IMG/VR virus record: IMGVR_UViG_3300033062_002302 | Strand: one strand, 5' to 3' | Source of the DNA: a virus | Lineage: Duplodnaviria; Caudoviricetes | Length of the DNA stretch: 64,000 bases | In this document: piece by piece, positions 1-64,000 of the stretch | Position numbering within the stretch: position 1 is the stretch's first letter | How the letters are laid out: every line of letters begins with the position of its first letter | Program-made: the position numbers and the translations under genes | The notes under the pieces: generated by a model | The model's database searches: none | Seen by the model: the letters and a program-made list of their open reading frames with translations, nothing else | What the model was told of the DNA's origin: nothing

Positions 1-664
1 CGATGCAGGATTGAACTTTTTCGTCTTAAATCAATTAGTTAACAATGAAGGCGGACAAGTCTTCCCAGATATTGGAGCAGCTCAAAGTTGCCTTCAAACG
101 GCACTAATCAATCTTCGTAATAACATGAGCGAAGCTGGCGTCGCAACCTTTCAAGCTCAGACGACTGTTTGTTTAGCTAAGTTAAGTGACGATACTAAAG
201 CCGCCTTGACTTCTTTGGTTGGAATTGGATTTGATCCTAATTCTAGTAGCTTTACGATTGATCCTAATATTCAGTTTACTTCTCAGAAAATTCAGGTTAA
301 AGTCTCACTTAATGAGCGAAATGGTCAAACTCTGGTTGGGAAATTTCCATCTGATTTAGCTTCAAGCATAGCTTCTAAGCTTTCTCCTACTGTTACACTA
401 GGAAAAGTCGGACCTTTTAGTTATGACGGAGAGCAGTTCTTTGTTGCCGATCTAACCTCGGAATCTCCTGGAGATGGAGTTATTAAAATGGCTTTTGATA
501 ATAAAATGTTTACAGCCGTTTCTATTCCTGCTGATATTAATCAAAGTCCAGCTATTACTGAGCAGTTTTTAAATTATACCTTTGTCTATGCTCCATCTGC
601 TGGTGCGGATGTTGATGGTAAGCCCGCTCGGGACGAGTCAGACATTGCAGAGGGATCTGAATAA
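1..664 (+). CDS. 5'-truncated putative virion structural protein (Ig-like beta region)
   Basis: Frame is open from position 2; the stop overlaps the next ATG (TAATG); lies upstream of baseplate genes. Confidence 0.55.
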   Translation, partial: DAGLNFFVLNQLVNNEGGQVFPDIGAAQSCLQTALINLRNNMSEAGVATFQAQTTVCLAKLSDDTKAALTSLVGIGFDPNSSSFTIDPNIQFTSQKIQVKVSLNERNGQTLVGKFPSDLASSIASKLSPTVTLGKVGPFSYDGEQFFVADLTSESPGDGVIKMAFDNKMFTAVSIPADINQSPAITEQFLNYTFVYAPSAGADVDGKPARDESDIAEGSE

Positions 665-2310
665 TGGCTAATGATATTGATCAAGAGCAATTTAGAGATG
701 ACCAAAACTTTGATGTTGACATTAATAAAGTTTATCAAAATTTTATTATTGAAATAGATAAAATTAGGAGTCATTTTAATGTACAGAGCAACTCGGTCGA
801 TATTCAATTCATTGATAGCCTTACGTATAATCAGACAGTTGAAAAAAATCCTCAGGAAAGTAGATGCCATGCTTTCTATCGTTTAATTGGCTTACCAATT
901 ATTTCAACTGATGGAAAAGCTTTATATTGCCCCGGGCATGATAGTCCCAACAATTCCGATCAAGAATTAATCAATTCTAAAATTCAAATTGCTAAAAAAA
1001 TTAGTAAAGATATGTTTAAGCTCCTGGATGCTCGGGAGAATTTACCCCGAGATTTCGCCTCAACCTTTTCACTTCAAAGCGTTACCGCCTCCGCTTTAGC
1101 CATGTCTTTAGCAGAGATTAGACCGTTTGATACTCCTTTAAAAGTCGAAGAAGCTTTTGATATTAAAAAGAAAAGTCAAAGTTATACCAATAAACTCGCC
1201 GGGCGTTTAAGTAAAACAGTCCAAGATTATTCTTTTGGCGAAACGGCTAATTTATCATCTGAGAGACTTCATATTTTAAAACCATTTATTGTCGATCCAA
1301 GAATTGATTTAATGGTTAACCCTAATATGTTTAGGCTATCAGTTCCGTTTGTTGCTGATAAATCAGAATTAAAATTTACAGATAATTCTTATTTAAAACG
1401 TCCGTACATTGAAAAGGTTTGCCGTGAGCGCTTCAGCGTCTATACGGATCCCGATCTTTTAATTGTTGGAGACCACACTAAATCTATTATTAATAATATT
1501 AAAAACAATGAATCAATTAAAGATCAAGAGTTAGTTAAATTAGTATTCAATACAGATCTAATAACTTCAGAAGAAATACAATTTGCTAATTATATTAATA
1601 TTATTCGTTCTATGCTTAAAAAGCTTTCAGATGCGGTTGATGAAGTTCACTTGGTCTTAGCAAGCGATCCAGAAGCATCCAGCCAAGCCAAATATAATTG
1701 GATTCCAATTCCAGACAAACGAGGACCAGAATTTGGGAGTCAAACGCAGGATGTTATGAATCAGCAACAAGACCCTAATAATACTCTTTGGGATTCAGAA
1801 TTAATTAGCCTTTTATATAGACAAGAAATAACTTCCGTTAATAATAAATTAAGGGAAATTAATAAATCCGATCTCGGGGGCTTTGCATTTGATAATGTTG
1901 AAATTACTCCAGATTCAAATTCTTCAGATGCTTATGGTGATGGCGTTCTCAAGGCTTGTAATGAGTTAAAGCAACAACGCAAATACTTGACGGATAAAGC
2001 TAATCAATCTATTAGACATATTGAAATTATTATGGGAGAATTTAGCGGATTAGGCTTATGTGATATTTTAGCTATTTCTGCTGCTTTTTGGGTTGTTGAT
2101 AAAAAAGTTTTAGTCAATATGTTAGATGATACGGCTTTAGCTAGAATGAATAAGGATCCAAGTCTTAAGGGACAAGAAATTTTGGATCGTCAAAACGGGT
2201 ATACTATGCTTCCAATAGAAGCTATTTCAGAATTTGAAACCAAAGTTAAACAGATTTTTGAATTAATGAATGTCATGTATACCGATATTCGTTCTAAAAA
2301 TAAAAGATAA
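664..2310 (+). CDS. hypothetical protein in tail/baseplate module (548 aa)
   Basis: Long ORF coupled to the upstream gene; no motif recognised. Confidence 0.6.
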   Translation: MANDIDQEQFRDDQNFDVDINKVYQNFIIEIDKIRSHFNVQSNSVDIQFIDSLTYNQTVEKNPQESRCHAFYRLIGLPIISTDGKALYCPGHDSPNNSDQELINSKIQIAKKISKDMFKLLDARENLPRDFASTFSLQSVTASALAMSLAEIRPFDTPLKVEEAFDIKKKSQSYTNKLAGRLSKTVQDYSFGETANLSSERLHILKPFIVDPRIDLMVNPNMFRLSVPFVADKSELKFTDNSYLKRPYIEKVCRERFSVYTDPDLLIVGDHTKSIINNIKNNESIKDQELVKLVFNTDLITSEEIQFANYINIIRSMLKKLSDAVDEVHLVLASDPEASSQAKYNWIPIPDKRGPEFGSQTQDVMNQQQDPNNTLWDSELISLLYRQEITSVNNKLREINKSDLGGFAFDNVEITPDSNSSDAYGDGVLKACNELKQQRKYLTDKANQSIRHIEIIMGEFSGLGLCDILAISAAFWVVDKKVLVNMLDDTALARMNKDPSLKGQEILDRQNGYTMLPIEAISEFETKVKQIFELMNVMYTDIRSKNKR

Positions 2311-2375
2311 TACAATCTTTTCATAGACTTAGCCCTCTCTAACCTATAATATGGTATAAAGGGAGAAGGAGTTCG

Positions 2376-2807
2376 ATGTCTTTTGATTTAAAGATAAAAT
2401 CTGGTGATTTAGCTATAGAAAATGGTGATTTACGCGTCGTTGAAGATAGCGAAAAATTAATTCAGGATCTTTTGAAGGTAGCTTTGACGGCATCAGGCTC
2501 TAATCCATTGTTTCCATGGTATGGAACTTATATTCAAAAGACTTTAATCGGATCAAGCCTTGATTCTAGCATTACGATGCAAATGGCGCAATCTCAGCTA
2601 GATACGGCAATTCAAAATATTAAAGCTCTTCAGGAAGAACAGTCGCTTTCTGGTCAAAGCGTTACGGCAGATGAACAAATTGGAGTTGTTTTAGACATTT
2701 CAGTTAATAGAAACGTTAAAAATCCAACTCTTTTTGACGTTAAAATAAAGGTTTTGAGTAAAGGAACTAAACCAATTACGGCAGCGTTTACTTATGATAC
2801 CATTTAA
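2376..2807 (+). CDS. baseplate wedge / sheath initiator, gp25-like
   Basis: 143 aa; D-L-x-I-x-x-GDL N-terminus and NP-x-F-P-W-Y-G motif; directly before baseplate J; SD AGGAG. Confidence 0.8.
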   Translation: MSFDLKIKSGDLAIENGDLRVVEDSEKLIQDLLKVALTASGSNPLFPWYGTYIQKTLIGSSLDSSITMQMAQSQLDTAIQNIKALQEEQSLSGQSVTADEQIGVVLDISVNRNVKNPTLFDVKIKVLSKGTKPITAAFTYDTI

Positions 2808-2845
2808 TTTTTAAAAATTAAGGTTATATAGTTAAAAGAGGAATT

Positions 2846-5800
2846 ATGGTTGTAGTTAGATCTTTAAATGAAATTATATTAAGTCTAATTGACTTCTATC
2901 GAATTGCTCAGCCAAATTTAGATACTAAGCCAGCAACCGTAGCTCGGGATCTTTTAATTGATGCGCCTTCTAATCAGCTCGCTCTTCTTTATGATCAAAT
3001 CTCTCAAGTCTCAACTCAGCAATCATTACAGCTAGTTACAGGATCTGACCTAGATAAATTAGCCAAAAATTTTGGTATTACTCGCAAATCAGCTACGGCT
3101 TCCTCTGGAGTTGCTTTAATTACTTTTAGTTCAATTCCTGCAACGATTGGGATTGGGCGCGGTGACATTGTAACTGCGGCTAATGGAATTTCGTATTCTG
3201 TTGTTAATGGCATTTCTGTAAGTCCAACCAACATTAATTTTTATCGTTCTACTGCAACGAAATTTAGAAATGATTTAGATTTCGTTGGAATTACAGATCA
3301 ATTTGCAGTTGAGGTTACGGTTCAATCAACAACTCCTGGGACTCAAGGAAATATTGGCAAATATAGCTTGAACAGAACGACTACTCCTGGAGCGAGTAAT
3401 GTAACCAATACTAGTTCTTTCTTGGGTGGAAACAATCAAGAGGATGATGCGACTTTTCGAAATAGAGTCTTATCTGTCTTTAGTGGCTCCAGCATTGGAA
3501 CGGCGTTAGGATATCGAAATTTAGCTTTGTCTACGACAGGGGTAACAGATGCCTTTGTAGTTGAGCCAGGCAACCCGCTAATGACCCGCGATGGCTCGGT
3601 CGTCTCCGAGGATGCTTCAGGCAATTTGACGGTCATATCGGAAGGTACAGGTGGCAAGGTTGACATCGTTATCCTGGGAACAGATTTGGTTGAGAATACG
3701 GATAGCTTTATCTATAGAGATAAGAGCAATAAGAATGACCCAACAGATCCAAAGAATACGGTTGTTTTAGGTCAAATTACAGGCGATGAAAATAAAACAA
3801 TTAATAGAAGAAGAATTGACAATATTAAAGCCGGAACTCTTCCATCTCAACCTGTTGATTCTATTATTCAGGTTAGCGGCTCGGGGAGCGGGTCCAACTT
3901 TAAAGAACAAACAATTGATTCTTTTGGAAGAGTTTCTGGAAACTACAAGCTAGTTAAAGATACAGGTTCTTTTGCGGGTAGTCCATTTGGTTTTGATAGC
4001 TTTATTTGGACTTCAGACCGCATTTCTCTCTTTGAAGAAGATAGAATTAAGGGTAAATTTAACGGGCAAGATGCCGTGACATTTTCAGATGTTTCTGAAA
4101 TTCCAATTATTCAACAAAATATTTCGATTACAAATGAAAATAGCACGGTTTTAAATTCAGACCGTTCTCTTATTCAATTACTTCATTTTCCAGCCAAGAC
4201 GGCAACTCGTGTTTTCAATAGTACAACAGGTGAACGGTATACAGTTTTAAATCAAAATCCAAATGGCTCTGGAACAACCAATACTTCTGGGGTTATTAAA
4301 ATCTCAGGAAATACCCTTCCATCTCAGAGCGATGTTCTTCAAGTAGATTATACTTGGGTTCTAACTTTCGACCAGTTTACAGATTATGATGGTAGGTTCT
4401 TTACTGATAATTTAAGAGAAGTAACAGATAGCATTGATTGGGGTTATTCTAATTTAATTAGAGATGAAGAAGTTATGCTGTCTCAAAATGATGCTGGAAC
4501 TTATTATGTCGGAAATACGACCTTACCAATTGGAGCTATTTTAACAGTAAACTCTTATGAAGAAATTGGCGGCGTCGTTAGCCAAGTTACTTCTGGAACT
4601 TATACTGGACGTTTAAGCGTTGTCATTACTAATTTAATTAATACTACAACTTCAATAGATCATGTTTTATTTAGAAATACGAATGTAGAGTTATTTAAAA
4701 CTTCTGCTAATGATGGGTTATTTACTAATGCTAGTATTGTTGTTGGAATTGATATTCAATATACAACGACGATTATTTTACCCAGTGATACGAAGGCGTC
4801 GATTGGCGATACAGTTACAGTAATTAAAAATTCAAAAGATACTTTTAATGTTACTGGATCTGTTGGAAACTTTAATGGCAATCAAGTAACGGTTCCTTTA
4901 ACTAATTTTAGCACCACCCCAGATACATTGACGGCTAAAATAAATTACATTGCTAATGTTCAGGATATTATATCGACTGGCATTACAAGCATGCCAGTGA
5001 GCCGAGTTGGAAATGGCTTTGGGACTAATTCTAGCATTGGCTTTAATAATGTCAATATTGCAAACGTTGCCAGGCGAGAAAATCAAGTCGTTCAAAAAAA
5101 CACGAGCAATCAGTTCTATATTGAATTAAATGCGGCAAGCGTTGATGTTAGCTTATCCTCTCTTAAGATCTTGACGGTTATTAGACTTTCAGATATTAAA
5201 GAGCTTTGGAATCAAGATAATGCTGGAACTATTGAAATAGGAACTAGTGGAAATTATCAGTTAATCTTTACTGGATTTAACACTCCAGCTATTGCAGATA
5301 AAGTTTTAGTTATCTATTATGCTGAAGACGTTAAAAGATTTCAACCATTTACATTTTCTAATGATGTTTTTAGCCGAGATTTTGGAACTCTTCAATATGA
5401 TATTACGACTAATAAGTTTAGCGTTCCATTGCATACCTTTATAGCTCAAACCGGATTAAGCTTTGAAATCTTAGAAAAAAATAGCGATGATGTTATTGCT
5501 TCTGGCTCAGATGGTTATATCACGACTCCATTCTCAAATTTATCTAAAGCTAACTTCAGCAGTTTAACTGTTAATTTCGATACGCTGGTCGATGTTGATT
5601 TAAGTCCGATTGATATTACTTCAAAAAGAATTAGAATCTTTAATTCAATTAATATAAATAACAATAATTATTATGAAATTTCAAGCTATAATGAAAATAG
5701 CAATATTTTTGTTATATCAAATGATTTTAGTAAAATTAATAAGAAACAAATCAGTGTAATTAGAGTTCTTGATGGAAAAGAATTATGGTCTGATACTGGA

Positions 5801-6958
5801 ACAATTGACGTAGATAACAACCTTCTTTTGTTTACAAAGACATCTGCCGCTTTAGCGGGCGATGATGTTATGGTTTTAACTTATGACTATGAAACCATTA
5901 AACAATCTCCAACCAAGCTTATTTTGACGGTTGTTGACTCGACGGCAAATACTGGAACCATTTCGGTTAATGGAACGACAATTACGAAGGCGAAAGATGT
6001 TTTATTCTCGGCAACTTCAACTAGTTTGAAGCAAAATTTATTTGAGGCTATTAGAAAAGTATTAGGGCTGAATTCGAATTCGTCTATTCCGAGCACCATT
6101 AAATTAGTCAAGATTACAAAATTAGAAAGAGTTTCGACAGAAGGAGAAGTCGTTCTATTATCTCAAGCAAATTATGATTTGTTAGGATTAACAATTCAAG
6201 ATAATAGTTTTTACTCAGAAAATATTATTTCAAATACAGATTATAATAATTTAGAGTTTAGCCTTCCTTCAACTCAAAACAATGTTTTGAATTTAGACGC
6301 TCAGGTTAAAGCCGGAGATAAATTTAGAATTACCTTTTATTACTCTACGACTAATGATACTGAAAATGTTATTTTTACTAGAAATGGAACCTTATACACT
6401 AATAAAGCATTTGCTTTGATTGATAAAGTTTATATTTCTAGTGGATTTAATTCTTCTCAATCAACTAGAATTATATTAAGTAATTTCAATCAGCCTATTA
6501 CTGGTTCTAGGTATAAAGTTTTTTATGATTATATGGCTCCTAAGCAGAATGAAAGAATAATTATAAAATCAAATAACAATAGGTTGGTTTCAACCGTTAC
6601 TTTTAATGTAGAAACTAATAGACCAATAAATGCGGATGTTTTAATTAGACAAGCTAAACAAGTAGATATAGATGTTACTATGAATGTTGTTATTTCTGAT
6701 TCTTTTAAGAGTTCATCTGCTCTTGTCTTGCAAAATTTGAAAGATAAGCTAGTTACGGCAATTAATGCGAATGCATTAGGAACTGTTTTAGATTCATCTA
6801 GTTTAGTTAATGCGGCATTCTCAGTCGATGGGGTTGCAGGAGCTAGAATTATCTTCTTTAATAAGACAGGTTCTTTTGGTCAGGTTCTAAGTTTAACAGC
6901 TAAGGAAGATGAATATTTTTCAGCTAACTTAGTGACGGTAGCAGCAGAAACAAGATAA
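2846..6958 (+). CDS. baseplate J / gp6-like wedge protein with large insertion (1370 aa)
   Basis: N-terminal LDKLAKNFGITRK..A, GGNNQEDDATFRNR and SIGT motifs; C-terminal VDGV region typical of baseplate J. Confidence 0.85.
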   Translation: MVVVRSLNEIILSLIDFYRIAQPNLDTKPATVARDLLIDAPSNQLALLYDQISQVSTQQSLQLVTGSDLDKLAKNFGITRKSATASSGVALITFSSIPATIGIGRGDIVTAANGISYSVVNGISVSPTNINFYRSTATKFRNDLDFVGITDQFAVEVTVQSTTPGTQGNIGKYSLNRTTTPGASNVTNTSSFLGGNNQEDDATFRNRVLSVFSGSSIGTALGYRNLALSTTGVTDAFVVEPGNPLMTRDGSVVSEDASGNLTVISEGTGGKVDIVILGTDLVENTDSFIYRDKSNKNDPTDPKNTVVLGQITGDENKTINRRRIDNIKAGTLPSQPVDSIIQVSGSGSGSNFKEQTIDSFGRVSGNYKLVKDTGSFAGSPFGFDSFIWTSDRISLFEEDRIKGKFNGQDAVTFSDVSEIPIIQQNISITNENSTVLNSDRSLIQLLHFPAKTATRVFNSTTGERYTVLNQNPNGSGTTNTSGVIKISGNTLPSQSDVLQVDYTWVLTFDQFTDYDGRFFTDNLREVTDSIDWGYSNLIRDEEVMLSQNDAGTYYVGNTTLPIGAILTVNSYEEIGGVVSQVTSGTYTGRLSVVITNLINTTTSIDHVLFRNTNVELFKTSANDGLFTNASIVVGIDIQYTTTIILPSDTKASIGDTVTVIKNSKDTFNVTGSVGNFNGNQVTVPLTNFSTTPDTLTAKINYIANVQDIISTGITSMPVSRVGNGFGTNSSIGFNNVNIANVARRENQVVQKNTSNQFYIELNAASVDVSLSSLKILTVIRLSDIKELWNQDNAGTIEIGTSGNYQLIFTGFNTPAIADKVLVIYYAEDVKRFQPFTFSNDVFSRDFGTLQYDITTNKFSVPLHTFIAQTGLSFEILEKNSDDVIASGSDGYITTPFSNLSKANFSSLTVNFDTLVDVDLSPIDITSKRIRIFNSININNNNYYEISSYNENSNIFVISNDFSKINKKQISVIRVLDGKELWSDTGTIDVDNNLLLFTKTSAALAGDDVMVLTYDYETIKQSPTKLILTVVDSTANTGTISVNGTTITKAKDVLFSATSTSLKQNLFEAIRKVLGLNSNSSIPSTIKLVKITKLERVSTEGEVVLLSQANYDLLGLTIQDNSFYSENIISNTDYNNLEFSLPSTQNNVLNLDAQVKAGDKFRITFYYSTTNDTENVIFTRNGTLYTNKAFALIDKVYISSGFNSSQSTRIILSNFNQPITGSRYKVFYDYMAPKQNERIIIKSNNNRLVSTVTFNVETNRPINADVLIRQAKQVDIDVTMNVVISDSFKSSSALVLQNLKDKLVTAINANALGTVLDSSSLVNAAFSVDGVAGARIIFFNKTGSFGQVLSLTAKEDEYFSANLVTVAAETR

Positions 6959-9900
6959 TGGATAATCTAAGAATCATAGGAGTCGAAGTCATTGATAGCG
7001 TGACGCTCGTTGCTAAATTTAGCCATAAGCTAGATTCAAGCATCGGTGCATCTAATGTCACCATCACTTCGCAATTAGACAGTGTTCCTTCACCTAATGT
7101 TTTAAAGGCAGAAGTCAATAGCGAAACATTGGTGATTACTTGTCAGCCTATGACTCCGCAAGCGCCTTATTTTATTAAGTTTTTGTCATTGCCAGCCATT
7201 CCATTTAAATCTGTCAATGCAACAGCCATCATGTTAAATGATGACGTTAGCAATCAATATTATATTATTGGACCAATTGAAGCTGGTAATATAATTCAAG
7301 ATCTCTTAATAGACTACTTAAGAGAAACTCCTTTAAATGTAACAGATAATACGACTATTGTTAATAAAGTTCTTCAAAGCTATTCATTACTTTATTCTAA
7401 AGCTTTATATGATATCAAGCAATTAAAAAATGAAAATTATTTATCTTTTGATGTCTTGGATGAAGAAAAGACTCGTCAAGAAGGACCCTTTGATCGTCTC
7501 TTAGAAGAAGGCGCCTATCAAATAACAAGAGTTGGAAAAACTCCGACCGGATTCTCCGCTACTTTAGATTTTAATTTTGAAGAGTTCCCTGATTTTCCAG
7601 TTTCTCTTTTAAAAGAAGAAGTCTCAGAACTATTAAACATAGATTTTGAAGATAATGATAATACATTTAATATAAACACTTTTACTTTAAATGTGTCTAA
7701 GACAAATGTATCTAAGTTATTAAGTGTTATTTTTCATTATAATAACGGTCATTTAGATTACGAATATCCTATTGAAACATTGGGCTATCAAATAACCAAT
7801 TCTAAATATGATAAAGATTATGGTTTTAGCTATTTAGTGCTTTTAACAGATCAGTTTAGATTGAGTGAAGCTATTTTAAATGATCCTGATTTTTCAAATC
7901 AAAATATTTCATATGTAGAAGTAACTTATGAATATAGAAATTTGGGCAGAATTATTGATGAGGATTCCGTTACGGCTTCGACTATTTTAAGTGTTTCTAG
8001 GGAACCTTTACCTCCAATCATCAATATATTTAATTTAAAGCATGCGCCAATTGTTGATCAAAATGGAGATATTTATACAACTGGAGGCGCGACTTTTATT
8101 GATCCAAATGCTTATTTAACAACGGATAAGCATCCAGCATTTTTATATGAAATTGCATTTCGTCTTAATGCATTGCCTCGACGTCCTGGCGAATATTGCA
8201 TTGATTATGAAACTGGAACGGTTTATGTCTTTGGAGAAGATGCTGATAATGATGGAACGGGACCTCAACCACCACTCATTAGCTATGATTATCAATTTAC
8301 TTATGTCTCTCAGGTTGATTACGTTTATGACGCTTCCTCTGGAGATTTAGTTGCTTTACCTAATGGAAATTTAGTCTCTCAAGAAGGAGACATAACTTTT
8401 AATTATGAAGAAGTTTTAGTTCCTGATTTAGATTATCGAGCAACGGTTCATCAAGAAAATCTATCAGAAAGAATTGAAAATAAATTATTAGCCTTAAATG
8501 TTGTTAAAGCGGCTAATTCTCCAATTACTAATGTTTTTAGAATCTTTAATGAGACATCAGGGGAAATATACTCACCAATTCGTTGGAGTAATGATAAGAT
8601 ATATTTTTCTTATAATACCCCTCCTAATGTTTTACCTTTTACAGGAGAAAAAGTTTCTTTTAAAGATTCATTAAATGAAATATTATTCGTTAATCAAGAG
8701 CTAACAAATGGAAGTTCTATTCGAATCTTTAAATGTCTTTTATCTGATAATAATTTAGTTTCTGGCTCAGAAGATTGCTTGGCTTCATCAATTAATAATT
8801 CAATTAATTTATCTAATGATGATGTCTTTGTTAATCAAAAATGGTTTGACCCCTTTTTAACGGAAAGTCAAAACATTGATAAACTAGATGTGGTTGGTCA
8901 ATATAAAATTGATTATGCTAATGGAATTGTTTACGTTGCAGTTTCTCCAGGGCAATCTATTGAAATAGGAACGATTACTTATAAAACTAAACTAATTGAT
9001 CCTATTAATAGCCATGTCATTTCTGTAGATGATATTTATTATCAAACATCTATTTTAAATCCTAAAGATAAAACTTTTGAATACACTTCATTTGGAGAAG
9101 GATTTATTCAGCCATTAGATTTGGATGCTTCCGATGAAGGCTATCTAAATGAAACTGAGACTTCGCCTTATCAGGTTAATTCAACAAAGGTTGGAGCTTT
9201 TGTTGATGCTGTATTCGTTCCTGGCGTTTCTCAAAATATTAAGTTTATCCGTAGTCTTTATGAACTAAATGACCTTCAAAATAGTTATAGCCCCATTAAT
9301 TTTATGGAGGCTTGTACCTTTGATGGACGAGTCATTACAGTTTCTCCGATTGAAAAAACAGAATATAATATTGTTGAATATAATATTTCAGATGGTTATT
9401 TCATAACCATTAATTTGGCGCAACCATATTTATCTTCAAATATTGAATTTAATGTTTCTATTATTAGAAATTCAGATGCTCAAGAACTATGGGACAACTC
9501 TGGAATTGTTGTCGCTGGAGATCAAGTTAAGCTTAAATTATCTGGAGTCAACTCTCCAAATGCTGGAGATTCAGTTATTACAAGCTGGAGCTTGACGATT
9601 GATGATTTGTCTAGAATCATTGTTGATTATAATAAAGGAGATTTGTATATAGATTATACTTATCTTGCAGATGAAATTTTAATTAGCTATGAGTATGGGG
9701 AAAACCATATTGACTTTAGGCAATCAGAGTCAGTCTCTCCAGGTAGCACCTATTATGTAAGTTATAAGGTCGGAGCTTTACGCGATGCTTTGTTAAAGAA
9801 TTTTGGAAGCCTTGTTAATATTCCAGAGTTAAGCAATTTTGATATTAATCTTAATCGAGAAAGATATCGAGATTCATTGTCAGCCGCACTAGAGTCTTTT

Positions 9901-12900
9901 ATACAAGGTCCGACCATTACGGCAATTAAAAATATTGTTAATAAAATATCTCATATTGATCCTGAAATTGTCGAATCAGTCTTTCAAAATTGGTCATTAG
10001 GAACAAGCTTTTTAAATCCAAGAGGATTTGAAACGACCGGAAGCTTTGAGCTTTTGCCAGCCAAATATGGCAATGGAGCATTAATTAATGCCGAAGGTCA
10101 ATCTATTACATTACCAGTCTCTTCTAATTTAAGACTAGAAAAAGGGTCATTGGAATGTTGGGTCATTCCAGAATGGAATGGAATTGACAATGATGCGGAT
10201 ATAACATTCACTTTAACTAGAGATGGTTATCAGATTGAATCTAATTACATTTTTATTGGTTCAGCCGAATACCATCCTATTCTTAATTTAGATGGAACGT
10301 TTTCATTAAATAAATTAAGTAATGCGGCAGGCGCTCCTAATAAGAACAAAGACGGTATTTTCATTTATTATAATGATGATCCTGCTCAAGATTATAAGCG
10401 CTGGTATTTAGATGTTGTTGATGGGTATTCTTTTGGTCAAGTTGATGGCTATTCTACAACTTATTCTCTTAAAGTTAGTACGCCCAACGGAATGTTTTAT
10501 GATGTCAAGGCAATAGATAATCCTAAGCCTTCTAACATGAAGATTACGTCAGGAACAAGCAATATTTCAGTTTCTATTACGGATACAGCTCGATTCAATG
10601 AAGGCTTTACTTTCATCTCAGATCGAGAGCATTATCTCTTTGATTTTGGTGAAAAGAAAAATAAATGTCGGTTTTCTATTTACAAGGATCCAAGCGGATA
10701 TTTAAATTTTAGAATATTTGACCGAGATGGAGTCAGCTATTCTATCGGCGCAGATGTTTCTTCTTGGCAAGCTCATGAAAAGCACCATGTTGCAACCGCC
10801 TGGAAGTTAAACGACAAGCTTGAGAGAGATGAATTACATTTATTCATTGATGGTCAAGAAGTTCCAAATATTATTAGATATGGAACTAAAGTTAGCCCTT
10901 ATCTTCATGAAAGATATCGAACTATTAATCCAGAAGAGATAGCTGGATTTACTCCTAAGACTATTATTGGCTCTATTGATTTGGTAACTACTGCTGGAAG
11001 TCCAACTGTCACTTCTCTCATTAATTTTGACGCCTATGGAATACTAGCTGGCGACACTATTACGATTGATGAAGTAGGATTTAATCCATCTGGCTATTCA
11101 ATTTTAACAGTTGCAGGTCAAACTTTGACCTTGTCTAGCAACATGCCTCTATCTTTAGAAGACGCTAAGTTCTCAGTTAATAAAACAGATTTAACGCTGT
11201 TAACTGCGGTAGATATTTATCCTAATATTGCAGTTTCAACCATTTCATCTTTCTTAGATGGCTATGACTTAATAACTAACGACGGTTATGACGCCGTCAC
11301 TTCATCTTCTATTGACTTTGAATTATTTGATGTTATTCCAGGAGATCTATTACGAATCGATGATGGATACTATGAAAATCATTATACTATTTTAGATGTT
11401 GATGGATATACTTTAACTCTAAATGATGATATGCCAGCAACGAATTCTGGCTTAGATTTCTTTGTTTATCATAATGAAGATGTTGAAATTCCAGGACTAA
11501 GAGCCTTGAGACCATCATATTCTTTATCTAAAGATGGTTATTATAATAATGTTCTTTCACTTGAGAATGATGTTCAAGCTAATGATTTAATTTTAATTAA
11601 AACCTTAGGTTTAAATCATAAAAGAATTAAACAAAAATATTATGAATGGGGAGATGGATATAACAATGTTATTAAAACAACATTGCCCCCACCAATTTCA
11701 TTAAATGAAGTTAGTATTATTCATGGTATTCTATTAAATAAATTAGTGAATTCAAGCAATTCAACTCTCTTGGGAAATGACTTTACTTCATCTTCTTTCT
11801 CTGGAGAACAGCCATCTCTTTCAGATTCTGGAAGGACTCTAGCGGTTGATATTTCAAGTGGCAATCTAGATTTTAGCACTTCAGTTACCGTTACAATTAG
11901 TGGCGATGTTAACGGAAGTCCAACAAGCGAAGTATTAACTTTTACTCAAATAGAAAAAAAGAATACGTTAAATAAGTTTGAAACTATTACAGGTATTGTT
12001 GTTGCAGGTAAAGTTATTAATACTAATAGGTCTTATTTGGTTTTAAATGTTAAAGAGGCTTATTCTATTACTTACTCTGAAGGCAGCTCATTATATCCTG
12101 CCATTCGTTATTCTTATCAGTCTCGTGCAGGCATTGCTTTGACTGGACTTGGTGGAGCAACAGTTACAGACCTTGATGTCTTATTTAGCTCGACTGATAT
12201 TGGGAACTATCTTGTTATTGCAAGCCCAGGACCAGCTGCTGGAACTTATTTGATTTCTGGCGTTTCCGATGATAGAAACTCTATTAATATTGATGGGTAC
12301 ATTCCTCCTTTTAGCAATGGCATTTTTCAAATTTTAAATACAACTTCTTCTAGAAGCGGATTTCAAAATGGATTCTTCTTATTAGAAGAAGCTAATGACC
12401 CAGGAGTTCCATACCTATTAAAATCAGGAACTTATGAATTTGATTTTTATACCTGGACCAGTATTAAATTTAATCCAGTAAATTCATTAGCTTATGTTGG
12501 TTCGGATATTTTCAATAAAAACCATCTTAATGGAGTAATTGATGAATTAAAGATTAGTTCTAATCAATTGACAGATTTAAGAATTGGTGAAACCGCTCAA
12601 GTTAAACAAAACTACATTACTAAAGACTTCAATTCATTAAAAGAATTATCTTTTGATTCTAATACATTAGTTTTATCACACTTTGATTCATTTCCTTTTG
12701 TTAATGAAGCTGATTTTTATGTAATGTCAGAAGGAAAGAATTTTGTTCAGTCTGATGTTTCTGTTAATGATAATTTCTCTCAGAGTCTTGCAATTATTGA
12801 CAAGCCTTTTATCATTGATAATGATGGGGTCTTAGATACGCGCAAAGAAGGAACGATTGAATTTTGGGTTAATTCATTATATGATACTACGAACGATCCA

Positions 12901-14085
12901 ACTCATCGATTTTATTTTGATGCGGCAGGAATCAATTTAGAGACGGTCACGAGCCTTGATGATTCGACTCTTCAGATTTCAGGAAGAGCGGCTCAAGTTG
13001 TTTCAGTTAAACTAAAAAATGGCGATCAAAGAATTGATTACTTTGCTGGTGGAGCTATTGAAACTTCAACCGAGGGCGCTATTGCTGAAACAACAATGAG
13101 TATAACGGATAGTACCGTTAGCACTTCTAAGAAGATTCTTCAAGTAGTGACAGTTAAAATTGTTGGAGACCCAACCGGAACAGATTATTTTGCAGGCGGT
13201 GGAGTTAGTCAGGATGGTCGAACTATTTACCTAGCCAGAACTTTGCCTCAGTCTAGTTTGAATCTAATTGTTGTTTATAAATCAGCTGAATCAGGATCTA
13301 AAACCTTTAATAGTCAAGTTATTAGATTAAAGAAAAGACTACCAAATCAAAATAGCCAGGTTGTTGTAACTTATATCCCTAGCGGTCTTCATGGAGATAG
13401 AATGTCTATCTATAAAGATGAGTCTGGATATGTTAATTTCAACGTTAGAGCCAATGACTTCGATTATCAGGTCCGAGCCCCCATTTTCTGGTCAGCTAAT
13501 TCCTGGCATAGAATTAAAGCGACTTACTCTATAAATGGAGGAAGAAGCAACGATCAGCTACATCTTTTCATTGATGGGTATGAGTATAAAAACATTCTTT
13601 TTGGAACCGGACTCCTATTTGGAGACCCATATGTTGTTGGCTCTTCTTACTCTGGAACCTCGGCTATGATGGTTGATATTAAGTTTAAAGATGTTCCAAC
13701 GGAATTGTTTATAGGAACTGAATTTAATGGTAAAAATGCTGCTAATGCCTTAATTGATAATTTAAGAATTAGCAATATCGCTCGTCCCTTGTTCGCTCCA
13801 TTTGGAGAATCAATAGATGTCAATTATTCTAGCAATTTAGACATTGTTTTTCCAGTAACAGAAGATTTATACACGACCTATCTGCTTGATTTTAATACCA
13901 TTTTGGCTAAAAATGACGATTTCGTTATGCTAAAAAATAAAAATTCAGGAATATTTGATTTTGAAGTTAATGTTTTTGATTCATTCGATTTAATCAAAGA
14001 TAATAATAGAGTCAAAGAGATATTAGAGGTCTTATTAAAAGCCTTAAAACCTGCTAATAGTCGTATTTTTATTAAGTATGAATAA
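6958..14085 (+). CDS. giant baseplate wedge protein (P2 gpI/T4 gp7-like) with LamG/ConA-like domains (2375 aa)
   Basis: Follows baseplate J; YRDSL..GPT..AI motif and C-terminal LKPAN; LamG motifs GSLECW, HHVATAW, LFIDG, IDELKIS, GTIEFW, IDNLRIS. Confidence 0.7.
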   Translation: MDNLRIIGVEVIDSVTLVAKFSHKLDSSIGASNVTITSQLDSVPSPNVLKAEVNSETLVITCQPMTPQAPYFIKFLSLPAIPFKSVNATAIMLNDDVSNQYYIIGPIEAGNIIQDLLIDYLRETPLNVTDNTTIVNKVLQSYSLLYSKALYDIKQLKNENYLSFDVLDEEKTRQEGPFDRLLEEGAYQITRVGKTPTGFSATLDFNFEEFPDFPVSLLKEEVSELLNIDFEDNDNTFNINTFTLNVSKTNVSKLLSVIFHYNNGHLDYEYPIETLGYQITNSKYDKDYGFSYLVLLTDQFRLSEAILNDPDFSNQNISYVEVTYEYRNLGRIIDEDSVTASTILSVSREPLPPIINIFNLKHAPIVDQNGDIYTTGGATFIDPNAYLTTDKHPAFLYEIAFRLNALPRRPGEYCIDYETGTVYVFGEDADNDGTGPQPPLISYDYQFTYVSQVDYVYDASSGDLVALPNGNLVSQEGDITFNYEEVLVPDLDYRATVHQENLSERIENKLLALNVVKAANSPITNVFRIFNETSGEIYSPIRWSNDKIYFSYNTPPNVLPFTGEKVSFKDSLNEILFVNQELTNGSSIRIFKCLLSDNNLVSGSEDCLASSINNSINLSNDDVFVNQKWFDPFLTESQNIDKLDVVGQYKIDYANGIVYVAVSPGQSIEIGTITYKTKLIDPINSHVISVDDIYYQTSILNPKDKTFEYTSFGEGFIQPLDLDASDEGYLNETETSPYQVNSTKVGAFVDAVFVPGVSQNIKFIRSLYELNDLQNSYSPINFMEACTFDGRVITVSPIEKTEYNIVEYNISDGYFITINLAQPYLSSNIEFNVSIIRNSDAQELWDNSGIVVAGDQVKLKLSGVNSPNAGDSVITSWSLTIDDLSRIIVDYNKGDLYIDYTYLADEILISYEYGENHIDFRQSESVSPGSTYYVSYKVGALRDALLKNFGSLVNIPELSNFDINLNRERYRDSLSAALESFIQGPTITAIKNIVNKISHIDPEIVESVFQNWSLGTSFLNPRGFETTGSFELLPAKYGNGALINAEGQSITLPVSSNLRLEKGSLECWVIPEWNGIDNDADITFTLTRDGYQIESNYIFIGSAEYHPILNLDGTFSLNKLSNAAGAPNKNKDGIFIYYNDDPAQDYKRWYLDVVDGYSFGQVDGYSTTYSLKVSTPNGMFYDVKAIDNPKPSNMKITSGTSNISVSITDTARFNEGFTFISDREHYLFDFGEKKNKCRFSIYKDPSGYLNFRIFDRDGVSYSIGADVSSWQAHEKHHVATAWKLNDKLERDELHLFIDGQEVPNIIRYGTKVSPYLHERYRTINPEEIAGFTPKTIIGSIDLVTTAGSPTVTSLINFDAYGILAGDTITIDEVGFNPSGYSILTVAGQTLTLSSNMPLSLEDAKFSVNKTDLTLLTAVDIYPNIAVSTISSFLDGYDLITNDGYDAVTSSSIDFELFDVIPGDLLRIDDGYYENHYTILDVDGYTLTLNDDMPATNSGLDFFVYHNEDVEIPGLRALRPSYSLSKDGYYNNVLSLENDVQANDLILIKTLGLNHKRIKQKYYEWGDGYNNVIKTTLPPPISLNEVSIIHGILLNKLVNSSNSTLLGNDFTSSSFSGEQPSLSDSGRTLAVDISSGNLDFSTSVTVTISGDVNGSPTSEVLTFTQIEKKNTLNKFETITGIVVAGKVINTNRSYLVLNVKEAYSITYSEGSSLYPAIRYSYQSRAGIALTGLGGATVTDLDVLFSSTDIGNYLVIASPGPAAGTYLISGVSDDRNSINIDGYIPPFSNGIFQILNTTSSRSGFQNGFFLLEEANDPGVPYLLKSGTYEFDFYTWTSIKFNPVNSLAYVGSDIFNKNHLNGVIDELKISSNQLTDLRIGETAQVKQNYITKDFNSLKELSFDSNTLVLSHFDSFPFVNEADFYVMSEGKNFVQSDVSVNDNFSQSLAIIDKPFIIDNDGVLDTRKEGTIEFWVNSLYDTTNDPTHRFYFDAAGINLETVTSLDDSTLQISGRAAQVVSVKLKNGDQRIDYFAGGAIETSTEGAIAETTMSITDSTVSTSKKILQVVTVKIVGDPTGTDYFAGGGVSQDGRTIYLARTLPQSSLNLIVVYKSAESGSKTFNSQVIRLKKRLPNQNSQVVVTYIPSGLHGDRMSIYKDESGYVNFNVRANDFDYQVRAPIFWSANSWHRIKATYSINGGRSNDQLHLFIDGYEYKNILFGTGLLFGDPYVVGSSYSGTSAMMVDIKFKDVPTELFIGTEFNGKNAANALIDNLRISNIARPLFAPFGESIDVNYSSNLDIVFPVTEDLYTTYLLDFNTILAKNDDFVMLKNKNSGIFDFEVNVFDSFDLIKDNNRVKEILEVLLKALKPANSRIFIKYE

Positions 14086-14118
14086 TAGATATAATTTGAT
14101 ATATGATAAAGAGAGAAC

Positions 14119-17100
14119 ATGACTAAAAGAAGCCCTATTTCTGGTTTGCAGAATCTATATTCCGATGCGGAGCAGTTGGATGATTCTGATTTAACGGCAG
14201 AACAAAGTTATAATAATAGCATTCAAAATGCCATTATTAATAATCATGTTGGGATAGGTGTCTTACCAGAAGTTTTAAATCAAAACATCTTATTCGATTC
14301 TTTATTGGTTTCTGGCTTATTAGATGGAACTAATATTGCCCCGCAGGCTCAGCCCACCGATTCTAATCAGGGGAATCAGCTTGAAATTGAATTAAAAAAT
14401 TCAAAAGCGGCAGGTAAGAGAACCGTTAAAATAGCTATTATTGGTTTAGATTTTGAAAATAATCTTCAATATGATACTTTGGTTTTTAAAGCCAATGAAG
14501 TTCAAATAACCAAAAAGCATTATACGAATATACTTGCTATTTTCTTTAATGATTTTATTGGAACGACAATCCAATCTTTTAATTTGGGTGGTCAAGTTAT
14601 TATTAAAGAGGCTAAGCCATTTAGTCTTTCTAGAGACCCAATTATGGCAGCTCAAGATATCGAGCCCAATCTTTTTTGGCGAGATTTCTTTGTTAGCTCT
14701 GTTTCATCTTTAACAACTCTATTAACTAATTCGCTGCCACTTTATAATATTGATAATTTAAATATCAATACTGGATATAAAGAAAATAAAGTTTTAGAAG
14801 AAAATGATGTTACTACTCAAATTGGTCAAAAATTTCTAGCAACGACCAATAATATTCAAAAAATTTCATTATTATTATCTGTTCAAAATACCAATCCTGG
14901 CTTTGAAACGGACTTGGCTTGGGAAGGCGAGCTAGTTGTTAGCATTTTTCCTCTTCAATCGACCATTCAATGCTCGACTGATATTGTTCCAAATTTAGCT
15001 ATTGATTTTTCTCCATCTAATATTCCATTGGCTCAATTAAGCTTTGATTATGATAGTCTTCAAAGTCTTGGAACGACTCTTGATGGGAACCCTCAGCCAG
15101 TAGACTTTGTTTTTAGTAATACTCAAGTTGGAACTGGCAATGCTATTGTTCCAGGAAATTATTACGCTGTAACTTTAAAACGCTCTGGGTCAGCTAATAA
15201 ATGTGATATTTTAATAACGGCAGGAAGTAATATTAGCTCTGATTCTAGAGCAACAATGTTTACTGGAAGTGTTTGGGTTGATTTGCCAGACGATGATCTT
15301 TGGCATCGAGTCTTTACTGACGCAGCTAAGATTTCAGATGGTCAGGCATATGAAACTGGGCACGGAATTATTATTCCTAAAATTAATTTAGATTCAGAAA
15401 CGAATGCTCAAATTGATTATTCATTAGATGGAATTCAGTTTACTGGAACAGAATTATATACTGGCGTTGTTGCCGCCGAATTAGAGCAAAGCGTCCCAAT
15501 TCAGGATCAAAGAACCGGCAACCCGGTTAATTCTCGTCAGCAGTTCGTTCCCAAAGTTAAACTATTAAACCCAATAGATTTATCAAATCTTTCCAAGACG
15601 ACAGAGCCTTTTGTTGTTGGTCTTGTTGCAGATAAGAATAAAAAATCTTTTGAAGCTTCAAGCTCTGTTCTATCAGCCGGACTTCATTCTTGGACTTTCG
15701 TTAAAAACGAATTACAATTAAAAATCATTGATGATAGCACAGATGGATATCGATATGATTTAAATGTTAATGCTTTGGTAAACAATTTAGTAAATGGTGA
15801 TTTTACCAATGCTAAACTTATTCCAAACATTTCTGAGCCAAATACTTTTTATCGTGTAGCCAAAGCCGAATTATGCTCTATGATTTATGGAGATATTAAT
15901 GGTGATGGTGTTGTTGACGATGCTGATTTAGATCTTTATAATTTACTCTTAGGAATGGACCTTAATGTCTCTCCTCCGGCAATAAGCTCCATCTCAACAG
16001 ATGGATATGTTACGACTTATACAAATGGGTACCCATTCTATGCAGATCCTTTTGTTAATGACTTTACCGTTACTTTCCAGCTTGTTGATCCTGCAACTAA
16101 TTTAGTTGTCGCATCTGGAACTGACGGCATTTTAGTTGTTAATCCAAATGATGGTAGTTTAGCTACTTTTCAGAGCGCTTCAACTAATTTCTCAGCTATT
16201 ACCAATCTAATTAATTTAAAATTGGTAATTAGACTATCAACGAATGAATGTAATAATGGCGGTATTGAGATTACGAGCCTTAATACTTCTTCAAATTATA
16301 TTGTTAATTTAAGAAAAGTTCTATTAGATAGCGACAAAATATCTCAGATTTTAAGAGCAGATATCGATGGTGATTTTGAGATTACTGCAAATGACGGTTA
16401 TTATTTACAGAATTATATTTTAAAAGCTCCTCCATTTCCAGCGACAACTTCACCTGGGAATAAAATTGGAACATCATTTAATGTTCTTAAATTAAAGTTA
16501 GATCCATTCACCTATCAAGATGGGTATTTTACTCGGAATGACGATTTCTATCCAACCATCTCTAATCGTGGGACTGTTTTACATCCTATTCAAGATTTGT
16601 ATTTGGAAGATACTGGATTAGAAAATCATGACTTTAAAAATAACCCTATTACTTTTAATCTTGTTAAACAATTAACTTGGGAAGAAAGATTAATTTCAGT
16701 TGCAAGTAATGCTAGATTTGTTCCGACCATTTTTAGTTCTACATCTGGTCACGTTCATAACAGCTGTGAAATAGACGGTATTGTTTGTGATATTTATCCT
16801 CAGGGTCCAGAATTAGATCCAGGGACGATTAATGCTTTCGTTCCTAATAATCTTATTATTGGTGATGGTGGAGAGTTACAAAGACCAGATGGAAATCCAT
16901 ATAAAGTAGACTTTGAAGTTGGAACGATTGTCTTAGAAATTCCAGATGGAATTTTCGGAGAAGAGCGAACCTTAAATGTTTTTGATGACTTCGTTGCAGA
17001 TTATACTGGAAAAGGAATCACAAGGCTAGGCTTCCCGGCGCTTCGTTTTGCTGACTGTTCATTAGTTGAACAAGAGGCTTTACTTAATAATCAAGTTAGA

Positions 17101-17877
17101 TTCTCTGTTGCAGTTCAATCTTTTAGCCCAAATACTAATGGAACAGACTCAGATGGTTATTCAGGGGTTATCGTTGATGGTAAAATCGGCGTCTCCATGG
17201 ATTACGCAACTGGATTGTTAAGACTTAACTTCACGAACCTTTATGAAGATTCCGTTCTTCAGACTTTAAATACTAAAGTTCAAATTAACGTTTACCTTAA
17301 AAAAGGTGGGTTTAATAACTCTCCATTGTTTGTAGATTCGACCAAGGTTCAAAACTTATTAGAATTAATCAGCGTTTTCAATGAAAATAGCCCATTAGAA
17401 GGTTCAACCAATCACACTCAAGTTACTCAGCAAACGACGACAGAATGGAAAGATACGAGTTCTACTGATTATAGCGCTTCTGCTCCAAAGGCGTCTAAAC
17501 GCGAGAGGCGCCGTCAGTTTACGACCACTACTTCAACAGCCAATCAGGTTATTGAAGATGGCTATACGTTTGGCAATGTAGATTTCAGCTTATCAGATGA
17601 GGCGATTACGAGAGTCACCGCCTTGCTATTAGTTAAAAAATCCGGGACTGCATTTGGCGGTACCATTGAAATGAAGGCGGATTATATTAGAGAGGGAGCT
17701 GGACCCGTTTTAATTGGCGCCCCGACCATTACTTATAATTTGACTGGATCGACCTTGGACGGAACGACAGCTGATTTTAATATCAATGGAAATAAGATTG
17801 AGATTAGAGTTTCTCCTGAAAGCGCTGATATTTTGAATTGGCGAATCTTCCGGACTCAAAATGAAGGAATAGACTAA
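14119..17877 (+). CDS. baseplate/tail-fibre attachment virion protein with dockerin-like Ca-binding loops (1252 aa)
   Basis: N-terminal N-L-Y-x-D-x-E-x-L..DL..EQ.Y motif of baseplate-hinge proteins; GDINGDGVVDDAD and ADIDGDFEITAND loops. Confidence 0.6.
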   Translation: MTKRSPISGLQNLYSDAEQLDDSDLTAEQSYNNSIQNAIINNHVGIGVLPEVLNQNILFDSLLVSGLLDGTNIAPQAQPTDSNQGNQLEIELKNSKAAGKRTVKIAIIGLDFENNLQYDTLVFKANEVQITKKHYTNILAIFFNDFIGTTIQSFNLGGQVIIKEAKPFSLSRDPIMAAQDIEPNLFWRDFFVSSVSSLTTLLTNSLPLYNIDNLNINTGYKENKVLEENDVTTQIGQKFLATTNNIQKISLLLSVQNTNPGFETDLAWEGELVVSIFPLQSTIQCSTDIVPNLAIDFSPSNIPLAQLSFDYDSLQSLGTTLDGNPQPVDFVFSNTQVGTGNAIVPGNYYAVTLKRSGSANKCDILITAGSNISSDSRATMFTGSVWVDLPDDDLWHRVFTDAAKISDGQAYETGHGIIIPKINLDSETNAQIDYSLDGIQFTGTELYTGVVAAELEQSVPIQDQRTGNPVNSRQQFVPKVKLLNPIDLSNLSKTTEPFVVGLVADKNKKSFEASSSVLSAGLHSWTFVKNELQLKIIDDSTDGYRYDLNVNALVNNLVNGDFTNAKLIPNISEPNTFYRVAKAELCSMIYGDINGDGVVDDADLDLYNLLLGMDLNVSPPAISSISTDGYVTTYTNGYPFYADPFVNDFTVTFQLVDPATNLVVASGTDGILVVNPNDGSLATFQSASTNFSAITNLINLKLVIRLSTNECNNGGIEITSLNTSSNYIVNLRKVLLDSDKISQILRADIDGDFEITANDGYYLQNYILKAPPFPATTSPGNKIGTSFNVLKLKLDPFTYQDGYFTRNDDFYPTISNRGTVLHPIQDLYLEDTGLENHDFKNNPITFNLVKQLTWEERLISVASNARFVPTIFSSTSGHVHNSCEIDGIVCDIYPQGPELDPGTINAFVPNNLIIGDGGELQRPDGNPYKVDFEVGTIVLEIPDGIFGEERTLNVFDDFVADYTGKGITRLGFPALRFADCSLVEQEALLNNQVRFSVAVQSFSPNTNGTDSDGYSGVIVDGKIGVSMDYATGLLRLNFTNLYEDSVLQTLNTKVQINVYLKKGGFNNSPLFVDSTKVQNLLELISVFNENSPLEGSTNHTQVTQQTTTEWKDTSSTDYSASAPKASKRERRRQFTTTTSTANQVIEDGYTFGNVDFSLSDEAITRVTALLLVKKSGTAFGGTIEMKADYIREGAGPVLIGAPTITYNLTGSTLDGTTADFNINGNKIEIRVSPESADILNWRIFRTQNEGID

Positions 17878-17901
17878 GATATATTGATATATTAAGATCG
17901 C

Positions 17902-19023
17902 ATGAAGATCTTAATACATCAATTTCTTGGCAAAAATCATAGTTGGAGCGCCGTAGGGTGGGGAACGGCTAATGCTTTAATTAACCAAGGACATGAAGTT
18001 GAATTATTTTCAACGGATGGAATTGAGCATATTCCAAATAATTTAAGAAAGCATGTGATTGGGCATGTCGAAGAGAATAAGCCTGGCAAAATCTTTGGAA
18101 GATTACCGGGAACTTATGATTGTCAGATTAGTTATACTGCTATGCGAAACTTTCAGAAGTATTTAAGCTTTGGAAATAAAAATAGATTTGGTATTTGGAC
18201 CTATGAATGGAATGGAAAAAATGTTCTTCCTTCTGGTTTTGCCAAAGCTTATAAGAATTGCGATTACTTATGTGCTCCATCTCAATTCTCTAAAGATATT
18301 TTTATCAATTCAGGAATTCCTGGAGATAAAGTTCATGTCATTCCTCATGGAATTGGCTCTGAATTTTCTGGAGAATCTAAAATTGATCTTAAAACAAATA
18401 AGAAATTTAAAATATTAGCTAATATAGCTCAAAACCATATAAGGAAGAATATAAATGGTTTATTAGAAGCATATGGAAAAGCATTTAATAAAAATGATGA
18501 TGTTATTTTAATATTAAAATCAAAATTCAAACCTGTTAAATATGGGTTTGAAGTGTCTCTTCAAGAAATTGTGAGTTCATTCAAGAAGAAATATCCCGAC
18601 CATGCTGAGTTAAAAATTTTTGAACAATTTGTTCCGGACATCTCCTCCTTATATAGGAGTGTGGATACCGTCTTCTCGCTTTCTCACTGCGAAGGATTTT
18701 TAATGCCTGGGCTTGAATCATTGGCTTCTGGAAAAATTGTCATTGCTCCTAATTGGGGCGGTCAGGTTGATTTTTTAAATGATTCCAATGCTCTTCTTGT
18801 TTCCGGGAAAGAGGCACGAGCCAACCCGGCAAGCATGTACTGGGAATCAAAACAAAATGCAATTTGGTTTGTCCCGGATATAGAGGATGCAGCCAGCAAA
18901 TTAAGGTACGCTTACGATAATTTTATCTCTTTAAATGAGAGCGTCGAAAGCCAAAGAGAAGCTATATTAAAAAAATATAGTTGGGAATCCATCACAACTC
19001 AAATGTTGAATTTAACCAAATGA
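17902..19023 (+). CDS. GT-B glycosyltransferase (GT4-like)
   Basis: RKN..LLEAY, SHCEGFLMPGLE (ExFGxxxxE-like) and YSWE motifs. Confidence 0.9.
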   Translation: MKILIHQFLGKNHSWSAVGWGTANALINQGHEVELFSTDGIEHIPNNLRKHVIGHVEENKPGKIFGRLPGTYDCQISYTAMRNFQKYLSFGNKNRFGIWTYEWNGKNVLPSGFAKAYKNCDYLCAPSQFSKDIFINSGIPGDKVHVIPHGIGSEFSGESKIDLKTNKKFKILANIAQNHIRKNINGLLEAYGKAFNKNDDVILILKSKFKPVKYGFEVSLQEIVSSFKKKYPDHAELKIFEQFVPDISSLYRSVDTVFSLSHCEGFLMPGLESLASGKIVIAPNWGGQVDFLNDSNALLVSGKEARANPASMYWESKQNAIWFVPDIEDAASKLRYAYDNFISLNESVESQREAILKKYSWESITTQMLNLTK

Positions 19024-19712
19024 TTTATGATTTAAGCATCGTTATTCCAGTCTTCAATAATTGGAGCTATACTAAAAATTGCATTAGTAATTTATTGAAA
19101 TTGCCTGAATCATTTGAAATCATTATTGTTGATAATGCCAGCTCTGATTTAACGAAAACCGAACTTTCTAAATTTGAAAGAGTTAAACATATTAGAAATG
19201 AAACTAATTTTGGCTTCGGAAAAGCAGTAAGTCAGGGCGTTCAAGCAGCGCAATCCAATCAGATTATGATTTTAAACAATGACATTAAATTTGGAAATGT
19301 CTTTCAGGATTGGTTTTTATCATTACCTCAAATTATCAAAGATAATAATAAGTTAATTGGACCAACGGCTGGATATGTGGATCCAGAGAATGAATTTAGT
19401 TTTGTTTATGAAACTTCTAATAAAGAAGATAAAATTAATTATATGAGTGGTTGGTGTTTGTCTGCTAATCGAGAGACCTGGGATAAATTAGAGACTGGAG
19501 ATGGTCCTTTTGATAGTAAGACTTTCTTTCTTTATTTTGAAGATACTGATTTATCATTTCGAGCCAAATCTCTTAACATTGATTTTATGCTGATTGATAC
19601 TCCTTTAAAACATATTGGAAAGCAGACTTCTAAGTTATTGAATATTAGCAAACATTATTCTGAATCAAAAGTTAAATTTTTAAATAAATGGAATAATAAG
19701 TATCCATTTTGA
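19020..19712 (+). CDS. GT2 glycosyltransferase
   Basis: LSIVIPVFN, IIVDNAS, N.GF, LNND and YFEDTDL motifs; start moved to ATG 19020, which overlaps the upstream stop (ATGA). Confidence 0.9.
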   Translation: MIYDLSIVIPVFNNWSYTKNCISNLLKLPESFEIIIVDNASSDLTKTELSKFERVKHIRNETNFGFGKAVSQGVQAAQSNQIMILNNDIKFGNVFQDWFLSLPQIIKDNNKLIGPTAGYVDPENEFSFVYETSNKEDKINYMSGWCLSANRETWDKLETGDGPFDSKTFFLYFEDTDLSFRAKSLNIDFMLIDTPLKHIGKQTSKLLNISKHYSESKVKFLNKWNNKYPF

Positions 19713-19723
19713 AAGATTATTAA

Positions 19724-20689
19724 ATGTCATTATCAACCAAAATTATTATGTTTGTTCTTGCAGTCCTTCTGTTAATAGGGGGAGGTTTAATTGTTTTCAA
19801 GCAATTTGAGATTGCTCGACGTCAAGAGGCAATTGAAAAAGAAATGGTTGGTCAGAAAGAGTTGGCTGACGGAATTACTCGGGCTCTTGCTCAATATGCA
19901 ACCAAGCAGGACATTAATAATCTCGCTAAAGAAAATAATGTCAACATGAAAGTTATCCAAAATGACTTGGATAAGTTAAATGCTTCAATTATGGCAATCA
20001 ACGTTGTAACCTCGAAGAGTCAAGGGCAAGTTGTTAAAGGAGCTGGGTCAACTAATACGGTTCCTGGGACTGATGTTCCCCCGTTAGCTTTAACTTACCC
20101 AGATCCTTATAAATATCAACAAGATACTCAAGTCATTAAGCTTAATGAAAGCTTTGGAAACGTTAAAGTTCCAATAGGAGAAGTTTCTTTCTCGGCTTGG
20201 AAAGAAAAGCCATGGGATTATAATATTCCACCACGGGAATATAAGATGGTTACGGTTCTAGGAATGGATGAACAACAGCGTCAATATGCTTATAATAAAT
20301 TTACGATCAACGATCAAGAAGTTAAAATAGCCAATAGCACTTTTAAGCAAGAGTACCCGGAAGGAAAATTTAGTTTTTTCAATCCCAGGCTGTACATAGG
20401 AATGGATGCTGGTATAAACTTGAGGAGCGTTCGGGGCGAAGCCGTCCCAAATGTTAGCCTTCAACTAATGAGTTATGGAAAATATAAGAATAATCCCGAT
20501 TTATCCATTCTTCAAGTTGGCGCAGGCTATGGAATTGATGCCAAGCAAGTTTCGGGCTCATTAACGCCAATTATGTATAATGTTGGGCAACATATTCCTT
20601 TAATGAATAATTTATATATTGGACCGTCTGTTCAAGTTAATGCATCGGGAGATGTTGGGATTATGGGAAGCGCTAAGGTGGGGTTATAA
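19724..20689 (+). CDS. membrane-anchored protein: N-terminal TM helix, coiled coil, C-terminal amphipathic beta strands (spanin-like?)
   Basis: Hydrophobic residues 7-25, then a helical region, then alternating Gly/aromatic strands. Confidence 0.5.
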   Translation: MSLSTKIIMFVLAVLLLIGGGLIVFKQFEIARRQEAIEKEMVGQKELADGITRALAQYATKQDINNLAKENNVNMKVIQNDLDKLNASIMAINVVTSKSQGQVVKGAGSTNTVPGTDVPPLALTYPDPYKYQQDTQVIKLNESFGNVKVPIGEVSFSAWKEKPWDYNIPPREYKMVTVLGMDEQQRQYAYNKFTINDQEVKIANSTFKQEYPEGKFSFFNPRLYIGMDAGINLRSVRGEAVPNVSLQLMSYGKYKNNPDLSILQVGAGYGIDAKQVSGSLTPIMYNVGQHIPLMNNLYIGPSVQVNASGDVGIMGSAKVGL

Positions 20690-21522
20690 TGCTTAAAATA
20701 TTAACTTTAAATTGGAATGGGAAAGAAAAGTTAGAGAAACTTTACCCATCATTAATTAATGCTTTGGATGGTATTGATTATCAATATTTAATAAAAGATA
20801 ACGGCTCGGTTGATGAATCCGTTTCATTTATTAAGAGCCTTAATAATCCTAAGGTTAAAGTAATCGAGTATGGACATAATAGAGATAATTTTGCTCAGGG
20901 ATGTAATCTTTTATTCAAAGAATCAGATCCTAAAGATGATGATTTAATTCTTCTATTAAATAATGATGTCATTTTTAATGATAAAAAATCTATTCATAAT
21001 ATGATGAATATGTTTAAAGATCCAGAGGTTGGTCTCGTTGGCGCTAAATTAAAATTTGTTGGAACAAATCTAATTCAACATGGTGGAGTTGTTTTTAGTA
21101 AGAGCAATGGGCTTCCAATGCATTTTAAAGCTCATCAGCAGGATGATAAGTCAACTCAAAAGCATCGAGAGTTTCAAGCTGTAACAGGGGCTGTTTGGAT
21201 GACTACAGCAAGTCTTTACAATCAAATCTGTCAAACTAATAAATCAGGGCAGAATGGCTTGGATGAAGGTTTCTTTTGGTGTTTTGAAGATATTTCAGCT
21301 GGATTGTCTATAAAATATTCTCTTGGTAAAAAAGTTGTTTATTGCGGAACGACCGATATATTTCATGAAGAAAGCGCGACTCTGAAAAAGAACCCGGCAA
21401 ATAAGTTATTTATGAATCATAATATCAATCATTTTAGAACATTGTGGCGTGATAAATATCTTGTCGATGAAGAAGTCTTTGCTAAGAATGCAAATCATAA
21501 TGTGTATGAGATGGTAAAATGA
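20689..21522 (+). CDS. GT2 glycosyltransferase
   Basis: LNWNG, KDNGS, NFAQGCN, LLNND, QHGG, AVTGA, FED and HEESAT motifs (WbbL/rhamnosyltransferase-like). Confidence 0.9.
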   Translation: MLKILTLNWNGKEKLEKLYPSLINALDGIDYQYLIKDNGSVDESVSFIKSLNNPKVKVIEYGHNRDNFAQGCNLLFKESDPKDDDLILLLNNDVIFNDKKSIHNMMNMFKDPEVGLVGAKLKFVGTNLIQHGGVVFSKSNGLPMHFKAHQQDDKSTQKHREFQAVTGAVWMTTASLYNQICQTNKSGQNGLDEGFFWCFEDISAGLSIKYSLGKKVVYCGTTDIFHEESATLKKNPANKLFMNHNINHFRTLWRDKYLVDEEVFAKNANHNVYEMVK

Positions 21523-23618
21523 AGAAGATACTTATAACAGGGACAGCGGGATTTATTCTTTCTAATTTTGTTAGAAAGGCGATTCATGACCAAATCCAAT
21601 CTGGAACTCACAATTATAAATTCGTTAGTATTGACAAGATGGCTAAGACATCTGTTTTAGGTAATATTTATCAAAATAAGAATCATCAGTTTTATATTGG
21701 TGACATTTGCGATTCTCATTTTTTAGATGTCATATTTGAATATGAGCGCCCTGATATTGTTCTTCATGGGGCAGCCGAGAGTCATGTTGATGATTCTCTT
21801 AAAGATACTGTTAAGTTCATTCAAAATAATGTTGTTGGGACTCAAACTTTGGTCAACGCTGCCGTTAAATGGGGCGTGGAGAAGTTTGTTCATATCTCAT
21901 GTTATGATGAACAAACGAAAGCGGTAACTAAAAGCGGAATAAAATCTTATCAAGAATTAAAAGAAGGGGACTTAGTTCTTTCAATTAATCCTGAAACGAA
22001 AGAAATTGAAGAAAAAGAAATTGAAAAAATAATAGTTCAAGATTATTCTGGCGATATGTATCATTTTAAATCTAATAGAGTCGATTTTTTAACTACGCCA
22101 AATCATAGATACATTTATGAACAAAATAATAAATTACATTGGACGACTTCAGAAGAAATGTCAGATGTCAAAGGAAAAAGCTATTTGCCAAAAGGCTCTA
22201 TTAATAGAGCATATAAAAAATATATAAATATCCCAGGTTTAGGGAAAGTAGACTCTAATGCTTTATTTTATGTTTGTGGCGCTTTTATTGGCGATGGTTT
22301 TACTGCTTATCAAGAAAAAATACGTGAAAATAAAAGTGGATATACTAGAGCTGATTTTATAAAAAAATGTCGGGATCCTAAAACTGGAAGAATTATATCA
22401 TCAAAAAATACAGATCCAAATGCCCCTAAATTTATAGTTACGCATAACTATCGTATTTTTTTTGATGTTCCAGAAAATGATAAATGCAGAGTTAAATTAG
22501 AAAAGGCTTTGACTAAATTAAAAATTAATTTTCATGCTGAAAAAAATAAATCTGGCGAACACATTTATTTTTCTTCAGAGAAATGGCTTAAATTCTTTGA
22601 TACTTTTGGGAAATATGCTGAAAATAAATTTATTCCAGAATGGATGTTTGATTATGGATATGATAATTTATTTAATTTATTAATGGGAATCCATGATTCT
22701 GATGGGCATGGTTATAATATTAGAGGTAAAGGCGCTTTGACAACATGCTCTCTCAAGTTAAGAGATCAGTATTGTTACTTGGCAACAATGTTAGGATTTC
22801 ATGCAAGATTTAATGAGCAAGGGCATAATCCAAACGCTTCTATCAATGGAAGAATTATTCATCAAAATTTTAAGGCTTGGCAAATTCATTTTTCTAATAA
22901 ACTTAGCCCATTATTTCCTAAAGCAAATATAATTAATTATAATGGTAAAATATGGTGTTTAAAAGTTAAAGATAATAAAAATTTTCTTGTTATTAGAAAT
23001 GGAATTAGCGCTTTTTCAGGAAATACGGACGAGTCATACGGTCAATTGAAAAGCGATTCTGAGCCATCCTGGACCGAGGAATCCCCGATCAATCCACGAA
23101 ACCCATATGCTGCTAGTAAAGCGGCAAGTGAATTGGTTGTTCAGGCAGCTGGGACTTCCTTTGGATTGAATTACAACATTACTCGTTCTTCTAATAATTA
23201 TGGTCCAAGGCAAACGGCAGAAAAGCTTTTGCCGAAAACAATTAAAAGCATTTTGAATAATCAAAAGATTCCGGTTTATGGGCAAGGGCTTCAAATTCGA
23301 GATTGGACCTATGTTACAGATAACTGTGCTGGATTAATGAAGGTTATTACAGATGGAAAGCCAAACGAAATATATAACATTTCGGCAAATCAAGAATGTA
23401 CTAATATTGAAATAATTCAAAAGATTTGCAATATTATGGGACGAGGTCATGATTTAATCGATTTTATTAAAGATCCAAGAGGCAATGCGCATGATTTTAG
23501 ATATTCAATTGACGCTTCTAAATTAAAGAAGCTTGGTTGGGCTCCGGAGATAAAGCTTCCGGAAGGATTGGAAATGTGTGTCAATTGGTATAATAATAAT
23601 CAATACTATTTAAAATAA
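21519..23618 (+). CDS. rmlB: dTDP-glucose 4,6-dehydratase containing an intein
   Basis: TGTAGFI, AAESHVD, HIS|TDE (split by intein), PYAASK, NNYGPRQ..EKL and IRDW motifs; spliced length 324 aa. Confidence 0.92.
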   Translation: MKKILITGTAGFILSNFVRKAIHDQIQSGTHNYKFVSIDKMAKTSVLGNIYQNKNHQFYIGDICDSHFLDVIFEYERPDIVLHGAAESHVDDSLKDTVKFIQNNVVGTQTLVNAAVKWGVEKFVHISCYDEQTKAVTKSGIKSYQELKEGDLVLSINPETKEIEEKEIEKIIVQDYSGDMYHFKSNRVDFLTTPNHRYIYEQNNKLHWTTSEEMSDVKGKSYLPKGSINRAYKKYINIPGLGKVDSNALFYVCGAFIGDGFTAYQEKIRENKSGYTRADFIKKCRDPKTGRIISSKNTDPNAPKFIVTHNYRIFFDVPENDKCRVKLEKALTKLKINFHAEKNKSGEHIYFSSEKWLKFFDTFGKYAENKFIPEWMFDYGYDNLFNLLMGIHDSDGHGYNIRGKGALTTCSLKLRDQYCYLATMLGFHARFNEQGHNPNASINGRIIHQNFKAWQIHFSNKLSPLFPKANIINYNGKIWCLKVKDNKNFLVIRNGISAFSGNTDESYGQLKSDSEPSWTEESPINPRNPYAASKAASELVVQAAGTSFGLNYNITRSSNNYGPRQTAEKLLPKTIKSILNNQKIPVYGQGLQIRDWTYVTDNCAGLMKVITDGKPNEIYNISANQECTNIEIIQKICNIMGRGHDLIDFIKDPRGNAHDFRYSIDASKLKKLGWAPEIKLPEGLEMCVNWYNNNQYYLK
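21900..23024 (+). mobile_element. intein with LAGLIDADG endonuclease in RmlB (375 aa)
   Basis: Starts CYDEQT; block B TPNH; GAFIGDG and GIHDSDG motifs; block F IWCLKV; ends SGN followed by Thr. Confidence 0.9.
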
Positions 23619-23644
23619 TGATATATGAAGATTAAGGATAAAAG

Positions 23645-24976
23645 ATGACGGCAAAATCAACAACAGAAATGGGCGTTCCAGAAGAAATCATTGATGATTT
23701 AGATGATGGCAAATTAGCCGCCCTTAAAGCAAAAAATCAAAACAAACAAAATATGGAACAAAAAATGGCTGCAAAAATCGTTGCGAAAAAAGATAGAAGT
23801 CTTGTCCTAGGGGTCCTAGGCTCCGGGCAAGCAGGTGGTAATTTAGCTCAAGCTTTATATTCATTAGGCTATGAAGCAGTTGTCGTTAACACTGCCATGC
23901 AGGACCTTAAATTCATTAATGTTCCAGATTCTAATAAACTTTTTCTCCAGCATGGATTAGGCGGCGCTGCTAAAGAACTAGAAATAGGTCGAGATGCCGC
24001 AGAATCTCATCGAGAAGAGATTAAGCAATTGGTTGATGATAAGCTCTCTGAGAGCCAAGTCAATGTTCTATGCCTATCTTTAGGCGGTGGTTCAGGCGCA
24101 GGTTCTTGCGAGACAATGGTAGATATTCTAGCAGAAACTGGAAAGCCTTTGGTTGTTATTACCGTTCTTCCAATGGATACGGAAGACTCTCAGACGAAGA
24201 GCAACGCATTAGAAACGCTTTCAAAGCTAGCATCTTTAACTAAAAGCAAAAAGGTTTCTAATCTTATTTGCGTTGACAATGCTAAGATTGAAGCTATCTA
24301 TCATAATGTTAGTCAGATGGATTTTTATGATATTGCCAATAAAGCAATCGTTGGACCGATTGATATTTTCAATACCTTGTCTGCCGCTCCGTCTAGTGTT
24401 AAGCCATTAGACTCTTCAGAATTCGCTAAGTTGTTTATTGATGGGGATGGTTTATCTGTCTACGGAGAGATGACTATTTCTAATTATAAAGAAGATACGG
24501 CGATTGCAGAAGCCGTGATTGATAATCTTAATTCAAATCTCTTAGCAAGCGGATTCGATCTCAAGCAGTCCAAGTATGTTGGAGTCATTATTACTGCAAA
24601 TGCTAATGTTTGGAAAGATATTCCAAGCTCTAGCGTCAATTATGCTATGAGTATAATTAATGACCAATGTGGAAATCCCAAGGGAGTTTTCAAGGGAGTC
24701 TATACGGTTGATAGTCCAGAGAACGTTGTTAAGGTTTATTCATTCTTTACTGGAATGGGACTTCCAGTTTCTCGGGTTGAGCAGTTAAAAGAAGAGACGA
24801 AAGATCTTCAGCAACGGTCCAAGGTTAAAGATGATGGTCGAAATTTGACCTTGTCATTGGATACTGGGACGAATGAAACGGTTTCAGCGGTTCAGAAGAT
24901 TAAGGATAAGATTGCGACGAAGTCCTCAGCATTCGGCAAATTGACGAAGAATGTTGTTGTTGATCGACGTAAGTAA
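23645..24976 (+). CDS. tubulin/FtsZ-superfamily GTPase (PhuZ/TubZ/CetZ-like)
   Basis: GSGQAGGN, GLGGAAK, LGGGSGAG signature, VDN, and T7-like LDSSE. Confidence 0.9.
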   Translation: MTAKSTTEMGVPEEIIDDLDDGKLAALKAKNQNKQNMEQKMAAKIVAKKDRSLVLGVLGSGQAGGNLAQALYSLGYEAVVVNTAMQDLKFINVPDSNKLFLQHGLGGAAKELEIGRDAAESHREEIKQLVDDKLSESQVNVLCLSLGGGSGAGSCETMVDILAETGKPLVVITVLPMDTEDSQTKSNALETLSKLASLTKSKKVSNLICVDNAKIEAIYHNVSQMDFYDIANKAIVGPIDIFNTLSAAPSSVKPLDSSEFAKLFIDGDGLSVYGEMTISNYKEDTAIAEAVIDNLNSNLLASGFDLKQSKYVGVIITANANVWKDIPSSSVNYAMSIINDQCGNPKGVFKGVYTVDSPENVVKVYSFFTGMGLPVSRVEQLKEETKDLQQRSKVKDDGRNLTLSLDTGTNETVSAVQKIKDKIATKSSAFGKLTKNVVVDRRK

Positions 24977-24991
24977 TTAAAGAATAAAGAT

Positions 24992-25035
24992 AATGAATGG
25001 GCAGGAGGATTAACTTTCTCCTGCCTTAATTCATT
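24992..25035 (+). terminator. hairpin / probable terminator after tubulin gene
   Basis: GGCAGGAG..CTCCTGCC core extended by AATGAAT/ATTCATT; weak U-tract. Confidence 0.6.
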
Positions 25036-25044
25036 TGATATATT
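25036..25044 (+). promoter_or_regulatory. extended -10 promoter (TGaTATATT), predicted leaderless start at 25051
   Basis: TGnTATAnT ends 7 nt before the ATG; no SD. Confidence 0.55.
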
Positions 25045-25050
25045 TGATGT

Positions 25051-26964
25051 ATGCCTCCTACGCCTCCCAAATCAAAGCTAACCACTCCAGAATTTATAAA
25101 AAAATGTCAAGAGTATCATGGAGATAAGTTCGATTATTCAGAAGCGGTTTATGTTAATCAGACAACCAAGTTTAAAGCAGTTTGTCATAAACATGGGTCT
25201 TTTGAGGTTACTCCTACTTCTCATTTAAAAAGTGAATTTGGCGGATGCCTTTCTTGTTTAAAGAAGAACTCTAATGAGTCTCTTTGGTTAGATGATTTAA
25301 AAGTTAAGGCTAGAAATGTATTATTAAATCAAATATTTGTTGATGGTTTTGATCAAGAAACAAATACAGTTTATTTATATGGATCAATACCTCAATCAAA
25401 ATTAGATTCATTATCTCAATATAATATCGCTTTAATTTCCGAACAAGAATTTTTGGATACTTATAAGCCGAAGACAAAGATAAGTATATTAAATAATAAA
25501 TACGCTCAAATTACTATTGATCCTAAATTATTTAATAAGCTAAGGACGTTTCTCTCTTATAAAACTGAGGGGATTGAATTTACCCCTGCTTTTAGAAATG
25601 GTTGGAATGGAATTACTTATTTGTTAGATAAGAATGGTAACTTTTTGCTGGGTCTTTTAGATAAAGTAAAAGAATTCTTAAATAATAATGAAATTGAATT
25701 CTCTATTGTTGATAATAGAAAAGAAATTGTTTCATATCCACCAATTGATTTAAGCAAAAGACTAGAAGAGCTTGGGATGGTTCCAAGAGATTATCAGGAG
25801 CGAATTGTTCAAGCTGCAATAAATTCTAGGAAAGGAATTATTAGAGCTTGCACTGGATCAGGCAAGTCGGTTTGTACTGCATTGGTAGCTGCTCACTTTA
25901 ATAAACCAACAATTATCTATGTCATTGGGCTAGATCTACTCCAACAATTTCACGATTTGTATAGCAAGCTTTTTGATGAGCCGATTGGCTTCATTGGGAA
26001 CGGGCGCTGCGAAATTCACAGAATTAACATAGCGAGCATCTGGACCATTGCAGCGGCGCTCCGAGACAAGAGCACCAAGAAAGCAACTCCTGTTACTTTA
26101 GATGATGATGAGCTTCAAAAAGAAATAGCTCCTTCTGAAATACAATCTCAAAACATTATTAAGATGTTAAAAGAAACTAAATTAAATATTTTCGATGAGT
26201 CACATGTCTGTACAACTAATACAATTGCGGCTATATTAAAGAAAATAGATCCTGAAAACATATATGGTTTTTCAGGAACTCCATTTCGAGATGATGGCGC
26301 AGATTTTTTAATTAATGGCATTTTGGGCGAGCAAATTGTTAATGTTTCCGCATCCGAATTAATTGAGAAAGGTTTCTTGGCGCAGCCGCTGATTAAATTC
26401 ACAAGAGTTCCGAAGACCTATATAGGAAGCGGAGGAGACACCTACCCAACCGTTTATAAAGAATACATCGTTCAAAACGAAATTAGAAATAAAATCATAT
26501 TTAACGAGGTCAAATCTCTTCTGTCTAAAAACTATCAAACATTAGTTCTTTTTAAAAATCTTGCTCATGGAAAGATCTTGAAAGAGATGTTTGAAGATTC
26601 AAATATCCCATTTGAATATCTATCTGGTAAAGATTCATTAAAAGATAGAAGTGAAGCGAAAGATAATTTAATTAATAAAAGATCTAACTTAATTTTGGCT
26701 AGCACTGTTTTGGATATTGGCGTTGACATTCCAACTCTTTCTGCGCTTGTTTTAGCTGGTGGTGGGAAAAGCAGCATTAGAACCCTTCAAAGAATAGGGC
26801 GAGTTATTCGAAAATTTCCAGGCAAGAAATTTGCAGCCATCGTTGATTTTTTTGATGATGTCAGGTTTCTAAAAAAACATTCAAAAAAGCGGCATCGGAT
26901 ATATTCATCTGAAACCGGCTTTAAACTTTTAATTCCAAATGATTTGAAACGAGAACTTTCATGA
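25051..26964 (+). CDS. SF2 DNA helicase (UvsW/Rad25-like) with N-terminal homing-endonuclease-derived Zn module
   Basis: PRDYQ, TGSGKS, DESH, SGTP, GVDIP and QRIGRVIR motifs; N-terminal CxxH..H..CxxC. Confidence 0.88.
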   Translation: MPPTPPKSKLTTPEFIKKCQEYHGDKFDYSEAVYVNQTTKFKAVCHKHGSFEVTPTSHLKSEFGGCLSCLKKNSNESLWLDDLKVKARNVLLNQIFVDGFDQETNTVYLYGSIPQSKLDSLSQYNIALISEQEFLDTYKPKTKISILNNKYAQITIDPKLFNKLRTFLSYKTEGIEFTPAFRNGWNGITYLLDKNGNFLLGLLDKVKEFLNNNEIEFSIVDNRKEIVSYPPIDLSKRLEELGMVPRDYQERIVQAAINSRKGIIRACTGSGKSVCTALVAAHFNKPTIIYVIGLDLLQQFHDLYSKLFDEPIGFIGNGRCEIHRINIASIWTIAAALRDKSTKKATPVTLDDDELQKEIAPSEIQSQNIIKMLKETKLNIFDESHVCTTNTIAAILKKIDPENIYGFSGTPFRDDGADFLINGILGEQIVNVSASELIEKGFLAQPLIKFTRVPKTYIGSGGDTYPTVYKEYIVQNEIRNKIIFNEVKSLLSKNYQTLVLFKNLAHGKILKEMFEDSNIPFEYLSGKDSLKDRSEAKDNLINKRSNLILASTVLDIGVDIPTLSALVLAGGGKSSIRTLQRIGRVIRKFPGKKFAAIVDFFDDVRFLKKHSKKRHRIYSSETGFKLLIPNDLKRELS

Positions 26965-27572
26965 TTGACAATGAGTTTGGTTCATTTAATGAACCACTTA
27001 ATGATAAGTATAAAAAATTCTTTGATAAATTCAAAGAAATTGAAACTACTCCAACGGTTGATTGGAAGCCGGTTCACCTTATCGCTTACTTTGCGAAAAA
27101 GTATTTTGACTTTTATCAAGTCAAATACCAATTCAAGTTCAATACTCCAAGCCCCGCGAAATCCTTTGAAATCTTTCAAATTAAACGTCTTGCTCTTCGC
27201 TTAACCTCAGACCCAACCATCCTTCGTCAATACATAGACTGGGCATTTAAAACGAAAGCGGAAACAAGTAAGAGAAGGTTAACCTCGATTTCCTTTATGA
27301 CTTCGGAAGAGCTTCTCAATAACTATAAGTTTAATGTTCTTCTTCCTTCTAATGAGACAACATTAACTAAATTGGAGCGAGGAACTTCTCTTCCGCCCAA
27401 TATCAAATCTCATTTTTGTAATATTAATTACATTAATACTTATGGAGATTTAGCTTTTATTCATAAGTCAATGGATAAAAACGCCGAAGATATGAGTCCT
27501 GAATTAACTATGGCATTAAGCAATCTTAAGAATTCAGGTTTTGATTTTAACATTTTAAGCAGGATTACATGA
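26961..27572 (+). CDS. hypothetical protein in replication module
   Basis: ATGA-coupled ORF between the helicase and DnaC. Confidence 0.6.
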   Translation: MIDNEFGSFNEPLNDKYKKFFDKFKEIETTPTVDWKPVHLIAYFAKKYFDFYQVKYQFKFNTPSPAKSFEIFQIKRLALRLTSDPTILRQYIDWAFKTKAETSKRRLTSISFMTSEELLNNYKFNVLLPSNETTLTKLERGTSLPPNIKSHFCNINYINTYGDLAFIHKSMDKNAEDMSPELTMALSNLKNSGFDFNILSRIT

Positions 27573-27991
27573 ACCCAGAAAAAAATCAATATGTTATCAT
27601 TATATTTAAAAATGGTCTTCAATCGGAAGGATATGTTGAATCTTGGTCTGATAAAAAATCAGTTTTAAAATCAATTGATAGTTTAACTTATTTCGTTATT
27701 CAGAATACAGACCAAGATGTTATGGCATTTAAAATCTTGTTAAATCCAAGCATTCTAAAACCTCAAAAACAATTGCAGGAAGAGTTGAAAGAGATTAAGT
27801 CTTCTTTTAATGAAGAGGTAAAAAAGCCCAGTCAGAATATTGAAGATAATCTCAGAATGAAAAATCTGGCTCAGCTTAAACAAGCAATGATTGAGCAAGA
27901 GAAAAAAATAGAGCAAGCAAAATTAAGGGAGCACAACTTTTGCGGGCTTCCAAATAAAGGAAATTATGAACACGGACTTTTCAAGAAGTAG
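27569..27991 (+). CDS. hypothetical protein (Sm-like N-terminus plus coiled coil)
   Basis: ATGA-coupled ORF. Confidence 0.55.
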   Translation: MNPEKNQYVIIIFKNGLQSEGYVESWSDKKSVLKSIDSLTYFVIQNTDQDVMAFKILLNPSILKPQKQLQEELKEIKSSFNEEVKKPSQNIEDNLRMKNLAQLKQAMIEQEKKIEQAKLREHNFCGLPNKGNYEHGLFKK

Positions 27992-28715
27992 AGCTTTAAA
28001 TACCATTCCGGAAAAGAAACTTCATAATCAACTCTTAGAAGTCGTACAATCTTGTGGTACCTGTAAAGATAAGTTTATCGTAAATGATAATAGTTTCGAT
28101 AACTTATGTCCTAAATGCGTCGTGACTCATGTCGCTTTCAATCGATATAAGGAGGCAAATATTCCGGTTGATTATTGGAATTTAAAGATGGAGAAAGATT
28201 TCGAAGGAAATAAAATTCTTTTAACAAAATATAATGAATTAACATCTGATTTAAAGAAACATTATTTAAAAGGAACTTCTATATGTTTTGCCGGGTCCCA
28301 TGGTCTTGGAAAAACTTTTTCTAATTGCTGTATATTAAAAAAAGCATGTCAGAAAGGATATACATGTCTTTACACAACTCTCTCTGACGTTGTCAATGTT
28401 CTAGTTCAATCTGACAATGAAAATAAATACCTGGCACGGCGGGAGCTAACCATGGTCGATTTCTTGGTCATCGATGAATTTGATCCGAAATTCACTTCTA
28501 CAACTAGTTCAGTTGATCTTTACGCCAGGACATTGGAGTCCATTTTTAGGACCAGGACTCAGAATAAGCTTCCTACCTTAATGGCGACTAATAGTCCAAA
28601 TATAGCTGAATCATTTTCTGGACCCATGAAGTCTTCTATTCAATCTCTCATAGAAGGTAATTTAGAAGAGGTTGTTGTTTTTGGAGAAGATTTTAGAAAG
28701 AAAAATAAAGAATGA
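27966..28715 (+). CDS. dnaC: DnaC/IstB-like AAA+ helicase loader
   Basis: CxxC..CxxC, Walker A GSHGLGKT, Walker B LVIDE, PTLMATN and GEDFR motifs; adjacent to DnaB. Confidence 0.85.
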   Translation: MNTDFSRSRALNTIPEKKLHNQLLEVVQSCGTCKDKFIVNDNSFDNLCPKCVVTHVAFNRYKEANIPVDYWNLKMEKDFEGNKILLTKYNELTSDLKKHYLKGTSICFAGSHGLGKTFSNCCILKKACQKGYTCLYTTLSDVVNVLVQSDNENKYLARRELTMVDFLVIDEFDPKFTSTTSSVDLYARTLESIFRTRTQNKLPTLMATNSPNIAESFSGPMKSSIQSLIEGNLEEVVVFGEDFRKKNKE

Positions 28716-30145
28716 GTTACTCTAATCTTGACCTTAATATTCTTAAGGTTCTCTTGACCCATAAGAGAAATGCAATTGAATTTTCCACAGAATGCAATAC
28801 CAACATCTTTGAACCCGATCTCTGGAACTTCGCCAATCTTGTTGTCAATTATACCAAGGTCTACAAAGAGATTCCAACTCAAAGAGTCATTGTCGAAAAG
28901 CTTGCTCAAGGCAAAAATGATAAAGTCATAGAGTATGTTAATAACATCTTTAAAATATTAGAAGATCATTCTTATAATGATAAAGAATACAAATTTGATT
29001 TAGATAAGATTAAGAAAAGATATCAGCAAAAACAAATATCATTACTCAACGATTCTCTATCTAAAATAGATTTTGAAAAGGCGGATATTAATCAGACTAT
29101 TTCTAACATTCAGAAGACGGTTAGCAATGTCAAGTCTATCAATCAAACTAAGGCTTATGATCGAAAAACTCTTAAAGACGCACTCCCAGAATTCAAAGAA
29201 GAATTCAACGCTAAATTAAAAGATCCAAAGTTTGATCGTGGAATTTTAACAGGTTATTCAGCTCTTGATTCTGTAACAGATGGTTTAAGAGAAGGCGAGC
29301 TTCTTCTTATTGGTGGAGAATCTGGTGCTGGTAAGTCCATGTTTTTAATGAACATGGCAATTCAAATGTGGATGCAGCAAAACACTTTAGATATGGTAAG
29401 TAACTTTACAGAAGGATGCAATGTTCTTTATTTCTCATTAGAGATGCCATTTAAACCTTGTCGGAATCGTGTCTTGTCACGACTCTCAGGAGTTAATTCT
29501 AAGCTCATTCGTAATCCTGTCGGCAAAGAAGGACAATTAAGACTTTCTGTTGATGATCGTAATAAGCTTAAGAAGACGATGCAGTTTATTCACAATTTCC
29601 CATATGAATTTGAAATCATTGATATTCCACGAGGCTGCTCGGCTGAAAGAATTGAAATCCTTTTCGAGGAAGCAAAGCTAAAGTTTAATCCTCAAATTAT
29701 TGTTGTCGATTATCTTGGAATCATGGATGATGAAGATAGTAAAGAGGATGATTGGCTTAAACTAGGCACAATTGCCGGAAAGCTTCATGAATTGGTTCGG
29801 GCTCATAATTTGATTGGTTTATCCGCCGTTCAATTGAATCGGGTTAAGCCTTCAAAGGATGCTGAAGAAAGAGTTGGCATGCATCGAATTGGTCGGTCTG
29901 CTTTGATTATGCATCATGCCAATATTGGTATCCAAATTGGAACAAGACCCAATGAAAAATCATATCCTGATATGGAATATTTCATTATTAAATGTCGTGA
30001 TGGTGGGCAGACTAAAGGAAAGCTTATTAAGAATTTAAGTTGTGCTTCTCTTTTAGATGATCCAGGACCAGGAGATGAAGATACGGGCTTTGAATTCACA
30101 GATTATGATGATATCTCTGCTAAGATAGAAGATATGGATATTTAG
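28712..30145 (+). CDS. dnaB: replicative DNA helicase
   Basis: TGY..LD, GGESGAGKS, FSLEM, VVDYL, AVQLNR and KCRDG motifs. Confidence 0.92.
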   Translation: MSYSNLDLNILKVLLTHKRNAIEFSTECNTNIFEPDLWNFANLVVNYTKVYKEIPTQRVIVEKLAQGKNDKVIEYVNNIFKILEDHSYNDKEYKFDLDKIKKRYQQKQISLLNDSLSKIDFEKADINQTISNIQKTVSNVKSINQTKAYDRKTLKDALPEFKEEFNAKLKDPKFDRGILTGYSALDSVTDGLREGELLLIGGESGAGKSMFLMNMAIQMWMQQNTLDMVSNFTEGCNVLYFSLEMPFKPCRNRVLSRLSGVNSKLIRNPVGKEGQLRLSVDDRNKLKKTMQFIHNFPYEFEIIDIPRGCSAERIEILFEEAKLKFNPQIIVVDYLGIMDDEDSKEDDWLKLGTIAGKLHELVRAHNLIGLSAVQLNRVKPSKDAEERVGMHRIGRSALIMHHANIGIQIGTRPNEKSYPDMEYFIIKCRDGGQTKGKLIKNLSCASLLDDPGPGDEDTGFEFTDYDDISAKIEDMDI

Positions 30146-30155
30146 GGATTTATAT

Positions 30156-30365
30156 ATGAAATCTGATGAAAAAGTCATTGCCGAAGCAAGCCGAATGGAA
30201 TACGAATCAAATTCCGGGAAGCTTTATATCGTCTTCGAAATCACCGATCCAAAGTATAAGGAAGAGCTAAAGAAAAATTGGACCTCATCTGATTTAGAAT
30301 TTAGAATAATTGATAAAAAATTAATTGTTGAAGCGTCTCCAGAAGAAGATAAAAAGGAAGAATAA
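30156..30365 (+). CDS. hypothetical protein
   Basis: 69-aa ORF with SD AGGGA; TAATG-coupled to the next gene. Confidence 0.6.
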   Translation: MKSDEKVIAEASRMEYESNSGKLYIVFEITDPKYKEELKKNWTSSDLEFRIIDKKLIVEASPEEDKKEE

Positions 30366-30688
30366 TGCCTCATTACGAATATGAATGTCCGGTCTGTGGA
30401 GAGTTTGAAGAATTTCACTCTATTATGATTAAATTAGACCATTGTCCTATGTGTAAAGAAAAAGGAAATGAAGTCGAAGTTAAACGTTTAATTTCTGGTG
30501 GTTCAGGTAAAGGAATTATGTCATTAACAGATGATGAATTTAAAGCCTCTCTTCCTGGAGAAGTAAATAAACTCAAGAGTGAAATGTCTAAATCTGAAAA
30601 GGTATACTCTGATCTTTTAGGTCATGACAAATATCAAAAAATTCAAACTCAAATAGACAATGCAAAGAGGGAGAGAGGGAGACGTTAA
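30365..30688 (+). CDS. FmdB-family zinc-ribbon protein
   Basis: MPxYEYECxxCGEFE..CPxC..KRLIS. Confidence 0.85.
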   Translation: MPHYEYECPVCGEFEEFHSIMIKLDHCPMCKEKGNEVEVKRLISGGSGKGIMSLTDDEFKASLPGEVNKLKSEMSKSEKVYSDLLGHDKYQKIQTQIDNAKRERGRR

Positions 30689-30879
30689 TGCCAACTTATT
30701 TATATTCATGTGAGCAATGCAAACAAGAGTTTGAAGAATATCATTCTATGAGTCATGTCCTCGAAGAATGTCCAAAATGCAAAGCAAATGGAAAAGAATC
30801 TCCTCCTCCTAAGAGATTGATTTCTGGAACTTCTTTTATTTTGGTTGGTGGAGGTTGGGCAAGCGAAGGCTACAAATAA
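30688..30879 (+). CDS. FmdB-family zinc-ribbon protein
   Basis: MPTYLYSCxxC..CPKC..KRLIS..F.L.GGGW. Confidence 0.85.
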   Translation: MPTYLYSCEQCKQEFEEYHSMSHVLEECPKCKANGKESPPPKRLISGTSFILVGGGWASEGYK

Positions 30880-30885
30880 TTTACA

Positions 30886-31017
30886 ATGAATGACGAAGAA
30901 TCTAAGATTAAAATAAATAACATTATCCAAATATTGGAATTTATTTTATTATTAGAAGATGAAGAGATTACAAAATCTTCAATCGAATCCGTTATTGAAA
31001 TGTTAAAAGAAATTTAA
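30886..31017 (+). CDS. small hypothetical protein (43 aa, not in ORF track)
   Basis: MNDEESKIKINN..LKEI* fills the gap between the FmdB gene and the terminator. Confidence 0.5.
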   Translation: MNDEESKIKINNIIQILEFILLLEDEEITKSSIESVIEMLKEI

Positions 31018-31031
31018 AGATATTTTGTGAT

Positions 31032-31071
31032 TGAAAATCAAGGCTTTAACCAGGCTTTGATTTTCATTTTT
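31032..31071 (+). terminator. rho-independent terminator
   Basis: 13-bp stem TGAAAATCAAGGC/GCTTTGATTTTCA followed by a T tract. Confidence 0.8.
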
Positions 31072-31136
31072 ATTTATTTTGTCAATATTTGAGTATATCA
31101 TCTCAAGCATCGAATTGAAAAATAATATCGAAGGTA

Positions 31137-31165
31137 TTGACGAACGCTCCGAGAAGAATTATATT
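31137..31165 (+). promoter_or_regulatory. sigma70-type promoter for phage sigma gene
   Basis: TTGACG-17 nt-TATATT. Confidence 0.75.
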
Positions 31166-31214
31166 CGTCATATGAGGCGGAAATCTATCCTTCCTCCAAG
31201 AAGAAAGACCTATA

Positions 31215-31844
31215 ATGATCCAAGAAAAAGAAGCTCAAGATTTAATGGAAAAATTCATCAGCCTTCGTACTACCGCTGAAGAAACTAAAAACGAATCCGA
31301 TATTGTTGCTCTCAAAAAGCACGAAGCAATTTGTATGAAAAAGTTTAGCTATCTCGTTACGATGAAAACGAATCGATATAAATCTTTTGCTAATTATGAT
31401 GATTTAAATCAAGAAGGTTTTGAAGCTTTAATTATGTCAATGAAGAATTATAATCCTAAGAAGGGTATTTTCTTTTGGTGGGCTCATAAATATATTGATA
31501 CCAGAATTTCTCGTTCTGCTAATCTTCATACGACCATTCGTTATCCATTACGTGTTGCGCGCGAAGTGACGCCGCATAAAGAGTCCGTTATGCCATTGCA
31601 GATTGAAACAGTTCGATGTCCTGATTTAGAATTTGAAAATAAAGAGATTGGAATAATGGTAGAGAAAGGATTGTCTTCGTTATCCCAGGACCAAGAGAAG
31701 GTCATGACGATGATATATGGTTTGGACCAGGAAAAGCCTATCTCGATTAATAAAGTTTGTCAGCGATTGGGGATGACCCGATTGAATTGTGTAAAATTAG
31801 TTGATAGTGCTTTGTCTCATCTCAAAGACCACGTTAAATTATAA
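31215..31844 (+). CDS. RNA polymerase sigma-70 family factor
   Basis: Region 2 YDDLNQEG..L....YNPKKG.F; region 4 HTH; 209 aa. Confidence 0.85.
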   Translation: MIQEKEAQDLMEKFISLRTTAEETKNESDIVALKKHEAICMKKFSYLVTMKTNRYKSFANYDDLNQEGFEALIMSMKNYNPKKGIFFWWAHKYIDTRISRSANLHTTIRYPLRVAREVTPHKESVMPLQIETVRCPDLEFENKEIGIMVEKGLSSLSQDQEKVMTMIYGLDQEKPISINKVCQRLGMTRLNCVKLVDSALSHLKDHVKL

Positions 31845-31853
31845 GGATTATTA

Positions 31854-32828
31854 ATGTCATTACTGACCCCGCGCGCGACGTATGCTCCGTTTGAATATGA
31901 GCAAGCTTATAAATATTGGGAATTGCAACAGCAAAGCCATTGGTTACACAATGAAATTCAGATGGCTTCCGATATTAATGATTGGAAGATGATTCTCTCT
32001 GACACTGAGAAGCATGTTATAGGACATATCCTAAAAGGATTTACTCAATCTGAAATTTTTATTCAAGAATATTGGAGTCAGATGGTTTCTAAATGGTTCA
32101 AAAAGCCTGAGATCCAGATGATGTCTGCCGCTTTTTCTAGCATGGAATCTATTCATGCTGTTGCTTATGCTTATTTAAATCAATCATTAGGATTAGAAGA
32201 TTTCGATGCGTTTCTGCACGAACCTACGGCTAAAGCAAAAATTGATCGGTTAATTTCAACAAAAGGCAAGACTAAAGAAGAGATTGCTAGGAGCCTTGCC
32301 ATTTTTTCTGCTTTTAATGAAGGTGTTAATTTATTCTCTTCATTTGCTATTCTTCTTAACTTTTCAAGATTCAATAAATTAAAAGGTGTTGGTCAGATTA
32401 TTGCTTTTTCAATCAAGGACGAATCGCTACATTCTGATGCCGGATGTTGGCTATTTAGAACATTAGTTTCAGAGTTTCCAGAAATCATGACTGATGAATT
32501 AAAAGAGCAGTTATATGATGCAGCTCGTTTGACTGTTGAATTAGAAGATGCTTTCATTTCAAAAGCATTTGAGCTTGGTCCAATTGAAGGAATTGATCTT
32601 CAAGATCTTAAGGCTTTTATTAGATTTAGAACTAATACTAAACTTGGAGATATTGGATTAAAGAAGATCTATAAAAACATAGATAAAAAAGCGCTCGAAA
32701 GAATGGAATGGTTTTCTGTTTTAAGCTCTGGCGTTTCCCACGTTGATTTTTTTGCAAGTAGAAATTCCCAATACAGTAAAGGCGTTACTGATTTTAGCAA
32801 TATTTGGGATGATGAAGAGACTAAATAA
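31854..32828 (+). CDS. nrdB: ribonucleotide reductase class I beta subunit
   Basis: ESIH..AY, EG..LFSSF, DESLH and DFFA.R..QY motifs. Confidence 0.95.
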   Translation: MSLLTPRATYAPFEYEQAYKYWELQQQSHWLHNEIQMASDINDWKMILSDTEKHVIGHILKGFTQSEIFIQEYWSQMVSKWFKKPEIQMMSAAFSSMESIHAVAYAYLNQSLGLEDFDAFLHEPTAKAKIDRLISTKGKTKEEIARSLAIFSAFNEGVNLFSSFAILLNFSRFNKLKGVGQIIAFSIKDESLHSDAGCWLFRTLVSEFPEIMTDELKEQLYDAARLTVELEDAFISKAFELGPIEGIDLQDLKAFIRFRTNTKLGDIGLKKIYKNIDKKALERMEWFSVLSSGVSHVDFFASRNSQYSKGVTDFSNIWDDEETK

Positions 32829-32847
32829 TATTTAATAGAGAGAATTT

Positions 32848-35571
32848 ATGACTGACAAATTAGAAGAACTTAAAATTAATGGTGAAGCTCCTGAATGGAT
32901 GAAAGATGAAGGATATACTACATTATGTGGCGGATATCTTCTTCCTAATGAAACTCCCAAGGGTATGTATAGAAGAGTTGCTAAAGCAGCAGCAAGCTAT
33001 TATTCTCCCGAAGCTAAATATGAGGAAAAATTTTTCCATATATTATGGAATAATTGGCTTTGCTTAGCATCTCCTATTGCGGCAAATTTAGGTTCAGACA
33101 GAGCGCTCCCAGTGTCGTGTAATAGTCTACATTTACAGGATTCTATTGACTCTATTTTTATGAAAAATCATGAATTAGCCATTCTTTCTAAAAATGGAGC
33201 TGGTGTTGGAATATTCTTTGGAGATTTAAGATCAAGAGGTAAAGATATTAAAGGTAATGGTAAGGCTGAAGGCGTAGTACCGTGGGCTAAGGTAATGGAT
33301 AGTTCTATTGTGGCAGTTTCACAAGGAAGTCAACGTAAAGGCGCCGCAGCGATCTACCTTCCAGTAGAGCATGGAGACATAGAAGAGTTTCTTAATATTC
33401 GAAGGCAAACTGGCGATATGAATCGTCGATGTTTAAATATTAATATTGGAGTTACTATTACAGATGCATGGATGGAATCTATGCTGGCAGGCGATAAAAA
33501 TAAACGTAAAATTTGGGAATCAATTTTAACTGAAAGAGTTGAGACCGGAGAGCCTTATATATTCTTTTCTGATAACGTTAATAAAAATAATCCTGAATGT
33601 TATAAACAAAATAATTTAAAAGTATCCACAAGTAATATTTGTTGTCTTTCTGGAGACACACTAATTGCTACTAAAAATGGTCCTAAAAAAATCAGTTCTT
33701 TAATAGATCAGACTGTTGAAATTTATGATGGTAAAAAATGGGTTGAAAATTCTAGTTTTAAACTCCGTGGCTATGATTCTTTAACGAGAATTCATTTGGC
33801 AGATGGATCTTTTGTTGATTCTAATGATAAACATAGATGGTTCATTTCAAAAAATTACACTGATATCAGGAATAATAAATTTCACGAAACTCTTACAAAA
33901 GATCTTGAAATAGGAAATTATGTTGAATTTCATAAACAAGAATCGCATGGGAATATAGCTGCTGAAGCTGCCTATGCCAAAGGGTTCTTGATTGGTGATG
34001 GAACAAGCAGCGAAACGAATACATTATTAAATTTACATTTTACAAAATTTATGTGCGAAGAAGAAATCATTTCTTCCGTTTTAGAAATTAATCCAAGCAA
34101 AGCTAATACAAATGCCAACATCAAAGTTGCATTTAGTGACATTATAGATAACACAGGCTCAAAAGGATCTTATGGGAAACAAATTTTTAAACGATTAAAA
34201 GGTTTGTCTCTTCGAAAATCACTTCATCCATGGTCAAGAGAATATAAAAAATCTTTGCCAGATGAAGTTCGTAATTGGAACAGGAAATCAAAAATAAAAT
34301 TCCTGTCAGGTCTATTAGACGCAGATGGGACTGTATGTAAAAATACAATTCAAATTACAAGTATATATGAACAATTTATTTTAGATTTAGGAAGCATGTT
34401 AAAAACATGTGCTATCACTTATAGCATGGATAAATCTAATCTAAAATATAGAATAACTATTTCAGCTAATGATACTGTAAAATTAAAAGATGAACTCTCA
34501 TGCAAGAGGCTTAATTTTGAAAATTGTAAAAAGCCTAATAGATTTCTAACTACTTTTAGAAAAATAGTTAAAATAGAAAAATTAGAGGGAGTTCATCCGG
34601 TTTATTGTCCAACAGTTCCTTCTACTGGAAAATTTGCTTTAGCTAATGGGTTGATGACTGGCAATAGCGAGATAACCTTATATACAGATCCAGATCATAC
34701 TTTTGTTTGTTGTTTATCTTCATTAAATCTTGTTCGTTGGGATGAATGGAAAGATACTGATACTGTTAATTTGGCAGTTAGATTTTTAGATGCAGTTCTG
34801 TCCGAATATATTCAAAAGACAGAAAATATGACGGGGATGGAGGCGGCACGCCGTTCTGCTATTAAAGGGCGAGCTATTGGAATTGGAGTTCTTGGCTGGC
34901 ACACTCTTCTTCAGGAACAAATGCTTCCAATGGATTCTTTTGAAGTAATGCAGTTGAATGCTGAAATCTTTAAAAGTATTGATAAAAAATCTCTTGAGGA
35001 AAGCAAAGTCCTAGCTCAGGAACTAGGGGAGCCAGAATGGTGTAAAGGTTTCGGAATTCGAAATACTCATCGAATCGCTTGCGCTCCAACGGTCTCTAAC
35101 TCTACCATCTCTGGTGGTTATTCTGCCGGAATTGAACCTATTGCGGCTAATATTGTCGCCATTAAATCTGCTAAGGGAACTTTTATTAGAAAAAATCCAA
35201 CGCTTGAAAGACTTTTGGAGTCCAAAGGATTCAATACGATTGAAGTTTGGCAATCTATTAATGAACAGAGTGGTGGAGTCCAACACTTGAAATTCTTATC
35301 TGATTTAGAAAAAGAAGTTTTCTTAACGGCTCGGGAAATTAATCAACATGTATTAATTAAACTCGGCGCCCAACGGCAAAAATGGATTGATCAAGCTCAA
35401 TCTCTAAACCTCTTCTTTGCATCCAATTCTAGCGCAAAGTACATTCATGACGTTCACATTGCGGCTTGGAAGAGCGGCTTGAAAACACTATATTACTTAC
35501 GATCTGAAGGCGTTCTCAAGGGCGATATGGCATCTCGTGGAGAAAACGAGTGTAAGGCTTGTGAAGGATAA
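32848..35571 (+). CDS. nrdA: ribonucleotide reductase class I alpha subunit containing an intein
   Basis: SC, GxGVG, TGEPY, SNIC|SEI, CCLSS, APT, QAQSLN, GLKTLYY and C-terminal CKACEG; spliced length 566 aa, no ATP cone. Confidence 0.95.
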   Translation: MTDKLEELKINGEAPEWMKDEGYTTLCGGYLLPNETPKGMYRRVAKAAASYYSPEAKYEEKFFHILWNNWLCLASPIAANLGSDRALPVSCNSLHLQDSIDSIFMKNHELAILSKNGAGVGIFFGDLRSRGKDIKGNGKAEGVVPWAKVMDSSIVAVSQGSQRKGAAAIYLPVEHGDIEEFLNIRRQTGDMNRRCLNINIGVTITDAWMESMLAGDKNKRKIWESILTERVETGEPYIFFSDNVNKNNPECYKQNNLKVSTSNICCLSGDTLIATKNGPKKISSLIDQTVEIYDGKKWVENSSFKLRGYDSLTRIHLADGSFVDSNDKHRWFISKNYTDIRNNKFHETLTKDLEIGNYVEFHKQESHGNIAAEAAYAKGFLIGDGTSSETNTLLNLHFTKFMCEEEIISSVLEINPSKANTNANIKVAFSDIIDNTGSKGSYGKQIFKRLKGLSLRKSLHPWSREYKKSLPDEVRNWNRKSKIKFLSGLLDADGTVCKNTIQITSIYEQFILDLGSMLKTCAITYSMDKSNLKYRITISANDTVKLKDELSCKRLNFENCKKPNRFLTTFRKIVKIEKLEGVHPVYCPTVPSTGKFALANGLMTGNSEITLYTDPDHTFVCCLSSLNLVRWDEWKDTDTVNLAVRFLDAVLSEYIQKTENMTGMEAARRSAIKGRAIGIGVLGWHTLLQEQMLPMDSFEVMQLNAEIFKSIDKKSLEESKVLAQELGEPEWCKGFGIRNTHRIACAPTVSNSTISGGYSAGIEPIAANIVAIKSAKGTFIRKNPTLERLLESKGFNTIEVWQSINEQSGGVQHLKFLSDLEKEVFLTAREINQHVLIKLGAQRQKWIDQAQSLNLFFASNSSAKYIHDVHIAAWKSGLKTLYYLRSEGVLKGDMASRGENECKACEG
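33643..34665 (+). mobile_element. intein with LAGLIDADG endonuclease in NrdA (341 aa)
   Basis: Starts CLSGDT; GFLIGDG and GLLDADG motifs; ends TGN followed by Ser; removal restores N-I-C-S-E. Confidence 0.92.
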
Positions 35572-35595
35572 TATCAATAATCAGATATTTGGTAT

Positions 35596-35961
35596 ATGCG
35601 TAGCATAATTCTTTTGAATTCCAATGAAAATACGGCGAGAGTCGAAGAGGAAGAAAAGACCCGATTTGTTCGGGATGTTTTAAGCTCTATTGGTCTCCCA
35701 ATCGAAGAATTATGGGAAGAAGACGGAAGCCTCTCAATTGAGAATAAATCAAAATTGAGAGAAGTTCTGTCAACTTATGGCGTTCAGGTTATAGATCATT
35801 ATGATGGTGAGATTCAAATCTACATGAATAGTGATTTAATCGGAGAATGGAAGAAATCCGAATATATTTTGAAAAAGGATCTTGCAGAATTAGATCCAAA
35901 AAAGAAATTATTCTTAGAAATGCATACAAATTGCTGGAGCATATTTGAATCGAATGATTGA
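35596..35961 (+). CDS. hypothetical protein
   Basis: 121-aa ORF in operon context. Confidence 0.6.
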   Translation: MRSIILLNSNENTARVEEEEKTRFVRDVLSSIGLPIEELWEEDGSLSIENKSKLREVLSTYGVQVIDHYDGEIQIYMNSDLIGEWKKSEYILKKDLAELDPKKKLFLEMHTNCWSIFESND

Positions 35962-36057
35962 GAAAATAATATTTCTCTCATTATTAAACATTAATACATC
36001 CTTAATGAAAGGATTATTAAGACTGTAATATTGCCTCCTTATTTGGAAAAATAATAA

Positions 36058-38571
36058 ATGAAAAAATACATATTAGATACTTCTGCATTGATCACCGATC
36101 CTGCCATCTTTAAGAGTTTAGATAAAGATTCCGAAGTCATTCTTCCAATTGCTGTCTTAGAAGAGTTGGATAAATTAAAAAAAGCTCAAGGAGAAGTCGG
36201 AAAAAATGCACGAGTCTGCATTAGACTCCTCGATGAATTATCTAACCAAGGCGATATTACTTCTGGAATTGAAGTTAATGGTTTAACTGTTAAAATAGAT
36301 TCTAATAGCTACCCAAATACTTTTGGGGATAAATTATATGGAGACACTCGGATTTTATCTTGCGCCAATGCTATTTTCTTAGCAGGCGATGCAGAAGTTA
36401 TTTTCGTTAGCAATGATATTAATCTTAGAGTCCGCGCTAAAGCGGTTGGAATGGTTGCTGTTGGTCATGAAAAGACTTCGGGAACATCAGACGAGCTATA
36501 TTCGGGAATGAAGACGGTTGTTGATCCGGAGGCTGGAATTGATTTATTAAATCAAAAAACAATTGATCCTCGTTCTTACAATTTAGAATTGCACCCTAAT
36601 GAGTTCGTTGTTTTTACGGATGAAGATGAAAATATAGTTTCAATGGGAAGATTGAATGAGGATGGAGTTGTTAAAGTAGTTGGAAAGAATTTTCCATGGG
36701 GCTTGTCTGCTCGAAACAAAGAACAGCGTGCTGCGATTGATTTAATATTGGATCCGTCAGTAGCGCTGGTTACATTGGTCGGGTCAGCTGGAACCGGGAA
36801 ATCATTGATTGCCTTGGCGAGCGCGATTGAGTTGGTTATTGATCGTGAACAGTATGAGAAGTTAGTTATATATAAGCCAATGGAGTCGGTTGGTCAGGAA
36901 ATAGGATTTTTGCCTGGACCACAGCCGCTAGATGCTAAGATAGTTACTCCTGATGGATGGACCACAATGGGGTCTCTAAAGACGGGCGATCTAGTTATTT
37001 CTAGGGATGGTAAGCCTACTCAGGTAACTGGAATTTTTCCAAAGGGAACAAAATCCGTATATAAGGTAACAACTACAGACGGAACTTCTACAGAATGCTG
37101 CGAAGATCATTTGTGGTATACTCAGACTTTTGAAAATAAAAAAAGAAATAAGCCTGGTTCAGTCAAATCGACAAAAGAAATAATGGAATCTTTAAAAAAT
37201 AAAGATGGTAAAATAAATCATTACTTACCAAGAAATGAAGCTGTTCATTATTCTAAAAAAGATGTTGCAATTCCACCTTATGTTTTAGGAGCTATATTAG
37301 GCGATGGGTCAATATCTGATTATATTAATATATCTAATACCGATTTAGAACTTATTGGTAGAGTTTCAAAAGAAGTTGAACAATTAAATTGCTCGCTTAC
37401 AAATAGTGGAAAAAATATAGCTTACTCTTTTAGATCAAAACTTTACAATAATAAAACGGCAAGACCTGTTAAAGTGACTAATTTGATAGATAATTCAAGC
37501 GTTATTTATAACTCTATTGGCTTAGCTAGTAAAGCTTTTCCTTCAATAAATAGAAAAAGTTTGAATTTTTATTGCAATGAAGGTCCAAGCATAAATAATT
37601 TAAAATTTGAATTTATGCCTCTAAAAAATAGATGGCAAAATCCGATTAAAGAAGAGCTTTATAAACTTGGATTAAGTGGGACCAAAGCTTGGACAAAATT
37701 TATTCCTGATGATTATAAATACAATTCTATTGAAAATAGAATTGCCTTACTTCAAGGTTTAATGGATACTGATGGTACCATTAAAAAAAGAGGCGAAGCT
37801 ACGTATTGTACAACATCTAAACGGTTAGCTGAAGACATTATAGAATTGGTTCGTTCTCTTGGGGGACGAGCAACGATTAGCGAAAGAAATCGTATTGGAG
37901 AAGAGAGCATTATTAATGGCAGACCTATCATTAAACGAAAAATATCTTATGAGTTTACTGTTAGTTTGCCGGCTCATATAAATCCATTTTTCATTAGCAG
38001 AAAAGCCTCTAGACATAGTTGTGCTTTTATGCATCGTGTTGCAATTAAAAATATTGAATATGTTGGGGAAAAAGAAGTTCAGTGTATTAGAGTTGATAAT
38101 CCCGAACATTTATATTTAACTGATAATTTTATAGTAACTCATAATACAGAATCTGAAAAGCTGTCTCCATGGTTTCAATCTATTATGGATAGTTTTGAAT
38201 TTTTATTCACGATGTCTAATGGTGATAAGTGGAGAAATAATTTCGAAGCGGTTCAGAGAAAAGATCGGATTCAAATGAACGCTATTACTTTTATTCGCGG
38301 AAGAAACATTCCAGATTCAATTATTCTAATAGATGAAATTCAAAACTTAACGCGAGAAGAAGTCAAAACGATCTTAACTCGTGCTGGTGAAGGAACCAAA
38401 ATCATTTGCACTGGTGATATTGAGCAAATTGACAACAAGCATTTAGATGCCATGAACAATGGTTTAACTTATATCATTGATAAGTTTAAGGACTCTGAGT
38501 TAGCTGGGCATGTCACTTTGACTCAAGGCGAGAGAAGCGCTTTGGCAACTGAAGCTGCGCGTATTCTTTAA
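36058..38571 (+). CDS. phoH: PIN-PhoH (PhoH2-like) protein containing an intein
   Basis: PIN motifs LDTS, VLEELD and SNDINLR; PhoH motifs GSAGTGKS, GFLPG|T, RGR, DEIQN, TR.GEG, GD.EQ.D and ERS. Confidence 0.92.
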   Translation: MKKYILDTSALITDPAIFKSLDKDSEVILPIAVLEELDKLKKAQGEVGKNARVCIRLLDELSNQGDITSGIEVNGLTVKIDSNSYPNTFGDKLYGDTRILSCANAIFLAGDAEVIFVSNDINLRVRAKAVGMVAVGHEKTSGTSDELYSGMKTVVDPEAGIDLLNQKTIDPRSYNLELHPNEFVVFTDEDENIVSMGRLNEDGVVKVVGKNFPWGLSARNKEQRAAIDLILDPSVALVTLVGSAGTGKSLIALASAIELVIDREQYEKLVIYKPMESVGQEIGFLPGPQPLDAKIVTPDGWTTMGSLKTGDLVISRDGKPTQVTGIFPKGTKSVYKVTTTDGTSTECCEDHLWYTQTFENKKRNKPGSVKSTKEIMESLKNKDGKINHYLPRNEAVHYSKKDVAIPPYVLGAILGDGSISDYINISNTDLELIGRVSKEVEQLNCSLTNSGKNIAYSFRSKLYNNKTARPVKVTNLIDNSSVIYNSIGLASKAFPSINRKSLNFYCNEGPSINNLKFEFMPLKNRWQNPIKEELYKLGLSGTKAWTKFIPDDYKYNSIENRIALLQGLMDTDGTIKKRGEATYCTTSKRLAEDIIELVRSLGGRATISERNRIGEESIINGRPIIKRKISYEFTVSLPAHINPFFISRKASRHSCAFMHRVAIKNIEYVGEKEVQCIRVDNPEHLYLTDNFIVTHNTESEKLSPWFQSIMDSFEFLFTMSNGDKWRNNFEAVQRKDRIQMNAITFIRGRNIPDSIILIDEIQNLTREEVKTILTRAGEGTKIICTGDIEQIDNKHLDAMNNGLTYIIDKFKDSELAGHVTLTQGERSALATEAARIL
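36919..38145 (+). mobile_element. class 3 intein with LAGLIDADG endonuclease in PhoH (409 aa)
   Basis: Starts with Pro (PQPLDA); WCT triad HLW / VQCI / VTHN; GAILGDG and GLMDTDG motifs; +1 Thr. Confidence 0.88.
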
Positions 38572-38590
38572 AATAGAAAATAATTTTATT

Positions 38591-38782
38591 ATGACCCCTC
38601 AATTATTCATTGATATTAATGGGGCTAGATTGTATTATCTAAAAGGTCACTATCATAGATTAGATGGACCCGCTATTGAATATTCTAATGGAGAAAAATA
38701 TTGGTATTTTCATGGTAAACGTATAGATTGTGATTCTCAAGAAGAATTCGAAGAGACTATTAAGCTAACTATGTTTTGGTGA
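38591..38782 (+). CDS. HRxDGPA-repeat protein (1 repeat, ends TMFW)
   Basis: HRLDGPAIE; conserved family C-terminus. Confidence 0.8.
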   Translation: MTPQLFIDINGARLYYLKGHYHRLDGPAIEYSNGEKYWYFHGKRIDCDSQEEFEETIKLTMFW

Positions 38783-38787
38783 TTGTT

Positions 38788-38994
38788 ATGAGAAATGGAT
38801 TGGTTGAAGGTTTTATTGGGACTTTTGAGGTTAAAAGATATTATTTAAATGATCTTCTCCATAGAGAAGATGGTCCAGCTATAGAATTTACTGGTGGATC
38901 TAAATATTGGTATTTTCATGGAAAATATATAGACTGTAATTCTCAAGAAGAGTTTCTAGCTATAATTAATCCTAAACTCGCTATGTTTTGGTAG
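38788..38994 (+). CDS. HRxDGPA-repeat protein (1 repeat)
   Basis: HREDGPAIE; start moved to the ATG 5 nt after the upstream stop. Confidence 0.8.
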   Translation: MRNGLVEGFIGTFEVKRYYLNDLLHREDGPAIEFTGGSKYWYFHGKYIDCNSQEEFLAIINPKLAMFW

Positions 38995-38999
38995 TTGAT

Positions 39000-39260
39000 A
39001 TGAAAAATGGTTTTATTATTACTAAACGTGGAACTAAATGTCATTATTTAAATGATAAATTCCATAGAGATGATGGTCCGGCTGTTGAATATGCTGATGG
39101 GTCTAAATGTTGGTGCCAAAATGGTAAATATCATCGAGAAGATGGTCCTGCCATTGAATGGAATGATGGAGTTAAAGAGTGGTATTTTCATGGCAAAGAA
39201 ATAAATTGTAAATCTCAAAAAGAATTTGAAGAATATATTAAGTTAGCTATGTTTTGGTAA
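39000..39260 (+). CDS. HRxDGPA-repeat protein (2 repeats)
   Basis: Two repeats; ATG 5 nt after the upstream stop. Confidence 0.8.
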   Translation: MKNGFIITKRGTKCHYLNDKFHRDDGPAVEYADGSKCWCQNGKYHREDGPAIEWNDGVKEWYFHGKEINCKSQKEFEEYIKLAMFW

Positions 39261-39265
39261 TTGAT

Positions 39266-39586
39266 ATGAAGAATAAGCCGCAGATAGATTCATTTGGCAC
39301 TAAAAGATATTATTTAAATAGCCGCCTTCATAGATTAGACGGTCCTGCCATCATATATAAGGATGGATATAAAGGGTGGTATCAACATGGTTTACTTCAC
39401 AGACTAGATGGTCCTGCCGTTGAATCCAGCAATGGAGATAAACTTTGGTATCAAAATAGTGAACTTCATCGACTTGACGGTCCCGCCATTGAACGTGTTA
39501 ATGGAGATAAACATTATTATTTTCATAATAAATATATAAAGTGTTCTTCTCAAGAAGAATTTAAGATATCAATTATTTTTGGTTAA
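39266..39586 (+). CDS. HRxDGPA-repeat protein (3 repeats, shortened C-tail IIFG)
   Basis: Three HRLDGPA repeats. Confidence 0.8.
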   Translation: MKNKPQIDSFGTKRYYLNSRLHRLDGPAIIYKDGYKGWYQHGLLHRLDGPAVESSNGDKLWYQNSELHRLDGPAIERVNGDKHYYFHNKYIKCSSQEEFKISIIFG

Positions 39587-39643
39587 AATTATTTATTAAA
39601 ATAAATCTTGGGGTATATCTCTCCTCAAAGGAGATCTCATATA

Positions 39644-39994
39644 ATGAGCGACCGAGCAGATAATGTTGACGAAATGTACGAAGAAGTTCCCGAAGAGAAT
39701 CAAAAAATATTTGAATTACCTCATTCAAACAATGAATCAAAACGCCTTTTAGAATCTAAAGAGACTTCAAATCATTTGTCTTTAAAAGACAAATATCTTT
39801 TAGATGTTGCTAAGCTAAATCGCAGGATCTCTTTGCTTCAAGCTGAAAAAGCTTTAGCTGAGCACACTGCCGCCGAAGCAAATTTCAAATACTCTATACT
39901 TCAGCTTTATATGAAATATGGCTTGACGGAAGCTGACGCTATTGATGATGACGGTCAAATTCACAAAAATGTTAAACCAGCAAATAAAGAATAA
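39644..39994 (+). CDS. hypothetical coiled-coil protein
   Basis: ATG 39644 preceded by AAGGAG. Confidence 0.6.
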   Translation: MSDRADNVDEMYEEVPEENQKIFELPHSNNESKRLLESKETSNHLSLKDKYLLDVAKLNRRISLLQAEKALAEHTAAEANFKYSILQLYMKYGLTEADAIDDDGQIHKNVKPANKE

Positions 39995-40009
39995 AGAATA
40001 AAGGAAATA

Positions 40010-40390
40010 ATGAAGAAAAAATCATCCGTAGAATTACAGCAAGACAAAGTTTCTATGCCAGCTGTAGTTAAAGATCCGCTAGAGCCAACCAGTATCTTTT
40101 CTGAATTAAAAGAAGAAGACACTCCTCGCAACCAAGAAGTTTTTGAGCGAGAGTTATTCGGGAAAATCGCTAGTTTAATTCAAATTCGACAATTCCTCCA
40201 AGAATCCCAGAATAATTATAATATCGCTAAAAAAGAAATTGGCGAGCTGCAAGGAATGCTTATCTTAATGGATCGGTACATCGCTAATCAAATCCTTTCT
40301 GCGCCTTTTAAAGAAGTTTTGAAGTTTGATCAGGCTAAAGCGGCAACGGCAGATGTTCGTAAAATGAATAACATTAAATCTGGACTCTAA
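40010..40390 (+). CDS. hypothetical protein
   Basis: SD AAGGA; TAATG-coupled to map. Confidence 0.6.
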   Translation: MKKKSSVELQQDKVSMPAVVKDPLEPTSIFSELKEEDTPRNQEVFERELFGKIASLIQIRQFLQESQNNYNIAKKEIGELQGMLILMDRYIANQILSAPFKEVLKFDQAKAATADVRKMNNIKSGL

Positions 40391-41193
40391 TGAAATTATC
40401 AACTCGCTCTCTCTTGCCAAGCCTTCTCCTTGATTTAAAAGGAGAAGATTGGCTTCATAAGCAAAGAGTCGCTGGCAAAGTTACTGCTGGAGCCTTATCT
40501 CTTCTTGAGCGCGAGGCTAAAAATTTAACTCAGCAATCTATGATTGAACTCTCTGCTCTGGCAGAAGAATACATTTTAGATCATAAATGTACTCCAACCT
40601 TTAAAAACTACAAAGGCTTTCCAGCCGCAGTTTGCATTTCAGTCAATAAAACTCTGGTTCATGGAATTCCAAATGATTATCGGTTACAAGATGGCGATAT
40701 TGTTAAATTCGATCTTGGAGCAACTTATGAACGAGCTATTGCTGATTCCGCGATTACTTGTATTTATGGGACCCCTAAATCAGAGCGAGACGTTAAGCTT
40801 CTATCCGCAGGGCAAGAATCCTTAATGAAAGGCATTGAAGCTGTTAAAATTGGCAATAGAATTGGGGCTATTGGTCAAGCTATTTATAAGTCAGTAAAAA
40901 ATAGCGGGTTTAATGTTGTTACCAATTATGGAGGACATTCTATTTCATGGGATAAGCCTCATGCTGGAATGTTTGTTCCTAATCGGTCATCTCAAGATGA
41001 GGGAGTTAGGATTCAACCAGGATTGACGATTGCAATTGAGCCGATGGTTCTTCCGTCTGCTGATACCTCTAGTGTTGTTTCAAAAGATGGCTGGAGTGTT
41101 TTAACCAAAGAGATTGGTTGTCATTGGGAACATACCCTTTATGTTCATGCTGATGGCAGTGTTGAAATTATGACATTGAGGGATAATGTTTAA
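40390..41193 (+). CDS. map: methionine aminopeptidase type I
   Basis: CISVN..VHGIP, D.G..AD, GGH, H, IEPM and HWEHT metal-ligand motifs. Confidence 0.93.
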   Translation: MKLSTRSLLPSLLLDLKGEDWLHKQRVAGKVTAGALSLLEREAKNLTQQSMIELSALAEEYILDHKCTPTFKNYKGFPAAVCISVNKTLVHGIPNDYRLQDGDIVKFDLGATYERAIADSAITCIYGTPKSERDVKLLSAGQESLMKGIEAVKIGNRIGAIGQAIYKSVKNSGFNVVTNYGGHSISWDKPHAGMFVPNRSSQDEGVRIQPGLTIAIEPMVLPSADTSSVVSKDGWSVLTKEIGCHWEHTLYVHADGSVEIMTLRDNV

Positions 41194-41503
41194 ATTTTTA
41201 AAAGATAAAGCAATTGCTCAATATGAGCAATATTACTTTAATTATGTTATTAAGAAACTTAATGACTTATTAAAAGTTGACAATGATTTTGCTCAAAAAA
41301 TGTTTAAGACTTATCATAAGGTAAATGATAATTTTATAGACAATTCTTCTTTTGTTGCGGATGCCGCTTCAAGAGAAGCTGGGATAGTTGGAATTTTGAA
41401 TGGCATATTGCCAGGCTCAGACAAATATCGAGTTTGTGTTATCAGCGATAGTAATAGCGGCAATGTCATTGAGTTTGTATTATATAATGTGCGAGGAAAA
41501 TAA
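41186..41503 (+). CDS. hypothetical protein
   Basis: Overlaps the map stop; contains GIVGILNG. Confidence 0.55.
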   Translation: MFKFLKDKAIAQYEQYYFNYVIKKLNDLLKVDNDFAQKMFKTYHKVNDNFIDNSSFVADAASREAGIVGILNGILPGSDKYRVCVISDSNSGNVIEFVLYNVRGK

Positions 41504-41682
41504 TGTTTATTTCAGAAATACAATGTCCGAAATTAGGTTCTATTTCTAAAAAATCCGAGACTTTTACTGAAAGCCTTAGTTTTCTAAATCGTTTAGTGGA
41601 GATTAATTCAAATTATACTCTTGCTCAAATTTATGATTTAGAAAGTAACAAAGTAGTTGTTTCATTGAGAGTGGTAAGATGA
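41503..41682 (+). CDS. small hypothetical protein (59 aa, not in ORF track)
   Basis: MFISEIQCPK..RVVR*; overlap-coupled at both ends. Confidence 0.55.
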   Translation: MFISEIQCPKLGSISKKSETFTESLSFLNRLVEINSNYTLAQIYDLESNKVVVSLRVVR

Positions 41683-41846
41683 AAATAGAATTTGAAGATA
41701 AATCATTTGTTCAAATAACTAAAAATTCAATGGGTAATATTGTTATTATGATTCAGGCTAAGGATCATGAAAATTCATTGAAGAAAATTAGCAATGCGGT
41801 TGAATTGAGTCCTGAAGAATTTAAAAGATTAATTGGCGATTTATGA
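41679..41846 (+). CDS. small hypothetical protein (55 aa, not in ORF track)
   Basis: MKIEFEDKSF..IGDL*; ATGA overlaps at both ends. Confidence 0.6.
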   Translation: MKIEFEDKSFVQITKNSMGNIVIMIQAKDHENSLKKISNAVELSPEEFKRLIGDL

Positions 41847-42169
41847 CTCTAGAAGAAGAATCTTATTCTAAAGAAGATTCGTTAAGAGCTTTGATTATTG
41901 AAGCTGGAGTTCCTTTATTCGAATGTTATTATAAAAATAATTATAAGGGATTTTATCGGGGAATTTATTTTGATTCAGATTCTGTAAAGATAGTTACTAT
42001 TTCTCCCAAACGCACAGGAGATAATCCAGATTATTTTATTAATATTCCTAAGACATTTGATTCTAAATACAATAGAGAGGTAGAGTATTTATTCTGTTTT
42101 TATAATTCTAATATAGATTTAGTTACAAAAGAATTAAAATCTTTTATTTTATTGAAAGAATTCATATGA
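41843..42169 (+). CDS. small protein with conserved C-terminal tag (..FILLKEFI)
   Basis: ATGA-coupled; tail similar to the next two genes. Confidence 0.65.
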   Translation: MTLEEESYSKEDSLRALIIEAGVPLFECYYKNNYKGFYRGIYFDSDSVKIVTISPKRTGDNPDYFINIPKTFDSKYNREVEYLFCFYNSNIDLVTKELKSFILLKEFI

Positions 42170-42429
42170 TGGATAATCTTTATAGTTCAGTAGAGGTCTT
42201 AATAGCCGGTCATAATTATGAGGTATTAAATACTTTTTTCGATCTAGCTTCCCAAGATTTGGGTGTCAGGTATTATTGTGATGAATTCCCGCGTAGATAT
42301 ATTTATTTATACGATATAAAATTTTCTTTTAGAACTCTTGATGACTATTTTTTTACTATTGATCGTTTTCATTTCGAATATATCTCAAAAGAACTTCCTA
42401 AATTTTTGACATTACAGGCTTTTTTATGA
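42166..42429 (+). CDS. small protein with conserved C-terminal tag (..FLTLQAFL)
   Basis: ATGA-coupled. Confidence 0.65.
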   Translation: MMDNLYSSVEVLIAGHNYEVLNTFFDLASQDLGVRYYCDEFPRRYIYLYDIKFSFRTLDDYFFTIDRFHFEYISKELPKFLTLQAFL

Positions 42430-42659
42430 CTATCTTCGATTTAATCGAGGAAAGTTCTTTGACATTATTTGCCATTTATGTCTTAAATAAATATAATTAT
42501 AAATTTAAACATGTGACGGATGTTAAGATTTCTAAGCATAATTATTATTTTTTTATAGAAATAGATTACGACAATGATTATGTATGGTTTTGTTTTTCTG
42601 AATTAAATGGTCTTAAAGAAGATTTTGAAAGCTTTCTTAAGCTAAGACAATTTCTATAG
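42426..42659 (+). CDS. small protein with conserved C-terminal tag (..FLKLRQFL)
   Basis: ATGA-coupled. Confidence 0.65.
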   Translation: MTIFDLIEESSLTLFAIYVLNKYNYKFKHVTDVKISKHNYYFFIEIDYDNDYVWFCFSELNGLKEDFESFLKLRQFL

Positions 42660-42712
42660 TATTTCATAAAATGCTGATCTATCAGTAGTTTGGCATTGCT
42701 ATAGGAAAACCT

Positions 42713-43816
42713 ATGGCAACACAATACCCGTCAAAAATAGATGATAATGCCTCGCTTCCGCAGGTAGTTGATACTGCTTCTATTTTTAGCGCTGATGTTT
42801 ATAATCGGCTTCGAAATGCCATTATTGCGATTGAAACGGAACTAGGCGTCAAACCCTCCGGAATTGATACGACCGTTAAACATCGGTTTGAGGTTTTGGA
42901 AGATGCCTTTGGAAATATTCAAATTATTGATCTTGCCGGAGATCTCGGAGGGTCTCACACTTCTCCGCAGGTTATTGGGCTCCGAGGGATCCCCATTTCT
43001 TCGACCGCTCCGACCTCAGGGCAGGTCCTTGCTTATAATGGCTCTGCCTGGACCCCTATCCCTCCCGACATCGCTTTAGGGGCGTTTCAGGCGGATGGAG
43101 ACCTATCAGGAAGCAATATCACTCAGACGGTCATTGGGCTTCAGAATCGCTCTGTTTCCGGAACTCTTCCTAATGACGGCTATATTTTGACTTGGTCTGA
43201 TATGAATAATGCTTGGGAACCTCAAGCAGCTCCAGTTGGGTTTTCTGCTGGTGGAGATTTAAGCGGAACAGAAAGCTCTCAAACTGTCATTAAGCTGCAA
43301 AATCGTTCGGTTTTATCAACAGCTCCTGATGATGGCTATATTTTGACTTGGTCTGATATGGATAATGCTTGGGGACCTGCTGCGCCTCCAGTTTCATTTA
43401 TAGCTGACACGGAATTGTCATTTGCTTCTGGATTAATATCAACTTCATCATCTACTTATATTAGAGTTGGAGCTAGAAGCTTAATGCTTCAAAATTATCC
43501 AGCAACAATTGGGTCTTTAACCAGAGTCATTACTTTTTATGCTTTTGTAGATAAAACTCCTGGAGCAACTTCAGTTGATATTAGGCTTTATGATACTGAA
43601 AATAATATAGAAATTGCTGGCACCGCCATGACTTCAAATGTTAATTATAATATTGATTTAAGTGTTACTGAGCCAACATTAGGTGTCGGATCAACCCCCG
43701 GACAATTAATAGATACTTCTGATTCTTATTATGAATTACAAATGAAAATGACTGGCGGTACCGTTAGTGATGCTGTCTTTTGCACCAATTCATATATAGT
43801 CATTAGATACGTATAA
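42713..43816 (+). CDS. fibre-like virion protein with three GDLxG repeats
   Basis: YP..ID N-terminus; AIIAIETELG trimer helix; repeats GDLSG..VI.LQ..P..G..L.W...W.P. Confidence 0.7.
   Translation: MATQYPSKIDDNASLPQVVDTASIFSADVYNRLRNAIIAIETELGVKPSGIDTTVKHRFEVLEDAFGNIQIIDLAGDLGGSHTSPQVIGLRGIPISSTAPTSGQVLAYNGSAWTPIPPDIALGAFQADGDLSGSNITQTVIGLQNRSVSGTLPNDGYILTWSDMNNAWEPQAAPVGFSAGGDLSGTESSQTVIKLQNRSVLSTAPDDGYILTWSDMDNAWGPAAPPVSFIADTELSFASGLISTSSSTYIRVGARSLMLQNYPATIGSLTRVITFYAFVDKTPGATSVDIRLYDTENNIEIAGTAMTSNVNYNIDLSVTEPTLGVGSTPGQLIDTSDSYYELQMKMTGGTVSDAVFCTNSYIVIRYV
43090..43400 (+). repeat. tandem 156-bp intragenic duplication
   Basis: GGCTATATTTTGACTTGGTCTGATATG is identical at 43178 and 43334. 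Confidence 0.8.
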
Positions 43817-43839
43817 TATGCATATTTTTTTATAAAGAT

Positions 43840-44811
43840 ATGGCATTGCCTACATTATCTAAAACCTGGCAACACTCGGTAAATAATACTATTTCTGCGA
43901 CTGGAACTTATTCGACCACCTGTCGCAATGCCATGTTTTCAATTAAAAATGCCTTAGTAACTTTTGCCACAAACCCTTGGACTGTTGTTAATTCTACGGC
44001 TGGAACTGGAGGGGCTCCTGCTGGAACAGATACTTGGCTTGCGAATACTAATTTAATTGGAAATACAGCTGGAAGCAATCATTCTTGGATTAGACTTAGG
44101 CAAACTGGAATTGCAACTAATTTTGAATTAGTTATTGATTGTACTAGTTCAAATTTTTCCCAAGGCACCATCGTTATTTCTCCTAGTGCAGGGTTTGTAA
44201 CTGGGGGAACAGCTACAAATCGCCCAACAGCTTCAGATGAAATAGTTTTAATAAGTAATTCGACTTGGATGTCTACCTCAACAGGCACTGATGCTAATAT
44301 TATTACGAATATTCAACAATCTACAGATGGTCAGTGTACTAGAGTTATTTGTTGCGCCGGAAACTCAACAACTGTTTTTTACATGTTTGATAAGCCAAAT
44401 GCAAGCGTTACGGGATGGACAAATCCTAGTGTTTCTGGAGCATTTGCTTCAGCCTCTGAAGGTAGCGTTATAACACAAACTACTTTAAGTGGCGCCTCCT
44501 ATTTCTTCAGAGGAAGAGGTTCGGGCACCTTTAACCTTACTTTTTGTTCAGAAGGAATAACTAGCTCTCTATTAACAACAGCGCTATCAAGCCTTAATGA
44601 TTTTGATTCGACTATTCCATTTTTTCCTATAGGAATTGCTTCGGTGACTGCATCCCACCGAGGAAGACACGGATCTATTTATGATATGTGGTATGGATTG
44701 GCGACTCCAGGCGTAACGGGAGATACTTTTCCAGCAGATTTAACTCGTACTTTCGCTCTATTTGGAGATGTCATTGTTCCTTGGAATGGAACAACGCCAG
44801 TAGTTGCCTAA
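43840..44811 (+). CDS. Thr/Ser/Gly-rich putative virion (fibre/decoration) protein
   Basis: Composition, RG..YDMW motif and G.VIVPW C-terminus; follows the fibre gene. Confidence 0.55.
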   Translation: MALPTLSKTWQHSVNNTISATGTYSTTCRNAMFSIKNALVTFATNPWTVVNSTAGTGGAPAGTDTWLANTNLIGNTAGSNHSWIRLRQTGIATNFELVIDCTSSNFSQGTIVISPSAGFVTGGTATNRPTASDEIVLISNSTWMSTSTGTDANIITNIQQSTDGQCTRVICCAGNSTTVFYMFDKPNASVTGWTNPSVSGAFASASEGSVITQTTLSGASYFFRGRGSGTFNLTFCSEGITSSLLTTALSSLNDFDSTIPFFPIGIASVTASHRGRHGSIYDMWYGLATPGVTGDTFPADLTRTFALFGDVIVPWNGTTPVVA

Positions 44812-45056
44812 TGGTTGCATTAGCCGGAAATTTAGCACCTAGAGTAGATGGTTATAGTGCCACTAAAACAAGGCTTTCTGTTTTTGATGTTATATTTATC
44901 GATCCCGCTCCGAGTATTCTTCATTATAAATTAGCTATGTTTGACGATTTAGATATTAGATATTTTTGGGTTGATACCGTTGTAACAACTATCAATGCTC
45001 CTACTCCAGCAGGAACTTATGATTATACAACTCTTACAGTTCAAGGTTCATATTGA
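44811..45056 (+). CDS. small putative virion protein (81 aa)
   Basis: Start moved to ATG 44811 (TAATG overlap); contains DGY. Confidence 0.55.
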   Translation: MVALAGNLAPRVDGYSATKTRLSVFDVIFIDPAPSILHYKLAMFDDLDIRYFWVDTVVTTINAPTPAGTYDYTTLTVQGSY

Positions 45057-45463
45057 AATATTTAAAAGAAATTATTAGGTTAGCAGACAAGTTCGCTCAA
45101 CAGATTGAGCAAAATGGAACGACTGAATTGTTTTTTGATTCGGCAGATAAGCAAAAGCTGTTTTCAGAAATTATACAAAATCCAGATGGTAAAGCTGCAA
45201 ACATTTTAAAAAAATATTATGAAACATCGGGACAACCAACTTCATTTTCATTAAAAATTAATGCTACTCCTAACGTTGGAGCAGAGTGGATATTACGAGT
45301 TAGTCCAGCCTCTTTAACTAAACAAGTTGAAGCGATAATTGATGCAGAATTTCAATCTTTTATGAAACAAAACCGTGCGGCAAGATTAAGCCAAGCTCAG
45401 GCAAAAGCTAAAGCTGGCTCCGGAGCCGGATTATTAAATGTTGGAAGTCTTGATTTAGAATAA
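45053..45463 (+). CDS. hypothetical protein
   Basis: TTG start overlapping the upstream TGA. Confidence 0.55.
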   Translation: MKYLKEIIRLADKFAQQIEQNGTTELFFDSADKQKLFSEIIQNPDGKAANILKKYYETSGQPTSFSLKINATPNVGAEWILRVSPASLTKQVEAIIDAEFQSFMKQNRAARLSQAQAKAKAGSGAGLLNVGSLDLE

Positions 45464-45479
45464 TAAAGGAGAATAAGAT

Positions 45480-46124
45480 ATGGCGTTTCAGGAATCAATT
45501 AATTTAGCCAAAAAATATTTTCCAAAATTAGAAATAAAATTTAAAAATGAATCATTAATAATGTTCATTATATCTAAAATATTATTTTTTAATAAAAATT
45601 TTATGACGGAGTTTATAACTACCCTAGGTCATACCATTTATTTTCCTCAAAAATCATTCATTACAAATCATCCAGTTTCTTCTTTAATTGTTTTATTACA
45701 CGAGTTAGTTCATATTTATGATTTAAATAAATACGGTATGTTATTTAATATCGGTTATTTGAGCCCGCAGATATTTGCTTTATTAGCTCCACTCGCATTA
45801 CTATTCAGTTGGAAATTAGCTCTTGTTTTACTATTATGTTTATTGCCTCTTCCATCTCCTTTTAGAATGTATTTTGAAAAACGAGCTTATATTGTTTCAT
45901 TGTATTCAATGAAAAAATTAAATGATAAATATAATTATAAAATTAATTTAGAAGACCAAAAACAATTCTTTGTTAAACATTTTAGTGATTCAACTTATTA
46001 TTTTATGTGGAAATTTTCTATTCTCAAAGATTTTGACCAGGCATTGGCTAAAATTAATGCTGGTGAAAAGCCGTTTGAAGACCCCATTTTTGAAATTTTA
46101 GATCAAATTATTTCCGAGAGTTAA
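45480..46124 (+). CDS. HExxH zinc-metallopeptidase-like membrane protein
   Basis: TTLGHTIY, LLHELVHI, a hydrophobic hairpin and distal E.RAY; SD AAGGAG. Confidence 0.7.
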   Translation: MAFQESINLAKKYFPKLEIKFKNESLIMFIISKILFFNKNFMTEFITTLGHTIYFPQKSFITNHPVSSLIVLLHELVHIYDLNKYGMLFNIGYLSPQIFALLAPLALLFSWKLALVLLLCLLPLPSPFRMYFEKRAYIVSLYSMKKLNDKYNYKINLEDQKQFFVKHFSDSTYYFMWKFSILKDFDQALAKINAGEKPFEDPIFEILDQIISES

Positions 46125-46184
46125 AAAATCCATGATATAATAATTGATACCGAACTAGGTATTAAGGATTATTCATGGGTTTTT
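46124..46184. promoter_or_regulatory. 60-nt imperfect inverted repeat containing a perfect extended -10 (TGaTATAAT, 46133-46141)
   Basis: AAAAATCCATGA/TCATGGGTTTTT outer stem; TTGATACC/GGTATTAA inner stem. Confidence 0.6.
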
Positions 46185-46202
46185 ACGTAAAGGTTTGTCT
46201 TA

Positions 46203-47420
46203 ATGTCAAGTGATATTGCAGATGTTGCCATTATTGGAGCTGGCGTCGCTGGAGCTATTGCCAGTTATCGATTAGCCAAAGAACATAAGAATTTAAAAGT
46301 TATTTTATTTGATATTGGCAGACCTCCTGCTAAAAGAAAGCGCCAGATTGATGGCTTTCTTGGTTGCCTTCCTAATAGCGATGGAAAGCTCTACATGACC
46401 GATGTAGAAAAGGTTTCTAACATCATCGGAAATCGAAAGGTTAAAGCGGCATTAAAAGGAGTTACGAATTTAATTGAAAATATTACTCCTTTTAAAATAA
46501 CGAAAGATAAATCCCCTTCTATTACGGTAGATAAAAAGCTAACTAAATTAGGCTATAATGTTCAGTTAAATGATTATTTTCAAATCTTTCCCAAAGAAAT
46601 ACACTTGCTTTCAAAACATTTAGCCAAGACAATGGAGGCTAATAAAAACTTTAAATATAGTTTTGATAACGAAATTGTTTCTGTTGCTAAACAAAAAGGT
46701 CATTTTGTCATTACTGGAGAACATGAAGAGTTTAAAGCAAAAAAGGTTATCATTTCAGTTGGTAGGTCTGGTTGGCGTTGGGCGCATAATCTTTATTCTA
46801 ATTTTGGGATTATAGAAAACAATGAAATGGCTAAGTATGGCATTAGAATTGAAATGCCAGCGCATTGTCTTCACGACTTTAATAAGTCTAATTGCGTCAT
46901 CTCTAAGCCCGGAGAATTAGAGATAGGACCATTATCTTGGTTTGGAACCATTATTCCAGAAGATCATTTAGATATGGCAATTTCTGCTTTTCGGTCAAAT
47001 GAAGACCGATGGAAGTCAGACAAGGTTTCATTCTCATTAATTGGAGATATTCCAACCAATAATGAAGGCGTTCAACAAACAGACCGAATGGGTAAATTAA
47101 CTTATATCATATCTAATGATCGTGTTTTAAAAGAGAAAGTTTCATTATTTTTATCTGGTAAGAGTAAGATTTCAATTATGAAAGAATATAATTTCTTGAT
47201 TGATAAAATTAAAGAATTATCATTAATTATGCCAGATATTATTACTAAAGGATATTTTCATGTTCCGACTCTAACGGCAATGGCTCCAAAAATTAATCTT
47301 GGAGACAATTTGGAAAGCGAAGTCCCAGGCATGTATGTTGCGGGAGAAAGCGCTGGAGTCTCGGGAATTTTAGCGGCAATGTTGATGGGTTGGAGCCTTG
47401 GAGGAGATATAGTAAAATGA
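46203..47420 (+). CDS. FAD-dependent oxidoreductase (uncharacterised flavoprotein family)
   Basis: IIGAGVAG, SDGKL, VGRSG and GMYVAGESAG..GI..A motifs. Confidence 0.8.
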   Translation: MSSDIADVAIIGAGVAGAIASYRLAKEHKNLKVILFDIGRPPAKRKRQIDGFLGCLPNSDGKLYMTDVEKVSNIIGNRKVKAALKGVTNLIENITPFKITKDKSPSITVDKKLTKLGYNVQLNDYFQIFPKEIHLLSKHLAKTMEANKNFKYSFDNEIVSVAKQKGHFVITGEHEEFKAKKVIISVGRSGWRWAHNLYSNFGIIENNEMAKYGIRIEMPAHCLHDFNKSNCVISKPGELEIGPLSWFGTIIPEDHLDMAISAFRSNEDRWKSDKVSFSLIGDIPTNNEGVQQTDRMGKLTYIISNDRVLKEKVSLFLSGKSKISIMKEYNFLIDKIKELSLIMPDIITKGYFHVPTLTAMAPKINLGDNLESEVPGMYVAGESAGVSGILAAMLMGWSLGGDIVK

Positions 47421-47764
47421 CAAAGTCTTACGATGAAGAGCGGGATACTGGAGGTGGAAGTAGTGGAATAAAGTTTGCTTTGAGCAAATATGAATATGAT
47501 TTATACCACGAAGAAGATGATGTTTCAAATCCTATTATAAGAATAAAAAGATTTGCTTTGCCTAATAAAAGCGAAAAATGGAAATTTTATGAAAATACTA
47601 AAGTAACGTTAGTTTTGGAAGGAACGAAGCTGACGGCGAAAGAAAAAGAATTCATTAGGACCGTTGATGGAATTAATTTTCTATTGCGCGGCTACAAAGA
47701 AGGGTTAAATTCCTTGAACGCATTCAAAAAGCGACTCAAAGAGGAATTAAAAAATAATTCCTAA
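47417..47764 (+). CDS. hypothetical protein
   Basis: Start moved to ATG 47417 (ATGA overlap, SD GAGGAG). Confidence 0.6.
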   Translation: MTKSYDEERDTGGGSSGIKFALSKYEYDLYHEEDDVSNPIIRIKRFALPNKSEKWKFYENTKVTLVLEGTKLTAKEKEFIRTVDGINFLLRGYKEGLNSLNAFKKRLKEELKNNS

Positions 47765-47773
47765 AAGGAATTT

Positions 47774-48358
47774 ATGGAATTTAGTTACTATGCCTTAGAT
47801 ACCGAAACGACCGGCTTCGATCCTATTGTCAATGATATTATAGAGTTATCTATTTATCGAAAAAGCGATGACTCCCAAAGAACTTGGTTTTTAAAACCGT
47901 CTAATGTTGATGGAATTGACCTAGGCGCATTAAAGGTCAATGGTCATAAATTAGAAGACCTTAAATGGGAAACTAAATATGGTCGTGAAACCTATATGCC
48001 TGCTGATAAGGCAATTATTGAAATTGAAAATTGGATTATGGAAGATTCCGTAACCTCAGAAGAAAGAGTCTTAGTCGGGCAACAAATTAGCTTTGATCGC
48101 AATTTTTGTTATTATCTATGGCAAAAATGTGGAAGTTCCGGGACTTTTCCTTTTGGACGAAAAATGATTGATACGATTCAAATCGAACTAGTTATGAGTT
48201 TAACTGGAATGTCAGACGCTGAAACATTTAGTCTTTCTAGTTTGATTAAACGTTATGGAATTAAAAATGAGAAAGCGCACTCTGCTTCTGCGGATACCAA
48301 GGCAACCAATTTATTGTTTGAAGCTCAATTAGAACGAATCCGCTCAAAATTAAAATGA
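47774..48358 (+). CDS. DEDDh 3'-5' exonuclease (DnaQ-like)
   Basis: DTETTG, SFDRNF, IDT and AHSASADT motifs. Confidence 0.9.
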   Translation: MEFSYYALDTETTGFDPIVNDIIELSIYRKSDDSQRTWFLKPSNVDGIDLGALKVNGHKLEDLKWETKYGRETYMPADKAIIEIENWIMEDSVTSEERVLVGQQISFDRNFCYYLWQKCGSSGTFPFGRKMIDTIQIELVMSLTGMSDAETFSLSSLIKRYGIKNEKAHSASADTKATNLLFEAQLERIRSKLK

Positions 48359-49290
48359 AGATTCTTTATGCGGCGACTTCTCGCAAAGGCGCCCAAGTTC
48401 AATTTTCTAGACTATTACCTTATTTAAACAATCACATTGTTAAGTTAGCCGGATACAATCGATCCTTTGATAATTATTATCTAGATTGGACTTTAGATGC
48501 CCTTCAAAATATTACGAAGCCAGACAAATTTAGTTATAGCAATGATAATTTAGAGCTATATTATAATCAAGTTAAAAAGTTTAAGCCTGATCTAATTATT
48601 AGTGATTTAGAATTATATACGTCTCATTTAGGGTTCCAAATTGGAGTCCCTGTTTGGCAAGTTAGCCCATTATTATTTTATTATGGAATTGATAAGCAAG
48701 AAAAGACCCATCTTTACAAAAAGTACCCGTATCTAATTGATAAGACAAGCATTACTCCGAGTTTAAAATATGTTTTAGCCAATTCAGATAAAAAATTAAT
48801 TTATTCTCATTTTAGCTGTCTTGATATCGAATTGCTTTCTGATTATAATTGGATTCAACCATATACTCCAGAAAGCAGATTGTCTATTCCGTGTCAACAT
48901 AATGTCTGTGCGACATCATTATCAAATAATAAAAAATATATTAATTATTTAAAAAGGCACGATGATGTTGTTTTGTTCTCTAATAATTTAGAGGAAAAGT
49001 ATGCGGATATTTTAATGAAAGACGTATATTCGACAAAAGAATACGGATGCAATTTAAAAAATTCAGAGATGGTTATAACAGAAGGGTATATGGACTTTAT
49101 CGCTGACGCATACTACGCAGGAAAATATGTTCATGTCAAACCCGATTTCAATGAGGTTGAAACGATCATTAATGGATTCTTTGTCGATAAATATCATATT
49201 GGAAAATGTATTTTCGATCAAAAGTTATTTGATAATGAATCTTTTGTAATAAAAAAAGATTTGAATCCTCATTTGGATAAATTAATATGA
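48355..49290 (+). CDS. divergent GT-B fold glycosyltransferase-like protein
   Basis: MKILYA, FKPDLIISDLE and VITEG..FIADAYYAGK motifs (MJ1255/GT28-like layout). Confidence 0.55.
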   Translation: MKILYAATSRKGAQVQFSRLLPYLNNHIVKLAGYNRSFDNYYLDWTLDALQNITKPDKFSYSNDNLELYYNQVKKFKPDLIISDLELYTSHLGFQIGVPVWQVSPLLFYYGIDKQEKTHLYKKYPYLIDKTSITPSLKYVLANSDKKLIYSHFSCLDIELLSDYNWIQPYTPESRLSIPCQHNVCATSLSNNKKYINYLKRHDDVVLFSNNLEEKYADILMKDVYSTKEYGCNLKNSEMVITEGYMDFIADAYYAGKYVHVKPDFNEVETIINGFFVDKYHIGKCIFDQKLFDNESFVIKKDLNPHLDKLI

Positions 49291-49901
49291 AATTAGCTTT
49301 AGATATTGGAAATGTAATGTGCGCCATTGATATGGATCAATTTGTTGAGCCATTATCTAGAGAAATTAATTTGTCTAAAGAAGATTGTTATCACTTCCTA
49401 TCTTGTACCCAAAAGCTTCAAGACTTAGGTTTATGTAATATCAAAGATGAAATAAGAACAAAATTTGGAATTAAATCCGAGTATGTCGTTCAAGACTTAG
49501 TTAAAGCTTGGAACAAAACATTAATCCCAAATTATAGCGTCATCAAATATCTATCTGTTTTAATTAAAGAGTTTGATTTAGATGTTGCGATTGTTTCTAA
49601 TATTGGTTATGAACATATTAATTGTTTAGACTTTATTTTTAAAGATTTTGAATTTTTTAAAAAAGCAATAAAATTCTATAGTTGCGAAGTTGGGGCTCGA
49701 AAGCCGACTTACAATTATTACCAAACATTTTTGACGATGCATCCAGAATTTAAGGGTGCGATTTATGTTGATGATTTAGAAGAGAACTTGAGAGTTGGAA
49801 AAGAGATGGGACTGAGAGATTTTCAATTAGACATATCGTCTAGCTCTGGGTCTGCACTTAAAAGATTAGATGAGCTAAAGAAATATTATGAGGAGTCTTA
49901 A
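49287..49901 (+). CDS. HAD-superfamily phosphatase (YihX-like)
   Basis: LDIGNV, VSN, SCEVGARKP and YVDDLEEN motifs. Confidence 0.85.
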   Translation: MKLALDIGNVMCAIDMDQFVEPLSREINLSKEDCYHFLSCTQKLQDLGLCNIKDEIRTKFGIKSEYVVQDLVKAWNKTLIPNYSVIKYLSVLIKEFDLDVAIVSNIGYEHINCLDFIFKDFEFFKKAIKFYSCEVGARKPTYNYYQTFLTMHPEFKGAIYVDDLEENLRVGKEMGLRDFQLDISSSSGSALKRLDELKKYYEES

Positions 49902-50395
49902 TGGAAAATAAAATGAGCGAGAATAGGTTTGTGACGGCTGGAAAAACGAAGGTCGTTGAAGGTTCAATTTTGAGTCCCGAGCTGGGAAATTTAAGGTTGG
50001 TTCTGGTTCCGATCAATGAAGCTGGTGTGACAGATACCGAAATGTATAATTTATTGAATAAAAAATGGCGCCAAGCCAAGGTTGATGCCAAAGGCTGGTA
50101 TTCAAATCATATTGATTTTAAGCTTGGGAACATTCAAACGACGGCGGTTCAAAGTGACACTTGGGTCGTTCATTGTCTCTTTGAAGATAAAGATCAAAAA
50201 GTGAATGCCAAAGCAATGGCTGGATGCTTGAAGAAGGTAGCGGCAATGGCAAAGTATGAGAAAGCTTCCGTTCATGTCTCTAACCTTATGGTGGAAAAGG
50301 TTAGTGGAATGAAGGAGTTGTTAGTCTCAGAAATGTTGGATAAGGGAACTTCAGTCTATTTTTATACTGAGGCTCCTCCGTCTACCCAAGAATAA
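49901..50395 (+). CDS. degenerate macro-domain (ADP-ribose-binding fold) protein
   Basis: VVEGSIL, LGNIQ..V..DTWV and CLKKVA..AK...ASVH motifs; lacks the PRIGCG glycine loop. Confidence 0.6.
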   Translation: MENKMSENRFVTAGKTKVVEGSILSPELGNLRLVLVPINEAGVTDTEMYNLLNKKWRQAKVDAKGWYSNHIDFKLGNIQTTAVQSDTWVVHCLFEDKDQKVNAKAMAGCLKKVAAMAKYEKASVHVSNLMVEKVSGMKELLVSEMLDKGTSVYFYTEAPPSTQE

Positions 50396-50414
50396 AACCT
50401 AATTATGGTTTTCG

Positions 50415-50455
50415 AATAGCATGCTGATCTCAAGGATTGGCATGCTATTTTTTTT
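50415..50455 (+). terminator. rho-independent terminator
   Basis: 15-bp stem AATAGCATGCTGATC/GATTGGCATGCTATT followed by a T tract. Confidence 0.85.
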
Positions 50456-50466
50456 ATATTTATTCA

Positions 50467-50850
50467 ATGGACCGACTTAAAATTGGAGACAAGATTATAT
50501 GTCATGTCAGAGATAGTTGGATAGTCCATCCCTACGCCCATCATTTCACCAAGATTAAATTAGAAATTGCTTCAGTCGATAGCTTTGGCTACTTCGCCTA
50601 TGTTCCTGATTATATTGGATTAAATGGTGCTACTCGGGTAACGAGAGATAATTTAGAGTCTTTAGAAGTTGGCAAAAAATTTCTAGATTGCCTTGTTATT
50701 TACGTTCAAGACTCATTTATTGCCGAGATTGATTTGATTTTGGATGGTTATGTTTGCAAGAGATGTCAAGAGTTTTGCCGACAATCTGAGCCGAATCAAG
50801 AAGATGGTTCTTTTATTTGTTATCCTTGTCGATTTAATAAATACCGATAA
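50467..50850 (+). CDS. hypothetical protein with C-terminal Zn ribbon
   Basis: CKRC..CYPC; start moved to ATG 50467 because the track start lies inside the terminator. Confidence 0.65.
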   Translation: MDRLKIGDKIICHVRDSWIVHPYAHHFTKIKLEIASVDSFGYFAYVPDYIGLNGATRVTRDNLESLEVGKKFLDCLVIYVQDSFIAEIDLILDGYVCKRCQEFCRQSEPNQEDGSFICYPCRFNKYR

Positions 50851-50865
50851 AATCGTATTTAGAGT

Positions 50866-51537
50866 ATGACTGTCTTGGATGATATTGGCGGCTGGATTGA
50901 TAAGCTTAAGGGAATGTTTGGGATTCAAGGAGATGCTCCTAAACCTCCTTCAGCCCCTAAGAAAAGCCTAAGCCCTACGGCAGTCGAAGGTGGCTATCAG
51001 TCTCCGATTCGAGGCAGCTGGAAGAATTCAGGAAATTTTTCTCCTGGGGTTGCGACGGATAAGCGCCATCAGAAAGGGCACAATGGCGTTGACATGAGGG
51101 CTCCTGGTGGCACGAGCATCTATCCTCTGACGTCTGGAGTTGTGACCAATGCCGGGACCGACCCAATGGGTGGAAACGTCGTAAATGTCAAGCATGACGC
51201 CGGAATCACGACCTACTATGCTCACCTTGGCTCGATTGCAGTAACTAAGGGTGATAAGGTGGATAAAGATACGGTTCTTGGGACTGTAGGAGATTCTGGG
51301 AATGCCGCTGGAACTTGGCCACATTTACATTTTCAGGTTTGGAAAGATGGGGTTTTGGTAAACCCAGGAAGCTTCTTTAACGTTCCAGCTTATTCCAATG
51401 TTGATTCAACGGAAAAGCAGTGGTTACCAGGACAGCAGGAAGCTGCTCGTAATTGGAAAAGCAAAAAAGCTTCTAGGATCGATACGATCTCTAAAAGCTC
51501 TGATTTGTATTTTAATTTAATTAATAAAATTAAGTAA
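50866..51537 (+). CDS. M23 family peptidoglycan endopeptidase
   Basis: HNGVD, YAHL, VGDSG and PHLHF motifs. Confidence 0.92.
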   Translation: MTVLDDIGGWIDKLKGMFGIQGDAPKPPSAPKKSLSPTAVEGGYQSPIRGSWKNSGNFSPGVATDKRHQKGHNGVDMRAPGGTSIYPLTSGVVTNAGTDPMGGNVVNVKHDAGITTYYAHLGSIAVTKGDKVDKDTVLGTVGDSGNAAGTWPHLHFQVWKDGVLVNPGSFFNVPAYSNVDSTEKQWLPGQQEAARNWKSKKASRIDTISKSSDLYFNLINKIK

Positions 51538-52030
51538 TTTTTGAATACTTAGCAACGTCTAAGTTATTATCGCCTTCTAATCTCATAGAACCTTTAAATT
51601 CAAATAAGGCAGGATTAATCCAAGGGAAGAAAACGGAATCTGCTGAAGGTGTAATTAATTTTGGAACAAGAGTTAAATAAATTTCATCGGCATATTTCAT
51701 GCCAGCGAGATAGATAGAAGAGCCTCCGATAATCCAAACATCAAGGTCCTGATGAGCCAAGCCAATAGCTTCTTCGAGAGAATGAGCAAGCTCAATATTA
51801 GGGATAGTTGTTGTTTGGCTAGTGACGACGATATTACGACGTTTAGGAAGAGGCTTGCTTCCGATTGAGGTAAAAGTATTTCTTCCCATGATGATGGTTG
51901 AATTAGCCGTCATTCTTCGAAAGAAAGCCATATCTTCTTTGTACTCATCCATAGTCCAAGGAAGGTTATTCAATTCTTTATTGCCAATAATCCCATTTTG
52001 GGAGACGGCGGCAATCATTTTGATAGTCAT
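51530..52030 (-). CDS. folA: dihydrofolate reductase
   Basis: IAAV..NGIIG, LPW, IMGR.T, PLP.RRN, IIGG and YLT motifs. Confidence 0.95.
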   Translation of the reverse strand: MTIKMIAAVSQNGIIGNKELNNLPWTMDEYKEDMAFFRRMTANSTIIMGRNTFTSIGSKPLPKRRNIVVTSQTTTIPNIELAHSLEEAIGLAHQDLDVWIIGGSSIYLAGMKYADEIYLTLVPKLITPSADSVFFPWINPALFEFKGSMRLEGDNNLDVAKYSKIT

Positions 52031-52044
52031 ATGCTTTTACCTTT

Positions 52045-52377
52045 TTATGAAAAAATTGAGTATTGGTCTAGTAATTTATTGAGTTCTATTTCTGAAAGAG
52101 CAAGGTCTTCATCATTTAATGATATTTTAAAAATAAAATCTCTGTCATGTGGAGCTGATACACCAAAAACTTTTTCTTCTTTAAGATAAAGAAGACTATA
52201 TTTGTCAGTATCAACTTCGATTCTTTGAGTCGAATTTTTGACTTCAAACCATCTTATAACTCCATTATTAAATTTAATCATTGGACATGATGTACACCAT
52301 CCCCATCCTAAATATGGGGATGGACAATATAATTTACGATTACATCGTGGGCAATTTTCAATAGGAAATGTAATCAT
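52045..52377 (-). CDS. CPRC zinc-ribbon family small protein (ends IFS)
   Basis: CPRC..CxxC; conserved C-terminal helix. Confidence 0.75.
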   Translation of the reverse strand: MITFPIENCPRCNRKLYCPSPYLGWGWCTSCPMIKFNNGVIRWFEVKNSTQRIEVDTDKYSLLYLKEEKVFGVSAPHDRDFIFKISLNDEDLALSEIELNKLLDQYSIFS

Positions 52378-52733
52378 GAAAATATAATATGTGATGCAAT
52401 TAATTTGTCAAGCTCTAATTCTGATAGAGCCAAATCACTATCATTTAGTGATATTTTAGAAATGATTGAAACTTGCTCTCCATCTGGAGGCTCATTTAAT
52501 GATATTTCAAATAATCCATCTCTTTTATCATAATAAATATTGTAATTATGAGTGTTAATTTCTATGATTTGTAGAGGATTAATTATCTCAATAAAATTGA
52601 GATTGAAGCTTTTAAAATTGATTTTTGGACATTCAAGACAGCCTATCCACTTTGATGATGCTGATTTTCCACCTCCAACCTTTTTTAATCTTGAATTGCA
52701 TCTTGGACATATGGTGATAGGAAATGTGATCAT
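52374..52733 (-). CDS. CPRC zinc-ribbon family small protein (ends IFS)
   Basis: Paralogue of 52045; ATGA overlap. Confidence 0.75.
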   Translation of the reverse strand: MITFPITICPRCNSRLKKVGGGKSASSKWIGCLECPKINFKSFNLNFIEIINPLQIIEINTHNYNIYYDKRDGLFEISLNEPPDGEQVSIISKISLNDSDLALSELELDKLIASHIIFS

Positions 52734-53098
52734 GAAAATATAAGGAATTTTTCTATCGTTGCATTTATCTCTTCATTAGTTAAAAGATAAAGATTGTCAA
52801 ATAATGATAATGTATCGACATCAACATAAACTTCGTCCTTAGAAGGATCAGATCCGAATGCAATGATGGAATCATTATTATGCCAACTGTAGCTATATTT
52901 ATCTGTATTTACTATAAATCTTTCGGTTGAATAATTTATATAAAACCAATGATATTCATCAGGATCACATTTAATATTATTGAATTTTGGACAAACATTA
53001 CAACAAAACCATTCATCAAGAACATCTCCTTCTTTATTAAGATAATTAGAAAGAGATGATTGACATCTTGGACATTTTGTAATCGTAAAAATAGTCAT
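52730..53098 (-). CDS. CPRC zinc-ribbon family small protein (ends IFS)
   Basis: CPRC..CxxC; ATGA overlap. Confidence 0.75.
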   Translation of the reverse strand: MTIFTITKCPRCQSSLSNYLNKEGDVLDEWFCCNVCPKFNNIKCDPDEYHWFYINYSTERFIVNTDKYSYSWHNNDSIIAFGSDPSKDEVYVDVDTLSLFDNLYLLTNEEINATIEKFLIFS

Positions 53099-53388
53099 TT
53101 ATTAAAATCTGATAATATTTCAGCCGCTTCACAACCCTCCGCATGAGGGCAATTACTAGAACATTTCTCTTGAATTCCATTTGGCGACCCTGGACATCCG
53201 GTACACCATTGACAATTATATAGATTTTTCTTAGTTAAATTGCTAAGTAATAAATAGGCTCTAACAAGCAATTCTCTAGCATCAACATCTTCCATTTTGC
53301 TTGGGTCTAAGATTTTTTGAATAATGTCAACATCGTATTGTGACAATCGTTCATCTGCAAATATTGCATGTAAATTAATTTTACTCAT
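53095..53388 (-). CDS. hypothetical Cys-rich protein
   Basis: CQWC..H...C cluster. Confidence 0.55.
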   Translation of the reverse strand: MSKINLHAIFADERLSQYDVDIIQKILDPSKMEDVDARELLVRAYLLLSNLTKKNLYNCQWCTGCPGSPNGIQEKCSSNCPHAEGCEAAEILSDFNK

Positions 53389-53391
53389 ATT

Positions 53392-53652
53392 TCACCAAAA
53401 CACGGCTAACTTAATTTGCTCTTCAAACTCTTCTTGAGAGTCGCAATCTATATATTTACCATGAAAATACCACCATTTAGCGCCTCTGACATATTCAATA
53501 GCGGGTCCGTCTAAACGATGGCGTTGACCTCTTTGATAATAAGATTTGCCTCCATCGATCCATTCAATGGCAGGACCGTCTTCTCGATGAAGTAAATCAT
53601 TTAAAAAATGTCTTTTATTTCCCCATTTATCTATTTTTATACTATTCATCAT
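53392..53652 (-). CDS. HRxDGPA-repeat protein (2 repeats)
   Basis: Repeats present; ends AVFW. Confidence 0.8.
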   Translation of the reverse strand: MMNSIKIDKWGNKRHFLNDLLHREDGPAIEWIDGGKSYYQRGQRHRLDGPAIEYVRGAKWWYFHGKYIDCDSQEEFEEQIKLAVFW

Positions 53653-53658
53653 ATCATG

Positions 53659-53925
53659 CTACCAAAACATTGCTAACTTAATTTCGTCTTCGAATTCTTC
53701 TTGAGTTTTACAATTTATTTGTTTACCATGAAAATACCAATATTTAGCTCCAGTATGCCATTCAAGGGCAGGACCATCTAAACGATGACGCCTCCCATAT
53801 TGAAACCACTCTTTGGATCCGCTGACATGTTCAATAGCAGGTCCATCATCTCGATGATATTCATAGTTTAGATAATAAAATCTATGTCCATATTCATCTA
53901 TATATAATCCATTTTTAATTCTCAT
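53659..53925 (-). CDS. HRxDGPA-repeat protein (2 repeats)
   Basis: Repeats present; ATG 5 nt after the upstream stop. Confidence 0.8.
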   Translation of the reverse strand: MRIKNGLYIDEYGHRFYYLNYEYHRDDGPAIEHVSGSKEWFQYGRRHRLDGPALEWHTGAKYWYFHGKQINCKTQEEFEDEIKLAMFW

Positions 53926-53930
53926 AATAG

Positions 53931-54269
53931 TCACCAAAACATTGCTAATTTAGGATTAATTATAGCTAAAAATTCTTCTTGAGATTTACAATCTATAGGC
54001 TTGCCATGAAAATGCCAACTTCCAACTCCATTAGAGTATTCGCAAGCTGGTCCATCTTCTCTATGACGTTTTCCATCTTGATACCACTCTTTAGTCCCGC
54101 CACTATATTCAATGGCAGGACCATCTTCTCGATGAAGTTTGCCGTATTGAAACCAACATTTAGTGCCATCATTGTATTCAATGGCAGGTCCATCTAATCT
54201 GTGAAATAGATTGTTGAGATAGTATTTTTTATCTCCAAAGTGATTAGTTATTATTATATCTTGAATCAT
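53931..54269 (-). CDS. HRxDGPA-repeat protein (3 repeats)
   Basis: Repeats present; ends INPKLAMFW. Confidence 0.8.
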   Translation of the reverse strand: MIQDIIITNHFGDKKYYLNNLFHRLDGPAIEYNDGTKCWFQYGKLHREDGPAIEYSGGTKEWYQDGKRHREDGPACEYSNGVGSWHFHGKPIDCKSQEEFLAIINPKLAMFW

Positions 54270-54270
54270 A

Positions 54271-55116
54271 TTAGACTGATACCGGAACTTTAATTAAAGT
54301 CCCAGGATTATAATTCTGAATATCAAAATCATTAAGAGTATAACTAAATATATTTTTCGCTTTATTCAAAATAAGTTTGGGAGAATCAATAATAGGTCTT
54401 GCCAAGTATTCTTGGGCGGCATCTAATTGATTAACGTAGACATGAGCGGAACCAACATGATGAACTAATTCATATGGCTTATATCCGGTTTCATGACCAA
54501 TCATATATAATAAGGCAGAATAAAAATAAACATTTGCCGAGACGCCAGGAAGCCAATCTCCGGAACGCTGAGTTAATATTCCAGTCATTCTATCTTTGCT
54601 ATCAACCAAGACTTGAAAAGCATAATGGCACGTTGGCAATTTTACTTTATCCGAAGTCATAACTTCAGGATTCCATAAATTAATTAATGCTCTCCGAGAT
54701 TGTTTATTTGTTTTTAATTCATTAACTAAATAAGAAACCTGATCAAATCCTGTTCCTGGAACTTTATATTGTCCATTATAATTTCGGAATGAATTTCCAT
54801 AAATTGGACCAAGGTCTCCATCTTCATACCCATTTCGTTTTTCAAATTCAGGATCTCTCCAGAAGTCCCATATCTTAGACCCTAAAGCATTAAGATCATT
54901 AATGTTTGTTGAACCTGACAGCATCCAAAGAAGTTCAGCGAAGATGGATTTATAAAAGACTTTTCGTCTTGTAGGAATTGGGAAATGTTCATCTATACGA
55001 TATCGACATTGAACTCCGGCAAGAGATAATGTATCGGTCCCTGTTCTATTAGAAGAAAGATCTCCGTCGAAGATGATTTTCTCTAAAATCTTATCGTAAT
55101 CATTTAAGATGTACAT
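54271..55116 (-). CDS. thyA: thymidylate synthase
   Basis: RTGT, ELLW, LGPIYG, SRR, LPTCH, QRSGD..G...N and H.Y motifs. Confidence 0.95.
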   Translation of the reverse strand: MYILNDYDKILEKIIFDGDLSSNRTGTDTLSLAGVQCRYRIDEHFPIPTRRKVFYKSIFAELLWMLSGSTNINDLNALGSKIWDFWRDPEFEKRNGYEDGDLGPIYGNSFRNYNGQYKVPGTGFDQVSYLVNELKTNKQSRRALINLWNPEVMTSDKVKLPTCHYAFQVLVDSKDRMTGILTQRSGDWLPGVSANVYFYSALLYMIGHETGYKPYELVHHVGSAHVYVNQLDAAQEYLARPIIDSPKLILNKAKNIFSYTLNDFDIQNYNPGTLIKVPVSV

Positions 55117-55149
55117 ACAATTCCTTAATTAAACTGTTATTCGTAACAA

Positions 55150-55410
55150 TTACCAAAACATCGCCAATTTGATTTGTTCTTCAAATTCTTCTTGAGATTT
55201 ACAATTTATTTCTTTGCCATGAAAGAACCAAAATTTATTTCCATTATTCCATTCAATAGCAGGACCATCTAATCGATGGAGAAGATCATTCTGAAACCAC
55301 TCTTTATGTCCATCAATAAACTCTATTGCCGGACCATCTTCTCGATGATAAAGATCGTTTAAATAATATATTTTAGTACCAAACTTATCTATAAACAAAC
55401 CATTTTCCAT
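55150..55410 (-). CDS. HRxDGPA-repeat protein (2 repeats)
   Basis: Repeats present; ATG 5 nt after the upstream stop. Confidence 0.8.
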   Translation of the reverse strand: MENGLFIDKFGTKIYYLNDLYHREDGPAIEFIDGHKEWFQNDLLHRLDGPAIEWNNGNKFWFFHGKEINCKSQEEFEEQIKLAMFW

Positions 55411-55415
55411 AAAGA

Positions 55416-55676
55416 TCACCAGAACATTGCCAGCTTAATTTTGTCTTCAAATTCTTTTTGAGACGAACAATCTATTTCTTTACCATGAAAGTACCAATAT
55501 TTATCTCCATTGGAAAATTCCATAGCTGGTCCATCTAGCCTATGAAATTCACCATTTTGATACCATGATTTTCCTCCATTGAGATATTCGATAGCCGGAC
55601 CATCTTCTCGATGATAGTTGTCATTTAAATAATATATTTTAGTTCCACCTGAATCTACAAATAATCCATTTTTCAT
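55416..55676 (-). CDS. HRxDGPA-repeat protein (2 repeats)
   Basis: Repeats present; ATG 5 nt after the upstream stop. Confidence 0.8.
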   Translation of the reverse strand: MKNGLFVDSGGTKIYYLNDNYHREDGPAIEYLNGGKSWYQNGEFHRLDGPAMEFSNGDKYWYFHGKEIDCSSQKEFEDKIKLAMFW

Positions 55677-55681
55677 ATCAA

Positions 55682-56080
55682 TCACCAGAACATCGCTAAC
55701 TTAATTTGTTCTTCAAATTTTTCTTGAGAAGAACAATCTATTTTTTCATCATGAAACCACCATTCTTTGTGTCCATCATAATATTCAACAGCTGGACCAT
55801 CTAACCGATGAAGCTTGTCATTTTGACACCAGAATTTAGATCCACTAGCCAATTCAATAGCTGGTCCATCTATTCTGTGGCGCTGACCATGTTGATGCCA
55901 TTCTTTACATGCTAATATGTAATTTACCGCAGGACCATCGTTTCTATGAAGGCGATTATTAGAATCATAATATGCTATACGGCAATCATTATAACAAATG
56001 TAGCCATCCTTAATAGGAAGACCATTTTTATTATTTAATATAATATTTCTAAATAATAATTTGACTTCATTCCAAAACAT
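55682..56080 (-). CDS. HRxDGPA-repeat protein (3 repeats)
   Basis: Repeats present; likely start ATG 56080 just after the upstream stop. Confidence 0.75.
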   Translation of the reverse strand: MFWNEVKLLFRNIILNNKNGLPIKDGYICYNDCRIAYYDSNNRLHRNDGPAVNYILACKEWHQHGQRHRIDGPAIELASGSKFWCQNDKLHRLDGPAVEYYDGHKEWWFHDEKIDCSSQEKFEEQIKLAMFW

Positions 56081-56081
56081 A

Positions 56082-58268
56082 TTACGTAATTCTTTTAACG
56101 CTATGAGGATGAGATTCAATTAATCCAGCATTTGTCACTCTGACGAAAACTGGGTTTTCTTTTAGCTCTGTTAAATTATGCGCGCCTTGATAAGAACAGC
56201 CGCTTTTTAAGCCTTGCAAAAGTTTTTCTACAATCTCTGAAGCTGGACCTTTTGGCTCTACGACTGCTTTGACTCCTTCAACATGACTATCTTTATGAGT
56301 AGAGCTGCCTTCATAATTTTTATAAAGTTTTCCATCAATCATAATATCTTGGCATGGAGCATCACAAGATCCAGCAAAAAGGCTGCCTGCCATAACCAAA
56401 TCAGCAAAAGCAAGACATTTAACTAAATCTGAAGCATATCGAATTCCACCATCAGCGATAAAGGCAACATCTTTATAAGAGAAGAATTCTTTCTTATAAG
56501 AAGACACTTCCATGAGAGCAGATAATTGCCCATTACCAGCACCAGCTTCAACTCTAGTTGAACATGTGGAATTATGAACAATCATGTTATTAGCAATAAA
56601 ACTATGCGTGTCACAATCTACAGTAAGATCATAAGTTTCCATTGAAACATCATCTTCTTTATATTCTAAATTTTTTACTATATAAAAATCATTTGTTAGT
56701 CGCCATTCTGGTCTAGCTAAGGTTCTGCTTATATAAGCATCATGTTTTCCATTTATTTTACCAACAGCTTTTCCTCTGTTTAAATTATTTGGCATATATC
56801 CAAATAATTTAAAATTAATTATATTAAATAACTCTATGACTTTGCCAGAGGTATTACATAATGATTTTCTTTTATCGGTTTCTGAATCGGAATAATGACC
56901 ATCACTATCTAACAAACCATCATATAATCCATTTAAATAATCTTTATTATTTACAAATAAATTATCAGGCAAATGTTTTTTTTCTTTTTTACCAAATGAA
57001 AAAAGAAAATCAGATAATGGCTTGTAGTAAAAAGTTACTTTGAACATATTTGATGTTTCTATAATTTTAGGTTTTTTATTAAAAATTTTCTCAATGCAAT
57101 TAATAAGTTTATCAACTACATCCATTTCATTTTTTCCAAAATACCAAGTAACAGCTCCAATACGAGAATTATTTTTTTTATATAAAACAGAGTGTGCGCA
57201 TCCATCTCCCAAAAATGTTCCAAATAAATATCCGGACTCATAATTTGGGATGATAACAGAATCTTCTTGATAGGAATGGTTACTTGTTTCAAATTTAGGC
57301 ATATGAAATCTTTTTTTCAAAGATATTTTGAATGTTTCAGGCATTTCAAAATCAATTTTATTGGGGAATAAAAATACTGTTTTTTCAGATTCACAAACTG
57401 ATTTCCATTTATATTTTGATTTTTTTGGAATTGTCTTAGACCTAACGTCTAGTAATTTTTTATAGCCATGCGCGCCTAAACTTGCTTTAGATGTGCTTGA
57501 TAAATCTCCAACGTAGAATTCATGCTCTGGCGTCACAAATGTATTTTTATAAAAAGAGTTATTTTTCAATTCTGCAACTTTTTTTATTCCAGTGCTAAAA
57601 GAGTTTAATACTTTAACAGGCTTGCCGTTTTTATTAATGACATAATCTCCTACAAGAACATCTTCGATATTTTTATATTGCCCATTAGACATTAATATTC
57701 TTGTTCCAGCAGCAAAACATCCCGAGCCCACTCCGACTTTTACTATATCTGCCCCAGATTCCCACAAAAACTTCGCTCCATAGCCAGTTGCAACATTCCC
57801 AGCAATTAATAAGACGTCAGGATATGTCTCAGCGACATATCGAGTCATATCACCAGCCAATTTAGAATGACCATGAGCAACATCAATGCAAACAATTTTA
57901 ACGCCTAGTTTAATAAATTTATCTAAATTAGACTTATCCTCTTCTTTAACTCCAATTGAAACTCCAACATAATCTAAAGGATTAGCGACTTTTTTTATAT
58001 TTCTTCTTAATAGAGTTTCGATTAAATCGAACTGGTCTTCTATTGGCATAAAGCGATGAATTAAAGCTAAGCTTTTCATTTTAAACATAGCTTCAGCCAT
58101 ATCATACCCGGTAATAGCTGACATGTTCGCCGGAACAATTGGATGACTAACTTTAAACCCTTTGGGCAATTTAACGCTGACATCTACCTGAGAGCGACTC
58201 TCGACTTCAGAATATTGGGGCTTAAGCAAAACATCATCAAATGATAAAGACTCTTCAAATTTCAACAT
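56082..58268 (-). CDS. IMP dehydrogenase / GMP reductase family enzyme (no CBS domains) containing an intein
   Basis: FDDVLL.P, IDVAHGH, AGNVAT, KVGVGSG|STCSTR, IADGGI and VEG motifs; spliced length 345 aa. Confidence 0.9.
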   Translation of the reverse strand: MLKFEESLSFDDVLLKPQYSEVESRSQVDVSVKLPKGFKVSHPIVPANMSAITGYDMAEAMFKMKSLALIHRFMPIEDQFDLIETLLRRNIKKVANPLDYVGVSIGVKEEDKSNLDKFIKLGVKIVCIDVAHGHSKLAGDMTRYVAETYPDVLLIAGNVATGYGAKFLWESGADIVKVGVGSGCFAAGTRILMSNGQYKNIEDVLVGDYVINKNGKPVKVLNSFSTGIKKVAELKNNSFYKNTFVTPEHEFYVGDLSSTSKASLGAHGYKKLLDVRSKTIPKKSKYKWKSVCESEKTVFLFPNKIDFEMPETFKISLKKRFHMPKFETSNHSYQEDSVIIPNYESGYLFGTFLGDGCAHSVLYKKNNSRIGAVTWYFGKNEMDVVDKLINCIEKIFNKKPKIIETSNMFKVTFYYKPLSDFLFSFGKKEKKHLPDNLFVNNKDYLNGLYDGLLDSDGHYSDSETDKRKSLCNTSGKVIELFNIINFKLFGYMPNNLNRGKAVGKINGKHDAYISRTLARPEWRLTNDFYIVKNLEYKEDDVSMETYDLTVDCDTHSFIANNMIVHNSTCSTRVEAGAGNGQLSALMEVSSYKKEFFSYKDVAFIADGGIRYASDLVKCLAFADLVMAGSLFAGSCDAPCQDIMIDGKLYKNYEGSSTHKDSHVEGVKAVVEPKGPASEIVEKLLQGLKSGCSYQGAHNLTELKENPVFVRVTNAGLIESHPHSVKRIT
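56571..57719 (-). mobile_element. intein with LAGLIDADG endonuclease in IMPDH/GMPR (383 aa)
   Basis: Starts CFAAGT; block B TPEH; GTFLGDG and GLLDSDG motifs; TYDLTV; ends VHN followed by Ser. Confidence 0.92.
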
Positions 58269-58337
58269 TGTATCCTTTTTGTTTTAAATGCATTAAAATA
58301 TTATTACTCGTTTTGTATAGTATTGAAGGAAGATTTT

Positions 58338-59246
58338 ATGTCAATATTTTCAGCAATTAGCAATTTAATTAATAAAATTACCGGAGAAAAACCTGTCGAA
58401 TGCCAACCTACAAAAGAGGAGGAGGTCCATTTGCCAGAACCATTAGTTCAAGCTTCTGTGCCACCCTCATTTGGTCCAGTTTTTCCAGAGCGAGCTTCTG
58501 ACGCTGTTTCGGGCTCAACCTTTGCCAATTCTATTATAACCTTCCCTGCCAATCAGACAAGAGAAAATCTTATTTTTAAAGAATTCACGAGCGGAAATAT
58601 TCCGGACTTCTTTAAAAACTTTGTTGAATTAAGTATTACTCTTAATAATTATAAAATAAAATATTTGGTTTCTCCAGATTACATTTCAATTGGTAATGAT
58701 CAAGATTTTATTAGAATGCCATTGAGCCCATTAACCTATCAAAAAATAGCTAATGAGTATGGGTGTTCTTTGCCAACCAGAAAAATGGTTAATCAAATTT
58801 GGAGCGCTGCCTCGGTCAAACTAGAGCCATCTCCTAATGGTCCACCATATGACGCAACGATGATGGGCGTTGCCGCAGCTATTAAAAACAATGCCAAGAT
58901 AGAGAAGCTTCGAAGCGCTCATCCTCTTGGCAAGTTAGTTGCAGGACATAAGAAAGATGTCGTTTTAACTAAAGAGTTAGTGACTAAGAAAAATAAAGTT
59001 GCTATTTATGGTTGGTTTTATTCAAACGGAAAGGTTATTCAAAATTTGAATAGTCAAGATCATGATGCATCTTATTCTGATTATTCGCATGGAGGACGAT
59101 TAATATACCGTAAAGTTTTTATTAACGATCAAGAATGTGATCTTTATGATGTCATGAAAGACAAGACTTTATCTTATTTGGTTAGCGACGAAGGTCCATT
59201 TGATCCGGAAAATATTTATGAAAATAAGATTAGCTCTTCAATGTAA
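58338..59246 (+). CDS. hypothetical protein of bacterial-like family, putative enzyme
   Basis: PDY.SIG, LPTRKMV, GHKKDVV, VAIYGW and Y.DYSHG motifs; ATG 58338 after AAGGA; the only real + strand gene in this block. Confidence 0.65.
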   Translation: MSIFSAISNLINKITGEKPVECQPTKEEEVHLPEPLVQASVPPSFGPVFPERASDAVSGSTFANSIITFPANQTRENLIFKEFTSGNIPDFFKNFVELSITLNNYKIKYLVSPDYISIGNDQDFIRMPLSPLTYQKIANEYGCSLPTRKMVNQIWSAASVKLEPSPNGPPYDATMMGVAAAIKNNAKIEKLRSAHPLGKLVAGHKKDVVLTKELVTKKNKVAIYGWFYSNGKVIQNLNSQDHDASYSDYSHGGRLIYRKVFINDQECDLYDVMKDKTLSYLVSDEGPFDPENIYENKISSSM

Positions 59247-59569
59247 TTATTAATTTCTTTCTCTTTTAGAGAATAAAGGGGAGGGATATTTGAAAGTATT
59301 ATTTTCATTTCATCTTGAGATTTACTCAAATATGAAACTATCAGATAATTTTCGTGCTGTATAATTCTAAATACTGATGAGTTTATCAAGTAAGTCCAAT
59401 TTCTAAAGAAAGGATCGGAATCATTTATATAAATGAATGATGTTTTATCTCCCATGCTATCTATTAATAATGGAATTACACAGTTATTACATCGTAAATA
59501 ATAATTTGCTTTTGATAAGGGAATTTTGCATCTAGGACAATCTTTAAAATTTAATTCACTTGTGTTCAT
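59216..59569 (-). CDS. CPRC zinc-ribbon family small protein (ends LFS)
   Basis: CPRC..CxxC; conserved tail. Confidence 0.75.
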   Translation of the reverse strand: MNTSELNFKDCPRCKIPLSKANYYLRCNNCVIPLLIDSMGDKTSFIYINDSDPFFRNWTYLINSSVFRIIQHENYLIVSYLSKSQDEMKIILSNIPPLYSLKEKEINNYIEELILFS

Positions 59570-59904
59570 GAAAATAATATAATTTGATTGATGTATTGAT
59601 TTATTTCAATATCAGATAATAGATGAAGATTGGGATAATTTTTTATTTCAAATGGCATTTGAAAATATAGCTGATTATTTTTTGAAGGCGAAGAAATGGT
59701 AATTTTATCTTTATAAATGTGAAGATGGAATTTGTCGTTGGACAAAGCAATTGCTGCCTGAAAAATGGATGGTTCAATTTCGTTAATTACATATAGCCAA
59801 GAAACGCCGTTAATTGTAGGGCAAGTCCAGCATGAACTATAAATGCCATCCATATCTAATGGATGTTTACATCTAGGACATTGTATTAAATTATAATAAT
59901 TCAT
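59566..59904 (-). CDS. CPRC zinc-ribbon family small protein (ends LFS)
   Basis: CPRC..CxxC; ATGA overlap. Confidence 0.75.
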   Translation of the reverse strand: MNYYNLIQCPRCKHPLDMDGIYSSCWTCPTINGVSWLYVINEIEPSIFQAAIALSNDKFHLHIYKDKITISSPSKNNQLYFQMPFEIKNYPNLHLLSDIEINQYINQIILFS

Positions 59905-60231
59905 CTACAAAAATAACAACAATCGCTCTATTGTTTTATTAATTTGTTCATTTGAAAGGAGGTAGATGTCCTCTAAACTATTTGTTTCTAGAATTAGAGA
60001 CTCACGTAGGTATTTTTTTATAAATATACTAGCTTTGTTTTGAGATACTTCAATTATAAACTTATCTGTTTGAACTTCATAACTTTCCCATGAAAGTTTC
60101 ATTCTTATCCAAGATCCACTACCTTTATAACGAGTGCAAAAATCATAATCACAATATGATTGATTTAATACGAATGACCATTTAAAAATATTATGGCACC
60201 GTGGGCAATGTGTAATTTGTTTAAAAATCAT
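59905..60231 (-). CDS. CPRC zinc-ribbon family small protein (ends LFL)
   Basis: CPRC..C...C. Confidence 0.75.
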   Translation of the reverse strand: MIFKQITHCPRCHNIFKWSFVLNQSYCDYDFCTRYKGSGSWIRMKLSWESYEVQTDKFIIEVSQNKASIFIKKYLRESLILETNSLEDIYLLSNEQINKTIERLLLFL

Positions 60232-60563
60232 TGAAAGATAAGAAGCTGCTCAACATAGCTATTGATTTCTTCATCCTCAAGAAAAGGAAGTTCTGTAATA
60301 TCAATATTTTTTAATGCAGACTGAATGCTATATCCCCTATTTGTAATGTAAGTTTCTTCAAAATGATATTCAATTCTATATTTCGAAGAAAATAGAACAA
60401 AAACCCAATCACTATCATAGTTGTAGTTTTTATTTATATAAAGAAAATTTTCTGGACTATTATCAATCCAATAATAAACAAAGCAATTATTACATGTTAA
60501 AGACCGGTAAGTCATCTCTTCACGCATTGGAGCATGACATCTTGGACAATCAATTTTTATCAT
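60228..60563 (-). CDS. CPRC zinc-ribbon family small protein (ends IFQ)
   Basis: CPRC..CxxC. Confidence 0.75.
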   Translation of the reverse strand: MIKIDCPRCHAPMREEMTYRSLTCNNCFVYYWIDNSPENFLYINKNYNYDSDWVFVLFSSKYRIEYHFEETYITNRGYSIQSALKNIDITELPFLEDEEINSYVEQLLIFQ

Positions 60564-60874
60564 TATGAAAATATCACTAATGCATCTATATAATCATAAA
60601 TATGATCGTGAGTCATTAAGCTTAAATTAGGATGCTCAATTCCTTCAAGCGCAATAATTTCTAGATAATCATTAAACAATATTATCTTACCAAGACAATC
60701 AATTCTAATTGAATATTTAGAAGTGGTTATTTCGTAACTTTTGTCTGAAGTATTTATTACAAGCCAATTTCTGTATCTTATTGTCGGGCAATAAAGGCAC
60801 CATCTAAATCCATAACCTTCATGTATTTGATTTAAACAACGAGGGCATTTAGTTAAACTAACTATCTCAAGCAT
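60563..60874 (-). CDS. CPRC zinc-ribbon family small protein (ends IFS)
   Basis: CPRC..CxxC. Confidence 0.75.
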   Translation of the reverse strand: MLEIVSLTKCPRCLNQIHEGYGFRWCLYCPTIRYRNWLVINTSDKSYEITTSKYSIRIDCLGKIILFNDYLEIIALEGIEHPNLSLMTHDHIYDYIDALVIFS

Positions 60875-60875
60875 A

Positions 60876-61100
60876 TTAGCCTTGTTTTATTCTTCTAACA
60901 ATTCTTCCTTGAGTAGTATCATACTCTGACACTTCAATCGTAACTATATCTCCAACTAAAATTCTAATGGCGTTCTGTCTAATTTTACCACTCAGAGTAC
61001 ATAAGACGCTATAGTTTTCTGCAACGTAAACTTTAAATTTACCTTTTGCTTCATCTAAGACTTGACCTTCAAACTCTAGTCGCGTTCTCTTTTCATTCAT
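60876..61100 (-). CDS. infA: translation initiation factor IF-1
   Basis: EG.V.., LSGKIR...IRIL.GD.V..E.S.YD...GRI. Confidence 0.92.
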   Translation of the reverse strand: MNEKRTRLEFEGQVLDEAKGKFKVYVAENYSVLCTLSGKIRQNAIRILVGDIVTIEVSEYDTTQGRIVRRIKQG

Positions 61101-61109
61101 AATACTAAT

Positions 61110-61763
61110 TTAAACTCCTAATTTTAAAATATCAAATGTTGGTTCAGAGATGTCTCGAATCAATCGAACCATCTCCGGGCAGGCAGGCATGGAAGATAAG
61201 AATCCCCTGCTTCTTTTGCAAGGGTACGGTTTGTTTTTTAATTTTACTTCAACAAATCTCTTCAAATCCAAATTTTGGAAAATTAGTTTCAGGAAGTTCA
61301 AACCGAGATATGTTGTCGGAATCTTTGTCCATTGCCCAAATAAAAGACAATAGCTCCTAAAGAAACCGTCTAGACCCAAGAAAGTCATAATAGTATGATC
61401 TTCTAATAAGTCTTCATCTTTACCAAAGATGAAGAAGGCGAATTTGCTAATTTTAGCTATTTTATAAATAGGAAGATTTTCATAAATATCTGTTTTAACT
61501 AACAAAGATTTATCTAAGTTAATATTATTATTGCTAATACTAACTTTCTTTTTAATTATTTCTAATGTATTTCCGTTTTCATCAACCCATTTGCTATGAA
61601 ATTTAATTTTCTTATTATATTCCTTATAGATAATATCATAAGGTTTCATTCGACAAGAACGAATGATAAAATCAATAGACGGATCTTCTAAGTAAGCCGA
61701 TGTTAAAGCAATACTTTTATCGAAGGTAAGGTAGAATTTATCAACTGATTTGGTTTGATTCAT
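61110..61763 (-). CDS. hypothetical protein
   Basis: 217-aa ORF, ATGA-coupled. Confidence 0.55.
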   Translation of the reverse strand: MNQTKSVDKFYLTFDKSIALTSAYLEDPSIDFIIRSCRMKPYDIIYKEYNKKIKFHSKWVDENGNTLEIIKKKVSISNNNINLDKSLLVKTDIYENLPIYKIAKISKFAFFIFGKDEDLLEDHTIMTFLGLDGFFRSYCLLFGQWTKIPTTYLGLNFLKLIFQNLDLKRFVEVKLKNKPYPCKRSRGFLSSMPACPEMVRLIRDISEPTFDILKLGV

Positions 61764-62428
61764 TCTGGGATATTATTAGGATCATCAAAGTCAATTAAAT
61801 TTTCATCTAACTTCTTGAAGTCATGAGGAAAAGTCTTAATGTGAGGAAGATAATTAACGCCAAGTTCTAATAGTTTCATCCAGAGAAGATAGGTATTTCT
61901 ACTATCTGTCTTGGCTTCGTGCTTGGCTCCAAACTTCTTGATTTCAAGCATGTCAAGGCAAGCATGAAGCTGAGTGCTAACTTTGCCCGTTGCCGTCTTC
62001 GTAATCTTTAAATTAGATTCTCCAACTTTCTTAACGTATTCCTTGGTTAAGGAAACGGTATCAAGCCAAAGAGAAGCTGGAAACTCTAAATCGCATTTTT
62101 GCCATAAAGCATGCATGAATCTTCGGTCAAACGAAGCGTTGTGAGCAATGATACATCGCCCATTGGGATTCTTGCCATCTTCTGATATGAATTGTTCAAT
62201 GGTTTTGACGGCGTCTTCTTTAGAATCACCTTTAACAATATCAGCAAGGGTTTTATTAGTAATCTTTAAGCTATCAAAATTTGAGCGTTCAGGATATTCA
62301 CATTTAATGAATTTATGCAGCTGTACTCGGTCTTTACAGCGAATGATGCCGACTTCAAGACATTCATGGAATTTAGAGTCAAGACCATTTGTTTCAGTAT
62401 CTGCAATATAGAATTCTAAACCGCTCAC
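61760..62428 (-). CDS. DEDDh 3'-5' exonuclease (DnaQ-like)
   Basis: DTETNG, HNASFD, WLDT and HEAKTD motifs; GTG start with GAGG SD. Confidence 0.88.
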   Translation of the reverse strand: MSGLEFYIADTETNGLDSKFHECLEVGIIRCKDRVQLHKFIKCEYPERSNFDSLKITNKTLADIVKGDSKEDAVKTIEQFISEDGKNPNGRCIIAHNASFDRRFMHALWQKCDLEFPASLWLDTVSLTKEYVKKVGESNLKITKTATGKVSTQLHACLDMLEIKKFGAKHEAKTDSRNTYLLWMKLLELGVNYLPHIKTFPHDFKKLDENLIDFDDPNNIPE

Positions 62429-62476
62429 TTAGTTTCCTCATATAATGGAGGATATATTAAAATAATATATTTATTT

Positions 62477-62821
62477 TTATCTTTTTTCAATTTCTTCCTT
62501 TGATGTTAAGATTTTATCGTTGACTTGAATGCAAATTCCGTAAATAGAAGGTGCTTTAATCCAACCATTGACATAATTTTTATTGTTTGAGATTTGAATC
62601 CTTGGATCTTCTTTATCTTCTATAGCGGAAATGAGATGAAGATATTGTTTTCCTTTAACTTTACAAAGAACAATATCTCCAACTTTAAATGAGGTTGGAG
62701 AAGAAATGACGGTAACTCGGTCTCCAGACTCAATCTTTCCTTGCATTGAATTGCCGGAAGGATTAAAGGAAACTTCGCCTTTTTCTTTTAGAACGTTAAT
62801 GAAAATATCTGCCCATCCCAT
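62477..62821 (-). CDS. S24/S26 peptidase-fold protein
   Basis: GNSM, GD.V, GDIV and YLHLI motifs. Confidence 0.7.
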   Translation of the reverse strand: MGWADIFINVLKEKGEVSFNPSGNSMQGKIESGDRVTVISSPTSFKVGDIVLCKVKGKQYLHLISAIEDKEDPRIQISNNKNYVNGWIKAPSIYGICIQVNDKILTSKEEIEKR

Positions 62822-62832
62822 TTATAATTAAT

Positions 62833-63093
62833 TCACCAAAACATTATTAATTTAATTTTCTCTTCAAATTCTTCTTGAGAGTTGCATTCAATGTATTTGC
62901 CGTGAAAATACCAAGCTTTATATCCATTAACATAATCAACAGCGGGACCGTCTAGCCTATGAAGCAGATCATTTTGCCACCAAGATCTGTCTCCATTAGA
63001 GTCTTCAATGGCAGGACCTCCTTCTCTATGAATCAGACCATTTAAATAATGTTTTTTAGAGCCATAACCATCTATTATTAGACCATTTCTCAT
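62833..63093 (-). CDS. HRxDGPA-repeat protein (2 repeats)
   Basis: Repeats present; ATG 5 nt after the upstream stop. Confidence 0.8.
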   Translation of the reverse strand: MRNGLIIDGYGSKKHYLNGLIHREGGPAIEDSNGDRSWWQNDLLHRLDGPAVDYVNGYKAWYFHGKYIECNSQEEFEEKIKLIMFW

Positions 63094-63098
63094 ATTAA

Positions 63099-63608
63099 TT
63101 ACCAAAACATTGCTAATTTAGGATTAATTATAGCTAAGAATTCTTCTTGAGAAGAACATTTTATGTATTTGCCATGAAAAAACCAATCTTTACTTCCATC
63201 CGCCCATTCAATGGCTGGACCATCTAATCTATGAAGCTTTCCATGTTGATACCACCATTTAGTTCCGGAATCACATTCAGCAGCCGGTCCATCTAATCTA
63301 TGAAATTTGCCATGTTGGTACCACTCTTTAGTTCCATCAGAGCGTTCAATGGCAGGACCATCTAACCTATGAAATTTACCATTTTGAAACCATTCTTTAT
63401 CTCCATTGGCATATTCAATAGCAGGTCCGTTTTGCCTATGAAGTTTCCCATGACGATAATACTCTTTATAGTATAGAAAGGCATTTTCATTAAAATCATC
63501 TATGATGATGATTGCTGGACCATTATTTCTATGTAATCTTCCATTAAAATAATAACGCTTGTCTCCACAAGAATCAATTTTCAATCCGTGTCTTGTGCTT
63601 CGTTTCAT
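63099..63608 (-). CDS. HRxDGPA-repeat protein (5 repeats)
   Basis: Five repeats; ends INPKLAMFW. Confidence 0.8.
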   Translation of the reverse strand: MKRSTRHGLKIDSCGDKRYYFNGRLHRNNGPAIIIIDDFNENAFLYYKEYYRHGKLHRQNGPAIEYANGDKEWFQNGKFHRLDGPAIERSDGTKEWYQHGKFHRLDGPAAECDSGTKWWYQHGKLHRLDGPAIEWADGSKDWFFHGKYIKCSSQEEFLAIINPKLAMFW

Positions 63609-63841
63609 TGTAGTAAATTTTTTATAAATCTAATTAAAGAAGTTCCTGCCTCATAAACTGTAATCTTCTTATCTTTTCTTCCAATTAATTTATGGGAAAC
63701 GGTATTAGGCTGCTTACCTTTCATAAGGTCAACAGCCTGTTCCGCCGATTCTGCCAAAATTTTATAAGTCAATGTCGCAGGCAACATAGTTGTTACCTTG
63801 ACATCATAATATTTAAGAACCGGTATTTCTTTTTTATTCAT
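63605..63841 (-). CDS. hypothetical protein
   Basis: Start moved to ATG 63841 (MNKKEIP), overlapping the upstream gene. Confidence 0.55.
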   Translation of the reverse strand: MNKKEIPVLKYYDVKVTTMLPATLTYKILAESAEQAVDLMKGKQPNTVSHKLIGRKDKKITVYEAGTSLIRFIKNLLQ

Positions 63842-64000
63842 CTCGGCTCTTGCATAAAGAGTCCAGCAAGACCCTCTCAACCTCATCCATTTGGAACTTC
63901 AGTTTCGAAAACTCTTCCATCTTCTTTTGCTCTTCCTCTGATAAGACAGAATTCATATCCTTAGCAAATGCCGCTAAAGGAAGAGTCCAGTCCTTAAATT
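63834..64000 (-). CDS. 3' end of a truncated hypothetical gene
   Basis: Open frame ..FKDWTLPLAAF..KSRDE* running in from the window edge. Confidence 0.5.
   Translation of the reverse strand, partial: FKDWTLPLAAFAKDMNSVLSEEEQKKMEEFSKLKFQMDEVERVLLDSLCKSRDE

What the first reader, a model, noticed from the sequence alone, without database searches (positions are those of the whole stretch)
5510..23618. D-G-Y tripeptide installed across unrelated virion proteins next to a glycosylation cluster: candidate virion Tyr-glycosylation system
Seen: DGY occurs 12 times in the 2375-aa wedge (9391, 10222, 10420, 10444, 11257, 11281, 11363, 11401, 11533, 11653, 12292, 13573), 6 times in the 1252-aa protein (15742, 16000, 16393, 16519, 17152, 17557), once in baseplate J (5510), twice in the fibre (43175, 43331) and once in the 81-aa protein (44847). 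That is 22 in predicted virion proteins versus about four that I found in all other genes of the window. A rough composition estimate predicts well under 1 per 2400 aa. Codons vary synonymously (GAT/GAC, all four GGN, TAT/TAC), so it is not a DNA repeat. A GT4, two GT2 and RmlB genes begin 25 nt after the last of the large DGY-rich genes. Known: Tyr O-glycosylation occurs on some bacterial S-layers, and some phages glycosylate virions with their own glycosyltransferases. Inference: DGY is the acceptor sequon for a phage-encoded modification, such as a rhamnose/6-deoxyhexose glycan coat on the baseplate. I know of no description of this sequon.
Basis: partly seen in the sequence, partly recalled or inferred. 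Interest (0 to 1): 0.93.

Follow-up and report, generated by a model that had tools for sequence, protein, structure and literature searches.

The report
DGY tag on huge-phage tail proteins
The outward-facing tail, neck and baseplate proteins of this uncultured huge phage carry the tripeptide Asp-Gly-Tyr about 14 times more often than chance, and the motif evolves like a tag that something reads, most plausibly one of the phage's own sugar-adding enzymes, though no modification has been shown.

Summary
In the 239-kb phage record, a 54-kb neck-to-baseplate gene block has 42 DGY against 3.0 expected (p 5e-33). The next tripeptide reaches only p 1e-5, and the rest of the genome has 13 against 8.7.

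It is a protein-level signal. Codon use at the sites matches background, and 42 matches are in frame against 2 out of frame.

Across 120 homologues of the 2375-aa wedge protein, DGY occupies 128 alignment columns; DGF has 11, NGY 11 and EGY 2. Sites sit in loops, hairpin turns and insertions, and they turn over quickly.

At least six scattered lineages have lost the motif, including at its two best-conserved sites, with the same folds intact. That excludes a structural requirement and points to a trans-acting reader.

The link to the adjacent glycosyltransferases is only partly supported:
- The GT2 genes are dispensable.
- The upstream GT fusion does not co-vary with DGY.
- The GT4 gene is present in every DGY-rich lineage where the region is visible, and absent in three of six informative DGY-poor ones.
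- One DGY-poor lineage keeps an intact GT4.

No chemistry has been shown. This scan has noted the same motif in at least 21 other genomes.

The parts
2846..6958 (+). Baseplate J-like wedge protein, 1370 aa; 1 DGY (5510)
   Evidence: Pfam Baseplate_J 4.7e-18 and phrog_6 6e-37; DGY count
6958..14085 (+). W: 2375-aa peripheral baseplate protein with LamG-like domains; 12 DGY, all between residues 812 and 2206
   Evidence: More than 336 homologues. Across 120 homologues DGY occupies 128 alignment columns. AF2 model of residues 1075-1625, pLDDT 81, places the DGY sites at hairpin turns and loops.
10939..11436 (+). Internal domain duplicate inside W (residues 1328-1398 and 1424-1493). Copy 2 has DGY at four turns where copy 1 has IGS, AGS, VGF and AGQ.
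   Evidence: BLASTP of the two halves: 39% identity, E 2e-12. The family consensus at these turns is xGx.
14119..17877 (+). P: 1252-aa baseplate or fibre-like protein with no Pfam family; 6 DGY
   Evidence: Homologues carry 0-13 DGY. Some homologues have dockerin-like D-x-N-G-D-G-Y loops.
17902..19023 (+). GT4-family GT-B glycosyltransferase, 373 aa, with EX7E motif (E264, E272). It is the only GT found in every DGY-rich lineage.
   Evidence: Pfam Glyco_transf_4 and Glycos_transf_1. 36 conserved columns. Present in 58 of 59 visible DGY-rich loci and elsewhere in the record of the 59th. Absent in L007, L008 and L092.
18981..19712 (+). GT2 glycosyltransferase a, 243 aa; dispensable for DGY enrichment
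   Evidence: Pfam Glycos_transf_2 2.9e-21. Missing in DGY-rich L010, L018/19, L034 and L057. The complete genome G008 has no GT2 gene.
19724..20689 (+). U321: conserved 321-aa protein of unknown function, with a long N-terminal helix and an all-beta body
   Evidence: No Pfam hit. AF2 pLDDT 86. No PDB fold match. Kept in DGY-poor L007.
20689..21522 (+). GT2 glycosyltransferase b, 277 aa; dispensable for DGY enrichment
   Evidence: Pfam Glycos_transf_2 1.4e-9
21519..23618 (+). RmlB-like NDP-sugar 4,6-dehydratase, 699 aa, interrupted by an intein of about 374 aa
   Evidence: Pfam GDP_Man_Dehyd and Epimerase match in two pieces, plus Intein_splicing. The alignment to the uninterrupted 329-aa orthologue breaks at ...HIS|C... 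and resumes at TDES.
42713..43816 (+). 367-aa fibre-like protein; 2 DGY, one in each copy of an internal repeat of about 52 aa
44688..45056 (+). Small ORF with 1 DGY (44847).

Best explanation
DGY is a short linear tag that selection places on exposed beta-hairpin tips and loops of the outward-facing neck, sheath, baseplate and fibre proteins of this huge-phage clade. A trans-acting factor reads it. The most likely reader is a soluble phage glycosyltransferase, with the conserved GT4 enzyme encoded directly after the baseplate genes as the best candidate. It would attach a sugar to the tyrosine hydroxyl of folded virion proteins in the host cytoplasm; the other GTs, where present, would extend the glycan.

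Shown: the enrichment, its specificity, its turnover, its loop location, its coordinated loss, and the presence of GT4 in every DGY-rich lineage.

For: 1. Size and restriction of the enrichment: 42 against 3.0 in the neck-to-baseplate block and 13 against 8.7 elsewhere. Within the block, neck to sheath has 22 against 1.3 and J/W/P 19 against 1.0. The ten ORFs between sheath and gp25-like protein (tube-like, 1622-aa and others) have 1 against 0.6.

2. Specificity: in 120 W homologues DGY fills 128 alignment columns, against DGF 11, DGW 1, NGY 11, SGY 16 and EGY 2. The preference for Tyr over Phe points to the hydroxyl.

3. Turnover: only about six columns are widely shared, and counts per protein run from 2 to 21. 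Relatives at 40% identity have DGY at different positions. In an internal duplicate, four xGx turns became DGY.

4. Location: of 78 DGY columns in the modelled region, 38 are insertions, 33 loops or turns, 5 strand ends and 2 strand cores.

5. Coordinated loss: at least six scattered lineages (L007, L008, L009+L042, L085, L091, L092, L090) are at background in the proteins visible for each; for L009 and L085 this was also checked in the sheath and neck homologues. At W1089 and W1155, DGY is present in 40 and 57 of about 78 rich rows and in 0 of 10 poor rows. No replacement motif appears.

6. GT link: synteny W-P-GT4-... holds down to 32% identity. GT4 is present in 58 of 59 visible DGY-rich loci and elsewhere in the record of the 59th. 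It is absent in 3 of 6 informative poor lineages. Fisher p is 5e-4 naive, and 4e-3 if the rich loci are counted as only 25 events. The GT4 of poor lineage L091 has E272D in the EX7E motif and K115A.

7. No Wzy_C-type O-oligosaccharyltransferase is found in this record or in five complete relatives. Any glycosylation would therefore be direct and cytoplasmic, as phage assembly requires.
Against: - There is no chemical evidence of any modification.
- L009 is DGY-poor throughout (sheath 0, W 1, P 2). Yet it keeps a GT4 with all 36 conserved residues on an ordinary branch, plus U321 and RmlB. G008 has the same local gene set and is DGY-rich. GT4 is therefore not sufficient.
- GT4 is nearly universal in the clade, so co-occurrence with DGY is partly phylogenetic inertia. 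Only three losses inform the test.
- The GT genes could serve other acceptors, such as the collagen-like 2572-aa protein or host or DNA targets.
- Non-virion proteins are not depleted of DGY (13 against 8.7). A promiscuous cytoplasmic enzyme might be expected to select against stray sites.
- I know of no Tyr-directed GT4 enzyme.
Confidence: 0.4

Rival explanations
1. DGY is a non-covalent docking or adhesion motif. Exposed Asp-Gly-Tyr hairpin tips would bind a partner without being modified. The partner could be a phage decoration or fibre protein, the phage's own glycan or collagen-like fibres, or a polysaccharide on the host or particle surface. Lineages that changed partner or host lost the motif.
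For: The same signature fits binding as well as catalysis: a read motif with specificity, turnover, loop location and coordinated loss. Sites cluster, with six of 27 spacings at 8 residues or fewer (for example DGYDGY, DGYGDGY), which suits multivalent binding. The phage encodes many small proteins and LamG lectin-like proteins that could be partners.
Against: No partner is identified. Three residues give very little binding energy or specificity. The strict Tyr-over-Phe preference favours chemistry at the hydroxyl, although a hydrogen bond would also need it. The three GT4 losses in DGY-poor lineages would be coincidence.
Confidence: 0.22
2. DGY is the site of another covalent change, such as Tyr phosphorylation, sulfation, nucleotidylation or cross-linking, or isoaspartate chemistry at Asp-Gly. 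The enzyme would be phage or host encoded and has not been recognised.
For: The evidence for a read, hydroxyl-dependent tag does not say which group is added. The imperfect GT4 correlation leaves room for another enzyme. Most genes of the record have no annotation.
Against: No kinase, sulfotransferase or similar gene was seen among the genes I annotated around the block, but I ran no dedicated search for them. The only modification genes that flank the block on both sides are sugar genes.
Confidence: 0.12
3. DGY is a lineage-specific structural preference. Asp-Gly makes a tight turn, and Tyr caps the following strand to stabilise exposed hairpins of all-beta tail proteins. No reader is involved.
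For: The sites do sit at hairpin turns and loops. DG is a classic turn dipeptide. The one universally kept site (W2206) is in a LamG core motif. A few sites lie in dockerin or EF-hand-like loops.
Against: Orthologous proteins with the same domains fold without it in at least six lineages. NGY, DGF and DGW are not enriched. In the internal duplicate the fold tolerates IGS, AGS, VGF and AGQ. Inner tail proteins and the rest of the proteome show no enrichment. Simultaneous loss across unrelated proteins is not expected for local stability.
Confidence: 0.1
4. The signal is an artefact of composition, of a repeated domain or DNA repeat, or of chance.
For: The two DGY of the 367-aa protein are one duplicated unit, and a few sites are shared by descent.
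Against: p is 5e-33 after composition correction, and the signal survives a Markov model. Contexts are unrelated. Codon use is at background and 42 of 44 matches are in frame. The signal recurs in hundreds of diverged homologues at different positions.
Confidence: 0.01

Closest known systems
Virion glycosylation of mycobacteriophages by phage-encoded glycosyltransferases (Freeman et al. 2023, Cell Host Microbe 31:1216; cited in PMC12582341; the paper itself is not held)
   Same: Tailed phages carry GT genes beside their structural genes and coat virion proteins with glycans made in the host cytoplasm.
   Different: In those phages the modification is shown. From my own knowledge, it sits on capsid and tail-tube subunits and no tripeptide sequon is described. 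Here nothing chemical is shown, the marked proteins are neck, sheath, baseplate and fibre proteins of a 400-kb-class myophage, and the mark is a defined tripeptide with Tyr.
Tyrosine O-glycosylation of bacterial S-layer proteins (Paenibacillus alvei SpaA, Thermoanaerobacter; review PMC2943079)
   Same: Glycans O-linked to Tyr (beta-Glc-Tyr, beta-Gal-Tyr), often with rhamnose-containing adaptors, on self-assembling surface proteins at several sites.
   Different: S-layer glycans are built on a lipid carrier and transferred outside the cytoplasm by an O-oligosaccharyltransferase. The word 'consensus' does not occur in that review's text, and I know of no sequon for these sites. No Wzy_C or Bac_transf gene is found in this record, and no Wzy_C gene in five complete relatives.
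Three-residue glycosylation sequons: N-X-S/T, and the Bacteroidota O-glycosylation motif D-(S/T)-(A/I/L/V/M/T) (own knowledge)
   Same: A minimal tripeptide on exposed loops marks acceptor sites, and sites are gained and lost while their number is kept.
   Different: The acceptor would be Tyr, not Asn, Ser or Thr. The middle residue is a fixed Gly. The enzyme would be a soluble cytoplasmic GT, not a membrane oligosaccharyltransferase.
Cytoplasmic protein glycosylation by GT-B enzymes, and virus-encoded capsid glycosylation in chloroviruses (own knowledge: GtfA/GtfB on serine-rich adhesins, EarP on an EF-P hairpin tip, PBCV-1 glycosyltransferases)
   Same: Soluble GT-B or GT4-type enzymes act on folded or repetitive protein acceptors. 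The GT4 profile built here also matches the chlorovirus GT B736L structure 3oy2 (E 5.5e-7).
   Different: None of these targets Tyr in a DGY context. The similarity of the phage GT4 to them is only at family level.

Membership tests
Protein glycosylation sequon (generic) | Short motif over-represented and under selection in the target proteins, on exposed positions | tested here: met
   42 against 3.0 in the block; 128 alignment columns against 11 or fewer for near-variants; loop, turn or insertion location
Protein glycosylation sequon (generic) | A glycan is covalently attached to the motif residue | not testable with these tools
   Needs mass spectrometry or structure of virions or co-expressed proteins
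Protein glycosylation sequon (generic) | A cognate transferase whose presence tracks the motif | tested here: inconclusive
   GT4 is never absent from DGY-rich lineages and is absent in 3 of 6 informative poor ones. It is intact in poor L009. The GT2 genes and the upstream GT fusion do not track the motif.
Phage virion glycosylation system (mycobacteriophage type) | Phage-encoded glycosyltransferases next to virion structural genes | tested here: met
   GT4, GT2 and GT2 genes start 24 nt after P. The synteny is conserved down to 32% identity. A second sugar gene set lies upstream of the neck genes.
Phage virion glycosylation system (mycobacteriophage type) | Virion proteins shown to be glycosylated | not testable with these tools
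   Uncultured phage; no proteomic data examined
S-layer-type Tyr O-glycosylation (O-OTase pathway) | Wzy_C-type O-oligosaccharyltransferase and an initiating phosphoglycosyl transferase | tested here: not met
   PF04932 and PF02397 are absent from this record. PF04932 is absent from five complete relatives.
GT4 glycosyltransferase family (for ORF 17902-19023) | GT-B fold signatures and the EX7E motif | tested here: met
   Pfam Glyco_transf_4 (38.8 bits) and Glycos_transf_1 (35.7 bits), both above cut-off. E264 is invariant and E272 is conserved in over 90% of 53 homologues. The profile matches solved GT4 enzymes.
Structural beta-turn motif (type I' Asp/Asn-Gly turn plus aromatic) | Chemically equivalent variants (NG, Phe/Trp) are equally favoured, and the motif is needed for the fold | tested here: not met
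   NGY 11, DGF 11 and DGW 1 columns against DGY 128. Orthologues without DGY exist in at least six lineages. In the internal duplicate, copy 1 has IGS, AGS, VGF and AGQ where copy 2 has DGY.

The most novel reading that the evidence does not exclude
DGY is the acceptor sequon of an undescribed cytoplasmic protein-tyrosine O-glycosylation system. A phage GT4-type enzyme would recognise Asp-Gly-Tyr on folded beta-hairpin tips and coat the whole outer tail of a widespread clade of huge phages (400-kb class) with sugars.
Probability: 0.35. Interest if true: 0.9.

Novelty: new variant of a known kind. Interest (0 to 1): 0.8.

Why it matters
If DGY is a sequon, it would be the first defined acceptor motif for tyrosine glycosylation. 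It would also be the first case of a phage marking its whole outer tail for modification with a three-residue code. That would give a simple sequence rule for predicting modified surfaces in hundreds of uncultured huge phages. It would also give a compact tag-and-enzyme pair to test for protein engineering.

A tripeptide is gained at more than 100 positions and then dropped everywhere at once in several lineages. That shows an unrecognised interaction shaping the virion surface of a large, environmentally common phage clade.

Tried and rejected
- INPHARED phages hold no relative of W.
- Full-text search for 'DGY motif' found no paper. Searches on phage and tyrosine glycosylation gave only general background.
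- Foldseek against the PDB found no significant match for the W 1075-1625 model or the U321 model.
It occurs in only one of five complete DGY-rich genomes and is absent from G001, which is DGY-rich.
- GT2a and GT2b are rejected as required parts.
- RmlB and U321 are rejected as determinants, because both are kept in DGY-poor L007.
- L025/L037 at first looked like a DGY-poor lineage with an intact GT cluster. Its neck proteins are DGY-rich (28 against 3.1), so it is not a counter-example.
- No replacement tripeptide appears in DGY-poor lineages.
- No extended consensus flanks DGY. The only hints are weak: T at -3, S/Y at +1 and T/A at +2.
- GT4 branch lengths do not single out L009.
Only secondary structure and pLDDT were used.
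- The papers by Freeman et al. 2023 and Zarschler et al. 2010 are not held.

Full report
**Context.** The window is the minus strand of positions 15,328-79,327 of a 239,327-bp IMG/VR virus record that CheckV rates 56% complete. Relatives reach 390-480 kb, so this is a huge phage.

The finding's region encodes these genes in order:
- a gp25-like protein;
- a Baseplate_J protein (1370 aa);
- W, a 2375-aa protein with LamG-like domains;
- P, a 1252-aa protein with no family;
- a GT4 glycosyltransferase, a GT2, an unknown 321-aa protein (U321) and a second GT2;
- an RmlB-like dehydratase, then a TubZ-like tubulin and replication genes.

**Observation.** All DGY coordinates are correct but one, which is off by a base. 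W has 12 DGY against 0.63 expected and P has 6 against 0.21. In each protein DGY is the most enriched of all tripeptides. In W, 12 of 20 DG are followed by Y.

I laid out the whole record. The signal extends 36 kb upstream of the window. A block of 36 ORFs, from small neck proteins through a 916-aa sheath to P, has 42 DGY against 3.0 expected (p 5e-33). The next tripeptide in the block reaches p 1e-5, and the remaining 59,758 aa have 13 against 8.7.

Within the block the enrichment is split. Neck to sheath has 22 against 1.3, and J/W/P has 19 against 1.0. The ten ORFs between the sheath and the gp25-like protein have 1 against 0.6. These include a tube-like 206-aa protein and a 1622-aa protein, and are probably inner parts. 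The upstream sugar and collagen module has none.

Codon use at the sites equals the background, and 42 of 44 DNA matches are in frame. Contexts are unrelated. The effect is therefore at the protein level. It is not a repeat, apart from the two copies in the 367-aa protein.

**Relatives.** W has more than 336 homologues in public assemblies. In the closest 120, DGY occurs 2-21 times per protein (median 7, expected 0.5).

On their alignment, 923 occurrences fall in 128 columns. Only about six columns are widely shared. The near-variants occupy far fewer columns: DGF 11, DGW 1, NGY 11, SGY 16 and EGY 2. DGY lies beyond the 99.9th percentile of column count normalised by composition.

Relatives at 40% identity have similar numbers of DGY at different positions. 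Inside W, a duplicated domain of about 70 aa (39% identity) has IGS, AGS, VGF and AGQ in copy 1 where copy 2 has four DGY. The family consensus at these turns is xGx. This confirms an earlier first-reader note.

An AlphaFold2 model of W 1075-1625 (80-sequence alignment, pLDDT 81) puts the nine DGY of that region at two-residue hairpin turns, in loops, or in low-confidence loops. Of 78 DGY columns in the region, 38 are insertions relative to this phage, 33 are loops or turns, 5 are strand ends and 2 are strand cores.

**Coordinated loss.** Representatives at 50% clustering and 80 IMG/VR loci revealed DGY-poor lineages. On a tree of W they are scattered: L007, L008, L009 with L042, L085, L091, L092 and the distant L090.

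Their J, W and P proteins together carry 1-5 DGY in 4,000-8,000 aa. The L085 record has 3 in a further 9,049 aa. In L009 the sheath and neighbouring proteins have 1 in 6,155 aa.

At W1089 and W1155, DGY is present in 40 and 57 of about 78 rich rows. All ten poor rows have other residues there. Only the LamG-core site W2206 survives, and no other tripeptide takes over.

The same folds therefore exist without the motif. When the motif goes, it goes from unrelated proteins together. This is the behaviour expected if one trans-acting factor gives all the sites their value.

L025/L037 first looked poor in W and P, but it is rich in its neck proteins (28 against 3.1).

**Which factor?** Sugar genes flank the block on both sides. 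Downstream lie GT4, GT2a, U321, GT2b and RmlB. Upstream lie a 2572-aa collagen-like protein, a LamG protein, a GT2-methyltransferase-GT4 fusion, another GT-B, a cupin, an NDP-hexose C-methyltransferase, an epimerase/dehydratase and a Gfo/Idh/MocA reductase.

- The upstream fusion occurs in only one of five complete DGY-rich genomes. It more likely serves the collagen fibre.
- GT2 genes are missing next to P in the DGY-rich loci L010, L018/19, L034 and L057. The complete, terminally redundant 452-kb genome G008 has no GT2 gene at all. Yet it shows 25 DGY against 4.2, top-ranked at p 5e-12.
- RmlB and U321 are kept in L007, which is poor. U321 has a long N-terminal helix and an all-beta body with no PDB match.
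- GT4 is present in 58 of 59 DGY-rich loci where the region is visible, and elsewhere in the record of the 59th. It is absent in L007, L008 and L092.
- The GT4 of poor L091 carries E272D in the EX7E motif and K115A, and that of distant L090 deviates at 10 of 36 conserved columns.
- Against GT4 as sole reader, L009 is poor throughout but keeps a GT4 with all 36 conserved residues on an ordinary branch.

GT4 therefore looks necessary but is not sufficient. Because it is nearly universal in the clade, the association rests on three losses. Fisher p is about 5e-4 naive, and 4e-3 if the rich lineages are counted as 25 events.

**Mechanism.** The best reading is a tag on exposed hairpin tips that a phage enzyme reads. 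Sugar transfer to the Tyr hydroxyl by the soluble GT4 in the cytoplasm is the leading candidate, with other GTs extending the glycan where present.

No O-oligosaccharyltransferase or initiating phosphoglycosyl transferase is encoded in this record, and no O-oligosaccharyltransferase in five complete relatives. The S-layer route to Tyr-linked glycans (PMC2943079) therefore does not apply.

The rivals are a non-covalent docking or adhesion motif, another Tyr or Asp-Gly chemistry, and a structural turn preference. The last is strongly disfavoured by the DGY-free orthologues and by the lack of NGY and DGF enrichment. A host-encoded reader or target would also explain coordinated loss after a host change, and I could not test that.

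**Novelty.** Phage virion glycosylation is known (Freeman et al. 2023, via PMC12582341), and so are Tyr-linked bacterial glycans (PMC2943079). A tripeptide tag saturating the outer virion proteins is not described in the held literature.

Earlier notes of this scan report the same motif in at least 21 other genomes, with similar conclusions. I tested the claims independently here.

- the loss at the best-conserved sites in every poor lineage;
- the exclusion of the GT2 genes and of the upstream fusion;
- a DGY-poor lineage with an intact GT4.

Noticed in passing
window 21519-23618 (intein about 21900-23021): The RmlB-like dehydratase is split by an intein-like insert of about 374 aa. The insert starts at a Cys straight after ...KFVHIS and ends just before TDES, inside the conserved STDE active-site motif. 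Orthologues in relatives are uninterrupted at 308-331 aa.
   Followed up: partly
window 19724-20689: U321 is a conserved 321-aa protein between the two GT2 genes. It has a 38-residue N-terminal helix and an all-beta body (AF2 pLDDT 86), with no Pfam family and no PDB fold match. It is kept even where all the GTs are lost (L007).
   Followed up: partly
outside the window: record positions matching window -54,403 to -36,497 (L094, L002): A second sugar module lies upstream. It holds a 2572-aa collagen-like protein (GPQ/PQG repeats), a LamG protein, a 1082-aa GT2-methyltransferase-GT4 fusion, a GT-B, a cupin, an NDP-hexose C-methyltransferase, an epimerase/dehydratase and a Gfo/Idh/MocA reductase. 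The fusion is found in only one of five complete relatives.
   Followed up: partly
window 42713-43816: The 367-aa fibre-like protein contains two copies of a unit of about 52 aa (DLSG..QTVI.LQNRSV...DGYILTWSDM.NAW). Each copy carries one DGY.
   Followed up: no
window 45,100-64,000 and beyond: Small proteins downstream of the fibre show a mild DGY excess (7 against 1.6 expected). One 116-aa protein just beyond the window has two. Genome-wide, CPR and PRC tripeptides are also highly enriched, which reflects large families of zinc-ribbon paralogues.
   Followed up: no
window 23645-24976: A TubZ/PhuZ-like tubulin gene follows the sugar cluster directly, and this position is conserved across the clade.
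   Followed up: no
L005, L011, L013, L014, L018, L025 and other related loci: Many relatives carry an Fpg/Nei-like DNA glycosylase gene (Pfam Fapy_DNA_glyco, H2TH) inside the GT cluster, between GT2a and U321. This window lacks it.
   Followed up: no
L001:12926-13957 and L001:14633-15337 (upstream of the window): HNH/HTH-type and endonuclease VII-like genes sit among the sheath and tube genes, and a treble-clef, DUF559-like gene (447 aa) sits inside the upstream sugar module. Together with the intein, this suggests many selfish endonuclease insertions.
   Followed up: no
L008:20593-22649 and L090:22721-26584: In DGY-poor L008 the GT4 slot is filled by two proteins (433 and 233 aa) with no family. 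The distant DGY-poor L090 has a different GT set there: a GT1, a GT1-GT25 fusion and a GT2.
   Followed up: partly

Follow-up and report, generated by a model that had tools for sequence, protein, structure and literature searches.

Genomic context

The window, a 64,000-nt stretch that is a portion of a 239-kb IMG/VR record (CheckV completeness 56%), carries a gene for a giant baseplate- or wedge-like protein (P0001) at 6958..14085 on the plus strand, the strand of all features of this protein given below. By the open reading frame list and translation, the gene encodes 2375 residues and 12 copies of the tripeptide Asp-Gly-Tyr (DGY). Its start overlaps the stop of an ORF at 2846-6958 that encodes a 1370-residue Baseplate_J protein (PF04865, E 4.7e-18). 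The sole Pfam match of the 2375-residue protein is to Laminin_G_3 (PF13385), of the concanavalin A-like group, at residues 2132-2235, with an E-value of 7.9e-10 and a score of 39.5 bits against a cut-off of 27.6. This match belongs to the protein that hosts the two barrels described below, and not to the barrels themselves. We found more than 434 homologues of near-equal length on contigs of up to 490 kb, and it follows that this is a conserved giant protein of a huge-phage clade; its baseplate or wedge-type role we infer from gene order only.

Searches of a deposited-phage collection with the whole protein and with a 230-residue stretch of it (residues 1340-1569, nucleotides 10975-11665) returned no matches, as did a scan of viral contigs with a single sequence. 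The scan of viral contigs with an alignment returned 175 relatives, of which 80 were retained. For the comparisons below, 114 full-length orthologues were aligned.

Two tandem barrels in the baseplate protein

The 230-residue stretch encodes two tandem β-barrel accessory domains of roughly 80-90 residues each, located in the variable middle part of the protein. Barrel copy 1 (10933..11199, residues 1326-1414) has the ordinary turns TAGS, DEVGF and VAGQ and contains no DGY, whereas barrel copy 2 (11224..11469, residues 1423-1504), a lineage-specific duplicate, contains four. A preliminary description of this DNA had proposed an internal repeat pair here, and the two copies indeed align with a Smith-Waterman score of 114, against 29.2 ± 5.2 (maximum 53) for 500 shuffles. 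The turns TAGS and VAGQ of copy 1 pair with NDGY and VDGY of copy 2, as had been stated. The third proposed pairing, DEVG with DDGY, stands in ungapped register, and the orthologues support it with IDEPGF opposite IDDGYF. At the DNA level the two copies are only about 50% identical, which points to an old duplication and not to a template/variable repeat pair; between 10500 and 12200 we found no long direct repeat.

An AlphaFold model of residues 1320-1600, built from 53 sequences, had a mean pLDDT of 82.9, with values above 90 across both barrels (copy 1 strands lie within model residues 7-95). The strands of copy 1, at model residues 17-25, 31-33, 48-51, 61-67, 70-73 and 81-88, each recur 96 residues further on in copy 2, so a similar fold is predicted whether or not DGY is present. 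DGY is missing from copy 1 and from most orthologous versions of barrel 2, and the strands superpose, in keeping with the earlier suggestion that the motif is dispensable for the fold. Barrel 2 resembles several phage tail accessory barrels, among them the tail tube insertion domain of phage Mystique, the C-terminal domain of the Solidus tailspike, and residues 490-565 of the lambda tail tip, all of which can be superposed on it (Z 7.4-8.3, rmsd 2.3-2.6 Å over 71-72 residues, 11-17% identity). The best match had a Z-score of 8.3, an rmsd of 2.3-2.4 Å and 17% identity, and a Z-score near 8 is within the range that the tool gives for common arrangements. These superpositions of a predicted structure indicate fold class only, and not homology or function.

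Fifteen more distant loci encode a single barrel that matches copy 1, and none of its three turns is DGY. Copy 2 is therefore a later duplicate of copy 1, and its DGYs arose later still, with four turns or loops rewritten to exact Asp-Gly-Tyr in this phage.

DGY sites

DGY begins at residues 812, 1089, 1155, 1163, 1434, 1442, 1469, 1482, 1526, 1566, 1779 and 2206, where composition predicts 0.63 copies for the whole protein. Six of them fall within 135 residues (1434-1566), a cluster that had been noticed earlier and that our count bears out; 0.035 copies were expected there (Poisson P of order 1e-12). The N-terminal 800 residues are almost free of the motif, which is concentrated in hot zones at residues 800-900, 1000-1830 and 2200-2240. 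Six codon spellings are used across the 12 sites, so the signal and the selection lie in the protein and not in the DNA. We rejected a DNA-level motif on this codon variety.

The first DGY of copy 2 lies at its start (residue 1434, LDGYD; 11257..11265), in a modelled strand at the domain boundary. It is carried by 16 of the 114 orthologues and needs at least 13 changes on the tree, from a non-DGY root. The second (residue 1442; 11281..11289) occupies turn 1, in place of TAGS of copy 1, and is modelled in a turn between strands 112-121 and 127-130; it has 15 carriers, with SGS, AGS and MGS as alternatives. The third (residue 1469; 11362..11370), in the long loop where copy 1 has DEVG (model loop 149-156), has about 9 carriers and needs at least 8 changes. 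The fourth (residue 1482; 11401..11409) replaces VAGQ in a tight hairpin, modelled as a two-residue turn at 164-165, and is found in 5-6 orthologues with 6 changes, the majority having SGN. Downstream of the barrels, residue 1526 (11533..11541) lies in a hairpin of the next small β unit (model loop 207-211), with 56 carriers among the 114, at least 20 changes and an ambiguous root. Residue 1566 (11653..11661) lies in a variable loop within an insertion-rich region modelled with pLDDT below 50, and has about 17 carriers and at least 14 changes.

Two further sites differ in kind. At 10420..10455, a DGY in a LamG strand (residue 1155), present in 114 of 114 orthologues, is followed by a hairpin with tandem DGY, two copies in this phage and between one and seven among the orthologues, with seven in P0010. 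A second DGY, also present in all 114, lies inside the Laminin_G_3 match (residue 2206; 13573..13581). These are the only invariant DGY sites among the 114 orthologues, both in LamG strands, and they are ancestral and probably structural. A swap between DGQ and DGY had been suggested for the LamG domains, and this does not hold: LFIDGQE (residue 1298) is never DGY in the orthologues and is mostly DGF, and LFIDGYE (residue 2206) is DGY in every one. The pair represents two fixed states of paralogous domains.

DGY is derived and repeatedly re-created

Across the 114 orthologues we counted 908 DGY against 59 expected, spread over 123 alignment columns, a site count that is approximate because the loop alignment is imprecise. 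No other of the 8000 tripeptides is scattered so widely, though for those rich in Ser, Thr and Ile the expected frequency is three to four times as high. The copy-2 DGYs of this phage are minority states, with 16, 15, about 9 and 5 carriers among the 114 orthologues. Copy 1 is without DGY in 104 of the 114, and 50 have one or more in copy 2, with all four in this phage alone. The majority turns of copy 2, TSGS and VSGN, resemble those of copy 1, TAGS and VNGN or INGQ.

On a tree inferred by maximum likelihood, each of the four copy-2 sites has a non-DGY root state and the carriers are scattered, with 6 to 25 carriers per site requiring 6 to 18 changes. Star-like in shape, this tree sums to 32.7 substitutions per site, and recombination could mimic such recurrence. 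The nearest relatives, at 68% identity, each have a different subset of the four copy-2 DGYs. In one near relative, P0008, the DGY at the third turn (residue 1482) is off by one residue in register (VNDGYL), which argues for an independent origin.

Between close relatives, DGY sites are stable: in 11 pairs at 76-97% identity, 58 sites were shared and 6 were discordant. The motif is therefore best described as being kept at a high, stable equilibrium frequency over many loop sites, without rapid flicker. We rejected very fast turnover, as close pairs share nearly all sites and the changes are spread over the 32.7-substitution tree. A target of hypermutation or of a diversity-generating retroelement was likewise rejected, with stable sites, barrel DNA about 50% identical and no long direct repeat between 10500 and 12200.

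Across the family, DGY is a derived and repeatedly re-created motif. The preliminary description had proposed repeated gain, and the non-DGY root, the many changes, the register-shifted case and the single-barrel outgroup without DGY turns all agree with it. The opposite view, in which DGY would be ancestral and structurally required in this domain family, fails for the copy-2 sites, which are derived, in the minority and absent from the outgroup turns. The simplest explanation of DGY, as part of the fold, is removed.

DGY behaves as a unit on loops

Among the 114 orthologues, the probability of Tyr after Asp-Gly is 0.45, against 0.03 after Asn-Gly, and Tyr follows Ser-Gly in 10% of cases. Variable sites with a central Gly comprise 639 DGY, 221 with Asp but another third residue, 139 with Tyr but another first residue and 1312 with neither, which gives a site-stratified odds ratio of 88 for Asp and Tyr. 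NGY occurs 53 times against 908 for DGY, yet the dipeptides NG and DG are similarly common (1679 and 1999). Of 97 occurrences of DGF, about 67 fall on the one fixed LamG site at residue 1298. We conclude that DGY behaves as one unit, because Asp and Tyr appear and disappear jointly on either side of a Gly. No residue is preferred in the flanks of DGY, beyond the signal that other DGYs leave at a distance of three to four residues, and we therefore rejected an extended sequon.

Of the 121 variable DGY columns, 85% have an indel no more than three columns away, against a background of 29%, and 45 are themselves insertion columns. The residues that DGY replaces are enriched in Gly, Asp, Asn and Ser and depleted in Phe, Trp, Ile, Leu and Arg; given these polar alternatives, Tyr replaces polar loop residues and not core residues. 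In the model, the DGYs at residues 1442, 1469, 1482 and 1526 fall in turns or loops, and that at residue 1566 in a low-confidence loop. The earlier placement of the motif on surface loops is thus supported indirectly by the DSSP turns and loops of the predicted structure, the indel-adjacent columns and the alternatives rich in Gly, Asn, Ser and Asp; the exception is residue 1434, which is predicted to lie in a strand.

A sequon-like acceptor motif is short, exact and position-independent, and DGY has these properties, in roughly ten tail proteins and on loops prone to indels. A dipeptide-driven turn preference, for DG or NG, with free substitution of Asn for Asp and of Phe, Trp, Thr or Val for Tyr, does not describe the data. 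DGY is selected as a unit on loops.

DGY in other tail proteins

In this genome the motif is limited to some ten proteins of the outer tail. Ten proteins, totalling 8362 residues, hold 39 DGY against 2.0 expected, and the remaining 276 ORFs hold 17 against 9.9 expected. The next protein downstream of the baseplate protein (14119..17877, plus strand, 1252 residues) has 6 DGY against 0.21 expected, and its orthologues in related loci have 0-13. The number of DGY copies in the wedge protein correlated only weakly with that in the 1252-residue type of protein (rho 0.28, p 0.03, uncorrected for relatedness).

A fibre-like protein of 367 residues (42713..43816, plus strand), with three repeats of about 52 residues, has 2 DGY against 0.09 expected. 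By six-frame peptide search and translation, copy 1 of its repeats has PTSGQVL, and copies 2 and 3 have PNDGYIL and PDDGYIL. The swap that had been reported for fibre repeats is therefore present with all three of these peptides, but it belongs to this ORF and not to the neighbouring one of 1252 residues.

Transferase genes behind the tail genes

A gene cluster that encodes a GT4 transferase, a GT2 transferase, an unassigned 321-residue protein, a second GT2 transferase and an RmlB-type dehydratase lies behind the tail genes of this phage and of nearly all its relatives. Candidates for a modifying enzyme in this phage are the genes at 17902-19023, 18981-19712, 19724-20689, 20689-21522, 48355-49290 and 49287-49901. 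The related loci compared for DGY load are fragments, 7-29% complete. Within these, the DGY-poor loci L030 and L042 (2, 0, 2 and 0 DGY in four tail proteins) and L029 (3, 2, 0 and 0) keep the GT4/GT2 cluster, and the 76.6-kb fragment of the DGY-rich locus L064 (13 and 9) contains no homologue of GT4. Both L064, rich in DGY, and L029, poor in it, have a second GT-B gene. L054 is a further DGY-poor lineage. In the sampled loci, all of them such fragments, DGY load showed no association with the GT4/GT2 cluster or with the GT-B gene.

Discussion

In the published literature, we found no description of a DGY motif in phages. Virus-encoded glycosylation of virions is known from mycobacteriophages, and chloroviruses carry capsid glycans on atypical sequons. 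As in those systems, sugar-transferase genes lie beside structural genes here, and only outward-facing virion proteins would be marked. Unlike in those systems, the putative target motif centres on Tyr and not on Ser, Thr or Asn, and in the sampled fragments its load did not follow the transferase cluster. Three-residue sequons such as N-x-S/T, and the Bacteroidota O-glycosylation motif that begins with Asp, work wherever they are exposed and are freely gained and lost in loops. DGY resembles them as a minimal, position-independent tripeptide, but those systems act outside the cytoplasm and use another acceptor residue and another motif. Phage tails assemble in the cytoplasm, unlike the setting in which S-layer proteins are glycosylated. 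Glycans linked to exposed tyrosines have been described for prokaryotic S-layer proteins, in Paenibacillus alvei SpaA and in Thermoanaerobacter (PMC2943079). In those proteins an oligosaccharyltransferase attaches the sugars in the course of secretion, to two to four sites, and the part of that account cited here reports no DGY motif (PMC2943079).

When bacterial and archaeal genomes were scanned for stretches of three DGYx units, more than 120 matches came up, where an estimate that assumes equal base frequencies predicts about 0.3. The matches proved to be low-complexity Asp/Gly/Tyr repeats, lipoprotein repeats with Gly at period 4, and spurious frames in GC-rich DNA, and as such they say nothing on the host or on function. 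GxxxG-type period-4 Gly repeats are familiar from FliH/YscL and Yae1. Period-4 repeats, common in bacterial lipoproteins and low-complexity regions, share tandem DGYx strings with the hairpin after residue 1155. They are, however, long and regular and have no sequence relation to it, whereas phage DGY mostly stands singly on turns, and its arrays mix periods of 3 and 4. What the present finding adds is an internal control, a paralogous pair together with an outgroup, in which the motif was added to a pre-existing fold.

We favour a model in which DGY is a minimal surface tag, selected because a partner in trans reads it, and give it a probability of roughly 0.4. The likeliest partner would be an enzyme that modifies the exposed tyrosine. 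Attachment of a sugar is the leading candidate modification, though the transferase genes next to the tail genes need not be responsible. Copy 2 may tolerate and accumulate tags because it would be the more exposed and less constrained duplicate. More tentative still is the proposal that an undescribed, Tyr-directed covalent modification uses Asp-Gly-Tyr as its acceptor signal and is applied to the outer tail surface by a whole clade of phages with genomes of 400-490 kb. The exactness of the motif and its lack of context dependence slightly favour a reader over direct adhesion. The one to seven tandem copies in a single hairpin, a dose-like behaviour, were also counted in favour of a reader, as were the candidate transferase cluster behind the tail genes and the prokaryotic precedent for Tyr-linked glycans. 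Counted against it were the missing link between DGY load and transferase genes in the sampled fragments, the weakness of the correlation of counts between proteins, and the fact that a glycan-binding turn of Asp and Tyr would also explain the coupling of the two residues and the tandem arrays.

Such a turn is the basis of the closest alternative, which we rate somewhat lower: DGY would be a minimal adhesive or sugar-binding turn, whose Asp carboxylate and Tyr ring weakly contact host polysaccharide, with many copies giving avidity. Pairs of an acidic and an aromatic residue are the usual sugar-binding chemistry of lectins, and the protein that carries the barrels has LamG domains of lectin type. 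The restriction of DGY to loops of outer tail, baseplate and fibre proteins, the joint requirement for Asp and Tyr and the varying number of tandem copies, as expected of an additive effect, would all suit adhesion, and in these fragmentary records no enzyme gene co-varies with DGY load. Binding loops, however, usually accept near-equivalents, and NGY, EGY, DGF and DGW are rare; no flanking context is present that could shape a pocket, and the DGYs of barrel 2 show no clear co-occurrence beyond relatedness (counts 64, 29, 15, 5 and 1).

It is less likely again, and in our view improbable, that DGY is simply a favoured structural solution for exposed hairpins of long-lived virions, by virtue of turn geometry, solubility or resistance to damage, with neither partner nor ligand. 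At 29 of 76 occupied sites most sequences already have the central Gly, the two invariant DGYs stand in LamG strands in which the Asp-Gly pair is a family feature, and the abundance of period-4 repeats rich in Asp, Gly and Tyr in bacterial proteins indicates that the trio is intrinsically well tolerated. A turn preference, though, would require neither Asp over Asn nor Tyr over Phe, and it would not spare the N-terminal 800 residues and the 276 other ORFs. Seven tandem copies in one loop are no β-turn, and the 45 insertions among the 121 variable sites are not replaced turns.

A mutational or analytical artefact (a DNA motif, replication slippage, targeted hypermutation or loop misalignment) is largely excluded: slippage of 9-12-nt units could expand the tandem arrays and alignment uncertainty makes the site counts approximate, but the 12 sites use six codon spellings, the motif follows the genes with 27 copies on one strand against 3 on the other, the barrels are about 50% identical in DNA with no near-identical template repeat nearby, the sites are stable among close relatives, and the excess of DGY is independent of any alignment.

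The two barrels provide a natural experiment, with the same fold in the same protein once with ordinary turns and once with DGY, and the relatives supply every intermediate combination. Barrel 2 is a small, well-predicted domain of about 80 residues, suited to tests of modification and binding, and natural versions with SGN or SGS turns exist. If the modification reading is true, the duplicated barrel is a natural pair, tagged and untagged, with which to demonstrate it. If instead DGY binds ligands directly, it would rank among the smallest adhesive units that have been described for virions. If an enzyme that reads DGY exists, the motif would be a new three-residue signal for decorating phage tails, with a bearing on host recognition, virion stability and the way in which huge phages present themselves, and it may serve as a compact tag for protein engineering.

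Variation in the wedge-like protein

The hairpin that follows the invariant LamG DGY (Asp-Gly-Tyr; residue 1155) of the 2375-residue wedge-like protein carries a tandem DGY array, encoded at window positions 10420–10455 and also found in the orthologues P0010, P0042 and P0090. Among orthologues, the number of tandem DGY copies in this hairpin ranges from one to seven, and the arrays mix periods of three and four residues. Barrel number also varies. More distant relatives, at loci L053, L062, L064–L066, L068–L071, L073, L074, L076–L078 and L081, have a single barrel (around 13900–14600 in each locus; about 7931–8506 in L081) where the query has two. Locus L068 otherwise lies near the two-barrel clade, and may therefore have lost a barrel copy or undergone recombination. 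At L063:9983–19343, the orthologue is split into two ORFs of 1254 and 1063 residues, between which a 739-residue ORF without DGY is inserted.

Neighbouring genes

The 1252-residue protein encoded next downstream has two dockerin/EF-hand-like calcium-loop motifs, DINGDGVVDDADL (window 15892–15930) and DIDGDFEITANDGYY (16360–16404), the second of which runs into a DGY without a gap. In L064, its homologue is followed immediately 3′ by a conserved block of an FAD-oxidoreductase, a small ORF, an exonuclease, a GT-B-like gene and a 204-residue ORF (L064:19835–24970; window 46203–49901), which there replaces the GT4/GT2 sugar-transferase cluster. Immediately 3′ of that cluster in the window lies a TubZ/PhuZ-like tubulin gene (23645–24976), kept in many related loci at 46–70% identity. 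An RmlB-type dehydratase (21519–23618) is interrupted by an insert of ~330 residues, whose weak intein match scores 31.3 bits and so falls short of the curated threshold (35.8), and the ribonucleotide reductase large subunit (32848–35571) contains a LAGLIDADG insert.

DGY-rich bacterial lipoproteins and DGY-poor phage lineages

Searches also returned predicted lipoproteins of 350–800 residues from Bdellovibrionota/Oligoflexia metagenome-assembled genomes (L083, L111, L119, L130 and L149). Each has 10–15 DGY within long period-4 Gly-Tyr-x-Asp repeats, and none is related to the phage protein. In the lineages L030/L042, L029 and L054, a set of four neighbouring tail proteins is poor in DGY (with counts such as 2, 0, 2 and 0), while relatives have 12–20. 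These lineages provide a natural comparison set in the search for a gene encoding the putative reader, the proposed trans-acting partner that recognises DGY.

What the first reader, a model, noticed from the sequence alone, without database searches (positions are those of the whole stretch)
38591..63608. Shared C-terminal helix ending x-Phe-x-COOH on 23 small proteins from three unrelated families
Seen: 12 HRxDGPA proteins (e.g. KEFEEYIKLAMFW), 8 CPRC Zn-ribbon proteins (e.g. KEINNYIEELILFS) and 3 otherwise dissimilar proteins at 41843-42659 (e.g. EDFESFLKLRQFL) all have penultimate Phe after an acidic amphipathic helix. EDFESFLKLRQFL and KEFEEYIKLAMFW align in exact register although the N-terminal domains are unrelated. 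They lie in seven clusters on both strands. Inference: a modular adaptor system in which variable target-binding domains share one docking tag for a common partner. Candidates are a protease (compare HbYX-type C-terminal docking), the sliding clamp (some tails resemble QxxLF), or a capsid-packaging or localisation receptor. It would be analogous to ankyrin/F-box adaptors of eukaryotic viruses.
Basis: partly seen in the sequence, partly recalled or inferred. Interest (0 to 1): 0.88.

Follow-up and report, generated by a model that had tools for sequence, protein, structure and literature searches.

The report
Shared C-terminal tag on phage proteins
A quarter of the genes on this piece of an uncultured huge phage (a distant relative of Bacillus phage G) encode small proteins of at least three unrelated kinds that all stop exactly one residue after an invariant phenylalanine; complete relatives put the same ending on over a hundred unrelated small proteins, so it looks like an undescribed address or docking label whose reader is unknown.

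Summary
All 23 genes, 3 families and 7 clusters are as described. On the whole 239-kb record, 74 of 300 ORFs have a penultimate Phe, against 8 of 234 outside the three families. The Phe is as invariant as the zinc ligands. Codon use shows that selection acts on the protein, not the DNA.

In a complete 448-kb relative, 148 of 743 ORFs end this way, with consensus K-L-K-A-F-[L/I]. These fall into 84-107 small families whose bodies BLAST cannot link (P below 1e-28). The core motif is about 230-fold enriched at exactly one residue from the end.

HRxDGPA (MORN-like) relatives outside this phage clade lack the ending. Inside the clade, the same body carries either ..MFW or the zinc-ribbon family's ..LIFS.

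I conclude it is a portable C-terminal handle, most likely read through the Phe and the free carboxylate by one common partner. The partner is not identified. No clamp or proteasome/HslV gene was found. The phage does encode two ClpP, an AAA ATPase, DnaJ and trigger factor.

AlphaFold places the helix firmly inside each domain, so a purely structural role remains a serious rival. Co-folding was not available. This scan had already met the same tag in related huge phages. I found no published description.

The parts
38591..38782 (+). HRxDGPA (MORN-like) protein, 63 aa, one repeat, tail ..TMFW
38788..38994 (+). HRxDGPA protein, tail variant with Pro insert (..NPKLAMFW)
39000..39260 (+). HRxDGPA protein, two repeats, tail ..LAMFW
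39266..39586 (+). HRxDGPA protein, three repeats, shortened tail ..SIIFG
41843..42169 (+). Family C protein, 108 aa, tail ..LLKEFI
42166..42429 (+). Family C protein, 87 aa, tail ..TLQAFL
42426..42659 (+). Family C protein, 77 aa, tail ..KLRQFL (closest to the clade-wide K-L-K-A-F-L)
52045..52377 (-). CPRC zinc-ribbon protein, tail ..YSIFS
52374..52733 (-). CPRC zinc-ribbon protein, tail ..HIIFS, ATGA overlap with next gene
52730..53098 (-). CPRC zinc-ribbon protein, tail ..FLIFS, ATGA overlap
53392..53652 (-). HRxDGPA protein, tail ..LAVFW
53659..53925 (-). HRxDGPA protein, tail ..LAMFW
53931..54269 (-). HRxDGPA protein, three repeats, Pro-insert tail ..NPKLAMFW
55150..55410 (-). HRxDGPA protein (first row of alignment A2, folded), tail ..LAMFW
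55416..55676 (-). HRxDGPA protein, tail ..LAMFW
55682..56119 (-). HRxDGPA protein with longer N-terminus (start uncertain), tail ..LAMFW
59216..59569 (-). CPRC zinc-ribbon protein (first row of A1, folded), tail ..LILFS; last gene of its array, no coupled downstream gene
59566..59904 (-). CPRC zinc-ribbon protein, tail ..IILFS
59905..60231 (-). CPRC zinc-ribbon protein, tail ..LLLFL
60228..60563 (-). CPRC zinc-ribbon protein, tail ..LLIFQ
60563..60874 (-). CPRC zinc-ribbon protein, tail ..LVIFS
62833..63093 (-). HRxDGPA protein, tail ..LIMFW
63099..63608 (-). HRxDGPA protein, 169 aa, five repeats, Pro-insert tail; passes Pfam DUF6745 (30.4 bits, cut-off 27)

Best explanation
The ending is a portable C-terminal handle. 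It is the last turns of an amphipathic helix that must finish [L/I/M]-x-x-F-x-COOH. Selection at the protein level keeps it on small, fast-diversifying, binder-like proteins of unrelated folds in a clade of roughly 450-kb phages distantly related to Bacillus phage G.

I think it is read in trans by one common partner through the invariant penultimate Phe, the hydrophobic residue three or four places before it, and the free carboxylate one residue after it. That would work like an HbYX or HslU tail, or like the tethering tail of the ClpX adaptor SspB.

My best guess for the output, at about one chance in three given that a reader exists, is a link to the phage's own proteostasis set (two ClpP, a YjoB/Bcs1-like AAA ATPase, DnaJ, trigger factor). 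The tail would act either as a tether that brings bound host targets to it or as a timer for the tagged protein itself. Loading into the capsid is the next guess.

Shown: the motif, its position lock, selection at the protein level, its presence on unrelated bodies, and its absence from outside relatives of the same fold.

Inferred: that a reader exists, what it is, and what binding achieves.
For: 1. Enrichment and invariance. On this record 74/300 ORFs have Phe at -2, against 6-24 at neighbouring positions and 8/234 outside the three families. The Phe is invariant in 33 zinc-ribbon and 26 HRx paralogues. It is kept in 26 of 30 external zinc-ribbon homologues.

2. Many independent bodies. In the complete relative G001, 148/743 ORFs carry it. 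That is 107 of 487 small families by BLAST on bodies at E<=1e-3, or 84 of 419 at E<=0.1. The binomial P is 6e-40 and 1e-28. In 23 loci from about 12 viral contigs, 96 of 491 families carry it.

3. Position lock. In G001 the four-residue core occurs 82 times exactly one residue from the end and 67 times in 137,847 internal positions.

4. Selection on the protein, not the DNA. Synonymous codon use at tail positions equals the genome-wide use, and TTT/TTC and all Leu and Ile codons occur.

5. Grafting onto an older fold.
- HRx is MORN-like/DUF6745 with more than 7,900 homologues. Among the top 120 only 8 have Phe at -2.
- Some relatives stop right after the ancestral S-Q-E-E-F cap helix (P0074, P0093).
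- Six of 26 HRx tails have a two-residue insert with Pro between the cap helix and K-L-A-M-F-W.

6. Interchangeable endings. Two HRx proteins here (L002:10221-10481 and 10478-10738) and seven in contig 3300037189_033826 end L-I-F-[S/T] or a close variant (I-I-F-E in one), like the zinc-ribbon family, instead of A-M-F-W.

7. HRx dialect differs between lineages. Positions -4/-3 are A-M in this lineage and K-A in G001, where K-A is also the consensus of all other tagged families.

8. The AlphaFold HRx model has pLDDT of 94 or more throughout but about 75 for the last six residues. By helical geometry (my inference), L(-5), F(-2) and W(-1) face away from the residues that pack on the repeat (F(-11), I(-7)).
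Against: - AlphaFold models the helix as a confident, integral part of both domains. In the zinc-ribbon model, helix 103-116 has pLDDT 93, so the Phe may simply be a core residue. I could not obtain coordinates to measure burial.
- The last residue and positions -3/-4 are family-specific (W in HRx, S in the zinc-ribbon family). The zinc-ribbon family keeps its own I-K-x-x-L-I-F-S form in external relatives, as expected if the tail is fitted to its own body.
- On this record only three families carry it.
- Families that BLAST cannot link may still descend from one ancestor by tandem duplication and fast divergence, which would inflate the count of independent cases.
- No reader was found. There is no gp45, DnaN, or proteasome/HslV match in this record or in two complete relatives. 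A PDZ protein is present in only one relative.
- No binding could be tested.
Confidence: 0.45

Rival explanations
1. Structure only. The ending is each small domain's closing helix, with Phe(-2) as a core residue. It looks shared because most tagged families descend, by tandem duplication and rapid divergence, from a few ancestors that kept their most constrained element. No trans-acting reader exists.
For: The AlphaFold models place the helix confidently in both folds: pLDDT 93 for zinc-ribbon residues 103-116, and 95 or more for HRx residues 73-80. Tail dialects are family-specific. The genes lie in tandem arrays whose members are barely alignable, for example family C. In this record the tail is confined to three families.
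Against: - HRx relatives outside the clade have the same repeats without the ending, and some stop before it.
- A Pro-containing insert separates the cap helix from the terminal hexapeptide in 6 HRx proteins.
- A-M-F-W and L-I-F-S swap on one body.
- A generic structural rule would not be specific to one clade. The rest of this proteome and 33 small phage G proteins, including its zinc-ribbon family, lack it.
- A structural helix would not need to stop exactly one residue after the Phe in MORN-like, zinc-ribbon and other bodies of 50 to about 380 aa.
Confidence: 0.22
2. C-terminal degron. The non-polar end marks these small, probably early, proteins for timed destruction by a Clp-type or FtsH-type protease. 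The protease could be the phage's own ClpP pair working with a host or phage unfoldase.
For: The last five residues are non-polar and locked to the free C-terminus. By my own knowledge, this is the logic of ssrA-type and other C-terminal degrons. The phage and its complete relatives encode two true ClpP (E 7e-48 and 2e-42), an AAA ATPase closest to YjoB/VAT, DnaJ and trigger factor.
Against: The tail is modelled as a stable helix, not a loose end. The upstream part is acidic in this phage. It is unclear why a fifth of the proteome would need one strictly conserved degron. Nothing links ClpP to the tail beyond presence in the same genomes.
Confidence: 0.12
3. Self- or cross-association handle. 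The tails pair with each other and make homo- or hetero-oligomers of binder modules.
For: The HRx helix end is hydrophobic and less confidently placed in the monomer model. By my own knowledge, MORN proteins often dimerise.
Against: Pairing gives no reason for the strict stop one residue after Phe. The zinc-ribbon helix is already fully packed in the monomer model.
Confidence: 0.08
4. Sliding-clamp client motif. L-x-x-F-x at the C-terminus mimics the core of PIP-box or beta-clamp-binding peptides and plugs these proteins onto a clamp.
For: Q-I-K-L-A-M-F-W fits Q-x-x-L-x-x-F-W. The phage replicates with a DnaE-type polymerase.
Against: Gln at -8 is present in only 9 of 26 HRx tails and absent from the other families. 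No gp45 or DnaN match was found in this record or in two complete relatives. DnaE itself ends in an acidic run without the motif. More than 100 clients is implausible.
Confidence: 0.04
5. Nascent-chain signal. The last residues act inside the ribosome at termination to favour re-initiation on the overlapping next gene.
For: The motif is measured from the stop codon. Tagged genes are more often tightly coupled to a downstream gene: 76% against 46% here, and 64% against 38% in G001. Many junctions are TCATGA overlaps.
Against: 9% of tagged genes here and 25% in G001 have no coupled downstream gene and keep the tail. Conservation extends 12-16 residues back with helical periodicity. All three stop codons are used. 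The stronger coupling is expected from tandem arrays alone.
Confidence: 0.04

Closest known systems
HbYX motif of proteasome activators and the HslU C-terminal tail (own knowledge)
   Same: A hydrophobic residue, then an aromatic residue in the penultimate place, then any residue, then the free carboxylate. The position is counted from the C-terminus. The motif is used as a plug for a pocket in a partner.
   Different: Here the aromatic residue is Phe, never Tyr. The motif sits on more than 70 small non-ATPase proteins per record, not on a ring ATPase. It is the end of a confidently modelled helix rather than a flexible tail. No proteasome or HslV gene was found.
C-terminal tethering tail of the ClpX adaptor SspB, and adaptor logic in general, such as the F-box/ankyrin adaptors of poxviruses (own knowledge)
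   Same: A variable target-binding body joined to a short constant docking peptide at the C-terminus. The phage encodes Clp protease parts.
   Different: There is no sequence likeness. No ClpX-type N-domain was identified. The scale is hundreds of proteins rather than a few. Adaptor function is entirely untested.
Capsid targeting sequence of phage T4 internal proteins, and cargo-loading peptides of encapsulins (own knowledge)
   Same: A short portable peptide shared by unrelated proteins of one virus or shell, which addresses them to one place. Encapsulin peptides are C-terminal and bind an HK97-fold shell, the fold of phage capsids.
   Different: The T4 signal is N-terminal, is cleaved, and sits on about half a dozen proteins. 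The encapsulin peptides are Gly/Ser-rich and extended, not helical with an invariant Phe. No virion data exist for this phage.
Lineage-specific expansion of about 35 zinc-ribbon proteins in Bacillus phage G (Iyer et al. 2021, PMC7824862)
   Same: The closest cultured relative by major head protein (52.5% identity). It also has a large array of small N-terminal CxxC zinc-ribbon proteins with a family-specific C-terminal helix. Fold likeness is weak (BFVD Gp410, E 0.04).
   Different: In the first 50 kb of phage G, none of 33 small proteins has Phe at -2, and its zinc-ribbon tails end differently. The paper describes no tag shared across families.
MORN repeats / Pfam DUF6745 (PF20530)
   Same: The HRxDGPA unit is this repeat (Pfam 30.4 bits against a cut-off of 27). 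The top Foldseek hits are all MORN proteins. There are more than 7,900 homologues.
   Different: The K-L-[AK]-[MA]-F-W ending is confined to the huge-phage subgroup. Only 8 of the top 120 homologues have Phe at -2.

Membership tests
MORN-like repeat, Pfam DUF6745 (for the HRxDGPA bodies) | Sequence match to the family profile above its curated cut-off | tested here: met
   window:63099-63608 scores E 3e-7 and 30.4 bits against a cut-off of 27. The two-repeat protein reaches only 15.9 bits. Most of the listed top homologues carry PF20530.
MORN-like repeat, Pfam DUF6745 (for the HRxDGPA bodies) | MORN-type beta-hairpin repeat fold | tested here: inconclusive
   The model has pLDDT 94.5. The best PDB matches are all MORN proteins (MORN1, MORN4, junctophilin, radial-spoke proteins), but at E 0.03-0.1 and TM 0.3-0.47.
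HbYX-type C-terminal docking motif | Hydrophobic-Tyr-X at the extreme C-terminus | tested here: not met
   The position and the hydrophobic residue at -3 fit, but the aromatic residue is Phe in 74/74 cases and never Tyr.
HbYX-type C-terminal docking motif | A 20S proteasome or HslV ring as receptor | tested here: inconclusive
   There is no PF00227 match in this record (56% complete) or in two complete relatives. The host is unknown.
Sliding-clamp-binding peptides (PIP box, beta-clamp motif, T4 gp45-binding tails) | Conserved Gln at the start of the motif followed by the hydrophobic/aromatic pattern | tested here: not met
   Gln at -8 is present in 9/26 HRx tails and is not conserved in the zinc-ribbon family or family C.
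Sliding-clamp-binding peptides (PIP box, beta-clamp motif, T4 gp45-binding tails) | A clamp encoded by or available to the phage, and binding to it | tested here: inconclusive
   There are no gp45 (PF09116, PF02916) or DnaN (PF00712, PF02768) matches. The host clamp is unknown. Binding cannot be tested with these tools.
C-terminal degrons (ssrA-like) | Non-polar last residues with a free carboxylate on an accessible, unstructured end | tested here: inconclusive
   The non-polar end locked to the C-terminus is met. Accessibility is doubtful, because the tail is helical at pLDDT 93 in the zinc-ribbon model and about 75 in HRx.
C-terminal degrons (ssrA-like) | Tag-dependent degradation | not testable with these tools
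   This needs stability assays.
T4-type capsid targeting sequence | N-terminal, cleaved by the prohead protease, found on virion internal proteins | tested here: not met
   The motif is C-terminal. No virion data are available.
Bacillus phage G zinc-ribbon expansion | N-terminal CxxC...CxxC ribbon in a tandem array of small paralogues | tested here: met
   Four Cys are invariant in 33 paralogues. There are arrays of 3, 5 and about 27 genes.
Bacillus phage G zinc-ribbon expansion | Detectable homology to the phage G family | tested here: inconclusive
   The exhaustive profile search found 30 small external homologues, which the library does not name. The BFVD fold match to phage G Gp410 is only E 0.04 and TM 0.25. 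The phage G tails differ.
PDZ-domain ligands | A PDZ reader present wherever the tag is present | tested here: not met
   A standalone 80-aa PDZ protein exists in G001 (PF17820, E 7e-12) but not in the complete relative G002 or in this record.

The most novel reading that the evidence does not exclude
Huge phages of this clade run a proteome-wide C-terminal address system. More than a hundred unrelated, rapidly diversifying small binder proteins carry one tag that a single phage-encoded receptor reads through the penultimate Phe and the free carboxylate. This would couple whatever each binder catches to a common machine, for example the phage's own ClpP1P2/AAA protease. It would be a prokaryotic-virus counterpart of F-box or ankyrin adaptor libraries.
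Probability: 0.12. Interest if true: 0.9.

Novelty: new variant of a known kind. Interest (0 to 1): 0.7.

Why it matters
A fifth to a quarter of the genes of these very large phages are small orphans with no known function. A single shared, position-locked ending gives the first handle on them as a group. One receptor would connect more than a hundred proteins to one pathway, and tail peptides could be used as bait to find it.

If the tag is an adaptor tether or a loading signal, it would be a new way for phages to organise host take-over. It would also be a ready-made portable tag for engineering. If the tag is only structural, it still defines a minimal helix-anchored scaffold on which phages evolve binders very fast.

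Other windows of this scan suggest that different huge-phage clades each have their own C-terminal tag, so the principle may be general.

Tried and rejected
No binding or oligomer test was made.

**DNA-level explanation: rejected**
- I considered a DNA-level signal such as a palindrome, promoter or ribosome site.
- Synonymous codons at tail positions follow genome-wide usage.
- A sigma-70 and terminator scan of 50500-64000 was uninformative: 86 sites against 64 +/- 7 expected.

**Search for a reader**
- No matches for gp45, DnaN or proteasome/HslV.
- PDZ is present only in G001.
- The AAA ATPase has no conserved IGF-type loop and no HbYX end.
- No tmRNA is encoded in this record or in G001.

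**Larger tagged proteins of G001**
- Ten were scanned against Pfam. Only a weak SLT hit and a weak zinc-finger hit came up, so there is no functional clue.

**Fold searches for the zinc-ribbon model**
- PDB Foldseek: best E 0.2.
- VIA-align: Z below 4.
- ESM Atlas: TM below 0.5.
- BFVD: best E 0.009.
- No known fold was found.

**Sequence and family searches**
- PHROGs: no family for any of eight tagged proteins.
- Family C has no homologues outside this phage.
- The megablast of 38500-56200 against GenBank phages found nothing.
- The search for related loci with the zinc-ribbon alignment failed for lack of a conserved stretch.

**Literature**
- Six searches found no description of the tag.

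**Bacillus phage G**
- Its first 50 kb do not carry the tag. I did not fetch the remaining 450 kb.

Full report
**What is in the window**

- Twelve proteins are built from one to five HRxDGPA units. Eleven end [A/I/T/V]-[M/V]-F-W and one ends I-I-F-G.
- Eight proteins have an N-terminal CPRC...CxxC zinc ribbon and end [L/I/S]-[I/L]-F-[S/L/Q].
- Three adjacent proteins at 41843-42659 end E-F-I, A-F-L and Q-F-L.
- They lie in seven clusters on both strands, between ordinary phage genes. Those genes include thymidylate synthase, DHFR, an intein-bearing IMPDH/GMP reductase, PhoH and ribonucleotide reductase.

**The whole record**

The window is part of a 239,327-bp IMG/VR virus record that CheckV rates 56% complete.
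- Of 300 ORFs, 74 have Phe in the penultimate place. Phe occupies any other of the last ten places in only 6-24 ORFs.
- The 74 comprise 37 zinc-ribbon proteins (including an unbroken array of about 27 genes just beyond the window, and four longer members of 167-208 aa), 26 HRx proteins, the three family C proteins and 8 others.
- Outside the three families the rate is 8/234, which is the background.
- In alignments of 33 zinc-ribbon and 26 HRx paralogues the penultimate Phe is invariant, like the four zinc ligands.
- The last 14 residues are more conserved than the bodies: 42% against 24%, and 72% against 56%.
- Within this record, therefore, the signal is very strong but rests on three independent families.

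**Selection is on the protein, not the DNA**
- Phe is coded by both TTT and TTC, and Leu and Ile by all their codons.
- In the complete relative, the synonymous codon shares at each tail position equal the genome-wide shares.
- The final Ser of the zinc-ribbon family is partly explained by the TCATGA overlap with the next start codon. The Phe is not explained this way.

**Relatives**

The major head protein is 52.5% identical to that of Bacillus phage G, so this is an uncultured relative of the largest cultured phage.

A scan of IMG/VR with the HRx alignment returned 23 loci from about 12 contigs of 6 to 448 kb, with GC 30-48%. In them, 96 of 491 body families end x-F-x, and most of these families are neither HRx nor zinc-ribbon.

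I fetched one complete relative, G001 (447,763 bp), in full.
- 148 of 743 ORFs have Phe at -2, with consensus K(-6) L(-5) K(-4) A(-3) F(-2) [L/I](-1).
- They form 107 of 487 small families when bodies are clustered by BLAST at E<=1e-3, or 84 of 419 at E<=0.1. The binomial P is 6e-40 and 1e-28.
- The four-residue core occurs 82 times exactly one residue from the end, and 67 times in all 137,847 internal positions.
- The family C tails in the window (for example ..K-L-R-Q-F-L) are the local form of this clade-wide ending.

An exhaustive profile search found 30 external zinc-ribbon homologues, and 26 of them keep Phe at -2.

The first 50 kb of phage G show no such ending among 33 small proteins, and its own zinc-ribbon family ends differently. 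The tag is therefore specific to this clade.

**Evidence that the ending is portable**

The HRx body is a MORN-like repeat. It passes Pfam DUF6745, the best structural matches are all MORN proteins, and it has more than 7,900 homologues.
- Among the top 120 homologues only 8 have Phe at -2.
- The ancestral feature is just a short S/T-x-E-E-F cap helix after the last repeat, and some relatives stop right after it (P0074, P0093).
- In 6 of the 26 local HRx proteins, a two-residue insert containing Pro separates that cap helix from the terminal K-L-A-M-F-W.
- Two HRx proteins of this record, and seven in a sister contig, end L-I-F-[S/T] or a close variant, which is the zinc-ribbon family's ending, instead of A-M-F-W. 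Here they also share its TCATGA junction.
- Between lineages the HRx tail changes from A-M (this lineage) to K-A (G001) at -4/-3. K-A is the consensus of all other tagged families in G001.
- I do not claim a concerted shift for the zinc-ribbon family. Its true homologues keep I-K-x-x-L-I-F-S everywhere.

**Structure**

AlphaFold on the paralogue alignments gives two confident models.
- The zinc-ribbon protein (pLDDT 84, pTM 0.73) is a ribbon plus about nine strands and a C-terminal helix at residues 103-116 with pLDDT 93. It matches no known fold.
- The HRx protein (pLDDT 94.5) has helix 73-84, and only the last six residues fall to about 75.

I had no coordinates to measure burial.

By helical geometry (my inference), the HRx residues that should pack on the repeat (F-11, I-7, A-4, M-3) lie on a different face from L-5, F-2 and W-1. 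This would leave the tag face free. In the zinc-ribbon family all hydrophobic positions merge into one broad face.

**Candidate readers**
- No T4-type clamp, DnaN, proteasome or HslV was found in this record or in two complete relatives.
- A standalone 80-aa PDZ protein exists in G001 only.
- The phage and its relatives do encode two true ClpP, an AAA ATPase closest to B. subtilis YjoB and to VAT/Cdc48, an FtsK/HerA-like ATPase, DnaJ, trigger factor and a DnaE polymerase.
- YjoB is described as a chambered chaperone (PMC9565160).
- None of these is tied to the tail by more than co-occurrence. Co-folding was not available.

**Rival readings**
- Structure only, with common descent: confidence 0.22.
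- A C-terminal degron: 0.12.
- A self-association handle: 0.08.
- A clamp motif: 0.04.
- A nascent-chain signal for termination and re-initiation: 0.04.

On the last rival, tagged genes are more often tightly coupled to the next gene (76% against 46% here). However, 9% here and 25% in G001 have no coupled downstream gene and still keep the tail.

**Verdict**

It is open as to the partner and the adaptor function. I put 0.45 on a common trans-acting reader.

Other follow-ups of this scan reached the same point on related DNA. One was a zinc-ribbon array in a 444-kb groundwater phage. Another was a shared helix tag on a quarter of the genes of a huge-phage fragment. A later check of a similar claim priced the bold reading at 10-15%. 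I found no published description. The jumbo-phage survey PMC7824862 notes only the phage G zinc-ribbon expansion and the patchy presence of ClpP.

Noticed in passing
window 32848-35571, 36058-38571, 56082-58268: Three enzymes carry inteins or homing-endonuclease inserts (LAGLIDADG, Hint or Intein_splicing hits): the ribonucleotide reductase large subunit, a PIN-PhoH fusion, and IMPDH/GMP reductase.
   Followed up: no
outside the window: G000 178491-179507, 190112-191356, 204007-205347, 209004-209990, 210661-211862 (loci L032-L034): The phage encodes a proteostasis set: DnaJ, trigger factor, a YjoB/VAT-like AAA ATPase with a conserved 200-aa N-domain, an FtsK/HerA-like ATPase, and two adjacent true ClpP paralogues. 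The ClpP pair is also present in relatives G001, G002 and G003.
   Followed up: partly
L001:1177-1482 (-), beyond the window end: This is the only zinc-ribbon paralogue without the terminal tag. It contains L-I-F-S internally, followed by 16 more residues, as if the stop codon had been lost. It is a natural 'extended tail' variant or a decaying copy.
   Followed up: no
G001 (L041-L063): 212881-213035: The complete relative carries 37 tRNA genes, including two with anticodon CTA (amber suppressors) and one tRNA-Phe with anticodon AAA. TAG is its rarest stop codon (44 of 743). The 239-kb record of the window has no tRNA gene.
   Followed up: no
G001 16632-16874 (L041): A standalone 80-aa PDZ-domain protein (PF17820, E 7e-12) sits in a genome where a fifth of the proteins share a hydrophobic C-terminus. 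It is absent from the complete relative G002 and from this record.
   Followed up: partly
outside the window: G000 139561-144826 (L066): Four tandem paralogues of 389-462 aa lie next to the major head gene (137191-138201). The one member scanned (139561-140730) had no PHROG match. They could be scaffold or internal head proteins.
   Followed up: no
loci L012, L013, L016 (contigs 3300005537_000138/000445, 3300008267_000121): In these lineages all HRx proteins end K-x-L-W or a near variant, with Leu instead of Phe in the penultimate place. Other small families on L016 keep Phe. This natural dialect could be used to trace a co-varying reader.
   Followed up: partly
window 51530-52030 and 54271-55116: DHFR and thymidylate synthase genes are wedged between the tagged-gene clusters. 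The tagged arrays are therefore interspersed with nucleotide-metabolism genes rather than forming one block.
   Followed up: no
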